A DNA stretch of 64,000 bases from an uncultured Pseudomonadales bacterium (GTDB lineage Bacteria > Patescibacteriota > Microgenomatia > UBA1400 > PJMF01), in contig CAZWWE010000002.1 in NCBI GenBank assembly GCA_964637295.1, positions 117,952 through 181,951 of the forward strand. Reading direction: 5' to 3'. The notes below the pieces were generated by a model. That model ran no database searches. It was not told the DNA's origin and worked only from the letters and a program-made list of their open reading frames with translations. The position numbers were made by a program, and so were the translations under genes. Shown here in pieces: positions 1-64,000 of the stretch (positions within the stretch are counted from its first letter, which is position 1; the number at the start of each line of letters is the position of its first letter).

Positions 1-1378
1 ATTCTTAGAAAGCGCTCGGCCTCTAGCTCAACAGCTCAACATTAAAGATGATTTTCAGCCACCGCTGATGCATTTGATCACTTTTTTAAGTATTCGCCTA
101 GGTAATTTATTTGGCCTGGGTCAAAGCGAATGGTTTTTGCGCATCATTCCTAGTCTTATTCCCGGAATTCTAAGTATTTGGGCACTTTATCAGCTCGCTC
201 TGAAGCTAACTAATCGCAAAATTGCACTGCTTAGCAGTCTTTTCCTTGCCACTTCCTCTTTTCATATTTTTTATTCTCAAGAACTACGTCCTTACAGTTT
301 GCCCACACTCTGGGGCATTTTAGCCACTTGGCAGATGCTGCTAATGCTCAAGAGCAAAGCAAAAAAACCACTCATTCTATTTATTATTTTTTCTATCCTC
401 GGACTTTATTCCTCTTATCTCTATCCATTTTTACTGATCGGCCAATTTATTTATTTATTCAAAGAAAAATTATCTTTTTCCAAAATTCTTGTTTCGGGTG
501 GCATTATCCTTGCTGGTTTTTTACCTTGGCTGCCCAAGTTCTTGGAACAATTACAAGCAGGTCAAGCCCTACGTATAAATATGCCTGGCTGGTCAGAGAC
601 TGTGAGCTTGCCAGTCTTTAAAACTGCTTTGATTTTGCCGCTTAAATTTGTTTTTGGCGTCGCTGATTTGGAAATAAACTTGGCTTATGCATTTTTAGCT
701 CTAGTTGTTTTTGCACCCCTAGCTTATTTGCTCTTTTTAAGCTTGCGCCAAAAACAAAAAAACTTAAGTTTCTTCTTTTGCATTTTGTTTTTACCCTTAG
801 TTACAAGTTGGCTGGTTTCTTTTTTTATCCCAGTATTGCAAGCCAAAAGAGTTTTATTCCTTTTGCCCATTTTTGCCTTGCTTGAAGCGTTTTTGATTGA
901 CACTTATCATAAGCAAAAAACATATTTAGTTAAAATCTTAGTTTCTTCTATCCTCATCATCAATCTGTTTAGCACTTTGGCTTATTGGACTAAGCCACAA
1001 TTACAGCGAGAGAACTGGCGCGCTTTAAGTCAAGAAGTTTCTGCTAAATTTCCCAAGAGTGAAACCGCTCTTGTTTTTTCTTTTGCTCATCCCTTCGCTC
1101 CATGGGAATTTTATGACCAAGTAGGGTTTAAAACTTTTAGTTCCGGTGTTTACTATTCTAACAATCTAGAAAATCCCGCAGAAACTTTCAAAGGCTTGAG
1201 TGATTATTCTTATGTACTTGTTTTTGACTATCTACGAGACCTAACCGACCCAGATGGCATCGTGCTTAAGGCCGTACGCGATCTAGGTTTCAAAGAGATC
1301 GGCGTGCTAGACTATCCTAACATTGGTTTTGTGCGCATTTACACCTTGGACAACATTATTATTGCAAAGGCAAAATAA
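1..1378 (+). CDS. GT-C fold membrane glycosyltransferase, ArnT/PMT-like (GT39/GT83, PMT_2-type); 5' partial, frame open to the window start
   Basis: The reading frame is open from base 2. The upstream residues ..IKDDFQPPLMHLITFLSIRLGNLFG.. match the conserved first-loop DE/PPL motif of ArnT/PMT-family enzymes. TM1 appears to lie outside the window. The protein is multi-TM and hydrophobic. The ORF-track Met at 68 is probably internal. Confidence 0.7.
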   Translation, partial: FLESARPLAQQLNIKDDFQPPLMHLITFLSIRLGNLFGLGQSEWFLRIIPSLIPGILSIWALYQLALKLTNRKIALLSSLFLATSSFHIFYSQELRPYSLPTLWGILATWQMLLMLKSKAKKPLILFIIFSILGLYSSYLYPFLLIGQFIYLFKEKLSFSKILVSGGIILAGFLPWLPKFLEQLQAGQALRINMPGWSETVSLPVFKTALILPLKFVFGVADLEINLAYAFLALVVFAPLAYLLFLSLRQKQKNLSFFFCILFLPLVTSWLVSFFIPVLQAKRVLFLLPIFALLEAFLIDTYHKQKTYLVKILVSSILIINLFSTLAYWTKPQLQRENWRALSQEVSAKFPKSETALVFSFAHPFAPWEFYDQVGFKTFSSGVYYSNNLENPAETFKGLSDYSYVLVFDYLRDLTDPDGIVLKAVRDLGFKEIGVLDYPNIGFVRIYTLDNIIIAKAK

Positions 1379-1381
1379 AAA

Positions 1382-2527
1382 ATGAAGATTGGCATCGATA
1401 TTTCTAGTTTAACTTACCAGCGTGGTGTTTCTCGCTATACTGGTGACCTGGTGAAAGCCCTTGCTCAAGAAAAAAATACGCAACTTTTTCTCTATGGTAG
1501 TTCACTGCGCCAACAAAAAATTCTTAAAAACGAATTACGCAAAGTTTTACGCAATGTCACTCCTGATCGCTACGATTTGAAATTGCAAAGTTTGCCACCT
1601 TCGCTTTTAGCGAAATTATGGCGTTTTGGACTTAATCCTATCGGCTCACATTTCCCCAAATTAGATGTTTTTCATAGTTGGGATTGGCTCCAACCACCAG
1701 ATAGAAACATCCCGCTCGTTTCCACTGTTCATGATTTGGCGATTATTCGCTATCCGCAAGTCGCTCACCCCAAAGTTCTCAAGATGCACCAACGTTCTTG
1801 GCAAACTTTACGTGACAGAGAAGCTCAAATTATTGCTGTTTCTCATTCCACTAAAAACGACATTATGCGTTATTTAGAAATTCCCGAAAAAAATATTTCT
1901 GTTGTTTATGAGGCATTGCCCACACAAGTAGCAGAAATTAGTCGAGAATTAGCTGATCAACCTGAACTAGTCGCTTCCATTAAGCGCAAGTTACAGTTAG
2001 ACAAGCCGTATTTATTCTTCGTCGGCACCAGAGAGCCTCGCAAAAACTTAGCTCGCCTCATTCAAGCTTGGTTACCTCTAGCTAATGACTATCAATTGAT
2101 CGTTGCTGGTGAACAAGCTTGGGACGGCAGTGAGAAAATTAGCCAAAACTCCAATTTACGTTTCATGGGTCGAGTTAGTGATCAAGAATTGGCAGTTTTA
2201 TATCATCATAGTGAACTCTTTGTTTATCCGAGTCTTTATGAAGGTTTTGGGTTGCCTGTTTTGGAAGCTTTCTCCCACGGTGTGCCTGTGGTTGCTTCAA
2301 ATATTCCTGCGATTAGAGAAGTAGCTGGCAACGCTGCGGAACTTTGCAATCCTTTGGATGAAAAGTCTATCCGTCAAGCTATCGAAAAAGTCCTTCATGA
2401 AAAAAAACTAGACAGCGAACAACGTATGAAAAAAATGATTATTCGCTTACAACTTTTTAACTGGCAAAAAACTGCCTTGCAAACTTTGGCAGTTTATCAA
2501 AAAGCGATTGATAATTTTGGAAACTAA
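1382..2527 (+). CDS. glycosyltransferase family 1 (GT4-type)
   Basis: C-terminal EX7E-type motif YEGFGLPVLEAFSHGVPVVASNIPAIREVAG, typical of GT4 retaining glycosyltransferases. Confidence 0.8.
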   Translation: MKIGIDISSLTYQRGVSRYTGDLVKALAQEKNTQLFLYGSSLRQQKILKNELRKVLRNVTPDRYDLKLQSLPPSLLAKLWRFGLNPIGSHFPKLDVFHSWDWLQPPDRNIPLVSTVHDLAIIRYPQVAHPKVLKMHQRSWQTLRDREAQIIAVSHSTKNDIMRYLEIPEKNISVVYEALPTQVAEISRELADQPELVASIKRKLQLDKPYLFFVGTREPRKNLARLIQAWLPLANDYQLIVAGEQAWDGSEKISQNSNLRFMGRVSDQELAVLYHHSELFVYPSLYEGFGLPVLEAFSHGVPVVASNIPAIREVAGNAAELCNPLDEKSIRQAIEKVLHEKKLDSEQRMKKMIIRLQLFNWQKTALQTLAVYQKAIDNFGN

Positions 2528-3692
2528 TATGCTCAAAATCGCCATTGATGGCAACGAGGCCAATGTACCAAATCGAGTCGGGAGCAATACTTATGCCTTT
2601 GCTATCATTTCTGAGCTTTACAAACTAACTGCTAATCGTAAAAATATTGATATCACCATCCTTTTATCTAGTAAAAAATTAGCAGATTTGCCAGCAAGTA
2701 GAAATAATTGGCGCTACATGGTGCTTGGTCCAAGAAAATTTTGGACCCAATGGGCTCTGCCAATTCATCTATTTTTACACCAGAAAGATTATCAAGTATT
2801 TTTTACTCCCTCTCATTATGCTCCACGCATCGCCAGTGTGCCTTATGTCAGTAGCGTCATGGATCTGGCTTATTTACACTATCCAGAACAATTCCGTCGC
2901 ACTGATCTTTTGCAACTCAAAAATTGGACTAAATATAGCGTTAAAAATGCTCGTAAAATCATCACCATCAGTAAATTTTCCAAAAAAGAAATTGAACAAC
3001 ATTATCAGCGTCAAAGCAAAGACATTGTTGTCGCTTATCCTTCTTTTCAATTACCAAAGAGCGCTCCTATTGAAGAAATTAAAGCTTTTTTCAAAGCCAA
3101 ACAAATTAAAAACAAATATTTTCTTTATCTAGGCACCCTGCAACCTCGCAAAAATATCCTTAGTGTTGTTAGCGCCTATGAAGAATTTTTGCGTAAATTA
3201 GCGGCTCACAATCTCAAAACCAAAAATAAGCAGGCTAGGAAAATTATTGAGCCAGATTTAGTAATCGCTGGCAAAATTGGCTGGTTAGCTGATGAAATTT
3301 TAGCCCGCATAATTAATTCACCTTATAAAAATAAAATCATTCTAACCGGCTTTGTGGAAGATAAGTTCAAGCGTGCTCTTTATCAAAACGCTACCGCTAG
3401 CTTGTTGCTCTCTCTCTATGAGGGCTTCGGCATTCCCGCTTTGGAATCCATGCAAGCTGGCACTATTCCAATTGTGGCCAATAATTCTAGCTTGCCAGAA
3501 GTGGTCGGACAAGCTGGCTTTTTAGTAGCAGCCAAAGATACTCATCAAGTTAGCGATGCTATGCTGACGAGTTATCAAATGCCTTACAAAGAATTACTTA
3601 AATATAAAACTGCCATGCGTCGCCAAGCTAAAAAATTTGACTGGCAAGAATCTGCCAAAATCATTTTAAAAATACTTGAACATGAAAAATAA
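2508..3692 (+). CDS. glycosyltransferase family 1 (GT4-type)
   Basis: Motif YEGFGIPALESMQAGTIPIVANNSSLPEVVG. Overlaps the upstream gene by 20 nt, suggesting translational coupling. Confidence 0.75.
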   Translation: MIILETNMLKIAIDGNEANVPNRVGSNTYAFAIISELYKLTANRKNIDITILLSSKKLADLPASRNNWRYMVLGPRKFWTQWALPIHLFLHQKDYQVFFTPSHYAPRIASVPYVSSVMDLAYLHYPEQFRRTDLLQLKNWTKYSVKNARKIITISKFSKKEIEQHYQRQSKDIVVAYPSFQLPKSAPIEEIKAFFKAKQIKNKYFLYLGTLQPRKNILSVVSAYEEFLRKLAAHNLKTKNKQARKIIEPDLVIAGKIGWLADEILARIINSPYKNKIILTGFVEDKFKRALYQNATASLLLSLYEGFGIPALESMQAGTIPIVANNSSLPEVVGQAGFLVAAKDTHQVSDAMLTSYQMPYKELLKYKTAMRRQAKKFDWQESAKIILKILEHEK

Positions 3693-4179
3693 TCCTATTA
3701 TCGTTGGTATTGATCCGGGCTATGATCGGGTGGGTGTAGCTATTGGCCAAAAAAATGACTCGAAATGGTCGGTTTTAACTTACACTTGTATTCAGACCGA
3801 TAAAAAAGCCAAGCTCTTCGCACGCTACGCTCAAATCGCGCAAGAGTTAGAATCTCTCTTAATTAAATATCAGGTCACTGAGGCCGGCATCGAATCACTA
3901 TTTTGGTTTAAAAATCAAAGCACGGCTCTCGATGTTAGCGAAGCCAGAGGGGTGATTATTGCCACGCTCTTGCGTCAAAAGATCAAAATAGCTGAATATA
4001 CGCCATTGCAGATCAAACAAAGTCTAACTGGCTATGGACGAGCTGATAAAAAAGCGGTAGAAAAGATGGTGAGAAGGGAACTTTCACTAACTGATCAAAT
4101 TATGGATGACACCATCGACGCCTTGGCTGCCATGATTTGCCACGAATGTGCGCGCAAAATGCAGAAAGAAAATTTATGA
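3676..4179 (+). CDS. ruvC: crossover junction endodeoxyribonuclease RuvC
   Basis: N-terminus IVGIDPGYDRVGVAIGQ (RuvC catalytic Asp region). Length 167 aa. Immediately followed by ruvA-ruvB. Confidence 0.85.
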   Translation: MNMKNNPIIVGIDPGYDRVGVAIGQKNDSKWSVLTYTCIQTDKKAKLFARYAQIAQELESLLIKYQVTEAGIESLFWFKNQSTALDVSEARGVIIATLLRQKIKIAEYTPLQIKQSLTGYGRADKKAVEKMVRRELSLTDQIMDDTIDALAAMICHECARKMQKENL

Positions 4180-4757
4180 TTGCTTACTTAGAGGGACAAG
4201 CTTTAATTAAAAAAGATCACTTAATTGTTTTAACTGGCGGAGTAGGCTATTTGGTTTTTGTAGGTTCTAAAATTCTTCATAGTCTAGTCGCTGATGGCGA
4301 GCTAATCACTCTTCATATTTACAGCCACATCAAGGAAGACCGCTTCGAACTTTATGGTTTTCAAAATGAGGAAGATTTAGAAATTTTCAAAATGTTAATT
4401 GCTATCTCTGGTGTTGGTCCTAAAACCGCCCTTGCTTTGGCTAATGCTGGCACCAATCAACTTATCGAAGCTGTGCAGCAAGCTCAAACTAGTTTCTTTA
4501 CTAATGTGCCAAGAGTTGGTAAGAAATTGGCCCAAAAAATTATCATTGAACTAAAGAGTAAATTAGGCAGTCTCAAAGAACTTAATTTAGGCACGCTCTC
4601 ACCTAAAGCTCAGGATGTGATGGACGCTTTATTAGGGCTTGGTTTTGAAGAAAATGCTGTGCAAACTATTCTGTCTCAGCTTGATTTAGAAAATATGGAT
4701 TTACAGGTGGCGATTAAAACCGTCATTAAAATGAGTAATAATCAATCAATGTCTTAA
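4137..4757 (+). CDS. ruvA: Holliday junction DNA helicase RuvA
   Basis: MIAYLEG...VLTGGVGYLVFV matches the RuvA domain I OB fold. The GVGPKTALALAN helix-hairpin-helix is present. Length 206 aa. Confidence 0.85.
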   Translation: MPRMCAQNAERKFMIAYLEGQALIKKDHLIVLTGGVGYLVFVGSKILHSLVADGELITLHIYSHIKEDRFELYGFQNEEDLEIFKMLIAISGVGPKTALALANAGTNQLIEAVQQAQTSFFTNVPRVGKKLAQKIIIELKSKLGSLKELNLGTLSPKAQDVMDALLGLGFEENAVQTILSQLDLENMDLQVAIKTVIKMSNNQSMS

Positions 4758-5768
4758 ATGCCAAAAACCAAAACCACCACTACCATCTCCACCAATGATG
4801 AAGAAATGCTCTTTACTTCTTTACGGGCGGAAGACTGGCAAGAATTTACTGGTCAAGAAAATATTAAAAAGTCTCTACAGATTGCCATTAAAGCCGCTAA
4901 GCAACGTCACGAAGCGGTTGATCATGTTTTGTTTTATGGTCCTCCCGGACTGGGTAAAACTACTTTGTCTCAACTAATTGCCAAAGAAATGGGGAGCAAC
5001 TTCAAAGTTACTTCTGGCACTGCTTTATCTAAAACTGGCGATTTGGCTGCTATTTTGACTAATTTAGAAGACGGCGACGTTTTATTCATTGATGAAATTC
5101 ACCGTTTGCCCAAAGCCATCGAAGAAACTTTGTATCCAGCCATGGAAGATTTTGCTTTAGATATTGTTATCGGTAAAGGCCCTTCAGCTCGCACCGTGCG
5201 CTTAGATTTGGCCAAGTTTACTTTAGTGGGCGCTACCACTCGTTTTGGTTTATTAACCGGTCCTTTCAGAGACAGATTTGGCCTAATTCATCGCTTAGAA
5301 TTTTATTCGCCAACTGAATTAGCAAATATTTTGCATGTGGCCAGTGTCAAACTCGAAACCAAATTAGAAGATAAAGCGGCCTTAGCAATTGCCGAGCGTT
5401 CTCGGGGCACACCCAGAATTGCTTTGAAACTTTTCAAAAGAGTCCGTGATTTCGCCCAGGTTCTTGAGAAAAATACCGTTGATTTATCTTTGGTCAAGCA
5501 AGCTTTGAGTATTTTTGAAATTGATGAGCTTGGTTTAGATGAAAATGATCGTCGCTTAATTATGGCGATGATTGAAAAACATCGCGGTGGGCCGGTGGGA
5601 TTAAAAACTCTTGCCGCTTCAATCAATGAAGATCCTGGCACGGTGGAAGAAGTTTTGGAACCATACTTATTACAAATTGGTTTTATGAAGCGCAAGCCAT
5701 CTGGTCGAATACTCAGCCAAAAAGCTTATGCTCATTTTGGCATAAAGCCACCCTCTGATGTATACTAA
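4758..5768 (+). CDS. ruvB: Holliday junction DNA helicase RuvB
   Basis: Walker A LFYGPPGLGKTTL. The FTGQENIKKSL motif, an AAA+ fold, and a 336-aa length are classic for RuvB. Confidence 0.95.
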   Translation: MPKTKTTTTISTNDEEMLFTSLRAEDWQEFTGQENIKKSLQIAIKAAKQRHEAVDHVLFYGPPGLGKTTLSQLIAKEMGSNFKVTSGTALSKTGDLAAILTNLEDGDVLFIDEIHRLPKAIEETLYPAMEDFALDIVIGKGPSARTVRLDLAKFTLVGATTRFGLLTGPFRDRFGLIHRLEFYSPTELANILHVASVKLETKLEDKAALAIAERSRGTPRIALKLFKRVRDFAQVLEKNTVDLSLVKQALSIFEIDELGLDENDRRLIMAMIEKHRGGPVGLKTLAASINEDPGTVEEVLEPYLLQIGFMKRKPSGRILSQKAYAHFGIKPPSDVY

Positions 5769-6396
5769 GCTCATGGCAATTACAGATAAAGACGGCAACC
5801 TCCTTTCAACTTCACAAGTTATTGAAAAAGTTTTCATTCGCCTTAAAACTATTCATCTGGAACTAGTGACTGGTTTACTCTGGTGGTTTGTTGGTTCTGT
5901 TCCCTGCCATTGCTTCCGTCGTTTTTGTTATCGCCTCTCTGGTATGAAAATTGGACGTAAATCCACCATTCACATGGGTGCTCGTATTTATTTCCCTAGT
6001 GGTATTAAAATTGGCGAAGGTACTCTAGTTGGCGAAAAAGCTACTCTGGATGGGCGCAAACAACTCAAAAACTCACATGGCGGCTTAGAAATTGGTAATC
6101 ACGTCGACATTGCTTCTGAAGTGATGATATGGACTAGCCAGCATGATGTTCACAGTGAAAATATGGCCACCGTTGAAGAAAAAGTCACTATTGATGACTA
6201 TGTTTTCATCGGTCCTCGCGCCATTATTATGCCTGGAGTCACTATTGGCAAAGGCGCGATTATCGCGGGTGGAGCAGTGGTGACTAAAGACGTTCCTGCG
6301 ATGAAAATTGTGGCCGGTGTTCCAGCCAAGGAAATTGGCGAGCGTCAAAGTAAAAATCTGAATTACAAACTAGGTCGCCCTAGACTTTTCCAATAA
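5758..6396 (+). CDS. hexapeptide-repeat (LbH) sugar O-acetyltransferase, WcaF/maltose acetyltransferase-like
   Basis: Repeated hexapeptide motifs IGEGTLVGEKATL / IGNHVDIASEV / IGPRAIIMPGVTIGKGAIIAGGAVVTKDVP. Confidence 0.75.
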   Translation: MYTKLMAITDKDGNLLSTSQVIEKVFIRLKTIHLELVTGLLWWFVGSVPCHCFRRFCYRLSGMKIGRKSTIHMGARIYFPSGIKIGEGTLVGEKATLDGRKQLKNSHGGLEIGNHVDIASEVMIWTSQHDVHSENMATVEEKVTIDDYVFIGPRAIIMPGVTIGKGAIIAGGAVVTKDVPAMKIVAGVPAKEIGERQSKNLNYKLGRPRLFQ

Positions 6397-6398
6397 TC

Positions 6399-7352
6399 AT
6401 GCGCAAAAACAAACTTCTGGGTTTAGTGGGTTTAATTAGCGCTGCTTTGATTGGTGGAGCAATTTTGCCCGCTCTTATTCGTTGGAGCACCACCTTGATC
6501 CATCCCTTTGTTTTAAATTGGATCAGAGTCAGTTTCGCTTTGCCCATACTTTATTTTTTATTTAAGCGAAAAATCGTCTGGCGCAAATTGCGTCAATCGA
6601 AAACTTTAATGCTCGCTTCGCTTTTAGCTCTTGGCTTGACCATTAACGTGACTTTATTTGCTTTTGGCATTCATCAGACTACTTTAATTGCTTCGCAGTT
6701 AATTTACGTGATCGTACCGATTTTTGCCAGTGGCTTGGCGCGAATTTTTTTGCAAGAAAAAAATAATCAAAAGAAATTTTTTGGCATGGGCCTAGCTCTC
6801 TTGGGAGTTTTAATTTTAATTATTTTTTCTAAGTCTCCTGCAGAAAGAATGTCACTTGGAAGTTTTGCGGGCAATCTTTTAATTTTTCTTGCTATGCTGG
6901 GCTACACTATTTATTTGACTTTTTCTAAAAAAATTAACCAAAAACTATCTTTACTAGAAATTATTTTCATCACCAATCTGCTCATGTCCATTATATTTTT
7001 TCCTTTAGCAATTTGGGCTTTGGAGCACGCTACTTGGCAACAATTAAATTCGACATCACTCATTGCCAGCTCGCTAGTTGCCCTAGCAGCTCTTTTTTTT
7101 ACCGCTTTTTTACAATTGGCTATTAAAAATCTTTCTGTCGGTTCTGCTTCTTTAAGCAGTTTATTGGCGCCAGAATTTGCCGCCTTGACCGGACTGATTT
7201 TTTATCAAGAGAAATTTTCCCTTATCTTAATTATCAGCCTGGCTCTTTCTTTGTTTGGGATAGTCTTGAGCATTCAAGCAGAAAAGCTTACACTACTTGA
7301 TAGAATCAAATTAAAAATACTAAAAATATATAATTTAAAGGAAAAACTATGA
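6399..7352 (+). CDS. DMT-superfamily (EamA-like) integral membrane transporter
   Basis: About 10 predicted TM helices arranged as two similar halves. Sits within the glycan cluster, so a nucleotide-sugar or glycan-precursor transporter is plausible. Confidence 0.5.
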   Translation: MRKNKLLGLVGLISAALIGGAILPALIRWSTTLIHPFVLNWIRVSFALPILYFLFKRKIVWRKLRQSKTLMLASLLALGLTINVTLFAFGIHQTTLIASQLIYVIVPIFASGLARIFLQEKNNQKKFFGMGLALLGVLILIIFSKSPAERMSLGSFAGNLLIFLAMLGYTIYLTFSKKINQKLSLLEIIFITNLLMSIIFFPLAIWALEHATWQQLNSTSLIASSLVALAALFFTAFLQLAIKNLSVGSASLSSLLAPEFAALTGLIFYQEKFSLILIISLALSLFGIVLSIQAEKLTLLDRIKLKILKIYNLKEKL

Positions 7353-8341
7353 TCCTTTCTCTTATCACTGTTTCCTACAACACTAAAGAACTAACTTTGC
7401 AAACTTTAGAAACAGCTATTAAAGAAATTAATTCTTCTAGCATTCTTAAAAATCAAACCGAAATTTTTGTGGTTGATAATGACTCCAAAGATGGTTCGCC
7501 CAAAGCCTGTGAGAATTTGCTTAAAAAACTCAAATTTCCTCACTACAAAGTTTTTGCTAACAAAGAAAACTTAGGTTTTGCTCGTGCTAATAATCAAGCT
7601 ACTGAAATCGCCAAGGGAAAATATATTATTTTGCTCAATTCTGACACCATTACTCACAAAGGCGGACTAAGTTTGCTAGTTGAAGCCATGGAGAAAGGTG
7701 GCATCAAAGAAGAAACCGCCAATTTAGCAAGCAGCGGAAAATTAGATAAATTAGGTATTATTGCCCCAACTTTACTTAATCCAGACGGCACTATTCAAAA
7801 TCAAGGTGGTTCTTTGCCAAGCTTGAAAACCGTGGCAGCACAAATGCTGTTTTTAGATGATATTCCTTTTTTTGGACGTTTTTTTCCATCTACTCAGCAT
7901 ACTGGGATGAGTGATTTTGCTTTTGCGAGTTATAGCGAAGATACTCCCAAATTAATTTCCAAAGACTGGGTCGCTGGCACTGCCATGATGATTCGTCGCG
8001 AAGTGATTGATGACATTGGCATGCTGGATGGCAATATTTTTATGTACGGTGAAGATCAAGAATATTGTATGCGCGCTCGCCACCATCATTGGGACATTGC
8101 AATTCATCCCAAAGCCAAAATTACGCACTTTGGTTGCGCCAGTTCTTCGTCCAAAAACGCCATCCACGGTGAATTTAAAGGTTATCTCTATATCTGGAAA
8201 AAACACATGCCTACTTGGCAATTGCCCATTCTTAAAATCATTCTGTGGACTGGCGCATTTTTACGTCAAATGATTTATACAATTAGAGGCAAAGAGGTAC
8301 CGGCTGGTATTTACAGAGATGCAAGAAAACAACTATACTAA
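7349..8341 (+). CDS. glycosyltransferase family 2
   Basis: N-terminal LITVSYNT...VVDNDSKDGS...GFARANNQA...ILLNSDT (GT2 DXD region). Confidence 0.75.
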   Translation: MILSLITVSYNTKELTLQTLETAIKEINSSSILKNQTEIFVVDNDSKDGSPKACENLLKKLKFPHYKVFANKENLGFARANNQATEIAKGKYIILLNSDTITHKGGLSLLVEAMEKGGIKEETANLASSGKLDKLGIIAPTLLNPDGTIQNQGGSLPSLKTVAAQMLFLDDIPFFGRFFPSTQHTGMSDFAFASYSEDTPKLISKDWVAGTAMMIRREVIDDIGMLDGNIFMYGEDQEYCMRARHHHWDIAIHPKAKITHFGCASSSSKNAIHGEFKGYLYIWKKHMPTWQLPILKIILWTGAFLRQMIYTIRGKEVPAGIYRDARKQLY

Positions 8342-8350
8342 ATTAGTAAT

Positions 8351-9751
8351 ATGAAAATAACTAGAAGAACTAGGTATTTAAGGTTAATCTCAGTTATTCT
8401 GCTTTGTCTTACTTTAATTTTTTTAGTAGCATTTTTTAGTTATCGAAAAAATCTATTTTCTTTTGTCAAAAGCTTGATTGATAATAACTCCAAACAAATA
8501 CAAACTGAAAAAGTTGAAAATGAAAAACAGGTTAAAACAAAAATTTACACTGATGAAAGAGCTGATTACTGGGAAATAATAGATAGTAGCAAAAAACCAA
8601 ATTTCCCGACAGGCATGAAATTCTTCAAAAAAGATATTCCAGAACAGACGGTTATCAGATGGAAAAACTACTTACTTGGAATAAATTTTGAGAAATATGT
8701 GAGCAAGAGTGGCGCAACTTACTTCGATACTAAAAACTCAGAAAGATATAATTTGCAATCAAAAATAGATTCAATTAATGTCTATGACATCGATATTGGC
8801 CAGAGCTTTACAATCCCTTTAGATCAACCTATTTGGGGAGATTTTTGGTATGTCGTCAACCAAGTTGTTGATGATGCCTATTATTTTGGAGTAGGCGGAG
8901 CATTTGGACCAACGCTCAGCTATAAACTTGATTTACCGCCCAAGAAAACTTCTCGTGTCGTCAAATTTAATGCAATTGGCAATGAAATTAAAAAATTCGG
9001 CAATTCTTATCTTAGTAGTTTTTGCTATGAAGGCTGCATTTATTCACTTTTCAACCCAACAAGTTTAACTTCCGTATCCTTGGAAAGGATGACACAAGCA
9101 AGCAACACGAGAGATATGAAACGCAAAGAAGAACTAATCGGCATAGATGGCCGCGGACAAATGTTACTTAAGAATAAAAATACTGCTGGTGAAATCGAAT
9201 CTATAATAGCCTCACCGCTCAGCAATCAGAAAGTTACTAATGCAGTATTAAAAATAACTAGCTCTCCAGAACAAAGCAGCGGATATTTTACTATTGAAGG
9301 AGAAGACAAAGTTTCAATTTTTGGAAGAGGAGAGTATTTCATGGTTGATGGAATAAATAAAATTTTAGTTTTTGGAAGATTTGAAACATATATCTACGAC
9401 TTAATAAAAAAACAATTTAAAGAAATCAAAGTTGATGAGAAACTAAAGGAGAACTTATTTGCAATGCAAGAATTCCCAACATCCAACATTTACAAAGGCC
9501 CCAACAATACTATTTGCTTTACAGATCAAGACAAGCAATCTGCCATTAACTTGGTAACAGAAACCTATTCTGACCAATCAGCAGATTGTCAATTGACCAG
9601 AGATACTTCAAAATCAATAGAAGAAATGTTTAAAGATTTAAATTTACCTGACACTTTTTCATTAATTCAAACTCCTTTGACTTATAAAACTTATCGCATT
9701 GAGAAGATTCCAGAATCAAAAGTGCCTTATGGGGCGGAAGTTATTGAATAA
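8351..9751 (+). CDS. hypothetical protein, N-terminal TM anchor, no recognisable domain
   Basis: 466-aa ORF with a single N-terminal hydrophobic helix and a K/N/Y/I-rich body. Its DNA is more AT-rich than neighbouring genes. Confidence 0.5.
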   Translation: MKITRRTRYLRLISVILLCLTLIFLVAFFSYRKNLFSFVKSLIDNNSKQIQTEKVENEKQVKTKIYTDERADYWEIIDSSKKPNFPTGMKFFKKDIPEQTVIRWKNYLLGINFEKYVSKSGATYFDTKNSERYNLQSKIDSINVYDIDIGQSFTIPLDQPIWGDFWYVVNQVVDDAYYFGVGGAFGPTLSYKLDLPPKKTSRVVKFNAIGNEIKKFGNSYLSSFCYEGCIYSLFNPTSLTSVSLERMTQASNTRDMKRKEELIGIDGRGQMLLKNKNTAGEIESIIASPLSNQKVTNAVLKITSSPEQSSGYFTIEGEDKVSIFGRGEYFMVDGINKILVFGRFETYIYDLIKKQFKEIKVDEKLKENLFAMQEFPTSNIYKGPNNTICFTDQDKQSAINLVTETYSDQSADCQLTRDTSKSIEEMFKDLNLPDTFSLIQTPLTYKTYRIEKIPESKVPYGAEVIE

Positions 9752-9769
9752 AATTTTAAAATTAAGTAT

Positions 9770-11374
9770 ATGCAAAACATTTTACTCATCATCGCTAGTT
9801 TTCTTTTGGCTTTTATTCCGCTTTATCCCAAAATCCCTCTTTTTGAAGCTATTCCTGGATACATTGTAAGAGTGAGACTCGAAGATATTTTGGTGCTCGT
9901 GGCTTTTTTGCTTTATTTGGTACAAATATTTAGAAAAAAAATTGATTTTAAAAACAAAGTTGCGCCCTGGATTTTTGCCTATCTTGGCGTAGCTAGTCTT
10001 TCTATCTTGTCAGCCATGTTCCTCATTAAAACTATTCCTTTAGAGCTGATTCATATTGGTAAATCTGTTTTGCATTTATTCAGATACACCGAGTATTTTG
10101 TCTTGTTTTTCCTGATGTTTTCTTCAATTAGAAAAGTCAAAGACGTTAAATTAGTGTTTTACACTTTGGCCTTTACTGTTTTAGCGATCACCATTTATGG
10201 TTACGGCCAAAGGTATTGGTACTGGCCGGTTTTCTCGACCATGAATCGTGAATTCAGTAAGGGTATGGTTTTGTATCTCACTGAACACGCTCGTGTGCAA
10301 TCAACTTTTGGTGGACATTATGATTTAGCTGCCTATTTAGTGATTGTTTTACCAATTTTCTATTTAATGGCGATTAATCTCAAAAATAAGTGGCAACGTT
10401 TTGGCCTTTGGCTCATACATTTGCTTGGTTTGTGGCTTCTAGTGATGAGCGCCTCACGCACTTCTTTCGCTGCTTATATTGGCGGAGTATTGGTTGGTTT
10501 AGGCTTTTTTGCGGCTTTACAAAAAAAATGGTATCAAAAAACTTGGTATTTTCTTAGAAAAAGTTTTGTTTATCTGTTCATTGTATCGGTGATGATGTAT
10601 TCCTTTGGCGACGACATGAGAGAAAGATTTGAACAGGTGCTGCGAGCCTATCCAGAGGTTTTTACTGTTTACGAAAATGTGCAAAAAACAGCCATTGAAC
10701 AAACTCATGATCTTAATGATTACTTTAAGAGACTTAGAGAAGGTAAAAAACCAGAAAATGGCGTTGCTTTTGACAACACCTTAACTCCTACCGATGAAGT
10801 ACCAGTTAGCACTCGACCAGTCGATGTTTATGTCGACGTGCCAGATACGGTGGCTGTAGTGGATGACAACAATGAGGTTACCTATGTAGAGAAACCGCGT
10901 ACTTGGTCAGCTAATGCCATGAAATATGGTCTATCTCTGGCTATTCGTTTAGACGAACTCTGGCCCAATGCGATCAAAGGCTTCATGCGCAATCCTTTGC
11001 TCGGTTCTGGTTTTGCTACTTTAAACAAAAAAGAATTTTTACAATTTACTGAAGCTGAAAGCACCGACAATAATTTCTTGCGTACTCTGGGTGAAACTGG
11101 TTTGCTGGGATTTATTACCTTTTATGGTGCAGTCACTGTTCTTTTAATGATACTTTATCAAAATCAAAAGCAAAGCCAAGATCAACAACTAAAAACTGCC
11201 AATCTTGCTTTCATCGCTGCTTCCATCGGCTTATTGCTCAACGCCAGCTACATCGATGTTTTTGCTTCTTCCAAAGTCGCTTTTACTTATTGGGCTCTAG
11301 CTGGAGCAATTTTGGCTTACAACCAACTTGCCATAGACAAACATGTTAAAAAAACTACTAAAAAAAGCTCTTAA
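9770..11374 (+). CDS. O-antigen ligase/polymerase-like (Wzy_C family) membrane protein with a ~150-aa soluble insertion
   Basis: Multiple TM helices. Conserved Wzy_C-like segment SASRTSFAAYIGGVLVGL. A large hydrophilic insert lies at residues ~285-420. Confidence 0.6.
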   Translation: MQNILLIIASFLLAFIPLYPKIPLFEAIPGYIVRVRLEDILVLVAFLLYLVQIFRKKIDFKNKVAPWIFAYLGVASLSILSAMFLIKTIPLELIHIGKSVLHLFRYTEYFVLFFLMFSSIRKVKDVKLVFYTLAFTVLAITIYGYGQRYWYWPVFSTMNREFSKGMVLYLTEHARVQSTFGGHYDLAAYLVIVLPIFYLMAINLKNKWQRFGLWLIHLLGLWLLVMSASRTSFAAYIGGVLVGLGFFAALQKKWYQKTWYFLRKSFVYLFIVSVMMYSFGDDMRERFEQVLRAYPEVFTVYENVQKTAIEQTHDLNDYFKRLREGKKPENGVAFDNTLTPTDEVPVSTRPVDVYVDVPDTVAVVDDNNEVTYVEKPRTWSANAMKYGLSLAIRLDELWPNAIKGFMRNPLLGSGFATLNKKEFLQFTEAESTDNNFLRTLGETGLLGFITFYGAVTVLLMILYQNQKQSQDQQLKTANLAFIAASIGLLLNASYIDVFASSKVAFTYWALAGAILAYNQLAIDKHVKKTTKKSS

Positions 11375-12782
11375 AAAAGAATCTTTTTTATTGGGTTTAA
11401 TTTTATTATTTGCCCTAGTTTTGCGTCTCTATCGAGTAAATAATCCTGTGGCTGATTGGCATGCTTTTCGTCAAGCCGACACGGCTTCTGTCACCAGAGA
11501 ATATGTGAAAGCCAATAAAATTGATTTACTGCGACCTCGCTATCAAGATTTATCCAATATCCAGTCTGGTTTTGATAATTTAGAAGGCTACCGCATGGTC
11601 GAATTTCCCTTTATCAATGGAGGACTGGCTCTTATCCTAAAAACATTTAAAAGTCTGGATTTAGTCCTTTTTAGTCGCTTAGCCTCAGTGTTTATTTCGC
11701 TACTGACTATTATGGTGATTTATCAACTAGTTAAAGAAATTTCAGGTCAAAAAACCGCTTTACTGAGTGCTCTCGTTTATGCTGTCTTGCCTTACAGTGT
11801 TTTTTATTCACGAGCTATTCTGCCAGAACCTTATTTTTTATTTTTTTCAACTTTTTCTATCTGGCAATTCTATTTATTTGTCAAAAATCGTGCTTGGACT
11901 GCGTATTTCTTGAGCATCATTGGTTTAGCTTTAGCAGCCTTACTCAAGCCTTTTGTAGTTTTCTTGGCTCCAGTTTTTCTGGCGATTATCTGGCAATTTC
12001 GTCAAAAAAAGCTTTTCTTGGATCCAAGAATTTATTTTTTGCCTTTTTTAGCTTTTGCACCCATGTTTATTTGGCGAGAGTGGATTAAAAATTTTCCAAC
12101 TGGCGTGCCCGCTTCTGACTGGTTATTCAACGGCAATGGCATTCGCTTGCAACCAGCCTGGTTTCGTTGGCTCTTTTATGAACGCCTGACTAAATTATTT
12201 TTAGGTTATTTTGGCGTGATTTTTTTATTAGCCAACTTGCTTAAAAAAAACAAAGACATGTTGATCTATGGCGCTTGGTGGCTGGGAGTTTTAATTTATT
12301 TTGTGGTCATCGCTACCGGCAACGTGCAACATGATTATTACCAAAATTTGATTCTACCCATTGTCGCCATTTCTGTCGCCAGAGGCATGATCATTTTGCT
12401 TAAAAAATTAAACAAAAAAATTTCTTTACCCATAACAATTTTACTCTTTGGACTAAGTATCTTTTTTGCCAGTAAACAAATTGCTGGCTATTTCAACGTT
12501 AATAACTGGGAATATCTTAAAGCTGGCACGGCTGTTGATCAGCTAGTAAACAAGGATGCTTTGGTGATTGCTCCTGCCATGGGCGATACACAATTTTTAT
12601 TTCAAACCAATCGTCGTGGTTGGCCCATTGGCTTTGAAATCGAAGACAAAATTAATAAGGGGGCTACAATTTATGTTTCTAGCAGTTATGATTGGGAAGC
12701 CAAAGAATTAGAAGCTAAGTATAAAGTTCTGGCTCATACCGATGATTACATTATTATTGATTTGAAAACTAAAAAACCATGA
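11343..12782 (+). CDS. GT-C fold membrane glycosyltransferase, ArnT/PMT-like (second copy)
   Basis: Multi-TM protein with a first extracytoplasmic loop FRQADTASVTREYVKANKIDLLRPRYQD, typical of PMT_2/ArnT-type enzymes that use polyprenyl-phosphate sugars. Confidence 0.7.
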   Translation: MLKKLLKKALKKESFLLGLILLFALVLRLYRVNNPVADWHAFRQADTASVTREYVKANKIDLLRPRYQDLSNIQSGFDNLEGYRMVEFPFINGGLALILKTFKSLDLVLFSRLASVFISLLTIMVIYQLVKEISGQKTALLSALVYAVLPYSVFYSRAILPEPYFLFFSTFSIWQFYLFVKNRAWTAYFLSIIGLALAALLKPFVVFLAPVFLAIIWQFRQKKLFLDPRIYFLPFLAFAPMFIWREWIKNFPTGVPASDWLFNGNGIRLQPAWFRWLFYERLTKLFLGYFGVIFLLANLLKKNKDMLIYGAWWLGVLIYFVVIATGNVQHDYYQNLILPIVAISVARGMIILLKKLNKKISLPITILLFGLSIFFASKQIAGYFNVNNWEYLKAGTAVDQLVNKDALVIAPAMGDTQFLFQTNRRGWPIGFEIEDKINKGATIYVSSSYDWEAKELEAKYKVLAHTDDYIIIDLKTKKP

Positions 12783-13978
12783 AAATATTGATGCTGACGC
12801 CTTATTTGCCTTATCCACTTCTGTCTGGTGGGCAAATCCGTACCTATAATCTGCTCAAGAAACTCAGTAACAAACACCAAATCACTTTATTTGCTCTAAT
12901 CAAAAACGAAGAAGAAAAACAATATGTCAGTGAATTGGAAAAATATTGTCACAAGGTCAGAGTTTTTAAACGCAGTGAAAAACCCTTTACCATAAAAAAT
13001 ATTTTTAAAACCGCTTTTTCTGGTTTTCCTTTTTTAGTCATTCGCAATCAAGCCGAAGGCAGTCTAGAAGCCATTAAAAAAGAAATCGCCAGAGAAAATT
13101 ATGATCTGATCCATGCTGAAACTTTTTACATGATGCCTCATATTCCTGAGTGCCAAATTCCAATTATTTTGGTAGAACAGACTATCGAATATTTAGGTTA
13201 TGAAAGTTATGCCAAAAAAGCACCTTTCTTTTTGAAACCTTTGCTCAATGCTGATGTGAAAAAAATTCATCTCTGGGAAAAACATTACTGGCAAAAAGCT
13301 GATCGTCTCATTGTCATGAGTGAAGAAGATCGCCAATTTATTGCCAAAGATCTAGATAAAGAAAAAATCGATGTGGTCGCCAATGGCGTCGATACCAAAT
13401 GGTTTGCCGAAAAGAAGCGTCAACTAGCTACGCGTCCTACCATTCTTTCTGTGGGCACTTTTAAATGGTTGCCCAATATTGAAGCGGTTGATTTTTTAGT
13501 CAGTCAAGTCTGGCCTTTGATTAAAAAAGCAGTTCACAACGCCAATCTTTTAATCGTTGGCAATGCGCCGACCGAAAAAGTCATTTCCTATGGCAAAAGT
13601 GATCCACAAATCACCGTTACTGGTCGAGTAGAAGATATTCGTGACGCCTTTGGCAGCGCCCATGTTTTACTTGCTCCAGTTTTTAGTGGCAAGGGCACTC
13701 GCTATAAGATTTTAGAAGCCATGGCTAGTGGCACTCCGGTGGTGGCCAGTAAAATCGCTGTAGAGGGTTTAAACATTACCGATGGCGTTCATCTTTTGAC
13801 CAGTAATCAAGCCACTGATCTAGCACATTTGACAGTTCGAGTCCTTAATGATAAAAATCTCTGGCAGAAACTTTCAAAAAATGGCAAAGAATTTGTGGCA
13901 AAAAATTACGATTGGGAATTAATTTCACAAAAATTAGATAGAATTTATCAAGAAATAGGAAATTATGCAAAAAAGTAA
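12779..13978 (+). CDS. glycosyltransferase family 1 (GT4-type)
   Basis: GT4 C-terminal fold: KGTRYKILEAMASGTPVVASKIAVEG. Confidence 0.75.
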   Translation: MKILMLTPYLPYPLLSGGQIRTYNLLKKLSNKHQITLFALIKNEEEKQYVSELEKYCHKVRVFKRSEKPFTIKNIFKTAFSGFPFLVIRNQAEGSLEAIKKEIARENYDLIHAETFYMMPHIPECQIPIILVEQTIEYLGYESYAKKAPFFLKPLLNADVKKIHLWEKHYWQKADRLIVMSEEDRQFIAKDLDKEKIDVVANGVDTKWFAEKKRQLATRPTILSVGTFKWLPNIEAVDFLVSQVWPLIKKAVHNANLLIVGNAPTEKVISYGKSDPQITVTGRVEDIRDAFGSAHVLLAPVFSGKGTRYKILEAMASGTPVVASKIAVEGLNITDGVHLLTSNQATDLAHLTVRVLNDKNLWQKLSKNGKEFVAKNYDWELISQKLDRIYQEIGNYAKK

Positions 13979-14855
13979 AGCTAAAATGGATTTGAGTATT
14001 ATCATTTTAAATTATAATGGCCAATTCTGGCTGAAAAAACTTCTACCAACACTCAAAAAAAACTATCTTGACAAGAGCAAATATCAAGTTGAACTAATTG
14101 TGGTTGATAACGCTAGTAGCGACGACTCAGTCAAGTTGATGCGTCGTGATTTTAAATGGGCCACTACTATTGAGTCGGGTCGTAATGGTGGCTTTGCTTT
14201 TGGTAACAATGTCGCCATCAAAGGTAATTCTGCCCGTTACGTGATGTTGCTTAATAGCGATACTGAATTTTTACCGAACGATCAATCTAATCTTGATCAA
14301 ATTATTGATTTTATGGATCAAAACACTGACGTAGCAATCACTTCGCCCAGAGTTGAATTGAGTGACGGCTCGCTTGATCCCGCTTCTCATCGCGGGGAAC
14401 CGACTCCTTGGGCCAGCTTAACTTATCTATTAGGACTCGAAAAACTATTTCCCAAATGCAAAATTTTTGCAGGATATCATCAAAGTTACAAAGATTTAAG
14501 CACTATCCATGAAGTTGATGCCTGTACTGGTGCCGCCATGGTGGTGCGCAATAGTGCCATTAAAGAAGTTGGCATGTTAGATGAAATTTTTTTCATGTAT
14601 GCAGAAGATTTAGACTGGTGTAAGCGTTTTCGTGATGCCGGCCATCGCATTGTTTTTTATCCCCGAATTAAAATCATTCATCATAAATATAAATCGGGTA
14701 TTAAAAGCAGTAATAAAAAAACTGCCTCCATTACTCAGCAATATTTTTATAAAACCATGTTGCAGTATTACGATAAACATTACAAAGATAAGTACCCTAA
14801 ATTTTTAAGGGAAATTGTCAGATATTTTGTCTTGATTAAAACTGATGGTCGCTAA
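13965..14855 (+). CDS. glycosyltransferase family 2
   Basis: LSIIILNYNG...VVDNASSDDS...GGFAFGNNVA...LLNSDTEF. Confidence 0.75.
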   Translation: MQKSKAKMDLSIIILNYNGQFWLKKLLPTLKKNYLDKSKYQVELIVVDNASSDDSVKLMRRDFKWATTIESGRNGGFAFGNNVAIKGNSARYVMLLNSDTEFLPNDQSNLDQIIDFMDQNTDVAITSPRVELSDGSLDPASHRGEPTPWASLTYLLGLEKLFPKCKIFAGYHQSYKDLSTIHEVDACTGAAMVVRNSAIKEVGMLDEIFFMYAEDLDWCKRFRDAGHRIVFYPRIKIIHHKYKSGIKSSNKKTASITQQYFYKTMLQYYDKHYKDKYPKFLREIVRYFVLIKTDGR

Positions 14856-15990
14856 AAAAAACTACACTATCGGCATTGATGCTCGTTTATCTGGCGATAA
14901 ACACGCTGGCATTGGACGTTATAGTGAAAATTTAATTAAAAGATTAATTAAGCTTGGTTTGAAGCAACAAAAAAAAATACCAGTTAAATTTGTTTTGTTT
15001 TTCTTTGATCTTGAGCAAGCCAAAACAGTCTTGGGCGAGCTTTATCAAAATAATAACCTAGAAATCATTGTCACTAGCATCAAACACTATGGCTTGGCGG
15101 AGCAATTTTGTTTACCCAAAATTTATCATCAGGCCAAATTGGATTTGCTTTATGTGCCTCACTGGAATGTGCCCATTTTTTATCGTGGCAAATTAGCCAT
15201 TACTATTCATGATTTACTCTGGCATGAACAAAAAGGCAAAGCGGCTACCACCCTCAAAGCCTGGCAATATTATTTGAAGTATTTGGCCTATCGCTACATT
15301 TGTAAAAAAATTGCTAAAAAAGCTCAAGTCATTTTTGTCCCTACTGAAACGATCAAAAAAACTGTCAGTAATTATTATCCCTTTGCGAAAAATAAGCTTA
15401 TCGTCAGCAAAGAGGGTTTGGCCAGTACTTATGAAAGCGCATTACATGTAAGCTCTACGCTCAATCGTCGTATCAAAAAACAATTAATTTATACTGGATC
15501 GCTCTATCCTCATAAAAACCTTAAAGTGGTGATTAAAAGTCTGAGCAAAATTCCTAAATACAAACTGCTCATTGCTTCTTCCAGAAATATTTTTCAAGAT
15601 CAAATTCAAGCGCTAGTGTCACGTTATAAAGTTAAAAAACAAGTAGTTTTTTTGGGCTATGTGCCTGATAAAAAATTACTTGCTCTTTATCAAGAATCGA
15701 CGGCTCTAGTTCAGCCTTCTTTTTCTGAAGGCTTTGGCTTAACCGGTATTGAAGCCATGGCTAGTGGCTTGCCGGTTTTAGCCTCAGATATCAAAGTTTT
15801 TAGAGAAATTTATCAAGATGCAGCTTTCTTTTTTGACCCTCATTCTTGTGAAGATTTTCTCAGAGCGCTCAATGAATTAGAGCTCAGTAATAGAAAACAG
15901 GCGATAGAAAAAGGTCATCAAATTGCCAATCAATACAGTTTTGACAAAATGGCAGGAGAAATCTGGACAGAATTGCAAAAGCAATTATGA
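14845..15990 (+). CDS. glycosyltransferase family 1 (GT4-type)
   Basis: SEGFGLTGIEAMASGLPVLASDIKVFREI. Confidence 0.75.
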   Translation: MVAKKNYTIGIDARLSGDKHAGIGRYSENLIKRLIKLGLKQQKKIPVKFVLFFFDLEQAKTVLGELYQNNNLEIIVTSIKHYGLAEQFCLPKIYHQAKLDLLYVPHWNVPIFYRGKLAITIHDLLWHEQKGKAATTLKAWQYYLKYLAYRYICKKIAKKAQVIFVPTETIKKTVSNYYPFAKNKLIVSKEGLASTYESALHVSSTLNRRIKKQLIYTGSLYPHKNLKVVIKSLSKIPKYKLLIASSRNIFQDQIQALVSRYKVKKQVVFLGYVPDKKLLALYQESTALVQPSFSEGFGLTGIEAMASGLPVLASDIKVFREIYQDAAFFFDPHSCEDFLRALNELELSNRKQAIEKGHQIANQYSFDKMAGEIWTELQKQL

Positions 15991-17165
15991 AAAATCGCAT
16001 TGCGCTCATTTATGATCGCGCCAATACTGCTTATGGTGGAGCAGAGCAAGTCCTCTTAGCTATTCAAAAAATTTATCCTGAAGCCACGCTTTTTAGTTCC
16101 GTCTATAATCCTCAAAAAGCTAAGTGGACTAAAAAATTTAAACAAGTCAAAACTTCTTTTCTGCAAAAGATACCTTTCGCTAGCAACTTTTATCGTTATT
16201 TGGTGGCACTTATGCCTCTTGCTTTTGAAAATTTAGACTTATCTACTTACGAAATAGTGATTTCTGTCACCAGCGCTGAAGCTAAAGGAGTGATTACTCG
16301 TAGAGATCAGCTACATCTTTGCTACTTACTCAGTCCACCTCGTTATCTTTATCACTATCAAGAACAATATTTGCATCAAAATCACCTTTTACGGCTACCA
16401 TTGATTAACTCTTTGACCAAATCTCTTCTAAGTTATTTAAAAAAATGGGACCAATCTGCAATTTTTCGTCCTGATTTGATCATTCCTATTGCTCAAATCG
16501 TCAAAAAGAGAGCAGAAAAATATTATCCACATATTGATTTGGCACCGGTCATTTATCCACCAATTAATACTACTTTAATAAAAAATTTTCCAAGTCAAGA
16601 CAAACCCATGATTAAGGGCAACTACTTACTTTTAGTGGGGCGGCTGGTGCCTTATAAAAACATTGCGGCCGCTATTTTGGCTTGCCAGCAAAGCCAAAAA
16701 AAATTGGTCATTGTTGGCGCTGGTCCTGAAGAAAAGCAACTCAAAAAACTCAATAAAAAACTTAACTCATCGCAAATCATTTTTAAAAAATATTTAGACG
16801 AGCAAAGTTTGGCTAATTTATACCAACATTGCCAAGCTGTTTTAAGTCCTGGTTTAGATGATTTTTCACTCGTGGCTTTAGAAGCAAATTTGTTTGGTAA
16901 ACCAGTCATTATCAATCGATTGGCAGGTGCCGCCGAATTAATTAAAAACGAAATTCATGGTTTACATTTACCCTACACGACCAAAGATTCAGAAGAAACC
17001 ATTGCTGCCAATTTGACCCAAAGCATCAAAAAACTAGAACATTTACGTTTTGAGCCCGCTTCACTTCGCAAAAATGCGTTAAAATATGATACAAATGAGT
17101 TTGTCCTTAATTTTGGTTCTGCTGTAAATAAAGCCTACCAAGCAAAAAAAGAAGGAAAATTATGA
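15987..17165 (+). CDS. glycosyltransferase family 1 (GT4-type), divergent
   Basis: GT-B architecture inferred from LVGRLVPYKNI ... SPGLDDFSLVALEANLFGKPVI. The match is weaker than for the other GT4 genes. Confidence 0.6.
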   Translation: MKNRIALIYDRANTAYGGAEQVLLAIQKIYPEATLFSSVYNPQKAKWTKKFKQVKTSFLQKIPFASNFYRYLVALMPLAFENLDLSTYEIVISVTSAEAKGVITRRDQLHLCYLLSPPRYLYHYQEQYLHQNHLLRLPLINSLTKSLLSYLKKWDQSAIFRPDLIIPIAQIVKKRAEKYYPHIDLAPVIYPPINTTLIKNFPSQDKPMIKGNYLLLVGRLVPYKNIAAAILACQQSQKKLVIVGAGPEEKQLKKLNKKLNSSQIIFKKYLDEQSLANLYQHCQAVLSPGLDDFSLVALEANLFGKPVIINRLAGAAELIKNEIHGLHLPYTTKDSEETIAANLTQSIKKLEHLRFEPASLRKNALKYDTNEFVLNFGSAVNKAYQAKKEGKL

Positions 17166-18265
17166 TCGATAAAAAACAAATTTACGCTGTGTTGCTAGCT
17201 GGAGGTGGCGGCACCAGACTTTGGCCCAAGTCTAGAACCAAAACTCCCAAACAATTTCTTAAATTAACTGGCAATCAAACTATGATGCAGATCGCTGCTG
17301 CTCGCATCAACAAGTTAGTTGATTGGGAAAATATCATTGTGGTAACTAATCAAATTTATCTGGAAGAAGTAAAAAAACAATTGCCAGAAATTAAAGTAGA
17401 AAACATTATTGCTGAGCCAGAAAAACGCGATACAGCTGCAGCGATGCTAGTTGGGGCACTTTATGCTAAAAGTAAAAACGAAAATGCAGTGGTCATTAAT
17501 GCTGCTTCCGATCACATTGTTGATAATATGCCCGAATTTATCAAAGTGATGAATGCTGCTGTTGAAACGGCAGCTGAAAATCCCTATCTTGTCACCATTG
17601 GCATTACTCCTGCTTATCCCACCAGTGCTTTTGGCTACATTAAAGTTGGCCGCGATCTAAAAAAGATTAAACGTGATTTAATGCTTTTTAAAGTCGATAG
17701 TTTTACTGAAAAGCCAAATTTAGCGACTGCGATTGCTTTTATTTCTACCGGTGCTTATTTCTGGAATGCCAACATGTATGTTTGGTCAGCCAAAGAACTC
17801 AAGAGTGCTTTTGCGCGCTTTATGCCTGATATGTTGGCTCTGTGTCAAGAATTAGATCAATTGGACAGTAAAAAATTTCATCAAGCGCTGCCACAAATTT
17901 ATAAAAACATTGAAAGCATTTCCATTGATTATGCCATTAGCGAAAAAGCTGAAAATTTGGTTTTAATTCCAGGCGATTTCGGCTGGAATGATGTCGGCGA
18001 TTGGAAAGTGGTTTATGATTTGGGTAAAAAAGACCTCTCTGGCAACGTGATGTTGGGTGATAAAAAAGAAATTCGCGCACTGTCGGTCAATGCTCATAGA
18101 AATCTTATTCATACTGACGGGCGTTTAGTAGCCGTCTGCGGCGTTGACGATTTAATTATTATTGATACTGAAGAAATTTTAATGGTTTGTCCCAAGAGCA
18201 AGAGTCAAGACGTTAAAAAGCTGGTCGAACGACTTAAAGAAGAAAATAAAAAAGAATATTTATAA
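17162..18265 (+). CDS. manC: mannose-1-phosphate guanylyltransferase (GDP-mannose pyrophosphorylase)
   Basis: N-terminal nucleotidyltransferase signature AVLLAGGGGTRLWPKSRTKTPKQFL. Length 367 aa. Confidence 0.8.
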   Translation: MIDKKQIYAVLLAGGGGTRLWPKSRTKTPKQFLKLTGNQTMMQIAAARINKLVDWENIIVVTNQIYLEEVKKQLPEIKVENIIAEPEKRDTAAAMLVGALYAKSKNENAVVINAASDHIVDNMPEFIKVMNAAVETAAENPYLVTIGITPAYPTSAFGYIKVGRDLKKIKRDLMLFKVDSFTEKPNLATAIAFISTGAYFWNANMYVWSAKELKSAFARFMPDMLALCQELDQLDSKKFHQALPQIYKNIESISIDYAISEKAENLVLIPGDFGWNDVGDWKVVYDLGKKDLSGNVMLGDKKEIRALSVNAHRNLIHTDGRLVAVCGVDDLIIIDTEEILMVCPKSKSQDVKKLVERLKEENKKEYL

Positions 18266-18271
18266 AAATAT

Positions 18272-18898
18272 ATGTCTTACGATCAACAAAAAAGAATTTT
18301 GGATTTATTTGTCGCCAGCATTTTAATTATTGCCTTTTTACCTTTTTGGTTACTCATTCCCATTTTAATTTTTTTCGATTCAGGTTGGCCAGTGATTTTT
18401 ACCCATAAAAGAGTCGGCAAAGACGGTATTGATTTTGAATTATATAAATTTCGTTCCATGGTTTTAAATGCGGATGAAATTTTACATCAAAAAAACCATC
18501 AATTACTGCGAAAATTCAAAAATGGTGATTGGAAAATTGCTGCTAAAGATGATCCGCGTATTACTCCTCTAGGCAGATTTTTGCGCTCTTTTACTATTGA
18601 CGAATTTCCTCAGCTTTTTAATGTCCTTAAAGGACAAATGAGCATGGTCGGTCCCAGAGCTTACGTGCGCAAAGAGTTGGAGGAACAAAGCAAAAAATAT
18701 CCACAAACTAAACAATACATTCCTCACATTCTTTCTGTTAAACCAGGTATTACTGGCCCCTGGCAAACTAGTGGCCGCAATGAAATTCCTTTTGCCAAGC
18801 GAGCACAAATGGATGCAGAATACGCCAATAATCAAAATATTATGCAAGACATCCGTATTTTATTGCGCACCCCCAAAGCCATGTTGTCGAAGTGGTAG
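18272..18898 (+). CDS. polyprenyl-phosphate sugar phosphotransferase (bacterial sugar transferase, WbaP/PglC-like small PHPT)
   Basis: Re-entrant N-terminal helix, then KRVGKDG..F..YKFRSM and DEFPQLFNVLKGQMSMVGPRA. Confidence 0.85.
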   Translation: MSYDQQKRILDLFVASILIIAFLPFWLLIPILIFFDSGWPVIFTHKRVGKDGIDFELYKFRSMVLNADEILHQKNHQLLRKFKNGDWKIAAKDDPRITPLGRFLRSFTIDEFPQLFNVLKGQMSMVGPRAYVRKELEEQSKKYPQTKQYIPHILSVKPGITGPWQTSGRNEIPFAKRAQMDAEYANNQNIMQDIRILLRTPKAMLSKW

Positions 18899-18931
18899 TC
18901 TGTCACACAACCATCTGCTATACTTTTAATT

Positions 18932-20935
18932 ATGGATAATATTTTACCCGACCAAGATCAAGAAATGAGAATTGCCAATCTATTTACTAAAGAAAAAACA
19001 ACTGATTTGCCACCAGCAATATCTAAAAAACCTGCTAAGCGAAAAATCATCTTGAAAAAATGGCAGAAAGCCTTATTGTTAGCTTTTGCCTTTTTATTGC
19101 TCGTCATTACTAGTTTAGCTAGTTATACTGTTTTTATCTTACAAGAAATTAGGCAAAAAGCCGAATACAGCCTGCCATTGGTCAATGAATTAAAAACTGC
19201 TCTCGCTAGCCAAAATCTCCTGACTTTGCCAGAAAAAATTACTCAATTGCAAGCTGCCAGAGAAGATCTCAAAATTAGTTATCAAAAACTAGCTTTTTAT
19301 AGCAAAATTCCTTTGCTTAAAGCCTATTATGCTGATGGACAAGTTTTGTTTGAAGCAGCTGAGCTAGGCTTAAATACCGCTCAAAAAAGCATGGCCGCCT
19401 TATTACCTTATGCCGATCTCTTGGGTTTTCAAGGAGAGGGTTCTTTTACGGGCGGCACCACTCAAGATCGTATTGTTCTTATCTTGAAAACACTTCAAGA
19501 AATTCAACCCACGATTGATCAGATTGATCAGGACATTCAACGCTTGTCCATTTTACTTGGACAAATTAAACCCACTCGCTATCCTCAAAAAATTGGCCAA
19601 CAGTTTCCTAGAGATATGATTGTAAATCTTCAAAAAACTGCTCAATTAGCTAGTCAAACTTTCTCTGATTACAAACCAGTGATCGCTTCACTGGCCAAAA
19701 TGGCCGGAGCAGATGAGCCACAGAAATATTTAGTCTTATTTCAAAATGATAACGAACTGCGTCCCACTGGAGGATTTTTGACCGCTTATGCCATCATTAC
19801 TGTCGATAAAGGCGTAGTTAATTCTGAAAAATCAGATGACATTTATGAACTAGATCAAAAATTTACTCAAAGAGTAGCCATTCCAGAAGCTTTGGGGAAA
19901 TATCTCACTACAGAAAAATATTATCATCTACGCGACATGAATATTTCTCCAGATTTTAAAACGTCCATGGAAAAATTTTATGAAAACTACATTACTGTTA
20001 AAGGTGAGCCTAAAGATATTGATGGCATCATTGCCGTAGACACTCATGTTTTAAGTGAATTACTCAAAATCATCGGTCCAGTTGAAGCCCCAGGTTATGG
20101 TACTTTCTCGGCAGAAAACGACATCCGTTGTGATTGTCCACAAGTGGTTTATGCTCTGTCAGAAATTATTACTAAACCCACTCCCTACATGAGAGAGGAT
20201 CGCAAAGGCGTCTTGGGTCCACTAATGAAAGCCGTTCTAGCCAAAACTTTTGATTTGGATAAAGCCAGATTTCCAGAACTTTTCGCAGTAGCGATCAGTA
20301 GCATTGAAGGTCGTCATTTACAAATGTATTTTATGGATGAGAACAGTCAGCTGGCCACCGAGCAAATCAATGCCGCTGGCCGACTCTTTGAAATCAAAGA
20401 TAACTTAAAAGGCTGGCAAATGGGCAAGAACATGGACTTTTTAGCGATTGTTGATGCCAATTTGGGTGGCGCGAAATCCAATCTTTTTACTAATTACGAA
20501 ATTAAGCAAAGCATTAGCGCTCCCCTTGACGGTCGCTTAGAAAAAACAGTAGAGATTACATATAAAAACACCCGTAAAGCTGACAACTGCAATCTTGAAG
20601 CTGGCAAATTGTGCTTAAACGCCACCCTTAATGATTGGTTAAGAATTTATGTACCCAAAGGAGCGGAGCTGATTGAAATCCAAGGCATTAGTAATCAAGC
20701 TAGCGTTTATGAAGAAGAAAATTTAACCGTAATCGACGGCTATTTCAGTCTGGAACCGATGGGCTTAGCCAAAATCAAGCTTAGTTATAGCATTCCTTAC
20801 ACTGACTCCGTCAACTATAATTTGAAAATGTGGAAACAAGGAGGGATTGAGGCTGTGCCAGTTTTAATTGACGTCACGGGCGGAGAAGAACAATTGCTGC
20901 TAAACAAAGATTTAGATTACAGCACCACCTTCTAA
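18932..20935 (+). CDS. large membrane-anchored extracytoplasmic protein, DUF4012-like
   Basis: Single TM near residue 50, then a 600-aa soluble body. Sequence and genomic context (directly after a sugar transferase) resemble the DUF4012 family. The assignment is from memory and is not verified. Confidence 0.45.
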   Translation: MDNILPDQDQEMRIANLFTKEKTTDLPPAISKKPAKRKIILKKWQKALLLAFAFLLLVITSLASYTVFILQEIRQKAEYSLPLVNELKTALASQNLLTLPEKITQLQAAREDLKISYQKLAFYSKIPLLKAYYADGQVLFEAAELGLNTAQKSMAALLPYADLLGFQGEGSFTGGTTQDRIVLILKTLQEIQPTIDQIDQDIQRLSILLGQIKPTRYPQKIGQQFPRDMIVNLQKTAQLASQTFSDYKPVIASLAKMAGADEPQKYLVLFQNDNELRPTGGFLTAYAIITVDKGVVNSEKSDDIYELDQKFTQRVAIPEALGKYLTTEKYYHLRDMNISPDFKTSMEKFYENYITVKGEPKDIDGIIAVDTHVLSELLKIIGPVEAPGYGTFSAENDIRCDCPQVVYALSEIITKPTPYMREDRKGVLGPLMKAVLAKTFDLDKARFPELFAVAISSIEGRHLQMYFMDENSQLATEQINAAGRLFEIKDNLKGWQMGKNMDFLAIVDANLGGAKSNLFTNYEIKQSISAPLDGRLEKTVEITYKNTRKADNCNLEAGKLCLNATLNDWLRIYVPKGAELIEIQGISNQASVYEEENLTVIDGYFSLEPMGLAKIKLSYSIPYTDSVNYNLKMWKQGGIEAVPVLIDVTGGEEQLLLNKDLDYSTTF

Positions 20936-20940
20936 TATTC

Positions 20941-21480
20941 ATGAGCCATTCATTTAAAACCGAAGCCATCGTGCTTAAAAGAACTAACACTGGCGAAACT
21001 GATCGCATTGTGACTTTGTTGTCCAAAGAAAGAGGCAAAATTGTTTGCGTGGCAAAAGGCGTGCGTAAACTCAAATCCAGTAACCGCGCTATTTTGGAAC
21101 CAGGCAATCTCGCAGAATTTTTTTTGATTGAAACTAAATCTTTGCCAATTTTGACTCAAAGCCGACTTATTCAAGAAGCCAAAACCATCCGTCAATCGCT
21201 AGTGGGCATTTCTCAACTCTCACAAATCTTAGAAATTTTCGATCGCTTATTTGTAGAAAACTTTATTGAAGAAGAAAATAGTGAGTTGGCTTTTGCTATT
21301 CACGCCGAACTGCTAAAAATTAATAAAAATAATAAAAAAATTACCTTAATGCTGCACGAATTAATTAAGAAGCTTGGCTATCAAGACATTCTCGCCACTG
21401 GTTATGCACACGTGCTTGATTACGTGGCCGAAATTAGTGAAAAAAAAATGCAAAGTTTCGATTGCTTTAAAATTCGCTAA
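20941..21480 (+). CDS. recO: DNA repair protein RecO (short form)
   Basis: EAIVLKRTNTGETDRIVTLLSKERGKIVCVAKGVRK...LEPGNLAEFFL matches the RecO N-terminal OB-fold domain. Only 179 aa. Confidence 0.65.
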   Translation: MSHSFKTEAIVLKRTNTGETDRIVTLLSKERGKIVCVAKGVRKLKSSNRAILEPGNLAEFFLIETKSLPILTQSRLIQEAKTIRQSLVGISQLSQILEIFDRLFVENFIEEENSELAFAIHAELLKINKNNKKITLMLHELIKKLGYQDILATGYAHVLDYVAEISEKKMQSFDCFKIR

Positions 21481-21526
21481 AAGAAACTTATTTCATCAGC
21501 AATTTATTGTATAATCAAAAGATCTT

Positions 21527-22936
21527 ATGTCAGACTCTTCAGCCTCGCAGACTCAACCAACTCTCGAAGAAATCAGCTCTCTCGCCAAAAGGCGTGGCTT
21601 TGTCTATCAAACTTCGGAAATTTATGGTGGTTTAGCCAATTCTTATGAGTATGGTCCAAATGGGGTAGAAGTTTTACGCAAAATCAAAAATCTGTGGTGG
21701 GATTTTTTTATCAGTAGTAGAGAAGACATGTTGGGACTTGATAGCCAGATTATTTTGCACCCCAAAACTTGGGAAGCTTCGGGTCATGTTAATTCTTTTG
21801 CTGATCCGATGGTAGAAGATAAGGTTAATCATAAAAGATATCGAGCTGATCATTTGATTGAAGCTTTCTTGGAAAAAAATCGCTTAGAAAATCCGCCAAT
21901 TGTAGAAGCAATGAAAATCGAGGAGATGAATCGTTTCTTACAAGACAATAAAGTCAAATCTCCAGATGGCAATGAAATTAGCGAAGTCAGAAATTTTAAT
22001 TTGCTTTTTGAAACCTCGATTGGAGTTGTCGCCGGTGAAAGTAACAAGGTTTATTTACGTGGTGAAACTGCTCAAGGCATTTTTTCTAACTTCAAACAAA
22101 TTTTGGATACCAATCGCGTCAAACTACCCTTTGGCGTTGGTCAGATTGGTAAAAGCTTCCGTAACGAAATCACTACCGGGCAATTTGTCTTTCGTACCTT
22201 AGAATTCGAGCAAGCTGAAATCGAGTATTTCTTCGATCCAGACCAAAATGACTGGCAATTACTTTTCAAAGATTGGCAGGACAAAATGTGGCATTTCGTG
22301 ACTGAAATTCTCGGTATTGATGCTCAACATTTGCGCTGGCGTCGTCACGAGGACCAAGAACGCAGCTTTTACAGTCAAGAAACCTACGATCTTGAATATC
22401 TTTATCCATTTGGTTGGAAGGAAATTTGGGGCATTGCTTATCGCAGCGATTATGACCTGAAGCAACACATGAACTTCTCTGGCAAGAGCCTTGAATACAC
22501 TGACCCTTTCACCATGAAGAAGTTTATCCCTCATGTCATCGAGCCAGCAGTCGGCATCAATCGCTTGTTCTTAATGGTGCTTTGTGATGCCTACCAAAAA
22601 GATGAAAAAAAAGCTCGTTTGTTGCTTAACTTGAAACCCAGTCTAGCCCCTTATCAACTGGCAGTTTTTCCTCTCTTAAAAAATAAAGATGAGCTGGTGG
22701 ATAAAGCTCGAGAAATCTTTAAACAATTGCAAAAGACTTACCGAGTCGCTTGGGATGAAAGAGGCAACATTGGCAAACGTTATCTTTCACAAGACGAACT
22801 CGGCACTCCTTATTGTTTAACGATTGATTTTGAAACTTTAGAAAATAATAGCGTCACCATTCGTCAGCGTGACGACGCTTCGCAAGAAAGAGTGAAGTTA
22901 GACAAACTACAAGAATATTTGACAAAATTATTATAA
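21527..22936 (+). CDS. glyQS: glycine--tRNA ligase (alpha2 class II type)
   Basis: GFVYQTSEIYGGLANSYEYGPNGVEVLRKI and the class II motifs. Length 469 aa. Confidence 0.9.
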   Translation: MSDSSASQTQPTLEEISSLAKRRGFVYQTSEIYGGLANSYEYGPNGVEVLRKIKNLWWDFFISSREDMLGLDSQIILHPKTWEASGHVNSFADPMVEDKVNHKRYRADHLIEAFLEKNRLENPPIVEAMKIEEMNRFLQDNKVKSPDGNEISEVRNFNLLFETSIGVVAGESNKVYLRGETAQGIFSNFKQILDTNRVKLPFGVGQIGKSFRNEITTGQFVFRTLEFEQAEIEYFFDPDQNDWQLLFKDWQDKMWHFVTEILGIDAQHLRWRRHEDQERSFYSQETYDLEYLYPFGWKEIWGIAYRSDYDLKQHMNFSGKSLEYTDPFTMKKFIPHVIEPAVGINRLFLMVLCDAYQKDEKKARLLLNLKPSLAPYQLAVFPLLKNKDELVDKAREIFKQLQKTYRVAWDERGNIGKRYLSQDELGTPYCLTIDFETLENNSVTIRQRDDASQERVKLDKLQEYLTKLL

Positions 22937-22954
22937 AATAGAAATCCATTCATT

Positions 22955-23770
22955 ATGAAAATGACCGCGCAAACCAAAAAAAAATTATTCGTTATTTTGC
23001 CTGTTATCATCTTAATAATTCTTGGCGCCGTTTTTTTGCTTAATAAAAATAAGGCCGCCAGTAAAGTAGCTGAACCGACTGTCACTAAGAAAAAAGTCCA
23101 AAGCCCTGTGAATGTCATTCCTGTCGCCGAAAGACCTTATTTGCGTCTAGAACCCAGTGCTGATGGTCATTACATTACCATGATCATCGAGGAAGTTAAA
23201 AAAGGCGCCACACAATTAGAATACGAAATGGAATATCAAACTGGCTCTATGCTACAAGGTTTTGGCGGGCTAATTAAATTGGGTCAACTGCCAACTTCAG
23301 AAAAGAAACTTTTTGGTTCTCAATCTGCTGGTGGTGCCATTACCTATCATGAGGATATAAAAGGCGGCAATCTTTTAGCTCAATTTACTGGCCAAGAAGC
23401 CTATGCCGTCAAATCAGCTTGGCGCTATTTTACCAACAGCGATAAGGCCAACACTTTTAGCTCTCAAGATACTAAATTTAGCATCACCAATCAAGATTTA
23501 AGCAAATATGCTTACATCATTGTCTACAACTCTCCTGGGTACCCTGGAGAAGTTAAGGGAGAACTACTTTCTGATCCATATACTATTGCCGCTGAGAAAT
23601 CTTTGAAACTTTTAAGTAGTAATTTCGAAGTCAGTATTCGTGCCAACGAAGCAGGACAGATGATGGGCTACGACGGCTCTAAATGGCAAAAAATAGACAG
23701 TACTTATGAAAACGGAGTAGTGAAAGCCACGGCTCCTCTGATGGACGTTTACCTGCTTGTCAAAAACTAA
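22955..23770 (+). CDS. hypothetical membrane-anchored protein
   Basis: N-terminal TM helix followed by a soluble domain. No recognisable motif. Confidence 0.45.
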   Translation: MKMTAQTKKKLFVILPVIILIILGAVFLLNKNKAASKVAEPTVTKKKVQSPVNVIPVAERPYLRLEPSADGHYITMIIEEVKKGATQLEYEMEYQTGSMLQGFGGLIKLGQLPTSEKKLFGSQSAGGAITYHEDIKGGNLLAQFTGQEAYAVKSAWRYFTNSDKANTFSSQDTKFSITNQDLSKYAYIIVYNSPGYPGEVKGELLSDPYTIAAEKSLKLLSSNFEVSIRANEAGQMMGYDGSKWQKIDSTYENGVVKATAPLMDVYLLVKN

Positions 23771-23820
23771 ACTTAGCAGTCAATCACTTACTCTGCTAAT
23801 TTCACCATCAACTTTTTTTA

Positions 23821-23870
23821 GTTGATATATCAAGATATATTTTGATGTATTTTGATATTGTTTGATATTA
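23821..23870 (+). promoter_or_regulatory. five phased 10-bp direct repeats (GAT[A/G]T core), candidate MraZ operator
   Basis: The five units are gTTGATATat, caAGATATat, tTTGATGTat, tTTGATATtg and tTTGATATta. They have exact 10-bp periodicity and sit ~180 bp upstream of mraZ. MraZ in other bacteria binds direct repeats at helical phasing. Confidence 0.4.
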
Positions 23871-24051
23871 CTCTGAAATTATTTCTAATTTTTTCCTTAT
23901 TTTAAGTCTCATTTAATAGAACTTGCCAAAACTATAGGTCGTTAATTCGTCTTCTAAAAGATCAAAACAAAATTGCCTGTTTACAAGACTTTTTTTCTTG
24001 TATAAACTTGATTACGGTAACAAATGGTAAATAGGCTTATAAGATTAAAAA

Positions 24052-24477
24052 ATGTTAATTGGTAAATATTATCATCACCTGGAAGCCAACGGTCGTCTTT
24101 CACTTCCAGCTAAGTTTAGAGCGGTGAATAAAGATTGGATTGCAACGAGAGGTTTAGATGGTTGTTTATTTTTGTTACCTGAGAGCAACTTTAAAAAAGA
24201 GTTAGAAAAAATTGCTCAAAGCTCTTTGACAAAAAAAGCTAACCGTGACTTGCTTAGGTTAATGACTAATGAAGCCCAAGAATTAAGTGCTGATGAAAAT
24301 GGTCGAGTAAATCTGCCCGATTACTTGATTAAGTTTGCGCAATTAAAAAGCAACCTGGTAATAGTGGGAAGTCTCAACCACTTAGAAATTTGGGACCAGG
24401 AAAAATACCACCAATACATCGATCAAATTGAAGATCAGGCCGAAAGTATCGCTGAAAGTATTATTTTAGATGACTGA
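24052..24477 (+). CDS. mraZ: transcriptional regulator MraZ
   Basis: MLIGKYYHHLEANGRLSLPAKFR... with duplicated MraZ/SpoVT-AbrB halves. Length 141 aa. First gene of the dcw block. Confidence 0.9.
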   Translation: MLIGKYYHHLEANGRLSLPAKFRAVNKDWIATRGLDGCLFLLPESNFKKELEKIAQSSLTKKANRDLLRLMTNEAQELSADENGRVNLPDYLIKFAQLKSNLVIVGSLNHLEIWDQEKYHQYIDQIEDQAESIAESIILDD

Positions 24478-25390
24478 AGATAACTCACAACACCAAGCAG
24501 TTTTAGTCAAAGAAGTTTTGGAAACTCTTAATCCCCAAGCTGGCTGTTATTACATTGACGCCACTTTCGGTAGAGGCGGGCACAGCAGAGCAATTTTGAA
24601 AAGAGGAGCTAAAGTCATCGCCTTTGATTTTGATCAACAAAGCATTGACGCGGCCAAACAGCTTTTTGCCAAAGAAATTGACAACAAACAACTCATTTTG
24701 TTTAGAGAAAACTTTAACAAAATGGATGAATGTTTGTCGAACCTTAAAAAAAGTTTGAACCTAGAAATTAGTGGTATTTTGTTTGATTTTGGCACTTCCA
24801 CTGACCAATTAATGTCAAAAGAACGTGGTTTTAGTTTTGCAGCTCAAGATGAAGTCTTGGACATGCGCATGGACGAACGCTTGGGCGTGAAAGCCTGTGA
24901 TTTATTAAAATTACTTGATGAAAAACAGTTGGCCAAAATGCTTTTTGAATATGGTGGAGAAGCTGATGCACGAGCCATTGCTCATAAAATTGTTGAACAG
25001 CGCAAAAAAAATCCCAACAGTCTGGATAAAGTCGGCACTTTAATAACAATTATTGAACAAGTTAAAAGTCATCGCTTTGGTCAAAAAATTCATCCCGCCA
25101 CTAAAACTTTTCAAGCTTTGCGCATTATCGTTAATGACGAACTGCAGAATATCGAAATTGCCTTGCCCAAGGCCTTGCAGATCTTAAAAGAAAGCAAAGC
25201 TTTAGATAAGAGATTGGTTTGCCTGTCTTTTCATGAAGGTGAAGATCGACTAGTTAAAACTTTTTTTAAACAAGTTGAGATGGATCATCTCGGCAAAATT
25301 ATTAACAAGAAAGCTCTTGAGGCATCAGAGGAAGAATTAAGCACCAATCCTCGCTCAAGAAGCGCTAAATTAAGAGCTTTGGCTCTATAA
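24470..25390 (+). CDS. rsmH: 16S rRNA (cytosine1402-N4)-methyltransferase RsmH
   Basis: HQAVLVKEVLETL...YIDATFGRGGHSRAIL. Confidence 0.9.
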   Translation: MTEDNSQHQAVLVKEVLETLNPQAGCYYIDATFGRGGHSRAILKRGAKVIAFDFDQQSIDAAKQLFAKEIDNKQLILFRENFNKMDECLSNLKKSLNLEISGILFDFGTSTDQLMSKERGFSFAAQDEVLDMRMDERLGVKACDLLKLLDEKQLAKMLFEYGGEADARAIAHKIVEQRKKNPNSLDKVGTLITIIEQVKSHRFGQKIHPATKTFQALRIIVNDELQNIEIALPKALQILKESKALDKRLVCLSFHEGEDRLVKTFFKQVEMDHLGKIINKKALEASEEELSTNPRSRSAKLRALAL

Positions 25391-25395
25391 AAGTT

Positions 25396-25680
25396 ATGAA
25401 AAAGCAATTAAAAATTTATTACACTTTCCTTGCTAGTGCTGTTTTAATGCAAATTATTTTTACCGTTTTCAGTCTAAGTCAAAACATCGGTTATGGTCAA
25501 AAAATTAGTTTCTTGGAAGAAAAAAAGTTAGCCTTAGAAACTCAAGACAACAACTTACAAACAGAACTTGCTTCAAAAATTGCCTTAAGCAAATTAACTG
25601 CCGAAGAAAATCAAGAATTTGTACCAATTACCGACGTCGTCTTGGTGGATGGTAGTTCTGAAAACTTAGCCTTAAGATAA
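25396..25680 (+). CDS. FtsL-like small bitopic cell-division protein
   Basis: 94 aa, with one TM helix then a coiled coil. Sits between rsmH and ftsI. Confidence 0.5.
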   Translation: MKKQLKIYYTFLASAVLMQIIFTVFSLSQNIGYGQKISFLEEKKLALETQDNNLQTELASKIALSKLTAEENQEFVPITDVVLVDGSSENLALR

Positions 25681-25687
25681 ATTTTTA

Positions 25688-27457
25688 ATGCTAGAAAACA
25701 CAGCTGCTACTTATCGTTTAAGAAAAAATTTCTTTTTTTTGGCTTTTTACTTAGCTTTAATTTTGATTGTGCTGAGGCTTTTTTATTGGCAAATTATCAA
25801 AGGACAAGACTTAAAAATAGCTGGAGAAATACAAACTTTGCGCCAAGTAGAACAAAAAGGTTTGCGTGGGCAAATTTTTACCAGCGATGCTCACTTACTT
25901 GTAGGCAATGAATTAGTTTACGATCTTAAACTAGATAAAAAAAATTTCAAAGGAGACGTCCAGGCTCTTGTTCAACAACTAAGTCAAATTGCCATGCAAA
26001 ATAATTGGCAAAAAGATCATCTTGAAGATTTAAGCCTGACAGATCGCGAAACTATTAGGAAAAAATTGGTTCAAGAAATCAGTGATAAATTTAATAGCCA
26101 AGCCAATTGGCCAAAATTATTAAGCAAACTAAGTAAAACCAGCAAAGAAGCTGTCGAAGCTCTAGACAACCCTTATTTATATTTTGATGAGAGTTATCAA
26201 AGATTTTATCCAGAAGCTTCTATGGCCGCTCACTTAGTTGGTTTTTTGGGTAAAAATGAAAATGCAGAGGAAATTGGTCGCTACGGAATTGAAGGCGCGC
26301 TTGAAGATGAACTCAAACCTCGCAGTGCTAAAAATTTATTTAAAATGGATGCTCTAGGATTTTTATTAGCTGGGCAAAAGTATGAAAGCAAAAATCTGGA
26401 CGGTCGAGATGTTACTTTGACTATCCGCCGCGATGTACAAAATTTAGCTGAACAAAATTTAGAGTGGGGCATTGAACAGTACCAAGCGGATCGAGGAGAA
26501 ATTATCATTCTAGAAAGTCAAACTGGCAAAATCTTGGCCCTGGCTACTTGGCCAAAATATGAACCATGGCGTTATTTTAATTATCCTTCTGAAATACTGA
26601 AAAATCCAAGTTTAACCCGACTTTATGAGCCAGGATCGACTTTCAAAACTCTGACTATAGCCGCTGGTATTGATAGCGGAGTAATTCAAAAAGACACCGT
26701 CTGTACTAAATGTGCTGGTCCTAGACAAATTGCTGGCTATTCAATCAAAACTTGGAACGATGTTTATCACCCCAATATTACTATGATCGATGGCTATGCT
26801 AAATCAGATAATACAGCCATGATTTTTATCAGTGATTTGCTCGGTAGCGATCGTTTTGTTGATTACCTTAAAAAATTTGGCATCGGTCAACAAATTGAAA
26901 TCGATTTACAAGATGATACACGCACCCCTTTTCCTAATAAAATTGGTCCAGTAGAAACCGCCACTATTTCTTTTGGGCAAGGCATTAGTACTAATAGTTT
27001 AGAGCTTTTACGTGCAGTCAATGTGATTGCTAATCGTGGCAAAATGCTTGAACCGATCATTGTTGAAAAAGTTTTTGATAAACAAAAACAACAAGAATTG
27101 ATTGGTTCAATTAAAGAGAGAGAGCAAATTATTTCAGCAGAAGCAGCGGCCACCGTCACCACCATGATGGTTGAAGCTGCCCAACACGGAGAGGCTCAAT
27201 GGATCGCTTCAGACAAATACACGGTGGCCGCTAAAACTGGCACTTCCCAAGTGCCAGATCCTCAGGGGGGCTATAAAGAAAATGAAACCATTGCTAGTTT
27301 TATTGGCTTCGCACCAGCTAGCCAAGCCAAATTTACTATGTTAGTCAAACTAGAAAATCCCAAATCTAGCCCTTGGGCTGCAGAAACAGCTGCGCCGCTG
27401 TGGTACAAAGTGGCTGACAAATTAATGATTTTATTGAATATCACTCCTGACAAATAG
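25688..27457 (+). CDS. ftsI: class B penicillin-binding protein (FtsI/PBP2-type transpeptidase)
   Basis: Transpeptidase motifs STFK (YEPGSTFKTL), SDN (KSDNTA) and KTGT. Confidence 0.85.
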   Translation: MLENTAATYRLRKNFFFLAFYLALILIVLRLFYWQIIKGQDLKIAGEIQTLRQVEQKGLRGQIFTSDAHLLVGNELVYDLKLDKKNFKGDVQALVQQLSQIAMQNNWQKDHLEDLSLTDRETIRKKLVQEISDKFNSQANWPKLLSKLSKTSKEAVEALDNPYLYFDESYQRFYPEASMAAHLVGFLGKNENAEEIGRYGIEGALEDELKPRSAKNLFKMDALGFLLAGQKYESKNLDGRDVTLTIRRDVQNLAEQNLEWGIEQYQADRGEIIILESQTGKILALATWPKYEPWRYFNYPSEILKNPSLTRLYEPGSTFKTLTIAAGIDSGVIQKDTVCTKCAGPRQIAGYSIKTWNDVYHPNITMIDGYAKSDNTAMIFISDLLGSDRFVDYLKKFGIGQQIEIDLQDDTRTPFPNKIGPVETATISFGQGISTNSLELLRAVNVIANRGKMLEPIIVEKVFDKQKQQELIGSIKEREQIISAEAAATVTTMMVEAAQHGEAQWIASDKYTVAAKTGTSQVPDPQGGYKENETIASFIGFAPASQAKFTMLVKLENPKSSPWAAETAAPLWYKVADKLMILLNITPDK

Positions 27458-27459
27458 CA

Positions 27460-28284
27460 TTATTTATCAGTTAATTGCATTAATTTTTGCAAATCTTCCT
27501 GAGTTTTATCAGGAGAACCATCAAAAATAATAGTCACTTTTGTTTGTTTGCGCGAACGAATTACTTTTAGAGTTGATTTGTTTTTAAAATATGCCTGGAG
27601 TTTATTTTCCCAAACGGCTACTTGCTGTTCATCTTGATTGAGTGGACGACCTCGACCCTCATCTTTCTTATTGACGTTGAACTCATTGTTTTTAAAACGC
27701 CTAGCTAATTCTTCTGTGCGCCGCACTGACGCGCTTTCTTTCAGTACCATTTTGTAACAATTAATCATTGCTTCTGGAGAAGTAATGCTTGCCAGAGCTC
27801 TGGCATGACCCTCACTAATCTGACCGCTTAATAAACCATCGCTGATTGCATCTGGCAAACTCAATAATTTTAAACTATTGCTTACGTAAGCTGGGGATTT
27901 ACCAATTCTTTTGGCTAGTTCACTGGTATGTAAATTAAATTCTCTTTGCAAGCGCTGGAATGATTGGGCTCTTTCAAGCGGATTTAAATCATAACGTTGT
28001 ACGTTTTCCACAATCGCCATTTCCAACATGCCTTGAGGGTTAGTTTTTTTAATATAAACTGGTACTTCCGTTAAGCCCGCTAACTGGGCAGCTCGCCAGC
28101 GTCTTTCTCCGGCAATAATTTGATAACCAGCCGGTGTTTCTGCCACCACCAAAGGCTCTAAAACTCCGTGAATTTTAATTGACTCAACCAATTCCATTAC
28201 GTCTTCTTTTTTTACTTTATCTCGAGGTTGAAAAGGGTTGGGTTGCAAATAATTGATAGCGAGCTTTTGTATGTTTTGTGCCAT
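27460..28284 (-). CDS. parB: ParB/Spo0J-family partition protein (no parA in window)
   Basis: LQPNPFQPR...GERRWRAAQLAGLTEVPV (ParB box II, GERRxRA). An HTH is present. Confidence 0.85.
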   Translation of the reverse strand: MAQNIQKLAINYLQPNPFQPRDKVKKEDVMELVESIKIHGVLEPLVVAETPAGYQIIAGERRWRAAQLAGLTEVPVYIKKTNPQGMLEMAIVENVQRYDLNPLERAQSFQRLQREFNLHTSELAKRIGKSPAYVSNSLKLLSLPDAISDGLLSGQISEGHARALASITSPEAMINCYKMVLKESASVRRTEELARRFKNNEFNVNKKDEGRGRPLNQDEQQVAVWENKLQAYFKNKSTLKVIRSRKQTKVTIIFDGSPDKTQEDLQKLMQLTDK

Positions 28285-28356
28285 ACACTATATATAACAC
28301 AGTAGATCAAAATTTTCACAAGTAAATTTTCACAGATCATGTGATAATATTATGGT

Positions 28357-29325
28357 ATGAAAAAAAACATTTTAACCGGTGATCGTCCGACTGGCCAATT
28401 GCACATTGGTCATTATTGTGGTGCTTTGAAAAATCGCGTGGCTCTACAAGATAAATATAACACCTACATCATGATCGCCGATGTTCAAGCTTTAACAGAT
28501 AACTTCAATAATCCAGAAAAAGTAAGTCGAAACGTTTTTGAAGTAGCTAAAGATAATTTGGCTGTCGGCATTGATCCTGAAAAAAGCACGCTTTTTATTC
28601 AGTCTATGATCCCAGAAATTGCAGAACTAACTGTTTTTTATTCCAATTTAGTTACCATTGATCGTCTCAAAAGAAATCCTACCGTTAAAGAAGAAATTCA
28701 ACAAAAAAAAGAATTGTTCAAAGATGATGTAACCTTTGGTTTTTTGGGCTATCCAATTAGTCAAGCGGCTGATATTACCGCTTTTCAAGCTGATTTGGTT
28801 CCAGTAGGGGCTGATCAATTGCCGATGATTGAACAAACTAGAGAAATTGTCAGAAAGTTTAACCGCATTTATGGCGAAACTTTGAAAGAACCAGAGGCTA
28901 AGCTTGGTGATTTCCCACGAGTTCTAGGTATGGATGGGCGTAAAATGGGCAAAAGTTTAGGTAATGCGATTACTTTCACTGATTCGACTGCAGAGATTGA
29001 ACAAAAAATTAAAGGAGCTTTAACTGACCAAATTGGTGGCCAAAATTTAATTAATCTACTTGGTCAATTTTCAGAAAACGACCAAGAAATAGTTCGATTT
29101 AATCAAGAATTCAAAGCTGGCTCAATTAGATATGCCGAGCTTAAACCATTTTTGGCAGCAGCCATCGCCAAAAAGCTTCAGCCCATTCAAGAAAAAAGAG
29201 CTTATTATGATCAACGACCCAAATTAGTTGAGGAAATATTGATGGCTGGCACCCAAAAAGCGCGCGCGCTTGCCAAAGAAACTCTAGCCAAAGTCAAAGA
29301 GAAAATGTTTATCAATTATTTTTGA
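28357..29325 (+). CDS. trpS: tryptophan--tRNA ligase
   Basis: HIGH motif TGQLHIGHY and KMSKS variant KMGKS. Length 322 aa. Confidence 0.9.
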   Translation: MKKNILTGDRPTGQLHIGHYCGALKNRVALQDKYNTYIMIADVQALTDNFNNPEKVSRNVFEVAKDNLAVGIDPEKSTLFIQSMIPEIAELTVFYSNLVTIDRLKRNPTVKEEIQQKKELFKDDVTFGFLGYPISQAADITAFQADLVPVGADQLPMIEQTREIVRKFNRIYGETLKEPEAKLGDFPRVLGMDGRKMGKSLGNAITFTDSTAEIEQKIKGALTDQIGGQNLINLLGQFSENDQEIVRFNQEFKAGSIRYAELKPFLAAAIAKKLQPIQEKRAYYDQRPKLVEEILMAGTQKARALAKETLAKVKEKMFINYF

Positions 29326-29332
29326 AAAATAA

Positions 29333-29590
29333 TTAAGCTTTAACCACATTAACTACGGTTTTGCCAAATTTTTTGCTGAATTTAACTACGCCATCAATCA
29401 TCGAAAAAACCGTCCAATCGTGACCAAATTTAACACCTTTGCCGGCTTTATACTTGGCTCCTTTTTGACGCACGATAATTTGACCAACTGCAATTTTTTC
29501 ACCAGCAAATTTTTTCACCCCGAAACGTTTACCATGACGAGCGCCTTGTGAATGTTGTGTAACGCTACCTGAACCTTTAACATGTGCCAT
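29333..29590 (-). CDS. rpmA: 50S ribosomal protein L27
   Basis: MAHVKGSGSVTQHSQGARHGKRFGVK... There is no N-terminal propeptide extension. Confidence 0.95.
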   Translation of the reverse strand: MAHVKGSGSVTQHSQGARHGKRFGVKKFAGEKIAVGQIIVRQKGAKYKAGKGVKFGHDWTVFSMIDGVVKFSKKFGKTVVNVVKA

Positions 29591-29612
29591 ATGATTTACC
29601 CTTTTTTAGATA

Positions 29613-30773
29613 TTATTTGAAACGGTTAAAACTAAACAAACAAATTTGTCTAGCCACTCTTGCTCCTTCTCGAGCATAGACGACCGGATCGACCAAAAGA
29701 TTGTATCCTTTTGTCTTTAATTTGTCAATTAAACTTTCGAGAGAATAAGTTTTTCTAGCTGTTTGCACTTGAGGCAAAATAATTGCCACTACTGCGCCGT
29801 CATTTAAAATATTAGTAAAAGATTTGAAAGAACCTAAATACATTTTTTCAAGGCCTTTAAAAACATTAGCTAGTTCCTGATCTCTAGGAGTTTGTTTTCC
29901 CAAAAATGGCTCAGTAACTAATAAGTCGACCTTTTGAGCAAAATTTTCTGGATTGATGTGACTGGCATCCATGTAAAAAATCTTGCTCTCTATATCAATA
30001 TCATATTCTTTTTTAAACCATTCTAAATTATCTCTGCTGCCAAAAACTGCTTTTTGATCTATGTCTGAACCAAGCACATTTAAATGCCTCATGCCTGCTT
30101 CAAGTAAAACCGTACCTGTACCACAAAAAGGATCATAGAGTAAAGGCTGGCCAGTGTTTTTTTGCTGCCACAAGCCAAAAGCAATATTAACCATCATACG
30201 AGCAACTTTAGGCGGCAACATGCCTTTTTTACGATCAGCATAAGGCTTATTGCGATCGCGATTAGTCCAATCGTCAATGTCTTGAACGCCTTTGATTTGG
30301 GCTAATAATAATTTACCTGCTTCTATTAAATTAAAACTTAATAGCTCGGTGGCCTCTGACTGATGCGACAACAAAGCGCTTTCACTTGGATTACTTGAAA
30401 AATAGCGAGCTTTTTTACCGTTTTCTTTGATTAAATCTTTGATCTGAGCATTGCTAATCGATCTTTGTCCTTTGCCCACTTGAGTAAAAGTAAAATATGG
30501 AGTGTTTGTCTGAGCTAACAATATGGCAACTATTTCTTCAATGTATTTTTCATCTTCAATTTGGTTGTCGATTTCTTTGATTATCTCAAAAATTTTAACC
30601 GTACCGCCCAAAACATGAATCATCGAGTCAACGACGGCTGGCTCTGCTGCAAAAAGAAAAAGGTGTTCATCTAGCTGTTGCAAAACGAATTGAGGATAAG
30701 TCAATTCAAACTCTAATTTTGACAAAAGAGTAGTATTGCCAAAAAGAACGAGAAATTTAGACATAGAAACCAA
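29613..30773 (-). CDS. class I SAM-dependent RNA methyltransferase, Trm11/RlmL (THUMP-associated)-like
   Basis: Motif I DPFCGTGTVLLEAGM, preceded by LPPKVARMMVNIA, as in N2-guanine/N6-adenine RNA methyltransferases. Located between rplU and rpmA. Confidence 0.55.
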   Translation of the reverse strand: MVSMSKFLVLFGNTTLLSKLEFELTYPQFVLQQLDEHLFLFAAEPAVVDSMIHVLGGTVKIFEIIKEIDNQIEDEKYIEEIVAILLAQTNTPYFTFTQVGKGQRSISNAQIKDLIKENGKKARYFSSNPSESALLSHQSEATELLSFNLIEAGKLLLAQIKGVQDIDDWTNRDRNKPYADRKKGMLPPKVARMMVNIAFGLWQQKNTGQPLLYDPFCGTGTVLLEAGMRHLNVLGSDIDQKAVFGSRDNLEWFKKEYDIDIESKIFYMDASHINPENFAQKVDLLVTEPFLGKQTPRDQELANVFKGLEKMYLGSFKSFTNILNDGAVVAIILPQVQTARKTYSLESLIDKLKTKGYNLLVDPVVYAREGARVARQICLFSFNRFK

Positions 30774-30782
30774 TTCTGCTGA

Positions 30783-31097
30783 TTAAGCAATTTTTAGCAC
30801 TTTAACTGTGCTTTGATATTGGCGATGACCCTGGACTTTTCTGTATCTAGATTTAGATTTATATTTAGCCACACGAATCTTTTCGCCCTTTTGATTGGAA
30901 ACTAATTCGCAAGAAACTTTGGCACCATCGACTAAAGGCTGTCCAATCTTACGATCTGCTCCGCTGGCCACCAATAAAACATCGCTTACTTCAAATTTGC
31001 TACCAGCTTCTTTATCTAATTGATCAACCAAAAACTCATCGCCCTCTTGAACCATGAATTGTTTTCCTTGTAATTGAATGATTGCGTACTTTGACAT
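30783..31097 (-). CDS. rplU: 50S ribosomal protein L21
   Basis: MSKYAIIQLQGKQFMVQEGDEF.. Length 104 aa. Confidence 0.9.
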   Translation of the reverse strand: MSKYAIIQLQGKQFMVQEGDEFLVDQLDKEAGSKFEVSDVLLVASGADRKIGQPLVDGAKVSCELVSNQKGEKIRVAKYKSKSRYRKVQGHRQYQSTVKVLKIA

Positions 31098-31121
31098 AAC
31101 GAGCTTGAATTATATCAGATG

Positions 31122-32216
31122 CTAATAAAAAATGAAGCTTGGCTTTTTCTTAAAATCGCTGGCGATTGATTGAGCAACTCCAAGAGCCAAAAATAAGGAG
31201 ATGACGCTACTGCCACCATAAGACAAAAAGGGTAAGGTAATACCCGTAATTGGTAAAAGAGCCAAATTCATGCCGATATTGATCAAGATTTGCACCAAAA
31301 ACATAGTGAACAAAACTAAAAGATAAAGTTTTTGAGCAAAATCATCTACCCTGTAAGCTAAAAATAAAAGAAAGAACAGTAACAAAAAATACATCGATAA
31401 TAAAAAGATGGCCCCTACAAAGCCCCATTCTTCCGCATAAGAAGCAAAAATAAAGTCTGTTTGTCTTTCTGGTAAAAAACGCAAATGGGACTGAACGCCT
31501 TGACCAATACCACGCCCCCAGAACTGTCCGCTACCTACTGCAATTAAGGCCTGTTTGGCATTGTAGGTGCTACTACTTTCTTTGCTCGTCATTTGCAAGT
31601 CGGTGGAAGTCTGATGCAAATGCAAAAATCCCAACAGCCTGTTTCTTTGATAATCCTTAAAAACTAAAAACCACAGTGCCATGATTACCAGCAATCCAAT
31701 TGAAAATAAAGTTAAAATTTGAGCAAAACTAAGATGATTAAAAAATAAAAAAATAGACAAAGCAGCCCCAAAAACTAAAACTGTACCGAAATCTGGCTCT
31801 AATAAAATCAAAATGGCTGGCAAGGAAATGATGATCAAGGTTTGCAATAGCAACAACCAAGTAAATTTTTGTTCTTTTTTGAAAAAACTAACTAGATATA
31901 GGGCAGTAATTGGCACAGCCAACTGAGAGGGTTGAAATTTAAAACCAAAAGGCAATACTATCCAAGCCGAGATACCTCTGGTAATTGAGCCATAAATTAA
32001 TAAGAACAATAAAGATAAATTAAGCAACAAATAAAGCCATTTAGAAATTCTCACATGAAAAGTAAAAGATAGTTTGCGAGTAACAAAAAAAACTACAAAA
32101 GCTAAAGCAAAGGCAAATGCCTGTTTATAAAGTAAATTGGGTACAATACTGCGCAGCGTGGTCAAAGACAACACTGTAAAAAGAAACAATATCCCAAACA
32201 AAAAATATTTACGCAT
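31122..32216 (-). CDS. SEDS-family peptidoglycan glycosyltransferase (RodA/FtsW-like), second copy
   Basis: About 10 TM helices. Conserved SEDS C-terminal region FIFASYAEEWGFVGAIFLL....PFLSYGGSS. Confidence 0.8.
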   Translation of the reverse strand: MRKYFLFGILFLFTVLSLTTLRSIVPNLLYKQAFAFALAFVVFFVTRKLSFTFHVRISKWLYLLLNLSLLFLLIYGSITRGISAWIVLPFGFKFQPSQLAVPITALYLVSFFKKEQKFTWLLLLQTLIIISLPAILILLEPDFGTVLVFGAALSIFLFFNHLSFAQILTLFSIGLLVIMALWFLVFKDYQRNRLLGFLHLHQTSTDLQMTSKESSSTYNAKQALIAVGSGQFWGRGIGQGVQSHLRFLPERQTDFIFASYAEEWGFVGAIFLLSMYFLLLFFLLFLAYRVDDFAQKLYLLVLFTMFLVQILINIGMNLALLPITGITLPFLSYGGSSVISLFLALGVAQSIASDFKKKPSFIFY

Positions 32217-32229
32217 TTATTTTTTTACT

Positions 32230-35085
32230 TTAATCAAGTAATAATTTGATTCCATCACCTGGTCTAATTTTAGTGTTGGTTTTTGCTTCAATTTCTTGCT
32301 TAAAAGCTGCTGGCCAACTCATTAGTTGTAGATCAACCACTTGATTAAGGTCCAGCTTAGCTTCTTTACGCAAATCCTGAATCTGACGAATTAATTCTCT
32401 GGCTTCACCTTCTGCTTTAAGTTCGGCAGTTAAGTTAAAATCATAATCAACCATTAAATCACCAGTTTCCTGAAGCCACTCAACTTTTTTCACATTGATT
32501 TCGGCTTTGAGTAATTCTTCAAGTTCTTTTCGATAAATCATTTTACCAAAACCACTCACTCTCAAGCTCGCCAAAGGCTGACGAGCTTTCACCTGTTTAA
32601 GTTTACGCAGACTATGAGCTGATTCAACAACTTTACGCAAAGTTACCATCGAACTTTCTAGTTCTTGATCTACTAATTGCTCTCTATATCGAGGAAATTC
32701 GGCCAAGTGAATCGAACTTTGTTCATCAATCAAGCTGTGATGAATGAGTTCAGTAAAAAATGGCACAATTGGCGCAAAAGCTTTGGCTAATTCATATAAA
32801 ACTGTTGCAAAAACTTGACTAGCTTCTTGATTATCTTTGGCTTTAATTCTTTCTCTGGAAGAACGCAGATACCAAGTCGATAATTCATCGATGAATGGTG
32901 CTAAAAGTCGACTAGCTTTCATGACATCGAATTTGTCTAATTGTTGCGTAAGTTCCTTAATCACGCTTTGCAAACGACTTATAATCCAACGGTCTAACAA
33001 ATTACTTGGCTTTTGACCAACTGCTAAATCAAAAAAACCAGCTTCTTGATTGGCAAAAGTTTTATAAAAAGCCAAAACATTCCACCAAATCACGAATACT
33101 CGACGACGTAAATTAGCGACATCTTTTTCTGCAAAATTAAGTGTTTCAGCCTTAACAGCTGGAGAAGACATTAAATAAAGACGCAGCGCATCAGCTCCAT
33201 ATTTCTCTAAAACTTCTCCTGGTTCTGGATAGTTTTTGAGACGCTTGCTCATTTTTTTACCATCTTCAGCCATGATTAAACCTGTACACATGACGTTTTT
33301 GAAAGCACCGCTCTTTTTCTCGCTGCCTAAAGTTAAAGCTGTCGCTAAAACGTGCAAAGTGTAAAACCAACCACGAGTCTGATCCTGGCCTTCAGAAATA
33401 AAATCAGCTGGGAAAGAACGCTTAAAAGCCTCTTGGTTGTCAAAAGGAAAATGTAATTCACCATAAGGCATGGAACCTGACTCAAACCAACAATCTAACA
33501 CTTCTGGAACGTGATGATAAGTCTTGCCATCTTTTTTGAATTCAATTTTATCAACAATGTGCTTATGCAAATCGCTAACTTTTTGTCCAGATAATTCTTC
33601 TAGCTCTGTAGCAGAGCCCACGCAAATAAAGTCGCCAGCTTCACTTTCCCAAACTGGCAAGGGAGTGCCCCAATAACGATTGCGGGAAATCGCCCAATCT
33701 CGAGCACCCTCCAACCATTTACCAAAACGACCATGCTTAATGTGATCTGGTTCCCAATTAATTTTTTCGTTATTGACTAAAAGTTGGTCTTTGAAAGCAC
33801 TGACCTTAACATACCAGCTGTCAGTCGCATAATTAAGCAGAGGAGTGTCACAGCGCCAACAATGTGGATAACTATGTGCGATTTTTTTCTTGGCAAAAAG
33901 GCTACCATGGGCCGCTAAATATTTAATGATTTCAATATCAGTCCCTTGAGGATTATCTTTTGGCTTGACTTCCATGCCTGCAAAATCGCTCACCTCACTT
34001 TTGAAACGACCGTCCATACCTACATGTTGTAAAAGCTCAATATTTTCGGCTTGACCCACATTGTAGTCATCTTCACCAAAAGCCGGAGCGATGTGCACAA
34101 TGCCCGTTCCTTCTTCCAGAGTCACAAAATCACCAGTCACAATACGAAAAGATTTAGCCCAATTAGCAAAATAATGAAAAATAGGCTCATAAGTCAAACC
34201 AATTAGTTTGTTTCCCTTAAAACTTGGGCCCATTACTTCAAATTTTTTATCTGCCATGACTTCTGTGAGACGTTCTTTGGCTATTACAAATAAACCATCT
34301 TCTTCTTCAACTTTAACTAAAACATAATCCAGATCAGCGCCAACAGCTAATAAAACATTTCCTGGTAATGTCCAGGGTGTAGTTGTCCAAGCAAGGGCAT
34401 AAATTTTTTCCTCAGTTTCTAGATTAAAAGCTTGAGCAGCGCCATGCAGTTCAAATTTAGCAAAAACAGAAAGATCTTTAACATCTTTATAACCCTGAGT
34501 AACTTCAAAATTTGATAGAGGAGTACCACAACGAGGACAGATGTGCATCGATTTGTGACTTTTATAGATTAGCCCTTTGTCCCAAAGTTGACGGAAAACC
34601 CACCAAACTGTCTCCATGAAATTTTTATCCATGGTTTTGTAAGCACGATCCATGTCGATCCAGCGTCCAATGCGACGAATAGTTTTTTTCCATTCCTCTG
34701 CATAAGTCAAAACTGTTTGACGACAAGCCTCATTGAATTTATCTACCCCATAGCTCTCGATGTCTTTTTTGCTATCTAAATTTAGTTCTTTTTCAATAAT
34801 GTTTTCGACAGGCAAACCATGACAATCCCAGCCCCAAACACGACGCACTCTTTTACCCTTCATGGTCTGATAGCGAGGAATGAGATCTTTGATAATTGAT
34901 TGCATTAAATGACCATAGTGAGGCAAACCAGTAGCAAAGGGGGGGCCATCATAAAAAGAAAAAGAATTATCTATGCTTCTTTGTTCAATTGATTTAGCAA
35001 AAGTTTGATCGCTGTCCCAAAAATTGAGAATTTCTTGCTCAAGCTCTGGAAAATTTGGCACTTGTCTAAAATCTGTAATTTTCAT
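32230..35085 (-). CDS. ileS: isoleucine--tRNA ligase
   Basis: HIGH variant PYGHLMQS, KMSKS motif KMSKRLKN, and a large CP1 editing insertion. Length 951 aa. Confidence 0.9.
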   Translation of the reverse strand: MKITDFRQVPNFPELEQEILNFWDSDQTFAKSIEQRSIDNSFSFYDGPPFATGLPHYGHLMQSIIKDLIPRYQTMKGKRVRRVWGWDCHGLPVENIIEKELNLDSKKDIESYGVDKFNEACRQTVLTYAEEWKKTIRRIGRWIDMDRAYKTMDKNFMETVWWVFRQLWDKGLIYKSHKSMHICPRCGTPLSNFEVTQGYKDVKDLSVFAKFELHGAAQAFNLETEEKIYALAWTTTPWTLPGNVLLAVGADLDYVLVKVEEEDGLFVIAKERLTEVMADKKFEVMGPSFKGNKLIGLTYEPIFHYFANWAKSFRIVTGDFVTLEEGTGIVHIAPAFGEDDYNVGQAENIELLQHVGMDGRFKSEVSDFAGMEVKPKDNPQGTDIEIIKYLAAHGSLFAKKKIAHSYPHCWRCDTPLLNYATDSWYVKVSAFKDQLLVNNEKINWEPDHIKHGRFGKWLEGARDWAISRNRYWGTPLPVWESEAGDFICVGSATELEELSGQKVSDLHKHIVDKIEFKKDGKTYHHVPEVLDCWFESGSMPYGELHFPFDNQEAFKRSFPADFISEGQDQTRGWFYTLHVLATALTLGSEKKSGAFKNVMCTGLIMAEDGKKMSKRLKNYPEPGEVLEKYGADALRLYLMSSPAVKAETLNFAEKDVANLRRRVFVIWWNVLAFYKTFANQEAGFFDLAVGQKPSNLLDRWIISRLQSVIKELTQQLDKFDVMKASRLLAPFIDELSTWYLRSSRERIKAKDNQEASQVFATVLYELAKAFAPIVPFFTELIHHSLIDEQSSIHLAEFPRYREQLVDQELESSMVTLRKVVESAHSLRKLKQVKARQPLASLRVSGFGKMIYRKELEELLKAEINVKKVEWLQETGDLMVDYDFNLTAELKAEGEARELIRQIQDLRKEAKLDLNQVVDLQLMSWPAAFKQEIEAKTNTKIRPGDGIKLLLD

Positions 35086-35369
35086 TTACTCCTTTTTATA
35101 TAATGTTACAAAATCAAAAAAGCCTGCCTAAAAACGAAAAGATCGTTTCTAAGCAGGCTTATCTTATTAAAGATAAAGGTACCAGCCGCTTTTTAGATTT
35201 GCCAACTTGCAAATCTTTACTTAATTGCGAGTGATTACGGACTCTGCCGGCCTGGTCTATTTTTTGATCGTTTGCTTAAAATTTGAGCAAAGAAAAAATT
35301 TCTTCAGGCACCTTGCCATTGATAGTGGCTAGAGCGGTTTTAATTTTAATTAACAAAGAAATTATAGCA
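35086..35369 (-). promoter_or_regulatory. candidate T-box riboswitch leader of ileS (promoter + T-box-like motif + terminator)
   Basis: An extended -10 TGCTATAAT (35361-35369, minus) opens a ~265-nt leader. A T-box-like motif AAGCGGCUGGUACC lies at 35178-35190 (minus), consistent with the consensus AGGGUGGNACC. Its UGGU could pair with the ACCA end of tRNA-Ile. The flanking AAGCGG / CUGCUU can form an antiterminator helix whose 3' strand overlaps the terminator's 5' arm. An AUC triplet (Ile codon) sits in a GUAAUCACUC context that could be a specifier. Confidence 0.45.
35113..35160 (-). terminator. Rho-independent terminator hairpin immediately upstream of the ileS RBS
   Basis: Minus-strand sequence AAGCCTGCTTAGAAACG-atcttt-CGTTTTTAGGCAGGCTT forms a ~17-bp stem (with G-U wobbles) followed by TTTTTTG. 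It ends ~28 nt before the ileS start codon. Confidence 0.6.
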
Positions 35370-35383
35370 CGAAAAGCACCATC

Positions 35384-35635
35384 TTAAATCAAATTCAAAA
35401 TCAACTGAACAATTTTGTCTTTATCTTTAGGATTACTACTTGCAACCAAGATCGCAAGAGCGGTGAGAGTAGAAGAGGTTAGTATAGCGAAAGCTTCAAA
35501 AGCCTGATTTTTGGTCATTAATTGAAATTTGAAAGCTGAAAGGCTTTCAATTATCTTTTCGGTGGTTAATTCAACTTTTTTCTTGGTTAACTTCCCAGTC
35601 ACTAAAGCATTTTTATCGTAAGCCTCAAGAGACAA
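35384..35635 (-). CDS. hypothetical small protein (possibly the C-terminal remnant of the adjacent RhuM-like gene)
   Basis: 83-aa ORF with no recognisable motif. It starts 53 nt downstream of the RhuM-like ORF, in a different frame. Confidence 0.3.
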   Translation of the reverse strand: MSLEAYDKNALVTGKLTKKKVELTTEKIIESLSAFKFQLMTKNQAFEAFAILTSSTLTALAILVASSNPKDKDKIVQLILNLI

Positions 35636-35688
35636 CCAGGTCTCAGCAAAAGAAGAGATGAGAGAAATAAAATCTTGTGGATCAATAT

Positions 35689-36174
35689 TTACATTTGCAG
35701 GTAGAAGTTTTTTATATTCGCTATCGTTGCTGAAAATTTATCGTAATTTTTCGCAACCTTTTTCTTATCAATGACAAAGCCGGAAAAAATGTATTGACGC
35801 AAAGTTTTGGTTGCCCATTGGCGAAATTGAGTGGCTTTTTTAGAATTGACACGATAGCCAGTAGACAAAATAACATCCAGATTATAATGTTTTACATTAC
35901 GTGCAATTTCTCTCGAGCCTTCTTTTTGAACTATCCGGAATTTCCGGATAGTTGATTTCTCCAGCAGCTCCTGAGTTTTAAAAATATTTTGAATATGTTC
36001 ATTAATGGTTTTTACACTAACATCAAAAGCCAGGGCAATTTGCGTCTGAGTAGCCCATATCGTTTCATGTAAAATATCACCTTTCAACTCAATCGCACCA
36101 GATCTAGCTTGATAAATAATGGATTTAGAGTTTTGGGCTTTATTCGGCATGGAGATGGTCTTAGAATAAGACAA
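35689..36174 (-). CDS. RhuM-family (virulence-protein RhuM-like) protein, N-terminal part; likely truncated
   Basis: The segment NVKHYNLDVILSTGYRVNSKKATQFRQWATKTLRQYI matches the conserved core of the Pfam Virulence_RhuM family. At 161 aa it is about half the usual length. Confidence 0.55.
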   Translation of the reverse strand: MSYSKTISMPNKAQNSKSIIYQARSGAIELKGDILHETIWATQTQIALAFDVSVKTINEHIQNIFKTQELLEKSTIRKFRIVQKEGSREIARNVKHYNLDVILSTGYRVNSKKATQFRQWATKTLRQYIFSGFVIDKKKVAKNYDKFSATIANIKNFYLQM

Positions 36175-36296
36175 AAATAGGCAAAAGTACAGCAGGAATT
36201 AAATAGTTTAAGCGTCAATCTCTAAATCTTTTTAAAATAGAATGTTTAAATTTCATTATGAAGATTAGAAATAAACTAACTTAAATAATAAATGAC

Positions 36297-37598
36297 CTAT
36301 CTATCTCGCAAAAAAGCTGGTACATCAAACTCAGCAAATTCATCATCGGTGGCCACATCTTCTTTTTTGTCACTTTGATCGTCGCGTTTTTGCTCATCTT
36401 TTTTCTTTAAATTAAAAAGGGCAGAACGCACAAAAGGGTTGTGGTTTTCTTCTTTAGTCTCTTCTTTTTTAATTTTCGCAGGAACAACTTGAGGTTGAGT
36501 AAAAGCACTAGGCGTGTGATCAATTTTCTTCTCTTCTGGTTCATCTTCAGTTTTTTTATAAATTGCTGTAGGTCCACTCATTTTGCGGCGAGATTCACGA
36601 CTGTAAGCACCAAACATGGCTCTCGGTCCGGAACCAGAATAGCTATCACCAAATCCAGTGGCAATCACACTAATTTTGATCTTAGAACCCATATTTTCAT
36701 CGATTGTCGCGCCAAAAATAATATTGGCATCAGGATCAGCGCTATCAGCAATCACTGCTGAAGCATCAGAAATTTCACTCATAGCCATATCTGGACCACC
36801 AGTGATGTTGTAAAGAATGCCTTTGGCTCCATCGATTGAGATCTCTAAGAGTGGAGAAGAAACAGCCATGCGAGCCGCAACTACGGCACGATCTTCGCCA
36901 GATGCTTCACCAATACCCATTAAGGCAGAGCCGGAATCGATCATAATGGTTTTCACATCAGCAAAATCAACATTAATCATGCCTGGCACAGTAATTAAAT
37001 CTGAAATGCCTTTCACACCCTGACCAAGTACATTATCAGCTAAACGAAAAGCATCGATAAAAGTCATTTTTTTATCAATCACTTCTAATAAGCGCTGGTT
37101 GGGAATTACAATTAAGGTGTCAACAGTGTCGGTCAAAGCTTCAACCCCCTCATCAGCTGTTTGCATACGACGAATGCCTTCAAAAGCAAAAGGCTTGGTG
37201 ACTACGGCGACAGTTAAAGCTCCGGCTTCTTTAGCAATTTCAGCAATAATTGGCGCGGCACCAGTCCCGGTCCCACCACCCATACCAGCAGTGATAAAAA
37301 CCATATCAGTGTCAAATAATAAATCTTTAAGCTTTTCACGGCTTTCTTCAGCAGCGGTACGACCCACTTCTGGATCAGCTCCTGCACCTAAACCTCTGGT
37401 AAAATTACTGCCAATTTGTAACTTTGTTTCTGCCTTAGAAGTCAAAAGTGCCTGGGCATCAGTGTTGACCGTAATAAATTCCACTCCATTAATTTGTTTA
37501 GATAAAATCATGGAATTGACGGCATTGCAGCCACCACCACCAACACCAATTACTTTAATTTTGGCAAAAGTAGTATTTGAAGGTTTAACGAGTCCCAT
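36297..37598 (-). CDS. ftsZ: cell division GTPase FtsZ
   Basis: Tubulin signature [10 protein letters not shown]; [13 protein letters not shown]; C-terminal conserved peptide [14 protein letters not shown]. Confidence 0.95.
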
Positions 37599-37690
37599 AG
37601 TTTTAAGCTTTTCTTAAGATATCAAACTACAACATAAATTAGCTGATTTTGTCTCAAAAGTAAACTGGCAATAAATTACAAACATTTTCT

Positions 37691-39001
37691 TTAAGGCAAA
37701 ATGGTTTTAGTTAGTTTTTTTATTTTGGTTAAAAAAGTCGTCAATAAATCTTTTGGTAAAAAAGCTCGCCAATCAAAGTCCTCATTGACTGAGCTTACGC
37801 GACCCTGCTCTAGACCATAATTTAATAAGCCCACCGCCACCGCAAAATTTGGCTTTTTGATATCTTCTGTTAAACCCTCAATTTCTTCTGGTTTCGCCAC
37901 TCTAACTGGCAAGTTAGTGACTCTTTTAGCAATTTCAACCAAAGTGCTGGTCATCGCACCACCACCAGTCAAAATCAGCCCGGCCGGGATCTTATTGTTA
38001 GACAAGAGATCTGCTTTTTCCAATTCCTGCATCACTAAACGAAAGATCTCTCTTACCCGTGGCTCCATAATACCGCTTGTTAAAGTTTTTTTAGATAAAA
38101 AATCGTTGTGTACAATACCCACTTTTTCTGGATCTATTAAATCTAATTTTCTTTTTCTTTTGGTAAAATCAGCTTTTGATTCTCCTGGATAAGGCTTAAG
38201 ATCGTCTAAGCCATTATCTGTCAAAAAAAGTTTTAGTTTTTCAGCGTCGTCCATAGCAATGCGACAACCCAAAGCAATGTCTTGCGTAATGTGTTTAGCG
38301 CCAATTGGCAAAACAGCAGAAAATTCGAGTGCGCCATCCACATAAGCGACCATGCTGGTCGTACCCGCTCCCAAATCAATCAAAACTGCTCCCAATTCTT
38401 TTTCTGTTTCACTCAAGGCAATTTGCGAAGCAGCCAGGGCTGAAAAAACAAAGGCATCAACCTTCACTCCCATATCATTGATGCATTTTTCCAAATTTTT
38501 CAAAGCAGTACTGAGTCCAGTAATAATATGCGCTTCTGCCTCTAATCTGACACCAGTCATACCCACTGGATCCTTTACTCCCTCTTGAGAATCAACCTTG
38601 AAATCTTTAGGAATGACGTGAATAATTTCTCGATCGGGAGGCACTGAAACAGCTCGAGCTGCCTCAATCACTCGATCCACATCGCTTTGAATAATTTCTT
38701 GATTACTGGCAGCCACCCCAACCACCCCAGTAGAATTTTTATAACGAATGTGAGTGCCTGAAATAGAAACGATGGCATCTTTGACACTAAATCCTGCCAT
38801 GCGTTCGGCCGCATCTAAACTCTGACTGATCGTGTTTAAGACTTGCTCTAAATCAATAATCATGCTGCGCTTCATCCCTCTTGAAGGCACCACAGCAAAA
38901 CCCAAAACTTGCAATTTCTTGACAGGCAACACTCTAGCAATCAACGTAGTACATTTATCGCTGCCCAAATCAATAGCACTAATAATTTGTTCTTTGCTCA
39001 T
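37691..39001 (-). CDS. ftsA: cell division protein FtsA
   Basis: Actin-fold ATPase. AIDLGSDKCTTLIA (phosphate 1) and DLGAGTT (phosphate 2). Confidence 0.9.
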   Translation of the reverse strand: MSKEQIISAIDLGSDKCTTLIARVLPVKKLQVLGFAVVPSRGMKRSMIIDLEQVLNTISQSLDAAERMAGFSVKDAIVSISGTHIRYKNSTGVVGVAASNQEIIQSDVDRVIEAARAVSVPPDREIIHVIPKDFKVDSQEGVKDPVGMTGVRLEAEAHIITGLSTALKNLEKCINDMGVKVDAFVFSALAASQIALSETEKELGAVLIDLGAGTTSMVAYVDGALEFSAVLPIGAKHITQDIALGCRIAMDDAEKLKLFLTDNGLDDLKPYPGESKADFTKRKRKLDLIDPEKVGIVHNDFLSKKTLTSGIMEPRVREIFRLVMQELEKADLLSNNKIPAGLILTGGGAMTSTLVEIAKRVTNLPVRVAKPEEIEGLTEDIKKPNFAVAVGLLNYGLEQGRVSSVNEDFDWRAFLPKDLLTTFLTKIKKLTKTILP

Positions 39002-39110
39002 AGTTTTACTTCTTACATCATAAACTATACAAAATTTTCAGAATAATGTCTATTGGACTCGCAATAAAATGATGACCTGGATAAGTGAGTTTTGGTTTAT
39101 GATGATGAGC

Positions 39111-39815
39111 TTAAGGTTTGAGCACAGGCAAATTAAATCGCAAGTCTAAAATCTTTTTATCAATAATGAGTTCGCGTGATTCCTTATCAGATAAAATCAG
39201 AGCCAGACGGTGCATTTGTTCACTAAAATCTCGCGTATTATCCAAAATCACCACTGTGGTGCCGATTTCTTTACTCAAGTAAAGCTCTATGTTGGCATCA
39301 TTCTGCCAAATAATGTCAGTGACGAAAAGCTTTTCTTGATTAATGGCTTGGCTTAATTTTAAAAATTGTTGATGATAGCTTTCCATCAAATAACCTTGTT
39401 CCACAATTTGCGCTTCACCCATAAACTTGATCGTTGGCAACACTAAATGCTCTTGATCATTTTTGAGTTGATTGCTTTGATTTAACAAATAGCGTTGATC
39501 ACCGATCAACAATCGATAATCTGGCAATTTACTAATCAAATAAAGTTTGCTCCGACCGACAATCGCTTTGTCTATTTTTTGATATTGATAGACTTGATTA
39601 AACTGCTGATTAGCAAGTAATTGCTCCCAAATGGGTTCGTTTTCAAAATCTGTAAAAAATAAAGATCTACCTGAAAAATAATCATTAATCATCTCGCAAA
39701 CCCCTGTTTCCAAATGATAGTTCTCTGAAATACATTCAATTTGACGAACAACGAATAGAAAACGAAACAATATAAATAATCCCAAGAAATAAATTAAAAA
39801 TTTTAATTTTTGCAC
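39111..39815 (-). CDS. FtsQ/DivIB-like bitopic protein (assigned by position)
   Basis: N-terminal TM helix plus a ~200-aa periplasmic region, located between murG and ftsA. No strong sequence motif is recognised. Confidence 0.4.
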   Translation of the reverse strand: MQKLKFLIYFLGLFILFRFLFVVRQIECISENYHLETGVCEMINDYFSGRSLFFTDFENEPIWEQLLANQQFNQVYQYQKIDKAIVGRSKLYLISKLPDYRLLIGDQRYLLNQSNQLKNDQEHLVLPTIKFMGEAQIVEQGYLMESYHQQFLKLSQAINQEKLFVTDIIWQNDANIELYLSKEIGTTVVILDNTRDFSEQMHRLALILSDKESRELIIDKKILDLRFNLPVLKP

Positions 39816-39828
39816 AAATTATCTTTTA

Positions 39829-40956
39829 TTACTGATGTTTGGCTCGCGCCACGTCCATTAACACTTGATAGAGTTTGGCGCTCGCATTCTGATAAAGTTG
39901 CTGTTTGGCTAAAGCTAGGCGCATCTGACGATAGTTTTTATCTAAATAAGCTAAACTATCTAAAAAAGTATCGTTAGTTAATTTTGCTTGCTGCAAAATT
40001 AAGGCGCCGTTGAGTTGCTGCATAGCCTGAGCATTAGCCAATTGTTCGTTTTGCTTGGCACAAGGCAAAGGAATTAAAATTGCTGGCAAAGGCGCTAAGG
40101 ATAGTTCTAAAACTGCGTTGGCTCCAGATCTTGAAATGGCAAATTGAGCGTGTTGATAGAGCCAAAACAGATCTTCCTCTTCAATCCATTCTTGAACAAA
40201 ATATTGATTTTGCAAAGCTTTGGGTAGTTGTTGTTTGAGAGCACTTAGTTCTTGATAAGAATCTTTAATTTTATTAGCCCGACCACATTGGTGCACTATA
40301 CAATATTTTTCAAGAAGAGTGGGTAAATTTGCTTTGATCAAATCATTGATCGCAAAAGAACCTTGATTGCCACCCATTACTAAGATCAAGTTCTTGCAAG
40401 TTACTGGCAACCACTTGGGTCTAGCTAAATTTTTAGCAAAAATTTTGCTACGCACAGGGTTACCAGTTAAAATTAAATCTTTTCGCCTTGAATATTTCCT
40501 CGTTGCTTCATGGGAAATAGCTACTTTGTCAGCTAAAGCAGCGATAAATTGATTGGCTTTACCCATCATCACGGTTTGCTCGTGAGTCACCACCGGAATT
40601 TTTAAATTTTTAGCAGCAATCGCGAAGGGAACAGCCAAATAAGAACCAAAGGATAAAAATAGTTCAATTTTTTCACGCAATAAAATTTGTTTCGCTAAGG
40701 CCACTGTACGTGGGAAAGAGCAAAAAGAGTTAAAGCGACTCCAAAAAGAAGTATTGGTAAATTTGCTCGCCGCAAAAGGAATAAACTTAATTCCTCTTTT
40801 TTCAACCTCTGTTTTTTCTATAGCTTTTTGATTTAAAGTTTCTTGACTATAAAGCCGACCTACAAAAACTAGCTGATGCTCTGGATGATTTTGTTGAATG
40901 AAATCAATCATTGCTAAAGCTGGAGTAAGATGAGCACCGCTTAATAAGATTCGCAT
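39829..40956 (-). CDS. murG: UDP-GlcNAc:lipid I N-acetylglucosaminyltransferase MurG
   Basis: GT28 N-terminal LLSGAHLTPALAMID (variant of the GGTGGH..PAL motif). GT-B fold. Position in the dcw cluster fits. Confidence 0.7.
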   Translation of the reverse strand: MRILLSGAHLTPALAMIDFIQQNHPEHQLVFVGRLYSQETLNQKAIEKTEVEKRGIKFIPFAASKFTNTSFWSRFNSFCSFPRTVALAKQILLREKIELFLSFGSYLAVPFAIAAKNLKIPVVTHEQTVMMGKANQFIAALADKVAISHEATRKYSRRKDLILTGNPVRSKIFAKNLARPKWLPVTCKNLILVMGGNQGSFAINDLIKANLPTLLEKYCIVHQCGRANKIKDSYQELSALKQQLPKALQNQYFVQEWIEEEDLFWLYQHAQFAISRSGANAVLELSLAPLPAILIPLPCAKQNEQLANAQAMQQLNGALILQQAKLTNDTFLDSLAYLDKNYRQMRLALAKQQLYQNASAKLYQVLMDVARAKHQ

Positions 40957-40966
40957 ATTTTGACAA

Positions 40967-42073
40967 TTATTTTTTATTTTTTAGTTTAGCATGGCGAGCG
41001 ATGGAGAGCAAAATCCCACTAGCAAAAAAAGAAATCAGCAAAGCTGAACCACCTTGAGAAAAAAATGGTAAAGGCATACCACTTAGAGGCAACAAGACCA
41101 CCACGGCGGCAAGATTAAACAATAATTGAACAGCAATCCAGGCTAAAATGCCATAATATAAAAGATGCTCATAGGCACTCAATTCTTGATTTTTAATCAT
41201 TAGATTGGCCACTAGAAAATAAAGCGCAAAAAGCATAATGATCGACAAAGCACCCACGAAGCCAATCTCTTCCGCCACAATAGCAAAAATTGAATCACTG
41301 CTCGCTTCTGGCACATAGGAGTATTTTTGTTGGGAGTTGCCGATCCCTCTGCCAAACCAAGAACCACTGCCCAAGGCAAGAGTAATTTGGTGCACATGAT
41401 AAGCGTCACCCAAGGTGTTTTGGCCAGGTGTTAAAAAAGTGATCAATCTTTCTCGACGATACGGACTCAATAAAACCACTAGCAAGGCCAAACAAAAACC
41501 AACGCTGAATAAAATACTCAAAACCTTCATACGGCCACCTGCTAAAAAATATAAGATAAAACTGCTGGCGATTAAAATCATTAAAGAACCAAAGTCGGGT
41601 TGTAAAAGAATAAGCAAAGTCGGCCAAAATAGAAAAAATAAAAAACTACTTAAATCTAGTTTTTTGGCCAGTAAATAAGCATAAAAATTGATCAAGACAA
41701 ATTTAAAAAATTCCACTGGTTGCAAAGTCCCGAAGGGCAAGCTCAGCCAACGTCTCGCTCCATTTAATTTCATACCCACACCAGGAATTAAAGTTAAAAT
41801 TAATAAAAAAAGGCTAAAAATATATAAGTGGAAGGCATATTGGTGATAGTACTTAACTGGCAAATGACTAGAGATTACAAAAACAATCATCGCCAAACTC
41901 AACCACATGGCCTGTTGCTTGAAAAAATGATATTGATGACCAAATAATTTAAAACTTTCCACAGTTGAAGCTTCAAAAACAAAAAATAAACCTAGTAAAG
42001 AAATTAAAATCACTAAACTAAAAAAAAATTTGGCTGTTGATGTCATGACTGTGTTTTTTGATTTTTTAAACAA
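40967..42073 (-). CDS. ftsW: SEDS-family lipid II polymerase FtsW
   Basis: 10-TM SEDS protein with PDFGS and C-terminal conserved motifs. Lies between mraY and murG. Confidence 0.8.
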   Translation of the reverse strand: MFKKSKNTVMTSTAKFFFSLVILISLLGLFFVFEASTVESFKLFGHQYHFFKQQAMWLSLAMIVFVISSHLPVKYYHQYAFHLYIFSLFLLILTLIPGVGMKLNGARRWLSLPFGTLQPVEFFKFVLINFYAYLLAKKLDLSSFLFFLFWPTLLILLQPDFGSLMILIASSFILYFLAGGRMKVLSILFSVGFCLALLVVLLSPYRRERLITFLTPGQNTLGDAYHVHQITLALGSGSWFGRGIGNSQQKYSYVPEASSDSIFAIVAEEIGFVGALSIIMLFALYFLVANLMIKNQELSAYEHLLYYGILAWIAVQLLFNLAAVVVLLPLSGMPLPFFSQGGSALLISFFASGILLSIARHAKLKNKK

Positions 42074-42077
42074 TGAT

Positions 42078-43121
42078 TTAGAGCACTGCCAACCAAACTC
42101 CGAAAATAGTCAGCATGATTTGTAACAACCAAGCTCGTTGCACAATTTTAGGTTCTTCCCAACCTTTTTCTTGAAAAGTTAAATGCAAAGGAGCAGCTGG
42201 CAAAACTTTTTTCTTAAAATATTTTTTAGCAAGCAATTGCAATAAAGAACTGGTAATCTCTGCCACAAAAATAAAACCAATAATTAACAGAGCAAAGACT
42301 TTACCCAAAAGCAAACCAACAACCGCCAAAGTAGCTCCAAAAGCTAAAGAACCGACATCGCCCATAAAAATTCTGGCTGGAAAAACATTGAAGTATAAAA
42401 AAGAAATTAAAGCTCCCAGCCATAAAGCCAAAAAAACCGAGAGCGGCACGTCTAAAATCGTGGAAGAAAGAATCCACAAGCCAAATAATGAAAACAATAA
42501 TAGGCCCGAAGCTAGGCCATCTAGGCCATCAGTAATATTCACTGCATTAGCAAAAGCAACAATGACGAAAGTAGCAAAAGGAATGTAAAAATAACCGAGT
42601 TGTAGAGTACCAATAAAAGGAATATATAAAATATCGATTTCTAATTGGAAGTGCAGCATGCAAGCAATCATCAGGGCTAAAATCAGTTGCAATAATAATT
42701 TTTGTCTCATTCGCAAACCAAAAAACTTACTGTCGCTAAAGTGAAAAAATTTTTTAATATCATCATAAAGACCCAAAATGGCAAAGGATAAAAAAGTAAA
42801 AAATAAAATATTTACTTCTGCTTGACTATGATGATAAATGCTGGTGATATCAATGCCAAAATAATTAAGTACGGGAATCATCAGGGCAAATAATAAAGAG
42901 ACCATCATCACCACCAATAGACCGCCTCCCACTGGCACACCAGCTTTATTGGCATGAAATTTGTCAAAAATAGGCGTACGTTGACCAAAAGCATCTAGAG
43001 TTTTTTGTTTTTGACGACGAAATCGCAATTTATAAAGTAGATTAATAAATGGTACCACCGCGCTACTAGTCAAAGTAAAAGAAAAAATTAAAATCCCTAA
43101 AAAAAGCGCTAGTGATCCCAT
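42078..43121 (-). CDS. mraY: phospho-N-acetylmuramoyl-pentapeptide transferase MraY
   Basis: NAVNITDGLDGLASG and other MraY/WecA-family motifs. Confidence 0.9.
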   Translation of the reverse strand: MGSLALFLGILIFSFTLTSSAVVPFINLLYKLRFRRQKQKTLDAFGQRTPIFDKFHANKAGVPVGGGLLVVMMVSLLFALMIPVLNYFGIDITSIYHHSQAEVNILFFTFLSFAILGLYDDIKKFFHFSDSKFFGLRMRQKLLLQLILALMIACMLHFQLEIDILYIPFIGTLQLGYFYIPFATFVIVAFANAVNITDGLDGLASGLLLFSLFGLWILSSTILDVPLSVFLALWLGALISFLYFNVFPARIFMGDVGSLAFGATLAVVGLLLGKVFALLIIGFIFVAEITSSLLQLLAKKYFKKKVLPAAPLHLTFQEKGWEEPKIVQRAWLLQIMLTIFGVWLAVL

Positions 43122-44443
43122 GCTTTCCTTTCAATTTTGGCTCCCATTAAAATTAATTTTTCATCAATTTTCTGATAACCACGCTCAACCTGCTCTATAT
43201 TGTGTAAAATCGTTTGACCATGGGCGCTGATGGCTGCCAATAAAATTGTTGCTCCAGCTCGCAAATCATGAATAGTAAATTCACCACCTTGAAAATTGGT
43301 TGGTCCAAAAATTTTAATTGCGTGACGATCACTTGATTGATGATCCTGCCAATTAAAATTATAAAGTACCTCAGGATTTTTGACGCTTGGATTGAAATAT
43401 TCAATTTTGGCTCCCATCTTTTGCAAGTCTTCTACATACTGAAAACGATTTTGCATCACCGTTTCATGAATAATACTCTCTCCATGAGCTTGGCAGAGTA
43501 GAGTAGCAAAAAGAGGCTGCCAATCAGTCATGAAGCCAGGATGAATTTCGGTTTCAATATCGGTGGCTTGCAGCTCACCTTTATAAAAAAAGCGAATGCC
43601 ATAATCACCAATTTCATAACCAGCACCAATTTCATCAAGTTTATCTAAAAAAGCTCGCAAGTCTTGATGCCTGGCATTTTCCAAAACAATGTCTCCTCGA
43701 CTAGCAATTGCTGCACAAGCATAACTAACTGCTTCATTGCGATCTGGCATAATTTTGTGAATCGCTCCATCAAGCTTTTCTACACCATCAATTTCAATTC
43801 GGCGAAAAGAACGACGACGAATTTTGGCGCCCATTTGATTTAAAAAACTAATTAAATCATCAATCTCTGGCTCAGTAGCAGCATTTTCTAAAATAGTTTT
43901 ACCCTTGGCCAAAACAGCGGCCATAATCAAAGTTTCCGTACCAGTATGAGTGTTTTTTTCAAAACGATAATGACAAGCCTTAAGTTGAGTACAGCTCGCT
44001 TTTAAAACGCCATTTTCTTGAACAAATTTAACCCCCATGAGCTCAAGACCCATCATGTGTCTTTCTAAAGGACGCTTGCCAATCTTATCACCTCCTGGCA
44101 AGGGCACTTCGGCGTGACCAAATTTGGCCAATAAAGCTGGAATAAACAAAGTTGAAGCTCGCGATTGTTCTCCGTGTCGAGCAGAAATTTCTGCAAAACG
44201 AAAATTACGCGGATTAATAATGTAAGTCCCTTCGCCAACTTGTTTAGCCTGAGCTCCCAATTCATTAATGATTTTGGCCACCAAATCTACATCAGAAATA
44301 TCTGGCAAATTCAGCAGGCGACTTTCTGCGTTGCCCAGCAAGGCAGCAATCATCAATTTGTAAGAAGCATTCTTGGCTCCCCCGACTCGCACCGAACCAT
44401 AAAGTGGAGTGCCTCCAGTAACGATAAAGCTGGCTTTAGACAT
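43109..44443 (-). CDS. murA: UDP-N-acetylglucosamine 1-carboxyvinyltransferase MurA
   Basis: VRVGGAKNASYKLMIAALLG...LPDISDV and active-site loop region. Length 444 aa. Confidence 0.9.
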   Translation of the reverse strand: MSKASFIVTGGTPLYGSVRVGGAKNASYKLMIAALLGNAESRLLNLPDISDVDLVAKIINELGAQAKQVGEGTYIINPRNFRFAEISARHGEQSRASTLFIPALLAKFGHAEVPLPGGDKIGKRPLERHMMGLELMGVKFVQENGVLKASCTQLKACHYRFEKNTHTGTETLIMAAVLAKGKTILENAATEPEIDDLISFLNQMGAKIRRRSFRRIEIDGVEKLDGAIHKIMPDRNEAVSYACAAIASRGDIVLENARHQDLRAFLDKLDEIGAGYEIGDYGIRFFYKGELQATDIETEIHPGFMTDWQPLFATLLCQAHGESIIHETVMQNRFQYVEDLQKMGAKIEYFNPSVKNPEVLYNFNWQDHQSSDRHAIKIFGPTNFQGGEFTIHDLRAGATILLAAISAHGQTILHNIEQVERGYQKIDEKLILMGAKIERKAWDH

Positions 44444-44486
44444 AAAATAACCTCAAAAATTAACTTATATTAAAATTTGTATTTTT

Positions 44487-45509
44487 TTAAGTTAAATAAA
44501 AAACTTCTTCTTTAAGCATAACATCAAATTTTTCGAAAACCACTCTTTTGACTTTGGCAATTAATTTTTTAACATCGCTGGCCTTACCTTGACCCAAGTT
44601 AACAAAAAAAGCAGCATGCTTTTCACTTACTTGAATATCACCTTCACGCACACCTTTTAAGCCGGCTTGCTCAATTAAAAATCCAGAGGGGATAAATTCT
44701 TTTTGCTGAAATTGAGGAAACAATTCTTTCAGTTTGGCGGTGTTTTTGGGGTTTTGAAAAACACAACCACAACTAGGCAAATCTAAAGGCTGTCTACTTT
44801 GACGACGTTCAATCGAAGCTTGTAGCGCTTGCTGAATTAACTCTGGATCGTCTTTTTTTAAAGCAAAAGTTGCGGAAAATATTAAAAGCAGAGGATTGTT
44901 TTGAAAAATTGATTGCTCATAGGCAAATTGACATTTTTCATGTGAAAAATGCACAATTTCATTTTTTTTCACGTCAAAAACCTCAACCATTTGGATATGA
45001 TCACCAATTAAACTATCTAAATAATGAGCATTATTATAAATCGCACCACCCAAGGTTCCCGGCACCCCAATGAAACCCTCCAAACCACTGCCTCCAAGCT
45101 GAGCAGCTTTGGCAACTAGTTGGGCAGTTTTAATGCCTGCTTCAGCTCTTAAAATTAACAAATCTTCTCGATCTTCTAAAACTTCAAAATTTTTCATTTC
45201 TAAACTTAAAACCAAACCCTTTAGCCCCTCATCAGCCACAATGACATTGCTTGCTCCACCTAAAATATGAAAGGGAATTTCTTGCTTTACACAAAAAGTT
45301 AATAAAGAGCTGGCTTCTTCTCGATTGCGAGCACTATAGAAAACTTCGGCTTGACCTCCAATTTTAAAATAACTTTTTAAGGCCAAAGGATAATTAAATT
45401 GAAAAGCTAAATTTGGAAAATTTTGAGTCAAAAGTTGTTTTAAATTCATAAGCCTTTTCATTTTATCATGAGCCATAAATAAGGAAGGGTAGTTTATAAT
45501 CAAGTCCAA
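44487..45509 (-). CDS. murB: UDP-N-acetylenolpyruvoylglucosamine reductase MurB
   Basis: FAD-binding FKIGG..., GGASNVIV. The start is uncertain: the track start overlaps the truB start, and an internal Met (MNLKQ..) near 45449 is more plausible. Confidence 0.8.
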   Translation of the reverse strand: MDLIINYPSLFMAHDKMKRLMNLKQLLTQNFPNLAFQFNYPLALKSYFKIGGQAEVFYSARNREEASSLLTFCVKQEIPFHILGGASNVIVADEGLKGLVLSLEMKNFEVLEDREDLLILRAEAGIKTAQLVAKAAQLGGSGLEGFIGVPGTLGGAIYNNAHYLDSLIGDHIQMVEVFDVKKNEIVHFSHEKCQFAYEQSIFQNNPLLLIFSATFALKKDDPELIQQALQASIERRQSRQPLDLPSCGCVFQNPKNTAKLKELFPQFQQKEFIPSGFLIEQAGLKGVREGDIQVSEKHAAFFVNLGQGKASDVKKLIAKVKRVVFEKFDVMLKEEVFYLT

Positions 45510-46261
45510 TGCAATTAAAGTCTGAACTAATCATTGAACCTGGAATGTATTTGCTTGATAAGCCCAGTGGGCCAAGTAGCCATGACTTAGTTAATTATTT
45601 TCGCAGAAAAAGTGGCATTAAAAAAGTTGGCCATGCTGGGACGCTGGATCCTCTCGCTTCTGGTTTGTTAATTATCTTGGTGGGTAAAGCATTTACTAAA
45701 CAACAAAATCTCTATTTGAAACAAGATAAAGAATATTTAGTCACTCTGGAATTTGGTTTAACTACTGATACCTATGATCAGTGGGGAAACATTATGAGTC
45801 AAGTTAGCTGGGAAAAGCTTCAACAATTAAAAAAAACAGAAGTTTTACAAGCTCTCAATTTTTTTCGGGGAAAAATTAAGCAAACTGTGCCCATTTTTTC
45901 TGCGGTCAAAATTAAGGGAGAAAAACTTTATCAAAAAGCGAGAAGAGGGGAAAAAGTTGTTTTGCCTAGTCGTATAGTGGAAATTTACAAACTTGAATTA
46001 ACAGCTTTTAATCAAGATCAAATCAAGAAAAGTATTACTAGTACTCTACTGATTAATTGCAGTAGTGGTACATATATCAGATCATTAGTTCACGATTTAG
46101 GGCAACACTTAAAAGTGGGCGCGCGAGTGATTGCTTTGAGACGTCAAAAAATCGGTACTTATGACGTCAAAAATAGTCTTAAAATGGACTGGGATAATCA
46201 GCCTTATGAATTGCCCCGATGGTCGCGGGTGGCCAATAGCGAAAAAAGACTCGACCAATAA
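45509..46261 (+). CDS. truB: tRNA pseudouridine(55) synthase TruB
   Basis: LDKPSGPSSHDLV...GHAGTLDPLASGLL (catalytic Asp). The real start is likely the internal Met near 45545. The 3' end overlaps lepB on the opposite strand. Confidence 0.85.
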   Translation: MQLKSELIIEPGMYLLDKPSGPSSHDLVNYFRRKSGIKKVGHAGTLDPLASGLLIILVGKAFTKQQNLYLKQDKEYLVTLEFGLTTDTYDQWGNIMSQVSWEKLQQLKKTEVLQALNFFRGKIKQTVPIFSAVKIKGEKLYQKARRGEKVVLPSRIVEIYKLELTAFNQDQIKKSITSTLLINCSSGTYIRSLVHDLGQHLKVGARVIALRRQKIGTYDVKNSLKMDWDNQPYELPRWSRVANSEKRLDQ

Positions 46262-46766
46262 TTTCATCTTTAGTAATTGCTCCCCAAGCTCGAGAATCGC
46301 TTGAATAGGGACGATTGTCACCAGAGACAAAATACTCATTAGGACCTAAATAAACACTTTTATTTTTAGTCGCGTTGCCTGGCAAAATAGCAAAGTCGCT
46401 AGGAATATAGGGTTCTGGAAGTTTGCCACCATTAACCCAGATTGCATTGTCTTTAACTTCCACACTGTCGCCTGGCACCGCCAAAATTCTTTTAATAAAA
46501 TCGCAGCCTGTGCCTTCTGGACAATGAGCACTCGGCGGAGCATGAAAGACTACAATTTCACCTCGTTTAGGATCTCTCATTTTATAAGAAATTTTATCAG
46601 TTAAAACATGCTCTCCATCTTGAAAATTGGGCACCATTGACTGGCCATTGACCTGATGGGGTTGTAAAAAAAACAAATAGATCACCAAAAAAATTGAAAA
46701 AGAGATCGCCATGGTTTCAATAATATCTAAGAAAGTCGCACCAATTTTTTGAAAAATATTTTGCAC
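46179..46766 (-). CDS. lepB: signal peptidase I
   Basis: The S26 box B SMVPN has the catalytic Ser. Further S26 boxes are recognisable, including the C-terminal RYWP. N-terminal TM. Confidence 0.85.
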   Translation of the reverse strand: MQNIFQKIGATFLDIIETMAISFSIFLVIYLFFLQPHQVNGQSMVPNFQDGEHVLTDKISYKMRDPKRGEIVVFHAPPSAHCPEGTGCDFIKRILAVPGDSVEVKDNAIWVNGGKLPEPYIPSDFAILPGNATKNKSVYLGPNEYFVSGDNRPYSSDSRAWGAITKDEIIGRVFFRYWPPATIGAIHKADYPSPF

Positions 46767-46796
46767 AAAGGCAATATACTACTTCATTAAGGACCC

Positions 46797-48056
46797 TTGC
46801 AAGCCTCAGCTCTTTTAGCCTACAATAGAGGAGTGCACTACCAAAAGTACGCCATTCTTGGTTTTAGTTGGCAAACCATTCAAAAAATTTTACTCACTGG
46901 CCTGAGTTTGTTGAAAATTTTCATCTTGGCCAGATTACTTAGTCCAGAACAGTTTGGTATTTTCTCGCTAGTAATGATTACTCTGGGCGTAACAGAAAGT
47001 TTAACTCAAACTGGTATTAACACCACTATTTTACAAGCCAAACAGTCTGTGACCTATTTTTTGGATACCGCCTTCGTAATTGCTATCATTCGAGGTTTTG
47101 CCATTGCTTCGCTGATGATTCTTGGTGGCTACATCATGAGTAATTATTATCAGCAAAGCGAATTGTTGCCAATGATCGCCGTCGCTTCTTTAGTCCCCAT
47201 TATTAAGGGCTTTATTAATCCAGCCATAGTGAGTTGGCAAAAAAATTTAGTTTTTGCCAAAGATAGCTTTTACACTTTATTGCGCTCCAGCATCGAAATT
47301 TTTGCACAAATTATTTTGGCTTATTTACTGCATTCCAGTTGGGCTCTGGTGTTAGGCGTGATCGTCGGCGCAGTTTTTGAAGTTGCTCTCTCTTTTATCA
47401 TGCTCAAAGAGAGACCGATTTTTCGTTTAGTAAAAAGTCGTGCTCAAATCATTCTACAAAATGGCAAGTGGCTGAGTCTCAGCAGTCTCTTAAATTATTT
47501 AAATGATAACGTCGATGATTTTCTACTCGGTAAAATTCTCGGTATTCACCAATTAGGCATCTATCACAATGCTTATGCCATGAGTCATAAAGCCAATTAT
47601 GAATTGTCCAAATCTGCTTATCACGGCATTTTGCCAATTTTTAGTAAAATTATTCAAAACCAAGAAATACAGCGACTTAAAAGAGCTTTCTACAAATCCT
47701 TTTTTTCAACTTTATTGATCGTCAGTTTGCTTTCTATCCCATTGATTTTCTTTCCCAAAATATTGGTGGAGCTATTTCTTGGCGCGCAGTGGCTAGAAGT
47801 CACACAAATTTTAGCAGCGCTCACTCTAGCTGGCTTAGTGCAAACCATGGCCAATCTTTGTTATGCCCTAATTATTGCTCGCAAAAAATATTTATATTTG
47901 AATACTCACATGTTTGTTAGTCTTTTCTTAACTATTAGCGGCATGCTTATTTTTGCACCTAGCCATGGTTTAGTTGGTGCAGTTAATGCTTTATTTTTAG
48001 CCCGTTTTCTGGCCCTACCAATTGTCTTTTTTGGTGCAAAAAAAAGCTTGTCATAA
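46797..48056 (+). CDS. Wzx-like polysaccharide/oligosaccharide flippase (MOP superfamily)
   Basis: About 12 TM helices. N-terminal region LLSPEQFGIFSLVMITLGVTESLTQTGI, typical of the 'polysaccharide biosynthesis protein' family. Confidence 0.6.
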   Translation: MQASALLAYNRGVHYQKYAILGFSWQTIQKILLTGLSLLKIFILARLLSPEQFGIFSLVMITLGVTESLTQTGINTTILQAKQSVTYFLDTAFVIAIIRGFAIASLMILGGYIMSNYYQQSELLPMIAVASLVPIIKGFINPAIVSWQKNLVFAKDSFYTLLRSSIEIFAQIILAYLLHSSWALVLGVIVGAVFEVALSFIMLKERPIFRLVKSRAQIILQNGKWLSLSSLLNYLNDNVDDFLLGKILGIHQLGIYHNAYAMSHKANYELSKSAYHGILPIFSKIIQNQEIQRLKRAFYKSFFSTLLIVSLLSIPLIFFPKILVELFLGAQWLEVTQILAALTLAGLVQTMANLCYALIIARKKYLYLNTHMFVSLFLTISGMLIFAPSHGLVGAVNALFLARFLALPIVFFGAKKSLS

Positions 48057-48067
48057 CTGTCAAAAAT

Positions 48068-49189
48068 ATGAAATATTATTTAATTGCTCTAATTTTTTTA
48101 CTTTCACTAGGGCAATTGCAAAGAATTCAAATTAGCAACAACCTTGCTTTTTATTTGCATGATTTATTGATCATTGGTTTTGTTTGTAAAGAATTTTGGA
48201 GCAAAAATTTTCTGTTAAAAAAAATTATTGAAAAAGTTAAAAAAATAATTAAAAAGCCAAAAAAAATCATTTTACTTTTTTTATTTAACATTTTATTAGC
48301 TTGGAGCATAGCTTGCTTAGAAAATAATTTTGATTTCAGAGCTATTTTATATCTGGCTCGCCTGATAATTTACTTGTTGTTTGTGCTTTTGCTACAAAAC
48401 AAATTACAAAATAAAAGCTGGTTATGGCGATTGATTTCTTTTAACATTTTAGTTTTGGGTTTTTTGCAATATTTTTTCCTACCTGACTTGCGCTTTTTGA
48501 TTTATGAAGGTTATGACGATCATTTTTATCGTTTAACTAGCACCATTTTAGACCCCGCTTTCACCGGCTTAATTTTTGTTTTTAATTTAAATTATTATTT
48601 GTGGCAAAAAAAGAAAAACTATTTGTTAATTATTTTATTCATGCTAGGACTTTGGCTAAGTTATTCCAGAGCATCTTACTTAGCTTTTTTACTGAGCAAT
48701 CTTTTGATGTTTTTTTTCACCCAAAAAAACTCCAAAAAAATTATTTTAATTTTCTCAATTCTCTTTTGTTTCATCTTGCCATTTTTGCCCAAAAAAAGCG
48801 GGGGCGATGGGGTTAATCTCTTAAGAACTATTTCTATTGAAAAAAGAATTAGCAACGATCAAGAAATCTTAAAAAATATGACGGGCAAACAATGGCTGTT
48901 TGGACAGGGTTTATTTATGCCAGCTAAAAATAGAGCAGTCAACGAAAACATTCCTAGTCATTCACATTTTGCTGACAATTTTTTGGTTTGGTCTTTGAGC
49001 AACTTAGGACTAGTGGGGAGTTTGTTGTTTGCCTGCTTGCTGATTAACTTCATCTTGAAACAGCAAAGTCCTTGGCAAAAAATCTTAACTCTAAGCTTGC
49101 TTAGTCATGCCATGTTCAACAACAACTTTACTCAAAGTTTTGTTGTCTTGCTTTTTTTGGGTTTTTATCTAGCTAAAGATCAAAGCTAG
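48068..49189 (+). CDS. O-antigen polymerase/ligase-like (Wzy-type) membrane protein
   Basis: About 10 TM helices with YSRASYLAFLLS (Wzy_C-like). Extremely F/L/I-rich. Confidence 0.5.
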   Translation: MKYYLIALIFLLSLGQLQRIQISNNLAFYLHDLLIIGFVCKEFWSKNFLLKKIIEKVKKIIKKPKKIILLFLFNILLAWSIACLENNFDFRAILYLARLIIYLLFVLLLQNKLQNKSWLWRLISFNILVLGFLQYFFLPDLRFLIYEGYDDHFYRLTSTILDPAFTGLIFVFNLNYYLWQKKKNYLLIILFMLGLWLSYSRASYLAFLLSNLLMFFFTQKNSKKIILIFSILFCFILPFLPKKSGGDGVNLLRTISIEKRISNDQEILKNMTGKQWLFGQGLFMPAKNRAVNENIPSHSHFADNFLVWSLSNLGLVGSLLFACLLINFILKQQSPWQKILTLSLLSHAMFNNNFTQSFVVLLFLGFYLAKDQS

Positions 49190-49905
49190 AGCTTAAATTC
49201 GACTTCAATTTGTTTTTGAGTTTTATTGGTCGCTTTGTCAATCGCTATAAATTCCAAGGTGTTTTTACCTTCATTCAAATAAAAGTCGGTGGAAAAATTA
49301 CCCTCGCTGTCGGCCAAAGTCATTCTACCATTGATAAAAATCTTGGCGTTTGCTTCGCTTTGCCCTTCAATTTTAATTGTGCGATTTTTTTTGAGTTCAA
49401 TGACGGCGCCGTCTTTTGGAGTTTTTATTTCCAAGATTGGTGCTTCAGCATCTTGCGAAATTAAATAAGAACGTGTTTTTAAAGACTCATTGCCAGCAGC
49501 ATCAACCCCATAAATGGCCAGTTCATTAAGACCTTCATTGAGAGTTAATTCCTGCGTAAATTGACCTGCCTCTGTCACTTCCGCCTCGGCACTTTTGACT
49601 GAATTAAGTAAAAAAATCACTTTACTTTTTGGTTCGGCAAAACCTTGTAAATTCAAGCTGGCTGAAAAAGTCGCTTCGACTGGCGTACTAGCTAAAACCG
49701 GAACTTGAGGAGGTACATTATCCTTATCTGCGGTGGCATTGTCTTTATCAATCAAAGCAAAAAACAGCCTAATCAGACTCGGCATGATCAAAAAAATAAA
49801 TGCAATGAGCAATAAAATTCCAAAAAATAAAAAATAAAAAGTTTGCTTTTGAATTTTAGATTTTTCTCTTTTTACTAAACGAGAAGAGGCGGGTGCATTA
49901 GACAT
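49186..49905 (-). CDS. membrane-anchored protein with predicted Ig-like beta-sandwich repeats
   Basis: N-terminal TM helix followed by two ~80-aa repeats with alternating beta-strand pattern (..LNEGLNELAIYGVDAAGNES.. / ..LNEGKNTLEFIAIDKATN..). Confidence 0.45.
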   Translation of the reverse strand: MSNAPASSRLVKREKSKIQKQTFYFLFFGILLLIAFIFLIMPSLIRLFFALIDKDNATADKDNVPPQVPVLASTPVEATFSASLNLQGFAEPKSKVIFLLNSVKSAEAEVTEAGQFTQELTLNEGLNELAIYGVDAAGNESLKTRSYLISQDAEAPILEIKTPKDGAVIELKKNRTIKIEGQSEANAKIFINGRMTLADSEGNFSTDFYLNEGKNTLEFIAIDKATNKTQKQIEVEFKL

Positions 49906-49942
49906 AGTTTTATCTTATCATAATTTGAAATATGAATGACTG

Positions 49943-50015
49943 AGCCAAAGGTGGGAGTCGAACCCACGACCGACGGTTTACGATACCGTTGCTCTACCAA
50001 CTGAGCTACTTTGGC
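49943..50015 (-). tRNA. tRNA-Thr (anticodon CGU)
   Basis: A manual fold gives a 73-nt cloverleaf GCCAAAG..TTCGACT..CTTTGGC-T. The anticodon loop is AUCGUAA. CCA is not encoded. Confidence 0.85.
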
Positions 50016-50036
50016 ATATAGGTACTAGTACTTTAA

Positions 50037-50110
50037 TGGAGCGACCGAAGGGAGTCGAACCCTCACCTCAAACTTGGGAAGTTCGCATTCTACCGCTGAA
50101 CTACGGTCGC
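50037..50110 (-). tRNA. tRNA-Gly (anticodon CCC)
   Basis: A manual fold gives a 74-nt cloverleaf GCGACCG..anticodon loop UUCCCAA..GGTTCGACTCC..CGGTCGC-T-CCA. CCA is encoded. Confidence 0.85.
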
Positions 50111-50195
50111 AAATTAATGATACTGCGAAAGAATTATAGCAAACTTTGAGAAAATCATCTCAGAGAGAGAGAAGAAAAATTGTGTAACTTAAAGC

Positions 50196-50271
50196 TGGCG
50201 ACCTCGATCGGGATCGAACCGACGATCTTCTCCGTGACAGGGAGACATGTTAACCACTACACCACGAGGCC
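50196..50271 (-). tRNA. tRNA-Asp (anticodon GUC)
   Basis: A manual fold gives a 76-nt cloverleaf GGCCTCG..anticodon loop CUGUCAC..GGTTCGATCC..CGAGGTC-G-CCA. The discriminator is G, as expected for Asp. Confidence 0.85.
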
Positions 50272-50428
50272 TTTACACCAACGCTAATTATAACTAATAA
50301 GCTTTTTTTTGTCAGCAGTGATTTCAATCATCAAAAAAACAATTTTTTACCTGTTCAAAAAAGACAAACTTGCATAAAAATGCTACAATAAAAATTCATT
50401 AATATATTTAATATATAAAAAGGATCCC

Positions 50429-51007
50429 ATGATCATCGCCCTAATTATTTTAGCCGCAATCATTCTCTACGTAGTTGGAATTTATAATTCCCTGCAGACT
50501 CTCAAAACTCAGATTAAAGCCAGTATTCAAGAAATTGGCAATCAATTGAAACGCCAGGCAGGTTTAATTCCCAATCTGGAAGTGGCGGTCAAAGGTCAGC
50601 TCAAGCATGAGCAAGGCATTTACAAAATGCTAACCGACGCTCGCCAATCAGTCGCTAAAGCCGACGCTTCTGGCTCAGCCAAAGATATTGATCAAGCCGT
50701 AGCTAAAATTCAAAACTTAATTCCACAAATTCAAGTAGTGGTAGAGAGTAATCCCGAATTAAAAGCCAACGAAGCGATTACTAAATTCATGGACGAATTA
50801 ACTGATACTGCAGATAAATTGACCTATGCACGTCGTAGCGTTATTGATTTATCTCAAAGTTTCAATGAAAAATTAGTCGTCTTTCCTTCTAACATTGTCG
50901 CTAATTTATTCGGCTTCAAAGAAGAAAAGGGCATTGTCACTTCAACCACTGGCACTCACCTGGAAGTCAGTAGTGAAGAAGAAAAGAGTCCTAAGGTCAA
51001 TCTCTAA
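50429..51007 (+). CDS. lemA: LemA-family membrane protein
   Basis: N-terminal TM helix, then YNSLQTLKTQIKASIQEIGNQLKRQAGLIPNL..VKG, the LemA signature. Confidence 0.8.
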   Translation: MIIALIILAAIILYVVGIYNSLQTLKTQIKASIQEIGNQLKRQAGLIPNLEVAVKGQLKHEQGIYKMLTDARQSVAKADASGSAKDIDQAVAKIQNLIPQIQVVVESNPELKANEAITKFMDELTDTADKLTYARRSVIDLSQSFNEKLVVFPSNIVANLFGFKEEKGIVTSTTGTHLEVSSEEEKSPKVNL

Positions 51008-51012
51008 AGTCT

Positions 51013-51924
51013 ATGACTCATTATCAGTTAGTTGCGCAAAATAAACGACGCTCTTTTTTGATCATTTTTGTTTTTATTGCTTTTATTGTTGGAGCAGCCT
51101 ATTTAATGGCAGAGGGTTTTGGCTATTCTCTTGAAATGGTAGGCTGGGCGCTAATTTTTTCAGGAGCAACGTCTTTCTTTAGTTATTTTTTCTCCGACAA
51201 AATTATTCTTGGTATTTCTGGCGCCAAAGAAGCTAAGAGAAATGAATTTTTTGATTTTTACACGGTCACTGAGAACATCTGTCTCGGACAAAAAATGCCC
51301 ATGCCTAAACTCTACGTGATTGAAGATAGCGCCATGAATGCTTTTGCTACTGGCCGTGATCCAAAACATGCGGTGGTCTGCGCCACTACTGGCCTCTTGC
51401 AAAGATTAAATCGCAGTGAAATTGAGGCAGTGGTTGCTCATGAACTGAGCCATATTAAAAATTATGATGCTTTACTGATGTCCATTGTGACTATTTTGGT
51501 GGGCTTAATTGCTTTGTTGGCAGACTGGATGATGCGAATGTCATTTTGGGGTGGAAGCAGAAAAAGAAATAATGGTAACAGTGGACAACTGGGAGCAATT
51601 ATTGCTATCGTAGCAGTAATTTTGGCTATTCTTTCACCCATCATTGCGCAATTAATTCAACTAGCCATTTCTCGCCGCAGGGAATTTTTGGCCGATGCAG
51701 GCAGTGCTAGTATGACCAAAAATCCACAAGGCCTCATCAAAGCCTTAACAAAAATTAGCCAAGATGGTGAGCCTCTAGAAGCTGCCAACACCGCCACTGC
51801 TCACTTGTATATTAGCAATCCTTTGAAAAATGCTCAGGGGACTCACGCTTTTGCGAAACTGTTTAATACTCATCCGCCAGTTGCAGAAAGAATTCGAGCA
51901 CTTCAAGAAATACAAGCCATTTAG
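51013..51924 (+). CDS. htpX: M48-family zinc metalloprotease HtpX homolog
   Basis: HEXXH zinc motif AHELSHI and a downstream Glu ligand region. Four TM helices. Follows lemA. Confidence 0.85.
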   Translation: MTHYQLVAQNKRRSFLIIFVFIAFIVGAAYLMAEGFGYSLEMVGWALIFSGATSFFSYFFSDKIILGISGAKEAKRNEFFDFYTVTENICLGQKMPMPKLYVIEDSAMNAFATGRDPKHAVVCATTGLLQRLNRSEIEAVVAHELSHIKNYDALLMSIVTILVGLIALLADWMMRMSFWGGSRKRNNGNSGQLGAIIAIVAVILAILSPIIAQLIQLAISRRREFLADAGSASMTKNPQGLIKALTKISQDGEPLEAANTATAHLYISNPLKNAQGTHAFAKLFNTHPPVAERIRALQEIQAI

Positions 51925-51952
51925 ATCTAAAAATGTGCTAAACTATACGCCG

Positions 51953-52258
51953 ATGTCAGTTAACAATACTCAAGTCAAACACATTGCTCAATTAGCCAAT
52001 ATTCCCATCAGTGAAGAGGAAAGCAATAAGCTTGCTCAAGATTTTAGCGAAACTCTTCAAGTGGTCGATCAACTTAAAAAAGCTGATGTTTCTCAAGTCG
52101 AAATTACTCATCAGGTGACTGGTTTCAAAAATGTATTCCGAGAAGATATTGTTAAAGAGGAGCAAAGCTTTACCCAAAAAGAAGCTCTCGCTAATGCTAA
52201 AAAAACTTACCAAGGCTATTTTGTGGTGCCTTACGTTTTACAGAATAAGGATAATTAG
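51953..52258 (+). CDS. gatC: aspartyl/glutamyl-tRNA(Asn/Gln) amidotransferase subunit C
   Basis: 101 aa from the internal Met (MSVNNTQVKHIAQLANIPISEEE..). The ORF-track start at 51830 lies inside htpX and is probably an over-extension. Directly precedes gatA-gatB. Confidence 0.75.
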   Translation: MSVNNTQVKHIAQLANIPISEEESNKLAQDFSETLQVVDQLKKADVSQVEITHQVTGFKNVFREDIVKEEQSFTQKEALANAKKTYQGYFVVPYVLQNKDN

Positions 52259-52260
52259 CA

Positions 52261-53643
52261 ATGAAATTAAATGAATTAACACTAAAAGAGAGTATTGATG
52301 CTTTAGATAAAAAAGAAATTACTCTTGAGGAAATCTATCGAGATTTAGATCAAGCTTATCAAGAAAAAAATAAAGAATTAAATATTTATTTAAGCATTGA
52401 TCAAGAGGCTTTAAAAAAAGCCAAAAAAAATAAAGACAAGTCGCTCCGTGGTTTGCCTATTGCTGTCAAAGATAATTTTTGCACCAAAGGTTTAGCTACC
52501 ACCGCTTCTTCGAAAGTTTTAGATGGCTTTTTCCCTCAATATGAATCTACAGTGACAGAAAGACTTCAAGAGAATGGGGGGGTCATTTACGGCAAAACCA
52601 ATTTGGATGCCTGGGCACACGGTTCCTCTACCGAAACCAGTGATTATGGTCGCACCCTTAATCCTCGAAATCCTAAGCATTTGCCAGGCGGATCTTCTGG
52701 GGGCAGTGCCGCCGCTGTTGCCGCAGACTTAGCCATTTCAGCCATTGGCAGTGAGACGGCTGGCTCTATCAGGCAGCCTGCTGCTTGGTGTGGAGCGGTT
52801 GGTTTGAAACCAACCTACGGCAGAGTGAGTCGTTTTGGCGTCATCGCCATGGCTTCTTCTACTGATAGTCCTGGACCAATTGCCAAAACCGTTGAAGACG
52901 CTTGTATTTTACTCAATACTTTTGCTGGACCTGACGAAAAGGATGGCACCAGCAATAAGGAAAAAGCTCCAGATTTTACCAGCTTTTTAAATCAAAGCAT
53001 TAAAGGCATGAAAATTGGTGTCATTTATCAAGACGTCAAAGAAATCGCAGCAACTAATGAGAAATTACTCAAAGAATTAAATATTCTCAAAGAAATGGGC
53101 GCTCAAATAGACATTGTAGAGGCTATGGATCCTCATCATGCCATTGGCGTTTATACCGTCGTGCAGAGAGCTGAAGTCAGTAGTAATTTAGCTCGCTATG
53201 ACGGCATTCGCTACGGTCACGATCGTTCTAATTTTGGTGACGAAGGTAAAAGGCGTATTATGCTTGGCACTTTTACCTTAACCAAGGGCTACGCTGATCG
53301 TTACTATAACTTAGCTCAAAAAGTACGCACTCTCTATCTCAATGATTACAAAAAACTTTTTGCTAAATATGATGTCTTAGTTGCTCCCACTTCACCTTCT
53401 TTTGCTAAAGAAGTTGGCGCTTCTTTTAGCTCGCCAATGTTTGGCGAACTGGAAGATATGCTACTTGAAGCTAGCTCTATCACTGGTCTACCAGGAGCAA
53501 GTGTGCCTTTTTACCGTGATGAAAAAACCAATCTTTATCTAGGTGCTAACTTTATCGCCCCCATGTGGCGAGAAGATCTGGTGATTAAAGTTGCTGATGC
53601 TTTCGAAAAAAACAGCCAATGGAATTCATGGAGGAATAGATAA
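52261..53643 (+). CDS. gatA: glutamyl-tRNA(Gln) amidotransferase subunit A
   Basis: Amidase signature GGSSGGSAAAVAADLAISAIGSETAGSIRQPAA. Confidence 0.9.
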   Translation: MKLNELTLKESIDALDKKEITLEEIYRDLDQAYQEKNKELNIYLSIDQEALKKAKKNKDKSLRGLPIAVKDNFCTKGLATTASSKVLDGFFPQYESTVTERLQENGGVIYGKTNLDAWAHGSSTETSDYGRTLNPRNPKHLPGGSSGGSAAAVAADLAISAIGSETAGSIRQPAAWCGAVGLKPTYGRVSRFGVIAMASSTDSPGPIAKTVEDACILLNTFAGPDEKDGTSNKEKAPDFTSFLNQSIKGMKIGVIYQDVKEIAATNEKLLKELNILKEMGAQIDIVEAMDPHHAIGVYTVVQRAEVSSNLARYDGIRYGHDRSNFGDEGKRRIMLGTFTLTKGYADRYYNLAQKVRTLYLNDYKKLFAKYDVLVAPTSPSFAKEVGASFSSPMFGELEDMLLEASSITGLPGASVPFYRDEKTNLYLGANFIAPMWREDLVIKVADAFEKNSQWNSWRNR

Positions 53644-54989
53644 TGCCATACAAACTCGTTTGTGGACTAGAAGTTCACGCTGAACTCAAAACCAAATCAA
53701 AAATGTTTTGCTCCTGCAAAAACGATCCTTTTGGCGCTAGTGAGCCAAATATTCACACTTGCCCGGTTTGCCTGGGCATGCCAGGCGCGCTGCCAGTGGC
53801 TAACCGTCAAGCCATTGAGTGGACAATTAAATTAGGCTTGGCACTTAATTGCAAAATCAATTTATTTTCTAAATTTGATCGTAAAAATTACTTCTATCCA
53901 GATCTACCCAAAGGTTATCAGATTAGTCAGTATGATATTCCTTTTTGTTATGACGGCTATATTGATACTACGGAAGGTCGCGTGAGAATTCATCGCATTC
54001 ATTTAGAAGAAGATACTGCTAAACTTGCTCATCAAGAAATTGATTTGGACGGGGATGGCAAGCTAAAAAAAGCTACTTTAATCGATTTTAATCGTAGTAG
54101 TGTGCCGCTAGTAGAAATCGTCACAGAACCAGATATAGTTTCAGCTACTCAAGCCAAAGAATATGGCCAAAAATTACGCCAAATTATGCGCTATTTAGAC
54201 ATCGCTAATTGTGATATGGAAAAAGGGGGCATGCGCTTAGAAGCCAATATTTCACTACGCAAGGAAGGTCATCAAGAACTACCTGATTATAAAGTCGAGT
54301 GCAAAAATATTAATTCTTTTAGATTTTTAGAGGCAGCAATTAATTTTGAAATTGCCCGTCAAACAGAAATTTTGCAAAACGGCGACAAACCAGCGCAAGA
54401 AACTCGTGGTTATAATCCCAATACCGGCAAAACTTTTTCGCAAAGAACAAAAGAAGATGCGGCTGATTACCGTTATTTCCCAGATCCAGATTTGCCACCA
54501 ATCGAATTTACAGCCGAAGAAATTGAAAATATTCGTGCTACATTGCCAGAATTACCAGATGCAAAGACTGCTCGTTTTACCAAAATTTATGGTCTCAATG
54601 AAAAATCGGCTCGAGAATTAACCATCAATAAACAAAAATCTGAATTCTTTGAAGAGATTTTGGAAATTGCTCAAAAAGAAAACCTAGATTGTCAAAAATT
54701 GGTTAATAGCTTATTAAATAAAAAAATTAATTTTGCTTTTACAGAAGAGCCTGAGTTAGTTCTCAACAAATTTAAAGAAAATTCGAGTAATGAAAACATC
54801 GATCAAGACGAATTGCAAGCTATTATTCAAAAAGTTTTAGCAAGCAATCAAGACGCAGTCGCTAAATACAAAGCAGGTAAAACTGCAGTGATTGGCTTTT
54901 TAATTGGACAGGTCATGCGTCAATTAAATAAAAAAATCGATGTTGCTTTGGCCAAAAAAACCTTGCTCGTTTTCCTCAAAAAAAATTGA
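53643..54989 (+). CDS. gatB: aspartyl/glutamyl-tRNA(Asn/Gln) amidotransferase subunit B
   Basis: LVCGLEVHAELKTKSKMFCSC...HTCPVCLGMPGALP. Shortened C-terminal GatB/YqeY tail. Confidence 0.9.
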   Translation: MPYKLVCGLEVHAELKTKSKMFCSCKNDPFGASEPNIHTCPVCLGMPGALPVANRQAIEWTIKLGLALNCKINLFSKFDRKNYFYPDLPKGYQISQYDIPFCYDGYIDTTEGRVRIHRIHLEEDTAKLAHQEIDLDGDGKLKKATLIDFNRSSVPLVEIVTEPDIVSATQAKEYGQKLRQIMRYLDIANCDMEKGGMRLEANISLRKEGHQELPDYKVECKNINSFRFLEAAINFEIARQTEILQNGDKPAQETRGYNPNTGKTFSQRTKEDAADYRYFPDPDLPPIEFTAEEIENIRATLPELPDAKTARFTKIYGLNEKSARELTINKQKSEFFEEILEIAQKENLDCQKLVNSLLNKKINFAFTEEPELVLNKFKENSSNENIDQDELQAIIQKVLASNQDAVAKYKAGKTAVIGFLIGQVMRQLNKKIDVALAKKTLLVFLKKN

Positions 54990-55014
54990 CAAATCGCTCT
55001 ACATCAATTATGAT
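54986..55014 (+). promoter_or_regulatory. near-consensus sigma70-type promoter (TTGACA-17-TATGAT)
   Basis: TTGACA at 54986-54991, a 17-nt spacer, then TATGAT at 55009-55014. Sits upstream of ORF 55061 and dnaE. Confidence 0.5.
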
Positions 55015-55020
55015 CTCTTT

Positions 55021-55048
55021 TTATATAGCTTTTACTAGAGCTATATAA
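55021..55048. promoter_or_regulatory. perfect 10-bp inverted repeat TTATATAGCT-N8-AGCTATATAA overlapping the predicted transcription start (candidate operator)
   Basis: Seen directly in the sequence: the left arm is 55021-55030 and the right arm is 55039-55048. It lies between the promoter -10 and the RBS of ORF 55061. Confidence 0.35.
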
Positions 55049-55060
55049 GAAAGGTCGATT

Positions 55061-55342
55061 ATGACTGAAGGTCTTCCAAAAATAGATAAATTTTCTCCAG
55101 ACGAAAGACTCGCTTTAGAGGCAAATTTTTATGAATGGCACGGCAAAGTAAAAATTTTTTGTTCTTATATTGAATTATTGAATGAAGAAGAAATTAATGA
55201 ATTACTATTAACATGGCACAAATATCATGAGCGTTCTCCTCAATTAAATAATTTATTGCTTAGATTAGAAAAAAAATATCAGGCAGCAACAGCCAGAGAA
55301 GAGGTGTCTGATCGCGAACAATTTTATCAAGATCACAACTAA
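55061..55342 (+). CDS. hypothetical small protein (93 aa)
   Basis: ORF with an RBS-like AGAAAGG 7 nt upstream. No recognisable domain. It is the first gene behind the strong promoter and precedes dnaE. Confidence 0.4.
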   Translation: MTEGLPKIDKFSPDERLALEANFYEWHGKVKIFCSYIELLNEEEINELLLTWHKYHERSPQLNNLLLRLEKKYQAATAREEVSDREQFYQDHN

Positions 55343-55400
55343 GCCCTACTAGAACAGTTTTACAAATCTCCTAATTAATGCTAGACTTTTCTCGAGAGAT

Positions 55401-58400
55401 ATGTCTAAGCAAAATTTTGTTCACTTGCATGTTCATACTGAATATTCGATGCTGGATGGTTTGAGTAAAATCCCTGATTTGGTCAAAAAAGTCAAAGATT
55501 TAAAACAAACTGCCATTGCCATTACTGACCATGGCAATATGCACGGCAACATCGCTTTTTATAATGAATGTAAAAAAGAAGGCATTAAAGCCATTATTGG
55601 CGTCGAGGCTTACCTTGCCAAAAATTCGCGTTTTGATAAACAAATTCGGGTTGGCTCTGATCAATTTCATCTAACTTTATTGGCCGAAAATTATGCTGGT
55701 TATAAAAACCTCATGAAAATGGTGACCATTGCTAATTTTGAAGGTTTTTCTTATAAACCACGCATTGACGATGAAATTTTGGAAAAATACAGCGAGGGAG
55801 TGATTTTACTCAGTGGGTGCATGAGTAGCCAAACCAGTCGCTTATTATTGGACAACAAAGACGAAAAGGCTTTAGAAATATTCAAAAAATATCAAAAAAT
55901 CTTCAAAGATCGTTTTTATATCGAAGTCCAAAATGCGCCACACATCGAAGAAAGCAAGGCTTTGCGTGACAAACTTGTGCAAGTGGCTCGTCAATTAGAT
56001 TTACCACTAGTTGCTACTAACGATGCTCATTATCTCGAAAAAGAAGATGCTGAGGCTCAAGACGCGCTGCTGTGTGTCCAAACTCGCAAATTGATTGCCG
56101 ATGAAAAAAGAATGAAAATGGTGGATAAACCTGACTTTTACCTCAAATCTACCGAAAAAATGAGTGAACTTTTTAGTGATCTTCCAGAAGCCATTGAAAA
56201 TACTGTTCAAATTGCAGAGCGTTGTAATCTAGAAATTCCCACTGGTAATTTGATTTTTCCAAGTTATGAATTGCCTGAAGGTGAAACTTATGAATCATAT
56301 TTGCACAAATTAAGTTTTACTGGCGCTAAAAAAAAATTTGGCAAACTTACACAAGAAATTGAAAAAAGACTTGAATACGAAATTAATATTATTAACGGCA
56401 AAGGCTATGCTGCTTACTTTTTGATTACACAAGATTTTGTTAACTGGGCGAAAAATCAAGGTATCGCGGTAGGTCCTGGCAGAGGCAGCGCCGCTGGTTC
56501 AGTGGTTTCCTATGCCCTCAACATTACCACTCTCAATCCTTTGGAGCATGGTTTGCCATTTGAACGTTTTTTGAACCCAGAACGCCCCACACCGCCTGAT
56601 ATTGACATGGACTTTGCCGATATCAAACGTGACGAAGTGATTAGTTATGTGGCCAAAAAATATGGTGAAGATCATGTGGCGGCAGTGATTACTTTTGGAA
56701 GAATGGAGGCTAGGGTGGCTGTGCGTGATATCGGTCGCGTTTTGGGCATGCCTTACGAAGAACCAGATCGCGTGGCCAAACTCATTCCCAATGATCCTGG
56801 CAAAAAAGTCTCCATTAAGTCTGCCATTGAAAATATTCCTGAACTAGCTAGTCTTTACAAACAGGACAAATTTAAAAGACTGTTGGATCTCGCTGCTAAG
56901 GTTGAAGGCACGGTTAGGCACTCCAGTATGCACGCTTGTGCCATGATTATTGCCGACAAGCCACTAGACAACTACACGCCTATTCAAAAAGATTCTCGTT
57001 CTGGAAAAACCTTGACTCAATTAGATATGTATTCACTTGACTGCAACATTGATGACAATGCAGTGGGTTTATTAAAGTTTGATTTCTTGGGCCTTAGAAA
57101 CTTATCCATTATTCAGGAGGCTTTAAAGCTAATTAAAAAATATAAAAATCAAGACATCGCTATTGATCGCTTGCCGCTTGATGACCAAAAAACTTTTGAT
57201 CTCTTAGCTTCCGGTGAAACTACTGGTGTTTTTCAGCTTGAATCGGCAGGCATGAGACGCGTAGCCAAATCACTTAAACCAAGTGCTTTTTCAGATATTA
57301 CCGCTATGGTGGCTTTATATCGCCCCGGCCCAATGGATTTGATTCCACGTTTTATCGAAGGCAAACACAATCCAGCTTCCATTGAATATCCGCACGAATC
57401 TCTCGAGCCGTTCTTAAAAGAAACTTATGGCATTATGGTTTACCAAGAGCAAATTCTGGAAATTGTGCATTTTATGGCTGGTTATAGCTTGGGTGAAGCT
57501 GATATGTTACGCCGTGCCATTGGTAAAAAGAAAAAGAAAATTCTGGATAAAAATAAAAGTCGTTTCATTGAAGAATCAGTCAAAAATAACTACCAAAGAG
57601 CGACAGCCGAAAAAATTTGGGGCTTTATCGAAGCTTTTGCTAATTATGGTTTCAATAAAGCTCACGCTGCTTCTTATGCCATGATTGCCTATGAAACTGC
57701 CTGGCTAAAAGCTAACTATCCTGTCGAATACATGACTGCTTTGATGAGTGTGGAGTCGAACTCTCACTCAATGAATAGAGATGAAAAAATTGCCATTGCC
57801 ATTGAAGACTGCCGCAAATTGGGAATTAAGATTTTAGCTCCAGATATTAATTTATCCGGCCAAGATTTTAGCATTGAAGAAAATAAAGATTCAAAAGAAA
57901 ATATGGCTATTCGCTTCGGTTTAACCGCCATCAAACATGTGGGTAAAGCCGCCATTGATAACATTTTAGAAGTAAGAAAACAAGAAAAAAAATTTGTTTC
58001 CTTTACTCATTTTATTCAAGCTACTGATAGCCGCAAGGTTAACAAAAAAACCCTAGAATGTTTAATTAAAGTTGGGGCTATGGATCGTTTTGCAACAAGA
58101 GCGTCAATGCTAGAAAATCTTGATCAAATCCGTCAAAACGCTGGTCAATTTCAATCAGAAATCGATGGACAAGATCATTTGTTTGCTAATGTGAGTGAAA
58201 AAAACGCTGAAATTAAAGACAATTTTCCTAAACTCAAAGAGTATCCAGAAGCCGAGCTGCTCTCATTTGAAAAAGAATTACTCGGCCTTTATTTAACTGA
58301 TCATCCTCTGGCTGATGCCCTTAATTTGGTCAGTAAAAGAGCCAATATGAAAATTGCTGAGCTAGATCCAGAATTCAGTCAAGATCAGGTTTTTCTTTTT

Positions 58401-58859
58401 GGTGGCTTGCTGAGTCGTTTCAAAGAAATCACTACCAAGAAAGGGCAAAAAATGGCCTTTGCCACTCTCGAAGATCAAAGTGGCAAGGCGGAACTCATTG
58501 TTTTTCCTCGCACTTATAAGGAACTCGGCTTTCAACTTGAACAAGATCAAGTGGTTCTAGTCAGAGGCAAAGTTCAACACGAAGAAGAAGAATTTAAAAT
58601 TATTGCGGAAAAAATTATTGTGCCTAAAGATGAAGAAGTCGAATTTGTCAAAGATCAAGACTATCGCGAAATCTTTGTGCCCCGCAAAACTTCTCCAGAA
58701 ACTTTGAAAAAATTAGGCGCCCTACTTAAAGCTAATTTAGGCCAAGAAAAAATAGTCATTATCATACCCAATGGTGCTAGACCAGAAAGAATCGTACTTC
58801 CTTATAAAGTAAACTATAATGAAGAATTAGCCAAAGAAATTGAAAAAATTTTAGCATAA
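55401..58859 (+). CDS. dnaE: DNA polymerase III alpha subunit
   Basis: N-terminal PHP domain FVHLHVHTEYSMLDG. The polymerase core, an OB fold, and a 1152-aa length are all typical. Confidence 0.95.
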   Translation: MSKQNFVHLHVHTEYSMLDGLSKIPDLVKKVKDLKQTAIAITDHGNMHGNIAFYNECKKEGIKAIIGVEAYLAKNSRFDKQIRVGSDQFHLTLLAENYAGYKNLMKMVTIANFEGFSYKPRIDDEILEKYSEGVILLSGCMSSQTSRLLLDNKDEKALEIFKKYQKIFKDRFYIEVQNAPHIEESKALRDKLVQVARQLDLPLVATNDAHYLEKEDAEAQDALLCVQTRKLIADEKRMKMVDKPDFYLKSTEKMSELFSDLPEAIENTVQIAERCNLEIPTGNLIFPSYELPEGETYESYLHKLSFTGAKKKFGKLTQEIEKRLEYEINIINGKGYAAYFLITQDFVNWAKNQGIAVGPGRGSAAGSVVSYALNITTLNPLEHGLPFERFLNPERPTPPDIDMDFADIKRDEVISYVAKKYGEDHVAAVITFGRMEARVAVRDIGRVLGMPYEEPDRVAKLIPNDPGKKVSIKSAIENIPELASLYKQDKFKRLLDLAAKVEGTVRHSSMHACAMIIADKPLDNYTPIQKDSRSGKTLTQLDMYSLDCNIDDNAVGLLKFDFLGLRNLSIIQEALKLIKKYKNQDIAIDRLPLDDQKTFDLLASGETTGVFQLESAGMRRVAKSLKPSAFSDITAMVALYRPGPMDLIPRFIEGKHNPASIEYPHESLEPFLKETYGIMVYQEQILEIVHFMAGYSLGEADMLRRAIGKKKKKILDKNKSRFIEESVKNNYQRATAEKIWGFIEAFANYGFNKAHAASYAMIAYETAWLKANYPVEYMTALMSVESNSHSMNRDEKIAIAIEDCRKLGIKILAPDINLSGQDFSIEENKDSKENMAIRFGLTAIKHVGKAAIDNILEVRKQEKKFVSFTHFIQATDSRKVNKKTLECLIKVGAMDRFATRASMLENLDQIRQNAGQFQSEIDGQDHLFANVSEKNAEIKDNFPKLKEYPEAELLSFEKELLGLYLTDHPLADALNLVSKRANMKIAELDPEFSQDQVFLFGGLLSRFKEITTKKGQKMAFATLEDQSGKAELIVFPRTYKELGFQLEQDQVVLVRGKVQHEEEEFKIIAEKIIVPKDEEVEFVKDQDYREIFVPRKTSPETLKKLGALLKANLGQEKIVIIIPNGARPERIVLPYKVNYNEELAKEIEKILA

Positions 58860-58864
58860 ATCAT

Positions 58865-59716
58865 ATGCCTGCCAATGATCAAGTAATTAATAAAATAGCC
58901 TGGCAAATTCGTCGCGAATCATTGCAGATGATCTACGAAGCACAAAGCGGACATCCTGCTGGCTCACTGGGAATGGCAGATGTGTTTGCGACTCTTTTTT
59001 TTGGTAAAATTTTGCGCCATGACAGTCAACGCCCAAATTGGGAGAAACGTGATTATTTTTTTCTGAGCAACGGGCACATTTCTCCAGTTTTTTATGCGAC
59101 CTTGGCGAAAGCCGGTTATTTTCCAATTGATGAACTAAAAACTTTCCGCCAAATCAATTCTCGATTACAAGGCCATCCACATTTTACTTTTGACGCACAA
59201 TTTGCTTTACCTGGAGTAGAAAATACTTCTGGACCACTCGGACAAGGTCTTTCTCAGGCTGCTGGCATGGCAGTCGCTCTAAAAATGGATCAGAAAAAAA
59301 ATAAAGTTTTTTGCATGATGAGTGATGGAGAACAACAAGAAGGACAAGTTTGGGAAGCTTATCAATTTATTATTCATCATCACTTAAATAATTTGATTAG
59401 TATTATCGACTGTAATAATATTCAAATTTCCGGCACCATTGAGCAAACGCTTACTCTCGGAAATCTAAAATTAAAATTAATGAGTTTTGGTTTCAAAGTT
59501 TTGGAAATGGACGCTCATGATGTTACAGATATTTTTGCAAAATTAACTCTGGCCAAAAATGAAGTTAAACAACCAGTTATTATTTTAGCCAAAAGTATTC
59601 CTGGTAAGGGGGTCTCTTTTATGGAAAATAATTACGAATGGCATGGTCGCATTCCCACAGACAATGAATATCGCCAAGCCATGAAAGAATTAGTAATCAA
59701 GGAAAAAACTTTGTGA
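58865..59716 (+). CDS. transketolase, N-terminal subunit (split form)
   Basis: GHPAGSLGMADVFATLFF (TPP-binding) and GPLGQG. Confidence 0.85.
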   Translation: MPANDQVINKIAWQIRRESLQMIYEAQSGHPAGSLGMADVFATLFFGKILRHDSQRPNWEKRDYFFLSNGHISPVFYATLAKAGYFPIDELKTFRQINSRLQGHPHFTFDAQFALPGVENTSGPLGQGLSQAAGMAVALKMDQKKNKVFCMMSDGEQQEGQVWEAYQFIIHHHLNNLISIIDCNNIQISGTIEQTLTLGNLKLKLMSFGFKVLEMDAHDVTDIFAKLTLAKNEVKQPVIILAKSIPGKGVSFMENNYEWHGRIPTDNEYRQAMKELVIKEKTL

Positions 59717-60690
59717 ACTCAACTATATTAAAAGCCACGAGAGATGGATTTGGGAAAACAATTTTGGAACTTGGTCAAGAAAACGAGCAAATTGTCGTTT
59801 TATGTGCTGATCTTCGCGAATCTTTGCGCTTAGCTCAATTTGCTAAAAACTTTCCAAATCGCTACGTAGAGTGTGGCGTAGCTGAACAAAACATGATGGG
59901 CATTGGCGCTGGTTTAGCTTTGGCTGGCAAGATTCCTTTTATTGCTAGTTTTGCGGTTTTTAATCCGGGACGTAATTTGGATCAACTAAGAGCAGCGGTT
60001 TATAGCGGCTTAAACATTAAGATTGTAGGTGGACATGCTGGACTAAGCACCGGCGAAGATGGTGCCACTCATCAAGCCTTAGAAGATTTAGCGATTGTTT
60101 GTGCTTTACCAAATTTGACTGTCGTGGTTCCCGCTGATAGCGAACAAAGTCAAATTTTGACTAAGCAAATCGCTATTCACAATGGCCCATGTTATCTGAG
60201 GCTCGGTAGAAAAAAATTAGAAGCAATTGGTGATTTGGTTAAAGCACCTGAGACTATTTTAGGTGAGGCGCAAATTCTTACAGAAGGTACCGACTTAAGT
60301 ATTTTTGCCTGTGGACTTATGGTGCAAGAAAGTCTTAAAGCCGCTTTGGAAGTTCAAAAATTAGGAATCAAAGTAGAAGTGATTAACTTACATACGCTCA
60401 AGCCTCTAGATGAAAAAGCTATTCTCCAAAGTGCCAATAAAACTGGAGCAATTATTGTTGCTAGCGAACATGAAATTAATTCTGGTTTGAATAGTTTGGT
60501 CATTCAAACTATCGCCAAGGCCAGCGGCAAAGAAATTTTACACCCAGTCGCCATTGAAAGTATTGGCACAAAAAATTTCGGCGAATCAGGCAAAGATAGC
60601 GAGTTATTACACAAATATGGCTTGGATTATTTAGGAATTATTAAAAAAATAAAATTAGTTTTAGAGAAAAAGAAAAACTTAAATTCATGA
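59713..60690 (+). CDS. transketolase, C-terminal subunit (split form)
   Basis: ATRDGFGKTILELGQEN..VVLCADL (pyrimidine-binding domain). A start/stop overlap with the N-terminal subunit suggests translational coupling. Confidence 0.85.
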   Translation: MNSTILKATRDGFGKTILELGQENEQIVVLCADLRESLRLAQFAKNFPNRYVECGVAEQNMMGIGAGLALAGKIPFIASFAVFNPGRNLDQLRAAVYSGLNIKIVGGHAGLSTGEDGATHQALEDLAIVCALPNLTVVVPADSEQSQILTKQIAIHNGPCYLRLGRKKLEAIGDLVKAPETILGEAQILTEGTDLSIFACGLMVQESLKAALEVQKLGIKVEVINLHTLKPLDEKAILQSANKTGAIIVASEHEINSGLNSLVIQTIAKASGKEILHPVAIESIGTKNFGESGKDSELLHKYGLDYLGIIKKIKLVLEKKKNLNS

Positions 60691-61790
60691 AAAAAATTGT
60701 TTCAGCTGTCTTTTTTATTTTTGTCTCGATGCAAATTTTTAGCATAAAAGTTAGTGCTCAAAATCAAAGTGAACAAAAAAGTTACCAAGCTACAATCATC
60801 CAAATTTTAGAGAAGAAAACTGCTAGAAATTTAACTACTGGAGAAATGTTCCAAAAAATTGAACTCGTAATTAATAGCAAAGGAGAATTTTATCAAAAAA
60901 AAATCACTGCTGAAAATATCGATCCTCGCATTGAATACAAAATAGGTGATAAGCTGATGATTTACCAGGCTGACAGTGACACCTTTTTAATTGCTGATCA
61001 AGTACGTACCAAACCTTTATTGATTTTGTTTATCATTTTTATTCTGGCAGTTTTACTGATTTCTAAATGGAGAGGAGTAGGCTCATTACTTGGCATGGCT
61101 TTTTCTTTTCTCATTATTATCTATTTCATTTTGCCTAAAATTGCTGCTGGTAATGACCCAATTTTAATTGCTATTCTCGGTTCTTTGCTAATTATTCCCG
61201 CTACTTTTTATCCTTCACATGGTTTAAATCGCAAGACTAACATTGCCATTTTAAGCACTTTTTGCGCTCTCTTAATTACTGGGTTCTTAGCAAAATTCTT
61301 TCTTGATTTTGCCAAATTAAGTGGTCTTGCCTCAGAAGAAGCAGGCTTTTTGCAAACTATGAATCCCGAAATCTTTAATAATATGAGAGGTTTACTGTTA
61401 GCTGGCATTATTATTGGAGTTTTAGGCGTCTTGGATGACGTCACTGTTTCACAAGCTTCCATTGTCGCACAATTAAAAATTGCTAACCCACAATTTACTA
61501 AAATTGAACTTTATAAAAGAGCCATGGAAGTTGGTCGTGACCATATCTCTTCAATGGTAAATACTTTAGTTTTAGTTTATGCTGGCGCCTCTTTACCTTT
61601 ACTATTGCTTTTCAACGACTCTGCCAAACCATTTGCTGAAATCGTTAATTATGAAATTTTAGCTGATGAAATTGTAAGGACTTTAGTTGGCAGTATCGGC
61701 CTAATTTTAGTAGTACCAATCAGCACTTTCTTGGCAGCTATTTTTATTGGCAAAACGGACAAAAAAATGTCCCACGACCAGCTTGCTTAA
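60687..61790 (+). CDS. YibE/F-like integral membrane protein
   Basis: Signal/anchor sequence, a ~100-aa extracytoplasmic domain, then ~7 TM helices. The resemblance to the YibE/F family is from memory. Confidence 0.45.
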   Translation: MKKIVSAVFFIFVSMQIFSIKVSAQNQSEQKSYQATIIQILEKKTARNLTTGEMFQKIELVINSKGEFYQKKITAENIDPRIEYKIGDKLMIYQADSDTFLIADQVRTKPLLILFIIFILAVLLISKWRGVGSLLGMAFSFLIIIYFILPKIAAGNDPILIAILGSLLIIPATFYPSHGLNRKTNIAILSTFCALLITGFLAKFFLDFAKLSGLASEEAGFLQTMNPEIFNNMRGLLLAGIIIGVLGVLDDVTVSQASIVAQLKIANPQFTKIELYKRAMEVGRDHISSMVNTLVLVYAGASLPLLLLFNDSAKPFAEIVNYEILADEIVRTLVGSIGLILVVPISTFLAAIFIGKTDKKMSHDQLA

Positions 61791-62601
61791 TTCTCTGAAT
61801 TTTTGTGCCACATTTTTGACAAGGCTCGCCATCACGACCATAAACCTTTAATTCATTTTGAAAACCACCAGCAAAACCATCAACGCCAACATATTTACCA
61901 TCAAAAGTGGTGCCGCCTAATTCTGTAGAGCGTTCGATGATTTTTTGCATGGCTTTGAGTAATTTGGCCATCTCTTTTTTACTCACTTCTTTGGCTGGTT
62001 TGGTCGGATTAATTCCAACCGCAAAAAGCGATTCACTGGCATAAATATTGCCCACACCACAAATAACTTTGTTATCCATAATGAATTGTTTGATCGGAAC
62101 TTGGCGTTTTTTGGCGGCATTAAGCAAATAATCGACGGTCAAATTTGGATCATTAATGTCTGGACCATAATTTACGAATTCTTTACCAACCTCATTTTTA
62201 AGAGGCGAGCGAATCCAACCAAAAACACGCATATCGTTAAAGAAGAGTTTCGAAGCGTCGGTAAACTCAAAAATCACTCTGGTATGTTTAGCTGGTAAAT
62301 CATTAACCCAATCAGCAGTCGGATGGCCACCACCAGCCCTTTTGCCATCAACATCGACAAAAATTAATTGACCAGTCATTTTCAAATGAATTAAAAGATC
62401 GCGCTCACCGTTTAAAACTATTTGTAGAATTTTGGCACGACGCTTCACCTCTACGATAGTTTGATTTAAAATTTCTTGACCAAAGGTGGAAAAGGACAAA
62501 AAACTTTTCTCACGTAATACTTCAATTTGTTGAATTTGACGGTTAGCTAAAATGGTATTTAATTTGCGACGAATTGATTCTACTTCAGGAAGCTCTGGCA
62601 T
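61744..62601 (-). CDS. mutM: formamidopyrimidine-DNA glycosylase (Fpg/MutM)
   Basis: N-terminal catalytic MPELPEVE, H2TH region, and C-terminal zinc finger CQKCGTKIQRIKQAGRGTFFCPFCQ. Confidence 0.85.
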   Translation of the reverse strand: MPELPEVESIRRKLNTILANRQIQQIEVLREKSFLSFSTFGQEILNQTIVEVKRRAKILQIVLNGERDLLIHLKMTGQLIFVDVDGKRAGGGHPTADWVNDLPAKHTRVIFEFTDASKLFFNDMRVFGWIRSPLKNEVGKEFVNYGPDINDPNLTVDYLLNAAKKRQVPIKQFIMDNKVICGVGNIYASESLFAVGINPTKPAKEVSKKEMAKLLKAMQKIIERSTELGGTTFDGKYVGVDGFAGGFQNELKVYGRDGEPCQKCGTKIQRIKQAGRGTFFCPFCQ

Positions 62602-62659
62602 TGATTTTTAGATCCTTTTTTGTTATAATTTTGTCATCACGATGACCAAGCTAAGCAAC

Positions 62660-63069
62660 CTAAGGTTTCGACCGACCGTTGATCTTGGTCTTTTTTAATT
62701 CTAGAGTCTTTTTTAATAAATCTAATCTAACCACATACTGATAATATTTCCTAAGTAAACTAGAATATTTTTTGTTGGGTGCTAAAACTTTATAAAGTTT
62801 GTCTTTTTGTTCTAAATATTCGATTAAGCAGTGGAAGTCTCCATCGCCAGACACAATAATTGCTTTACTATAATTCTTATATTCAATCATCGTGTGTAAC
62901 ACCAACTCAGCGTCAACAATGCTTTGTTAACAGCGTATTTATCTCTCAGATATCGGCGAAAAGTGGCAAAATCCAACTTCCAACCTTGGCTACGAATACC
63001 CAGATTTAAATTCTGACTATCAATAAAAGCGTAGTGTACTGGAGTTCTAGTCTTTTTTTGCACTCTCAC
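62660..63069 (-). pseudogene. NYN/LabA-like PIN-fold nuclease gene interrupted by a frameshift
   Basis: Two overlapping minus-strand ORFs (62887-63069 and 62660-62905) in different frames. Together they recreate an NYN domain (..YAFIDSQNLNLG.. then ..AIIVSGDGDFHCLIEYL..). Confidence 0.5.
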
Positions 63070-63118
63070 TTTTTAGCATTTTTATAGCGAAAAAGTAAGG
63101 GGAGAAAGGCAATCTGAA

Positions 63119-63685
63119 TTAATTAGAATTACTCTCAATTAATTCTAATAAAAATGGAAACTTTTTATATTCTTCACCGAACGAACCAATACTAAAATGT
63201 TTTTGACCTTCTCTAATAATAAGTTCGCCATCTAACTTCTCAGCTAAAAATTCAGCGTGTTCTAATGGGCAATAAGGATCATTATCTGAATGGATAAAAA
63301 CAAAATGTTTTGCTTTATTTTTTATTTTGGCAAAATCAAATGGTTCTTCAAACAAACCGTCCAAAGCATCCCAATCTAAATTGTCTTTAAAAGCACCAAT
63401 TAAATAACAGGTGTCGACCACAACTGACTCTGGTAATACTTGCAGCAAACCTAAAATTGCCACTGCTCCAGAGGAATGACCAATTAAAATACTTTCTTTA
63501 TTAAATTGATAGGATTTTTCTTTTAGTAAAAATTTATTGTAGATTTTAATATTTGGGCGATCGCAATTTGGCAATTGAGGCACAAAAACTTGCCATGATT
63601 TTTTCTCTAATTCTTGACGCAACCAATCAAACCAATTTTCTGTTGGATAGCCATCCGTGCCATGTAGAATAATGGCATTTTTCAT
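63119..63685 (-). CDS. alpha/beta-fold serine hydrolase, YdeN/RBBP9-like
   Basis: ILHGTDGYPTENWFDWL and nucleophile elbow GHSSG. Length 188 aa. Confidence 0.6.
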   Translation of the reverse strand: MKNAIILHGTDGYPTENWFDWLRQELEKKSWQVFVPQLPNCDRPNIKIYNKFLLKEKSYQFNKESILIGHSSGAVAILGLLQVLPESVVVDTCYLIGAFKDNLDWDALDGLFEEPFDFAKIKNKAKHFVFIHSDNDPYCPLEHAEFLAEKLDGELIIREGQKHFSIGSFGEEYKKFPFLLELIESNSN

Positions 63686-63688
63686 ATT

Positions 63689-64000
63689 TTACTCCCTATG
63701 TTCCTTCGCCCCAATCAAACCACATTTTTTATATTTTAAACCAGAGCCACAGGGACAAGGATCGTTACGACCAACCTTGGCATATTTATCGGCTGGCTGA
63801 TTTGCACCACCGCTATTAGAACCGCTATTAGAACCGCTACTAGAGCCACCACCCATCTTGCCCAAAGCCGCTGCTAAATCATTAGCATTGCCAGCTCTTT
63901 CTTGTCTTTGCTCTACTTGGACTGCTTGCCCCAAACTAGGAGTAGACTCTGAAGGAGCTTGTAGGTTAATTCTCTCTGGCATAGTAGAGCGAGTCGTCAT
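63689..64000 (-). CDS. C-terminal end of a SEC-C-motif protein (possibly the SecA C-terminal tail); gene continues beyond the window
   Basis: C-terminal metal-binding SEC-C motif [17 protein letters not shown], preceded by a Gly/Ser/Asn-rich linker. The frame is open to the window edge. Confidence 0.4.

What the first reader, a model, noticed from the sequence alone, without database searches (positions are those of the whole stretch)
1..20935. 21-kb co-directional surface-glycan supercluster with two ArnT/PMT-like GT-C enzymes
About 19 genes lie on one strand with 0-30-nt gaps or overlaps. The operon encodes the enzymes listed in theme 1 of the summary; its lipid-linked candidate route runs from the initiating polyprenyl-phosphate sugar transferase, through manC (GDP-Man donor), to the two ArnT/PMT-like GT-C enzymes. 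GT-C enzymes use polyprenyl-phosphate-linked sugars on the outer face of the membrane. This gene set therefore suggests assembly of a lipid-linked mannose-containing glycan that is transferred to a surface polymer or protein (S-layer or pilin O-mannosylation-like). Two distinct GT-C enzymes in one operon suggests two different acceptor steps.
Basis: partly seen in the sequence, partly recalled or inferred. Interest (0 to 1): 0.55.

Follow-up and report, generated by a model that had tools for sequence, protein, structure and literature searches.

The report
Conserved CPR envelope-glycan gene array
This is a tightly packed set of sugar-polymer assembly genes, including two large membrane enzymes of the GT-C fold, that candidate-phyla-radiation (Microgenomates-type) bacteria keep in almost the same order; it most likely builds a conserved cell-surface glycan by a known type of lipid-carrier pathway, not by protein O-mannosylation.

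Summary
The packing is real: 19 + strand ORFs between 1 and 20935, with junctions of -32 to +33 nt. The boundaries and content need correction.

- The first gene is cut by the window edge. A Wzx flippase and an epimerase lie upstream.
- Three of the 19 genes are ruvC, ruvA and ruvB.
- EamA and a 466-aa orphan are lineage-specific insertions.

Both large membrane proteins are true GT-C-fold enzymes. They match Pfam PMT_2 (and PMT for #2). The AlphaFold models resemble ArnT, STT3, ALG12 and Pmt4, at 10-14% identity.

The proposed route is not supported:
- PHPT makes Und-PP-sugar, which is not a GT-C donor.
- No Dpm1/GtrB/ArnC-type synthase was found.
- There is no MIR domain.

The gene set fits a Wzx/Wzy-type pathway whose outer-face steps involve the two GT-C enzymes.

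New here:
- About 50-78 of 80 Patescibacteria species genomes keep the order GT-C1 to RecO, at housekeeping-like identity.
- Wzy_C and GT-C#2 are fused into one protein in at least three lineages.
- A distant relative has the array without ruvCAB.

Chemistry, donor and acceptor are all inferred. I class it as a new variant of a known kind, of moderate interest.

The parts
1..1378 (+). GT-C#1. A polytopic GT-C-fold glycosyltransferase (Pfam PMT_2), cut at its 5' end by the window edge. The full protein is 486 aa and has an invariant D24-E25 in its first loop.
1382..2527 (+). GT4a, a cytoplasmic GT-B (GT4 family) glycosyltransferase.
   Evidence: Pfam Glycos_transf_1/Glyco_transf_4. Weak NCBIfam hits only. 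At the conserved position in related loci.
2529..3692 (+). GT4b, a cytoplasmic GT4 glycosyltransferase. The ATG start at 2529 follows the gene call on the identical contig.
   Evidence: Syntenic hits in 62 of 80 loci.
3682..5768 (+). ruvC (3682-4179), ruvA (4176-4757) and ruvB (4758-5768). These Holliday-junction genes sit inside the array. They are conserved passengers, not glycan genes.
   Evidence: Pfam RuvC, RuvA_N/HHH_5, RuvB_N. Same position in 51-54 of 80 loci. Absent from the otherwise collinear array in L087.
5758..6396 (+). Hexapeptide-repeat (WcaF-like) sugar O-acetyltransferase.
   Evidence: Pfam Hexapep and NCBIfam WcaF family. Found in 62 of 80 loci at a median 66% identity.
6399..7352 (+). 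EamA/DMT 10-TM transporter. A lineage-specific insertion and a possible extra flippase or transporter.
   Evidence: Pfam EamA. Ten hydrophobic segments. Found in only 3 of 80 loci.
7349..8341 (+). GT2a, a GT-A (GT2) glycosyltransferase of the WbbL/rhamnosyltransferase-like type with a conserved ED motif.
   Evidence: The family profile is closest to chondroitin/heparosan synthase, not DPMS/ArnC/GtrB. Fused to a GT-C#2 homologue in P0283.
8351..9751 (+). A 466-aa signal-anchored protein of unknown function. A lineage-specific insertion.
   Evidence: No Pfam or NCBIfam hit. One N-terminal TM segment. 16 homologues in 5.8e9 proteins. Found in 0 of 80 loci. Lowest GC in the cluster at 32.7%.
9770..11374 (+). 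Wzy_C-family polytopic protein (534 aa). A candidate polymerase or transferase acting on the flipped lipid-linked glycan. It overlaps GT-C#2 by 32 nt.
   Evidence: Pfam Wzy_C 42.9 bits against a cut-off of 31.7. Found in 75 of 80 loci. Invariant residues are listed in A5. Fused to GT-C#2 in P0279, P0291 and P0288/P0407. R230 aligns with WaaL R215, and D433 sits at the WaaL H338 motif position.
11343..12782 (+). GT-C#2 (479 aa). A GT-C-fold glycosyltransferase (Pfam PMT_2 + PMT) with a Lys-rich N-terminus and invariant D38/W39/H40/R43/Q44/D46 in its first loop.
   Evidence: The AF2 model has pLDDT 87. Foldseek's best hit is ArnT 5f15, E 1.1e-8, TM 0.67. At least 562 species-genome hits. 444 clusters at 50% identity with E<=1e-30.
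12779..13978 (+). GT4c, a GT4 glycosyltransferase similar to TIGR03087 'stp1'.
   Evidence: 215 bits, below the cut-off. Found in 75 of 80 loci at a median 65% identity.
13965..14855 (+). GT2b, a GT2 glycosyltransferase paralogous in type to GT2a.
   Evidence: The family profile is closest to chondroitin synthase, TarS and TagF, not DPMS/GtrB. Found in 78 of 80 loci.
14845..17165 (+). GT4d (14845-15990) and GT4e (15987-17165), two further cytoplasmic GT4 glycosyltransferases.
   Evidence: Found in 72 and 63 of 80 loci.
17162..18265 (+). ManC-type mannose-1-phosphate guanylyltransferase. It has the GMP domain only, with no PMI cupin domain.
   Evidence: Pfam NTP_transferase + ManC_GMP_beta-helix. 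TIGR01479 matches positions 1-353 of 467. Found in 62 of 80 loci. Absent in L087.
18272..18898 (+). Small monotopic polyprenyl-phosphate hexose-1-phosphate transferase (PHPT), the initiating enzyme.
   Evidence: Pfam Bac_transf 200 bits, full length. NCBIfam EPS_sugtrans/WbaP C-terminal domain. Found in 57 of 80 loci at a median 68% identity.
18932..20935 (+). DUF4012 protein (667 aa). Single-pass with a large ectodomain. A conserved accessory protein of unknown role.
   Evidence: Pfam DUF4012, 95 bits. One N-terminal hydrophobic region. Found in 55 of 80 loci. A DUF4012 gene also sits next to the priming PHPT in the B. longum 105-A eps cluster (PMC5412050). The family is enriched in CPR (PMC6744442).
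20941..21480 (+). Short recO (179 aa). The conserved downstream neighbour that marks the 3' end of the glycan genes.
   Evidence: Pfam RecO_N. Found in 49 of 80 loci at the same offset.

Best explanation
The region is the conserved core of a Wzx/Wzy-type, undecaprenyl-phosphate-linked pathway. It builds a cell-envelope glycoconjugate in a Patescibacteria (Microgenomates/Pacebacteria-like) bacterium.

Proposed steps (all chemistry is inferred):
1. The small PHPT (18272-18898) puts a sugar-1-phosphate on Und-P at the inner face of the membrane.
2. Five GT4 and two GT2 enzymes extend it from nucleotide sugars, including GDP-mannose from ManC. The hexapeptide acetyltransferase O-acetylates it.
3. 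A Wzx flippase turns the Und-PP-oligosaccharide to the outer face. One Wzx is encoded just upstream of the window, and a second lies at 46797-48056.
4. On the outer face the Wzy_C protein and the two GT-C enzymes polymerise, branch and/or transfer the glycan to its final acceptor. Wzy_C and GT-C#2 work as a coupled pair.
5. DUF4012 is an extracytoplasmic accessory protein.

ruvCAB are conserved passengers. EamA and the 466-aa ORF are local insertions.

Shown here: gene content, folds, conserved acidic motifs, synteny and fusions.
Inferred: every chemical step, the sugar identities, the GT-C donor (Und-P-monosaccharide or a lipid-linked oligosaccharide) and the acceptor.
For: - Initiator, cytoplasmic GTs, sugar-nucleotide supply and acetyltransferase were identified by Pfam and NCBIfam.
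- The Wzy_C match is above its Pfam threshold.
- A Wzx (Polysacc_synt) lies 3.4 kb upstream on a contig 100% identical to the window. Wzx also sits upstream in relatives L085, L086 and L087.
- Both GT-C enzymes have confident models with GT-C neighbours only. Both have invariant acidic residues in loop 1.
- Synteny: the order GTC1-GT4a-GT4b-RuvCAB-AcT-GT2a-WzyC-GTC2-GT4c-GT2b-GT4d-GT4e-ManC-PHPT-DUF4012-RecO holds on one strand in roughly 50-78 of 80 species genomes. Of 39 loci with full flanks, 27 keep the order as far as the 10-kb flank reaches.
- Median identities of the glycan genes (41-68%) match those of the embedded housekeeping genes (RuvB 68%, RuvC 47%, RecO 46%).
- Coupling: the Wzy_C and GT-C#2 genes overlap by 32 nt. 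They are fused in one ORF in at least three separate 50%-identity clusters, and a GT2a::GT-C#2 fusion also exists. The Lys-rich Wzy_C C-terminus and GT-C#2 N-terminus make the fusion topologically consistent.
- In L087 the two glycan blocks are contiguous, with no ruvCAB. This argues for one functional unit.
- Precedents: extracytoplasmic GT-C steps on Wzx/Wzy-made polymers (PMC8035078), and GT-C enzymes proposed to polymerise and transfer lipid-linked oligosaccharides (PMC10821137).
Against: - No PCP/Wzz co-polymerase, tyrosine kinase, LCP ligase or GtrA flippase was detected among the window ORFs scanned with Pfam.
- No Dpm1/GtrB/ArnC-type synthase was found in the cluster, the window or the flanks of relatives. 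A monosaccharide donor for the GT-C enzymes is therefore unaccounted for.
- The Wzx gene lies in a variable region, separated from the core by DUF3800 and an epimerase.
- There is no transcript evidence. Terminator and promoter scans were uninformative because all hits fall inside ORFs.
- The fusions were each seen in only 1-2 sequences per 90% cluster. None occurs among the 80 closest genomes.
- The gene set could serve more than one product.
Confidence: 0.55

Rival explanations
1. ManC supplies GDP-Man, a polyprenyl-phosphate-mannose is made, and the two ArnT/PMT-like GT-C enzymes O-mannosylate surface proteins (S-layer or pilin) or a polymer at two different acceptor steps.
Against: No Dpm1/Ppm1-type GT2 is in the cluster or window. 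There is no MIR domain, and the proteins are about 480 aa against about 700 or more for PMTs. ArnT, STT3/AglB and ALG9 score about as well as PMT. ManC is absent from the collinear array in L087. PHPT, Wzy_C and seven cytoplasmic GTs have no role in this model.
Confidence: 0.12
2. General protein O-glycosylation. The Und-PP-oligosaccharide made by PHPT and the GTs is transferred en bloc to Ser/Thr of S-layer, pilin or other surface proteins by the Wzy_C protein acting as an O-oligosaccharyltransferase (PglL/WsfB-like). The GT-C enzymes only decorate the glycan.
For: A Wzy_C domain is present. There is no Wzz/PCP and no LCP, as expected if no long polymer is made. The R215-equivalent Arg is invariant. 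High conservation of all GTs suggests a fixed oligosaccharide structure, as in general glycosylation systems.
Against: The PglL_A motif (PF15864) was not detected. In an ungapped motif comparison, the His essential in WaaL and PglL (H338/H349; PMC3643930) is replaced by an invariant Asp (D433). No candidate acceptor gene is conserved next to it. The only adjacent surface protein, the 466-aa ORF, is absent from all 80 relatives.
Confidence: 0.15
3. Two or more unrelated pathways are simply parked together in a compact genome. For example, block A (GT-C#1 + GT4a + GT4b) could make a glycolipid or lipoglycan (PimA/PimB/PimE-like logic), and block B a separate polysaccharide.
For: ruvCAB separate the blocks in most genomes. 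GT4a and GT4b give weak hits to lipid-glycosylating GT4 families: GlcN-PG synthase, LTA anchor IagA/BgsA and MSMEG_0565. Three loci with full flanks show block B with no block A within 10 kb. Co-directional mixed-function runs are normal in this genome.
Against: Blocks A and B stay adjacent and collinear across relatives with about 40-68% median protein identity. They are directly contiguous, without ruvCAB, in L087. All NCBIfam hits of GT4a and GT4b are far below the family cut-offs.
Confidence: 0.15

Closest known systems
Wzx/Wzy-dependent secondary cell-wall polysaccharide pathway of Bacillus anthracis with the GtsA/GtsB/GtsC extracellular glycosylation system (review PMC8035078)
   Same: A lipid-carrier-linked repeat unit is built in the cytoplasm, flipped by Wzx and handled by a Wzy-type enzyme. 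A GT-C-fold enzyme then works on the outer face of a monoderm envelope.
   Different: Here no GT-A C55-P-sugar synthase, GtrA flippase or LCP ligase was found. The locus has two GT-C enzymes, a PHPT initiator and DUF4012. Wzy_C and GT-C#2 are gene-overlapped and fused in some lineages. The whole array is conserved rather than strain-variable.
Lactococcal polysaccharide-pellicle (Wps) pathway, with two GT-C-fold enzymes (WpsH, WpsJ) proposed to polymerise the lipid-linked repeat unit and transfer it onto rhamnan (PMC10821137)
   Same: Two GT-C enzymes sit in one glycan cluster with a Wzx-type flippase and several cytoplasmic GTs. This is a precedent for GT-C enzymes using lipid-linked oligosaccharides, so a separate monosaccharide synthase is not required.
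   Different: Wps is initiated by a GacI-like GT2 (WpsA/WpsB) on Und-monophosphate. Here the initiator is a PHPT (Und-diphosphate) and a Wzy_C protein is present. No sequence relationship to the Wps proteins was tested.
ArnT (GT83), the undecaprenyl-phosphate-L-Ara4N:lipid A transferase (PDB 5f15/5ezm)
   Different: Identity is 10-12%, and neither family profile matches any PDB sequence. There are no ArnC, ArnA, ArnB or ArnD partners. CPR bacteria have no lipid A acceptor in the usual view (background knowledge, not tested).
Eukaryotic Dol-P-Man-dependent GT-C enzymes ALG12/ALG9 (GT22) and PMT (GT39)
   Different: Identity is about 12%. There is no MIR domain and no Dol-P-Man synthase. The initiator is a PHPT, not an ALG7-type enzyme. 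The resemblance is at the level of fold and pathway logic only.
Bifidobacterium longum 105-A eps/cps cluster (PMC5412050)
   Same: A priming PHPT gene sits directly next to a DUF4012 gene inside a Wzx/Wzy-type polysaccharide cluster of a monoderm bacterium.
   Different: The B. longum cluster has a Wzz chain-length determinant. No GT-C enzymes are listed in the part of the gene table that was read. It is strain-variable.

Membership tests
GT-C fold glycosyltransferase superfamily | Polytopic membrane core with the GT-C fold | tested here: met
GT-C fold glycosyltransferase superfamily | Conserved acidic (DxD, DE or modified) motif in the first extracytoplasmic loop | tested here: met
   D24 and E25 are invariant in 34 GT-C#1 homologues. 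D38 and D46 are invariant in 31 GT-C#2 homologues. hhalign aligns D24 of #1 with D46 of #2. The outside location is inferred from the fold and from the Lys-rich N-terminus of #2.
GT-C fold glycosyltransferase superfamily | Polyprenyl-(di)phosphate-linked sugar donor | not testable with these tools
   This needs biochemistry.
CAZy GT83 (ArnT-like) | Match to the family model (dbCAN/CAZy HMM); the proxy used here is Pfam PMT/PMT_2 | tested here: inconclusive
   dbCAN is not available. Pfam PMT_2 is above threshold for both proteins, and PMT for #2 only. There is no NCBIfam match and no profile match to any PDB sequence, ArnT included.
CAZy GT83 (ArnT-like) | Cognate Und-P-sugar synthase (ArnC-type GT2) and small flippase | tested here: not met
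   The GT2a and GT2b profiles rank ArnC, GtrB and DPMS well below Leloir-type GT2s. There are no ArnC or PpgS NCBIfam hits. EamA is present in only 3 of 80 loci.
CAZy GT39 (protein O-mannosyltransferase, PMT) | PMT N-terminal domain (PF02366) | tested here: inconclusive
   GT-C#2 scores 41 bits against a cut-off of 22.7. GT-C#1 has no PF02366 hit.
CAZy GT39 (protein O-mannosyltransferase, PMT) | Luminal MIR domains and a PMT-sized protein (about 700 aa or more, as in the solved fungal PMTs) | tested here: not met
   There is no MIR Pfam hit. The lengths are 479 and 486 aa, with only a ~100-aa C-terminal alpha/beta domain.
CAZy GT39 (protein O-mannosyltransferase, PMT) | Polyprenyl-phosphate-mannose synthase in the system | tested here: not met
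   None was found in the cluster, the window or relatives' flanks. The rest of the genome could not be searched.
Wzx/Wzy-dependent glycan pathway | Initiating polyprenyl-phosphate sugar-1-phosphate transferase | tested here: met
   Bac_transf at 200 bits, and the EPS_sugtrans/WbaP catalytic domain.
Wzx/Wzy-dependent glycan pathway | Wzx (MOP-family) flippase | tested here: met
   A Polysacc_synt protein lies 3.4 kb upstream of the window start on a contig 100% identical to the window. A second Wzx is at 46797-48056. Neither lies inside 1-20935.
Wzx/Wzy-dependent glycan pathway | Wzy-type polymerase | tested here: inconclusive
   The Wzy_C domain is above threshold. Polymerase, ligase and O-OTase activities cannot be told apart by sequence.
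Wzx/Wzy-dependent glycan pathway | Chain-length regulator (PCP/Wzz) and final ligase (LCP or WaaL) | tested here: not met
   No Wzz, BY-kinase or LytR_cpsA_psr domain is in any scanned window ORF. DUF4012 has one TM segment and an unknown role.
WaaL/PglL-type ligases (for the Wzy_C protein) | Conserved Arg/Arg/His triad (E. coli WaaL R215, R288, H338; PMC3643930) | tested here: inconclusive
   R230 aligns with R215 (hhalign, low probability). The ungapped motif [H/D]-N-x9-G-L-x-G puts the invariant D433 at the H338 position. The R288 equivalent was not assigned.
WaaL/PglL-type ligases (for the Wzy_C protein) | PglL_A motif (PF15864) | tested here: not met
   Wzy_C was the only Pfam family at E<=0.001.
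Multi-component transmembrane glycosylation system (PMC8035078) | GT-A C55-P-sugar synthase + GtrA/Wzx flippase + GT-C transferase | tested here: inconclusive
   GT-C is present twice and Wzx/EamA candidates exist, but no GT2 of the synthase subfamily was recognised. The GT2a::GT-C#2 fusion P0283 keeps open the possibility that GT2a is a partner.

The most novel reading that the evidence does not exclude
Microgenomates-type CPR bacteria carry a class-wide, housekeeping lipid-linked-oligosaccharide assembly line. In it, a Wzy_C-family enzyme (Asp in place of the ligase His) and a dedicated GT-C enzyme form a coupled machine on the outer face of the membrane, fused in some lineages. This machine stands in for the missing LCP/WaaL ligase and attaches a fixed-structure, Wzy-handled glycan to the wall or to surface proteins. 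That would be an undescribed attachment mechanism and a defining envelope component of this lineage.
Probability: 0.2. Interest if true: 0.65.

Novelty: new variant of a known kind. Interest (0 to 1): 0.4.

Why it matters
The cell envelope of CPR/Patescibacteria is almost unknown chemically, yet these ultra-small bacteria are thought to live attached to host cells. Surface-glycan loci are usually hypervariable. This one keeps its gene order, and housekeeping-level protein identity, across dozens of species genomes. That points to a fixed and probably important envelope glycoconjugate.

The Wzy_C/GT-C#2 gene overlap and the natural fusions give a concrete protein pair to test. The array is also a compact target set for heterologous expression, and a possible lineage marker.

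If the GT-C enzymes turn out to be the final transferases, this would extend the emerging idea that GT-C enzymes can move whole lipid-linked oligosaccharides in bacteria.

Tried and rejected
- Sequence searches against PDB chains found nothing, even at E<=10. This covers both GT-C proteins singly and as family profiles, the Wzy_C protein and DUF4012. Only fold comparison placed the GT-C enzymes.
- NCBIfam gave no usable name for either GT-C, Wzy_C, DUF4012, the 466-aa ORF or the upstream Wzx.
- The promoter and terminator scan was uninformative. Every terminator-like hit lies inside an ORF, and there is almost no intergenic DNA.
- I considered GT2a or GT2b as the missing Und-P-sugar synthase. 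I rejected this as the leading reading on profile ranking and on their conserved ED motif (the ED argument rests on general GT2 knowledge). I did not exclude it, because a GT2a::GT-C#2 fusion exists.
- The afdb50 fold library was not available.
- The exact NCBI source contig (191,905 bp) could not be retrieved. Identical Logan contigs were used instead.
- Literature searches found no description of this array.
- hhalign of the Wzy_C family against E. coli WaaL, and against the window's second Wzy_C, was weak: probability 1.4% and 35%.

Full report
**What is in the sequence**

The + strand carries an unbroken run of ORFs from the window start to 27457. Pfam and NCBIfam assign the ORFs as follows:

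| Coordinates | Assignment |
|---|---|
| 1-1378 | GT-C#1 (Pfam PMT_2) |
| 1382-2527 | GT4a |
| 2529-3692 | GT4b |
| 3682-4179 | RuvC |
| 4176-4757 | RuvA |
| 4758-5768 | RuvB |
| 5758-6396 | WcaF-like hexapeptide acetyltransferase |
| 6399-7352 | EamA transporter |
| 7349-8341 | GT2a |
| 8351-9751 | 466-aa signal-anchored orphan |
| 9770-11374 | Wzy_C protein (534 aa) |
| 11343-12782 | GT-C#2 (Pfam PMT_2 + PMT) |
| 12779-13978 | GT4c |
| 13965-14855 | GT2b |
| 14845-15990 | GT4d |
| 15987-17165 | GT4e |
| 17162-18265 | ManC (guanylyltransferase domain only) |
| 18272-18898 | small PHPT |
| 18932-20935 | DUF4012 |
| 20941-21480 | short RecO |

After RecO come a class II aaRS gene, mraZ, mraW and ftsI. 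With ATG starts that agree with gene calls on an identical contig, the junctions run from -32 to +33 nt. Three of the '19 glycan genes' are ruvCAB, and the run does not end at 20935.

**Boundaries**

The first ORF has no stop codon upstream inside the window. The full protein, P0121, is 486 aa and 100% identical. It starts 28 codons before the window and carries 'WLDEAAQ' in its first loop. A Logan contig (L083) is 100% identical to the window over 4300 bp. Reading upstream of GT-C#1 on it, the genes are an NAD-dependent epimerase/dehydratase, DUF3800, a Wzx flippase (Polysacc_synt) and a RelB gene. In relatives L085 and L086 the region upstream of GT-C#1 is a variable glycan region with Wzx, epimerases, extra GTs and a methyltransferase. 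Coordinate 1 is an artefact of the window. The conserved core starts at GT-C#1, and a variable part with Wzx lies before it.

**Source**

GC content is 37%. Homologues come from MAGs named Pacebacteria, Woesebacteria, Beckwithbacteria, Microgenomates or 'Patescibacteria group'. 'Paceibacterota' is now a synonym of the whole phylum Minisyncoccota. The rest of the window is chromosomal:
- cell-division and wall genes, aaRS genes, dnaE, gatCAB and three tRNAs;
- a second Wzx/Wzy_C pair at 46797-49189.

**Are the two membrane proteins ArnT/PMT-like GT-C enzymes?**

Neither protein matches any PDB sequence, whether searched singly or as a family profile. The AlphaFold2 models are confident (pLDDT 87 and 90; pTM 0.89 for both).

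| | GT-C#2 | GT-C#1 |
|---|---|---|
| Foldseek top hit | ArnT 5f15, E 1.1e-8, TM 0.67 | STT3, E 4.5e-8 |
| Other Foldseek neighbours | STT3/AglB/PglB, DPY19, ALG9, Pmt4 | best TM-scores: ALG9 0.60, ALG12 0.59, ArnT 0.59 |

- Identity to every solved structure is 10-14%.
- The two families are only remotely related to each other (hhalign probability 95% over about 200 N-terminal residues). D24 of #1 aligns with D46 of #2.
- The acidic residues in loop 1 are invariant in both families.
- No MIR domain is present, and each protein ends in a ~100-aa alpha/beta domain.

Both are bona fide GT-C enzymes of the ArnT/PMT/STT3/ALG structural class. The evidence does not single out GT39 or GT83, and dbCAN could not be run.

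**The proposed route does not hold together**

PHPT makes Und-PP-sugar. ArnT and PMT enzymes need Und-P-sugar or Dol-P-sugar from a Dpm1/GtrB/ArnC-type GT2 (definition of such systems: PMC8035078).

- I built family profiles of GT2a and GT2b from syntenic orthologues. The best PDB matches are chondroitin and heparosan synthases, TarS and TagF (50-57 bits). DPMS, ArnC and GtrB score 23-33 bits.
- NCBIfam does contain ArnC, PpgS and dolichyl-phosphate hexose transferase models, as one search shows. It gives no such hit for GT2a or GT2b.
- No other GT2 is in the window.
- None of the short GT2s in relatives' flanks is clearly of that type.

The monosaccharide donor link is missing, though it could be encoded elsewhere in the genome.

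**What the gene set fits**

PHPT, seven cytoplasmic GTs, ManC, an acetyltransferase, Wzx and a Wzy_C protein are the parts list of a Wzx/Wzy-type pathway. No Wzz/PCP, tyrosine kinase, LCP or GtrA was found.

For the Wzy_C protein:
- The PglL_A motif is not detected.
- R230 aligns with E. coli WaaL R215.
- An ungapped comparison of the [H/D]-N-x9-G-L-x-G motif puts the invariant D433 where WaaL has the essential H338. The window's second Wzy_C protein has the same Asp.
- This is weak evidence that the protein is not a canonical WaaL/PglL-type ligase.

**Conservation**

The GT-C#2 family has more than 1596 homologues at 90% clustering. It gives at least 562 hits in species-representative genomes and 444 clusters at 50% identity with E<=1e-30.

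I ran tblastn of the window proteins against 80 related loci. The order GTC1-GT4a-GT4b-RuvC-RuvA-RuvB-AcT-GT2a-WzyC-GTC2-GT4c-GT2b-GT4d-GT4e-ManC-PHPT-DUF4012-RecO is kept on one strand at constant offsets. Of 39 loci with full 10-kb flanks, 27 show this order as far as the upstream flank reaches.

| Gene | Median identity |
|---|---|
| PHPT | 68% |
| RuvB | 68% |
| aaRS | 67% |
| AcT | 66% |
| GT4c | 65% |
| ManC | 63% |
| GT-C#2 | 53% |
| DUF4012 | 53% |
| RuvC | 47% |
| RecO | 46% |

The glycan genes are as conserved as the housekeeping genes among them. This is unlike O-antigen or capsule loci. EamA (3 of 80 loci) and the 466-aa ORF (0 of 80 loci, 16 homologues in total, lowest GC) are insertions.

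**Fusions and a variant array**

Among the family representatives:
- P0279 (1035 aa) and P0291 (1045 aa) are full Wzy_C::GT-C#2 fusions.
- P0288 (800 aa) carries the same fusion on a protein truncated at its N-terminus. Its 90%-cluster mate P0407 (943 aa) is named 'O-antigen ligase' by its source.
- P0283 (799 aa) is a GT2a::GT-C#2 fusion.
- All retain the family motifs.

The contig that carries P0291 (L087) has this order: GTC1-like, GT4a, an unknown gene, GT4b, AcT, WzyC::GTC2, GT4c, GT2b, GT4d, GT4e, PHPT, DUF4012, RecO, aaRS. It has no ruvCAB, no GT2a and no ManC.

In the window, the Wzy_C C-terminus and the GT-C#2 N-terminus are both Lys-rich, so a fusion is topologically consistent. None of the 80 closest genomes has the fusion, and each fusion is seen in only 1-2 sequences. 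The junctions therefore need read-level confirmation. Taken together, these data argue that:
- the two glycan blocks are one unit;
- ruvCAB are passengers;
- Wzy_C and GT-C#2 act together.

**Mechanism proposed**

The steps are those listed under the best explanation: PHPT initiation, cytoplasmic extension and O-acetylation, flipping by Wzx, then processing on the outer face by Wzy_C and the two GT-C enzymes. Two published precedents make the outer-face GT-C steps ordinary in kind:
- GT-C decoration of Wzx/Wzy-made wall polymers (B. anthracis GtsABC; PMC8035078);
- the lactococcal pellicle pathway, in which two GT-C enzymes are proposed to polymerise a lipid-linked oligosaccharide and transfer it (PMC10821137).

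The second precedent shows how GT-C enzymes could work here without a monosaccharide synthase. It also shows how one of them could replace the missing LCP/WaaL ligase. DUF4012 sits next to the priming PHPT in Bifidobacterium longum as well (PMC5412050), and it is a CPR-enriched family (PMC6744442).

**Verdict**

The locus is a member of a known kind of pathway with an unusual architecture: two orphan GT-C enzymes, Wzy_C/GT-C coupling, no recognisable ligase or co-polymerase, and lineage-wide conservation. No paper in the searchable library describes it. Interest is moderate (0.4). It would rise if the coupled Wzy_C/GT-C transferase idea were confirmed.

Noticed in passing
window 46797-49905: A second Wzx flippase (46797-48056, Polysacc_synt_3) is followed directly by a small Wzy_C protein (48068-49189, 373 aa). 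That protein also has Asp-Asn where WaaL has His-Asn. A Big_6/Glucodextran_B surface protein converges on the pair from the - strand (49186-49905). This could be a separate minimal glycan system, or the flippase for the main array.
   Followed up: partly
window 24052-27457 (+) and 36297-45509 (-): The division and cell-wall genes are split over two strands: mraZ-mraW-ftsI on +, and murB-murA-mraY-ftsW-murG-(234-aa unknown)-ftsA-ftsZ on -. There are two SEDS paralogues (31122-32216 and 40967-42073). Much of the 64-kb window (roughly 0-49 kb) is envelope-related, interspersed with housekeeping genes.
   Followed up: no
window 8351-9751 and 6399-7352: Two lineage-specific insertions lie between the acetyltransferase and Wzy_C. 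One is a signal-anchored 466-aa protein with only 16 homologues in 5.8 billion proteins, the lowest GC in the cluster (32.7%) and no counterpart in the 80 related loci. The other is an EamA transporter, present in 3 of 80 loci.
   Followed up: yes
window 35689-36174 (-): A 161-aa ORF matches only positions 1-85 of the 252-position RhuM virulence-family profile. It sits after a ~600-nt gap downstream of the large class I aaRS gene (32230-35085). It may be a truncated remnant of a mobile-element gene.
   Followed up: no
loci L003-L082 (record titles); L012 = CP011212.1: Many species-representative CPR MAGs that carry this array are titled 'uncultured Pseudomonadales bacterium'. The complete genome CP011212.1 is titled 'candidate division TM6', although its GT-C#2 homologue (79% identical) is named Pacebacteria by NCBI. 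Record titles are unreliable for taxonomy here.
   Followed up: partly
L083:666-3239 (upstream of the window start, same organism): A RelB antitoxin gene and a DUF3800 gene sit between or beside the Wzx and epimerase genes, in the variable region just upstream of the conserved array.
   Followed up: no
L088:819-3218: In a short metagenomic contig, a GT2a-type GT2 is fused directly to a GT-C#2 homologue (799 aa). The locus has no Wzy_C or GT4c gene. This variant architecture may bear on whether GT2a is the lipid-sugar partner of GT-C#2.
   Followed up: partly

What the first reader, a model, noticed from the sequence alone, without database searches (positions are those of the whole stretch)
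35086..35369. Candidate T-box riboswitch controlling ileS (and possibly a rodA-rplU-rpmA unit behind it)
The leader has four linked elements. (1) An extended -10 TGCTATAAT sits ~265 nt upstream of ileS on the minus strand. (2) A T-box-like motif AAGCGGCUGGUACC (35178-35190, minus) matches about 11 of 13 defined positions of the consensus AANNAGGGUGGNACC. Its UGGU bulge is complementary to the ACCA end expected for tRNA-Ile. (3) The AAGCGG stretch upstream of the bulge can pair with CUGCUU. That CUGCUU is also part of the 5' arm of a strong intrinsic terminator (35113-35160) placed ~28 nt before the ileS start codon. This is the antiterminator/terminator competition that defines T-box leaders. 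(4) An AUC triplet (Ile codon) occurs in a purine-flanked GUAAUCACUC context that could be the specifier loop. ileS is T-box-regulated in Bacillus, and ileS lies downstream of the division cluster here as in Firmicutes. ileS, the SEDS gene, rplU, the methyltransferase and rpmA follow with 13-24-nt gaps. Ribosomal protein genes may therefore sit behind an amino-acid-sensing attenuator unless internal promoters exist.
Basis: partly seen in the sequence, partly recalled or inferred. Interest (0 to 1): 0.6.

Follow-up and report, generated by a model that had tools for sequence, protein, structure and literature searches.

The report
Short-stem T-box attenuator before ileS
The leader of the isoleucyl-tRNA synthetase gene in this Patescibacteria (CPR) genome is very probably a real tRNA-sensing T-box riboswitch, of an unusual build that joins the very short codon-presenting stem known from actinobacterial translational T-boxes to a classical transcription terminator, and the standard Rfam model does not detect it.

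Summary
Rfam's T-box model gives no hit, even at E<=10. But the leader is conserved upstream of ileS in 16 other Patescibacteria loci. The structure I derived is 96% base-paired, with compensatory changes at 15 of 22 pairs (shuffles 7.2+-1.5; 0 of 500 reach 15).

The architecture is a conserved -10 promoter, a 4-6 bp Stem I with an invariant AUC in its apical loop, Stem II with an S-turn, a IIA/B pseudoknot with an invariant CCGUAA F-box, an AAG linker, and an A1-UGGUACC-A2 antiterminator. The 3' strand of A1 lies inside the 5' arm of a strong terminator. [quoted passage not shown]

Its AUC (35233-35235) lies between the F-box and the pseudoknot strand and reads ACC in two lineages. The supported specifier is at 35321-35323.

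This is a Class III ("ultrashort Stem I") decoding module joined to a transcription terminator, a pairing the literature treats as atypical. I found no paper in the searchable library mentioning T-boxes in these bacteria. tRNA binding is untested.

The parts
35361..35369 (-). Extended -10 promoter element TGCTATAAT. The expected transcription start is near 35354.
   Evidence: A -10 hexamer with at least 5 of 6 matches lies 16-34 nt 5' of Stem I in all 16 relatives with upstream sequence, and 10 carry the TG extension.
35310..35338 (-). Stem I region. It contains a base helix ACC (35338-35336) / GGU (35312-35310), an asymmetric internal loop GCUCUA / AA at the position of the K-turn, a 4-bp helix GCCA (35329-35326) / UGGC (35318-35315), and a 7-nt apical loop CUAUCAA (35325-35319).
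   Evidence: Stem I is 100% paired with double changes at 3 of 4 pairs. Nine different stem sequences occur in the 17 members. The K-turn reading is inconclusive.
35321..35323 (-). Specifier AUC (Ile codon, complementary to anticodon GAU), followed by A35320.
   Evidence: AUC is invariant at loop positions 3-5 in 17 of 17 members while the other loop positions vary. It falls at positions 16-18 when A35338 is numbered 1, the same numbers as the N. farcinica Specifier (10.1101/2025.07.25.666911).
35250..35309 (-). Stem II. The proximal helix is GCCUG (35309-35305) / CAGGC (35254-35250). The S-turn strands are AAGAAA (35304-35299) and UAGAC (35259-35255). The distal hairpin (35298-35260) is variable.
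   Evidence: All 5 proximal pairs covary and are 100% paired. AGAA and UA[G/A]A are conserved. The spacing from the Specifier A to the S-turn G is 21 nt in 13 of 17 members, as in N. farcinica (PMC7583486).
35229..35249 (-). Stem IIA/B pseudoknot. The IIA hairpin is CGG-CAGAGU-CCG (35249-35238). The F-box is CCGUAA (35240-35235). Loop nucleotides GAGU (35244-35241) pair with ACUC (35232-35229).
   Evidence: IIA is invariant. IIB has double changes at 3 of 4 pairs and is effectively 3 bp. The F-box is invariant in 17 of 17 members. The spacing from the S-turn 3' strand to the F-box is 18 nt in 16 of 17, as in N. farcinica 69->87.
35195..35226 (-). Purine-rich linker AAUUAAGUAA (35226-35217) containing the conserved AAG ('RAG') motif, followed by Stem III, AGAUUUGC-AAGUUG-GCAAAUCU (35216-35195).
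   Evidence: AAG is invariant in the 17 members. Stem III varies in sequence and is absent in some members. The RAG motif and Stem III are described in PMC11297988 and PMC7583486.
35151..35191 (-). Antiterminator. It consists of the A1 5' strand AAGC-GGC (35191-35185), the T-box bulge UGGUACC (35184-35178) plus one U, the A2 hairpin UUAUCUU-UAAU-AAGAUAA (35176-35159), and the A1 3' strand GCC-U-GCUU (35158-35151).
   Evidence: The nascent transcript folds into this structure without constraints in the window (-21.1 kcal/mol). With the bulge held open, all 17 members form A1/A2. A2 has double changes at 6 of 7 pairs, and A1 differs between lineages.
35110..35160 (-). Intrinsic terminator: an 18-bp hairpin (35160-35120) and the U-tract UUUUUUGAUUUU (35121-35110). 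Its 5' arm contains the whole A1 3' strand.
   Evidence: (97% paired). All 17 members have a hairpin plus a U-run.
35083..35093 (-). Shine-Dalgarno AGGAG (35093-35089) and the ileS start codon (35085-35083). Neither is part of the terminator hairpin.
   Evidence: The SD begins 17 nt after the U-tract.
29333..35085 (-). Genes behind the attenuator: ileS (35085-32230), a SEDS FtsW/RodA-family gene (32216-31122), rplU/L21 (31097-30783), a UPF0020-type methyltransferase (30773-29613) and rpmA/L27 (29590-29333).
   Evidence: Pfam assignments are. Gaps are 13, 24, 9 and 22 nt. The order is conserved in L002, L003, L006, L008, L016, L081, L084 and L086. Co-transcription is inferred, not shown.

Best explanation
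This is a tRNA-Ile-responsive T-box riboswitch that controls ileS, and probably the genes packed behind it, by transcription attenuation.

Transcription starts about 7 nt after the conserved -10 element. The first roughly 110 nt fold into a decoding module like that of actinobacterial Class III ('ultrashort Stem I') ileS T-boxes. This module consists of a short Stem I presenting AUC in its apical loop, Stem II whose S-turn would clamp the codon-anticodon duplex, and a IIA/B pseudoknot carrying the F-box.

The 3' domain holds the linker with AAG, Stem III, and A1-UGGUACC-A2. If uncharged tRNA-Ile is bound, its ACCA 3' end pairs with UGGU in the bulge and stabilises the antiterminator, so RNA polymerase reads through into ileS. 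Without that stabilisation the A1 3' strand is captured by the much more stable terminator hairpin and transcription stops at the U-tract near 35113. The default state is OFF.

Shown here: the conserved structure with covariation, the mutually exclusive helices, the invariant AUC and UGGUACC, the spacing match to a solved T-box, and the conserved promoter and synteny. Inferred: tRNA-Ile binding, sensing of charging, and co-transcription of the downstream genes.
For: - Family: 17 ileS leaders share the element.
- Covariation: on the MAFFT alignment of 13 sequences, 96.2% of cells pair and 15 of 30 pairs change on both sides, against 6.2+-1.4 in shuffles (0 of 500) and 0-3 in slid controls. On the 17-member alignment, 96.4% pair and 15 of 22 pairs change on both sides, against 7.2+-1.5 (0 of 500). 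Stem II covaries at 5 of 5 pairs.
- Specifier: AUC is invariant in the apical loop above nine different stem sequences.
- Discriminator: UGGUACC is invariant. A1 and A2 form in all 17 members when the bulge is held open, and the A1 3' strand always lies inside the terminator 5' arm.
- Energies: in the window the nascent transcript folds into the antiterminator by itself (-21.1 kcal/mol). The full 3' domain prefers the terminator (-40.2 against -20.4 kcal/mol). All 17 members have a terminator plus U-run.
- Match to a solved T-box: the Specifier A to S-turn G spacing is 21 nt in 13 of 17 members. The S-turn A to F-box C spacing is 18 nt in 16 of 17. Both equal the N. farcinica numbering 16->37 and 69->87 (PMC7583486; 10.1101/2025.07.25.666911). 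The motifs AGAA / (G)UAGA, CCGUAA (N. farcinica CCGUCA), AAG (RAG) and a 3-bp loop-linker pseudoknot match published descriptions (PMC7583486, PMC11297988).
- Promoter: a -10 element is conserved 16-34 nt 5' of Stem I.
- Gene context: ileS lies downstream wherever downstream sequence is available.
Against: - Rfam RF00230 gives no hit in the window (gathering threshold, and E<=10 on 501 nt) or in relatives. This is explained by the missing long Stem I, but it remains a failed formal test.
- No tRNA-Ile gene is in the held DNA, so the anticodon GAU and discriminator A73 of this organism could not be checked.
- The T-box sequence departs from the consensus outside the bulge: CGGC-UGGUACC-UUU against AGGG-UGGNACC-GCG.
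- The literature says transcriptional T-boxes generally need the elbow-binding Stem I platform, which is absent here (PMC7583486).
- In 10 of 17 members the unconstrained nascent fold is not the antiterminator.
- For the 9 loci found by DNA pattern, the invariance of CCGUAA and GGYUGGUACCUU is partly by construction.
- There are no experimental data of any kind.
Confidence: 0.88

Rival explanations
1. The element is a T-box relative, but the decision is not made, or not only made, by intrinsic termination. The hairpin plus U-tract might mainly act after transcription, for example on RNA stability or processing. Or the switch might be slow and reversible, as in translational T-boxes, with the terminator leaky.
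For: Short-Stem-I T-boxes studied so far are translational and are thought to lack the fast tRNA capture needed for a co-transcriptional decision (PMC7583486, PMC10482949, 10.1101/2023.02.28.530422). Nothing is known about the termination efficiency of the RNA polymerase of these bacteria.
Against: The hairpin is a textbook intrinsic terminator: 18 bp followed by U6 or more. It is conserved with its U-run in 17 of 17 members. The SD lies 17 nt downstream of the U-tract and takes no part in either alternative structure. No sequestrator helix can be drawn.
Confidence: 0.06
2. The element is a conserved attenuator that senses something other than tRNA, such as a protein (for example an autoregulating L21, L27 or IleRS) or a small molecule. 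The T-box-like motifs would then be convergent or vestigial.
For: There is no Rfam hit. Ribosomal protein genes lie in the same gene string. tRNA binding is untested.
Against: This rival would need coincidental invariance of AUC in an apical loop upstream of ileS and of UGGUACC in a bulge between two helices. It would also need an S-turn, an F-box and an AAG motif at the exact spacings of a solved ileS T-box. No other riboswitch family matches.
Confidence: 0.03
3. It is an ordinary terminator of the upstream gene, or a leader-peptide attenuator, and the T-box resemblance is due to chance.
For: TGGTACC alone occurs at the chance rate in the window. A 14-codon ORF (AUGGCAAGG...UAA) overlaps Stem I and Stem II in the window.
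Against: The terminator lies downstream of a conserved promoter and directly before ileS, with no room for another promoter. The 240-nt leader covaries. The small ORF has no Ile codon, and its AUG is not conserved: CGGC, GAGU and others occupy that position.
Confidence: 0.01

Closest known systems
Class III ('ultrashort Stem I') ileS T-box riboswitches of Actinobacteria (Nocardia farcinica PDB 6UFM, Mycobacterium tuberculosis 6UFG/6UFH, M. smegmatis)
   Same: - Regulates ileS.
- Specifier AUC sits in the apical loop of a short Stem I that lacks the elbow-binding double T-loop.
- Stem II has an S-turn (AGAA / GUAGA).
- A IIA/B pseudoknot carries an F-box (CCGUAA against CCGUCA).
- There is a 3-bp loop-linker pairing, an AAG (RAG) linker, Stem III, and a UGGN-ACC bulge between A1 and A2.
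- Landmark spacings are identical: Specifier to S-turn 21 nt, S-turn to F-box 18 nt (PMC7583486, PMC10482949, PMC11297988).
- The IleRS it controls is the eukaryote-like type, which is also the type in mycobacteria (from my own knowledge).
   Different: - The expression platform is an intrinsic terminator with a U-tract, not a Shine-Dalgarno sequestrator.
- The host is Patescibacteria, not Actinobacteria.
- The apical loop is 6-7 nt rather than 5-6 nt.
- The A2 helix is A/U-rich, and the T-box sequence outside the bulge is divergent.
- Stem III is absent in some members.
Class I transcriptional T-boxes of Firmicutes (Bacillus subtilis tyrS and ileS leaders; Rfam RF00230)
   Same: - Terminator/antiterminator competition, with the A1 3' strand shared with the terminator 5' arm.
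- The default state is OFF.
- A 7-nt UGGNACC bulge.
- Stem II, the IIA/B pseudoknot, the F-box and Stem III are present.
- ileS is a classical target.
   Different: - There is no long Stem I: no Specifier internal loop, no AG bulge, and no distal loop or double T-loop platform for the tRNA elbow.
- RF00230 does not score the element, even at E<=10.
Class II glyQS T-boxes
   Same: Transcriptional control by a terminator and antiterminator, and the same discriminator core.
   Different: glyQS T-boxes keep the long Stem I platform and lack Stem II and the pseudoknot. This element is the reverse: it lacks the platform and keeps Stem II and the pseudoknot.

Membership tests
T-box riboswitch (broad family) | A bulge 5'-UGGN-ACC-3' lies between helices A1 and A2, and UGGN is complementary to the tRNA 3' NCCA | tested here: met
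   UGGUACC (35184-35178) is invariant in 17 of 17 members. It is flanked by A1 (3-9 bp) and A2 (4-8 bp) in all of them. A2 and A1 covary.
T-box riboswitch (broad family) | The antiterminator or antisequestrator is mutually exclusive with a more stable terminator or sequestrator that shares a strand with it | tested here: met
   Every A1 3'-strand nucleotide lies in the terminator 5' arm in 17 of 17 members. In the window the energies are -40.2 (terminator) against -20.4 kcal/mol.
T-box riboswitch (broad family) | A Specifier triplet in Stem I matches the amino acid of the regulated gene, with C preferred at the third position | tested here: met
   AUC is invariant in the Stem I apical loop. 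ileS lies downstream in every locus that has downstream sequence.
T-box riboswitch (broad family) | Stem II carries an S-turn, followed by a IIA/B pseudoknot containing the F-box | tested here: met
   Stem II covaries at 5 of 5 pairs. IIB has double changes at 3 pairs. AGAA / UA(G/A)A and CCGUAA are conserved at the N. farcinica spacings. The three-dimensional S-turn itself was not tested.
T-box riboswitch (broad family) | A K-turn lies at the base of Stem I | tested here: inconclusive
   An asymmetric internal loop (5-6 nt / 2 nt) closed by ACC/GGU sits at the equivalent position (N. farcinica A8-C10). Tandem GA/GA, as in a standard K-turn, occurs in L002, L003 and L016. The window has UA/AA.
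T-box riboswitch (broad family) | The Rfam RF00230 covariance model scores at or above its gathering threshold | tested here: not met
   There is no T-box hit at the gathering threshold, at E<=10 on 35000-35500, or at E<=2 in five relatives. RF00230 is used only for transcriptional long-Stem-I T-boxes, and a separate model was needed for the short-Stem-I ileS class (10.1101/2020.06.17.157016).
T-box riboswitch (broad family) | The element binds uncharged cognate tRNA specifically, and read-through depends on that tRNA | not testable with these tools
   This needs in vitro transcription or binding assays.
T-box riboswitch (broad family) | The fourth bulge base is complementary to the discriminator base of the host's cognate tRNA (U with A73) | not testable with these tools
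   No tRNA-Ile gene is in the window or the held loci. A73 in bacterial tRNA-Ile is general knowledge only.
Class III / ultrashort-Stem-I ileS T-box | Stem I is short, lacks the double T-loop platform, and carries the Specifier in its apical loop | tested here: met
   Stem I is a 4-6 bp helix with a 6-7 nt loop and AUC at loop positions 3-5 in all 17 members. The published class has 5-6 nt loops (PMC10482949).
Class III / ultrashort-Stem-I ileS T-box | The decoding-module geometry matches the solved structures | tested here: met
   The Specifier A to S-turn G spacing is 21 nt in 13 of 17 members. The S-turn A to F-box C spacing is 18 nt in 16 of 17. Both equal the N. farcinica numbering. This compares spacing only, not a 3D model.
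Class III / ultrashort-Stem-I ileS T-box | The expression platform is translational (a Shine-Dalgarno sequestrator and antisequestrator) | tested here: not met
   The platform is an intrinsic terminator with a U-tract in 17 of 17 members. The SD (35093-35089) lies outside both alternative structures.
Class I transcriptional T-box (tyrS type) | [quoted passage not shown] | tested here: not met
   Only 15-19 nt lie between the two strands of the Stem I region, and no such motifs occur. De novo consensus folding also gives a 4-bp hairpin.

The most novel reading that the evidence does not exclude
This is a previously undescribed T-box lineage in Patescibacteria (CPR). It is a natural hybrid of an elbow-independent Class III decoding module and an intrinsic terminator. 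It would therefore be a kinetically controlled transcriptional T-box that works without the Stem I platform currently thought to be required for co-transcriptional tRNA capture. It would also place a SEDS cell-wall polymerase and ribosomal proteins L21 and L27 under control of tRNA-Ile charging.
Probability: 0.45. Interest if true: 0.65.

Novelty: new variant of a known kind. Interest (0 to 1): 0.55.

Why it matters
Reviews argue that transcriptional T-boxes need the long Stem I platform to capture tRNA fast enough before RNA polymerase reaches the terminator, and that short-Stem-I versions are viable because translational control has no such deadline (PMC7583486). A conserved family that joins the short Stem I to a real terminator gives a natural test of that kinetic argument. 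Possible explanations to test are a high-affinity anticodon groove, polymerase pausing, or slow polymerases in these small-genome bacteria.

It also extends T-boxes to the Candidate Phyla Radiation, where I found no report, and shows that Rfam-based surveys miss this class.

If the gene string is one transcript, isoleucine charging would be coupled to a cell-wall polymerase and two ribosomal proteins in a minimal genome.

Tried and rejected
- Rfam RF00230 and all other Rfam families: no T-box hit in the window, in five divergent relatives, or in 20 other CPR ileS loci. The weak hits (mir-2187, trpB motif, SpF19 and others) only match the terminator hairpin.
That AUC is ACC in L001 and L084 and lies inside the pseudoknot element.
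- Leader-peptide attenuation: rejected. The small ORF has no Ile codon and its start is not conserved.
- Wider distribution: my covariance model R1 found nothing on the sense strand in about 70 other ileS loci. Antisense hits are the palindromic terminator.
- Five of the 14 metagenome pattern hits (L085, L088, L091, L092, L093) were chance matches inside unrelated coding sequence.
- MAFFT and the model both misalign Stem I of L084, which has an inserted hairpin. I therefore left Stem I out of the 17-sequence count and listed it by hand.
- The RNAalifold long-range helix RAGGUGYC / GGUACCUU was considered as an alternative to Stem II. I rated it weaker because it has no double changes and is broken in L005 and L084.
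- tRNA-Ile: none in the window or the loci.
- Literature: Sherwood 2015, Battaglia 2019 and Vitreschak 2008 are not held. No printed actinobacterial T-box sequence could be found for a direct alignment, so I compared published landmark numbers instead.

Full report
**Observation.**
- TGCTATAAT is at 35369-35361 on the minus strand.
- AAGCGGCUGGUACC is at 35191-35178.
- An 18-bp hairpin at 35160-35120 is followed by UUUUUUGAUUUU and ends 24 nt before the ileS ATG at 35085.
- An AUC within GUAAUCACUC is at 35235-35233.
- The genes behind ileS follow with gaps of 13, 24, 9 and 22 nt. Pfam identifies them as a SEDS/FtsW-RodA protein, L21, a UPF0020-type methyltransferase and L27.

In this one sequence the heptamer TGGTACC is not beyond chance: it occurs 3 times in the window against 2.1 expected.

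**The proposed decisive test fails.** Rfam release 15 finds only three tRNAs in the window at gathering thresholds. A permissive scan of 35000-35500 (E<=10) lists no T-box, only weak hits to the terminator hairpin.

**Comparative evidence.** The window comes from a Patescibacteria (Microgenomates / 'Pacebacteria'-like) genome, judging by the record titles of the IleRS relatives.
- TGGTACC lies 100-175 nt upstream of ileS in all seven close relatives that have upstream sequence, and in none of 27 more distant loci. The whole leader aligns among the close relatives.
- A pattern scan of metagenome contigs added nine more ileS leaders, some with IleRS only 43-45% identical to the window's. It also gave five chance hits in unrelated coding sequence, which I discarded.
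- A covariance model built from 13 leaders scores the 17 leaders at 76-216 bits. It finds nothing else on the sense strand in 670 kb of ileS loci from other CPR lineages and other phyla.
- Rfam finds no canonical T-box in 20 of those other CPR loci, nor in five divergent members of this family.

**Architecture** (window coordinates).
- A conserved -10 element lies 16-34 nt upstream of Stem I in all 16 leaders with upstream sequence.
- An ACC/GGU base helix closes an asymmetric internal loop.
- Stem I is a 4-bp helix (GCCA/UGGC) with the apical loop CUAUCAA.
- Stem II has the proximal helix GCCUG/CAGGC and the purine-rich strands AAGAAA and UAGAC around a variable distal hairpin.
- Hairpin IIA (CGG-CAGAGU-CCG) has loop nucleotides GAGU that pair with ACUC downstream of the invariant CCGUAA.
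- A linker follows with an invariant AAG, then Stem III.
- The antiterminator is AAGC-GGC / UGGUACC-U / A2 hairpin / GCC-U-GCUU.
- The terminator's 5' arm contains GCCUGCUU.

**Covariation tests.**
- On the plain MAFFT alignment of 13 sequences, 96.2% of cells pair. Fifteen of 30 pairs change on both sides, against 6.2+-1.4 in shuffles (0 of 500) and 0-3 when partners are slid.
- On the 17-member model-guided alignment, with Stem I left out because L084 is misaligned there, 96.4% of cells pair. Fifteen of 22 pairs change on both sides, against 7.2+-1.5 (0 of 500).
- Stem II covaries at all five pairs. The pseudoknot is effectively 3 bp.
- Stem I listed by hand shows nine different stem sequences above an invariant AUC at loop positions 3-5.
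- The terminator is 97% paired.
- De novo RNAalifold recovers Stem I, IIA, A2 and the terminator.

**The switch.**
- In the window, the transcript that lacks the terminator's 3' arm folds without constraint into Stem III plus A1-bulge-A2 (-21.1 kcal/mol). The complete 3' domain prefers the terminator (-40.2 against -20.4 kcal/mol).
- All 17 members have a strong hairpin followed by a U-run.
- When UGGUACC is held unpaired, as it would be with a tRNA 3' end bound, all 17 form A1 (3-9 bp) and A2 (4-8 bp). Every A1 3'-strand nucleotide lies inside the terminator's 5' arm, although the A1 sequences differ between lineages.
- The Shine-Dalgarno sequence lies 17 nt beyond the U-tract and is in neither structure, so the platform is transcriptional.

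**Comparison with known T-boxes.** The literature defines Class III T-boxes (N. farcinica, M. tuberculosis and M. smegmatis ileS) by three features: a short Stem I without the elbow-binding double T-loop, the Specifier in a 5-6 nt apical loop, and dependence on Stem II. Classes III and IV 'mostly' regulate translation (PMC10482949). The 'ultrashort' class is described as a class of translational T-boxes, all on ileS (10.1101/2023.02.28.530422). Transcriptional T-boxes 'generally require' the long Stem I (PMC7583486).

Published N. farcinica landmarks are Specifier A16-U17-C18, A19, S-turn G37-A38-A39 and G67-U68-A69-G70-A71, and F-box 87-CCGUCA-92 (PMC7583486; 10.1101/2025.07.25.666911). Numbering the window element from A35338 puts AUC at 16-18, A at 19 and GAA at 37-39. 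Across the family, the spacing from the Specifier A to the S-turn G is 21 nt in 13 of 17 members. The spacing from the S-turn A to the F-box C is 18 nt in 16 of 17. Both are identical to N. farcinica. The AAG linker and the 3-bp loop-linker pairing match the RAG motif and pseudoknot described for M. tuberculosis (PMC11297988).

TBDB used RF00230 only for transcriptional T-boxes. It needed a custom model, applied only to Actinobacteria, for the short-Stem-I ileS class (10.1101/2020.06.17.157016). This explains the Rfam miss.

- Its specifier (35235-35233) lies between the F-box and the pseudoknot's 3' strand. It reads ACC in L001 and L084, two separate lineages.
- There is no long Stem I with AGAGA or distal-loop motifs.
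- The rest of its model stands: the promoter, the UGGU bulge, the shared strand, and ileS as the target.

**The operon idea.** The order ftsZ, leader, ileS, SEDS, rplU, methyltransferase, rpmA is conserved, even in L084. No convincing intrinsic terminator lies in the short gaps. A promoter-like site matching 11 of 12 positions at 29728-29700 (minus strand) could drive rpmA separately. Co-transcription is plausible but not shown.

**Limits.**
- There are no experimental data.
- No tRNA-Ile gene was available to check the anticodon and the discriminator base.
- Nine members were retrieved with a pattern that fixes CCGUAAYCRC and GGYUGGUACCUU, so those motifs are unbiased only in the eight protein-retrieved leaders.
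I therefore cannot exclude that a terminator-type short-Stem-I T-box has been noted before.
- Searches of the held library for T-box and riboswitch together with Patescibacteria, or with 'candidate phyla radiation', returned no paper.

**Verdict.** This is a real T-box, correctly flagged but wrongly dissected. It is best described as a Class III-type decoding module fused to an intrinsic terminator in CPR bacteria, which makes it a new variant of a known kind.

Noticed in passing
window 35384-36174 (minus strand): A fragmentary RhuM-family gene lies between ftsZ and the ileS leader. It consists of a 161-aa ORF matching only profile positions 1-85 of 252, plus a separate 83-aa ORF with no Pfam hit. 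In the relatives the ftsZ stop codon (…DVPAFLRDR*) directly abuts the leader's promoter, so this looks like a decayed insertion specific to this genome.
   Followed up: partly
window 29700-29728 (minus strand): A promoter-like site, TTGACA-17-TACAAT (11 of 12 matches), lies inside the 3' end of the methyltransferase gene, about 110 nt upstream of rpmA. It is a candidate internal promoter that would free L27 from the attenuator.
   Followed up: no
window 35307-35314 with 35176-35183 (minus strand); alignment A3 columns 24-31 with 157-164: RAGGUGYC at the Stem I / Stem II junction is complementary to the T-box bulge GGUACCUU (8 bp). RNAalifold prefers this helix to Stem II. It has no double-sided covariation and is broken in L005 and L084. 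It could be a coincidence, because GGUACC is self-complementary, or a tRNA-free state that masks the bulge.
   Followed up: partly
L001 about 2372-2393, and the equivalent sites in L006, L086 and L094: Members without Stem III can form an 8-bp hairpin, GUAUUAGC/GCUGGUAC, that buries the UGGUACC bulge. In these members the unconstrained nascent fold is this hairpin rather than the antiterminator.
   Followed up: partly
L084 669-700: This divergent member has an extra hairpin of about 30 nt (GUUGAUUUUGC-AUAA-CGCAAACUCAAC) inserted between Stem I and Stem II. The Specifier to S-turn distance is therefore 51 nt instead of 21, yet all other landmarks are kept.
   Followed up: partly
window 32230-35085 (minus strand): The regulated IleRS is the eukaryote-like 'type 2' enzyme. 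It scores 715-779 bits to eukaryotic cytoplasmic and Thermus IleRS structures, against about 300-330 bits to the S. aureus type, and it has a DUF5915 C-terminus. Mycobacterial IleRS is also of this type (from my own knowledge). The gene and its short-Stem-I leader may therefore share a history. This was not tested.
   Followed up: no
window 35293-35298 (minus strand) and the equivalent position in most relatives: A U5-U7 run begins the distal part of Stem II right after the S-turn strand in most members (GAAAUUUUUU, GAAAGCUUUUUU). It pairs with an A-run. Whether it also acts as a polymerase pause site that gives time for tRNA capture is pure speculation.
   Followed up: no
window 28357-29325 (plus strand): The trpS gene has only a 72-nt upstream gap and no leader element, and its 3' end meets that of rpmA across a 7-nt gap. 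Model R1 finds no second element in the window. So the T-box-type control seen here is not general to the aminoacyl-tRNA synthetase genes in this stretch.
   Followed up: partly
loci L004, L005, L006, L008 (record titles): Several public MAG records that carry this Patescibacteria-type locus (IleRS 66-89% identical to the window's) are titled 'uncultured Pseudomonadales'. L005, L006 and L008 have the same ftsZ-ileS synteny and the same leader. L004 is cut off before ileS, so only its IleRS could be compared. These titles look like taxonomic mislabels.
   Followed up: no
window 49942-50271 (minus strand): A cluster of three tRNA genes: Thr(CGU), Gly(CCC) and Asp(GUC). There is no tRNA-Ile in the 64 kb.
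   Followed up: no
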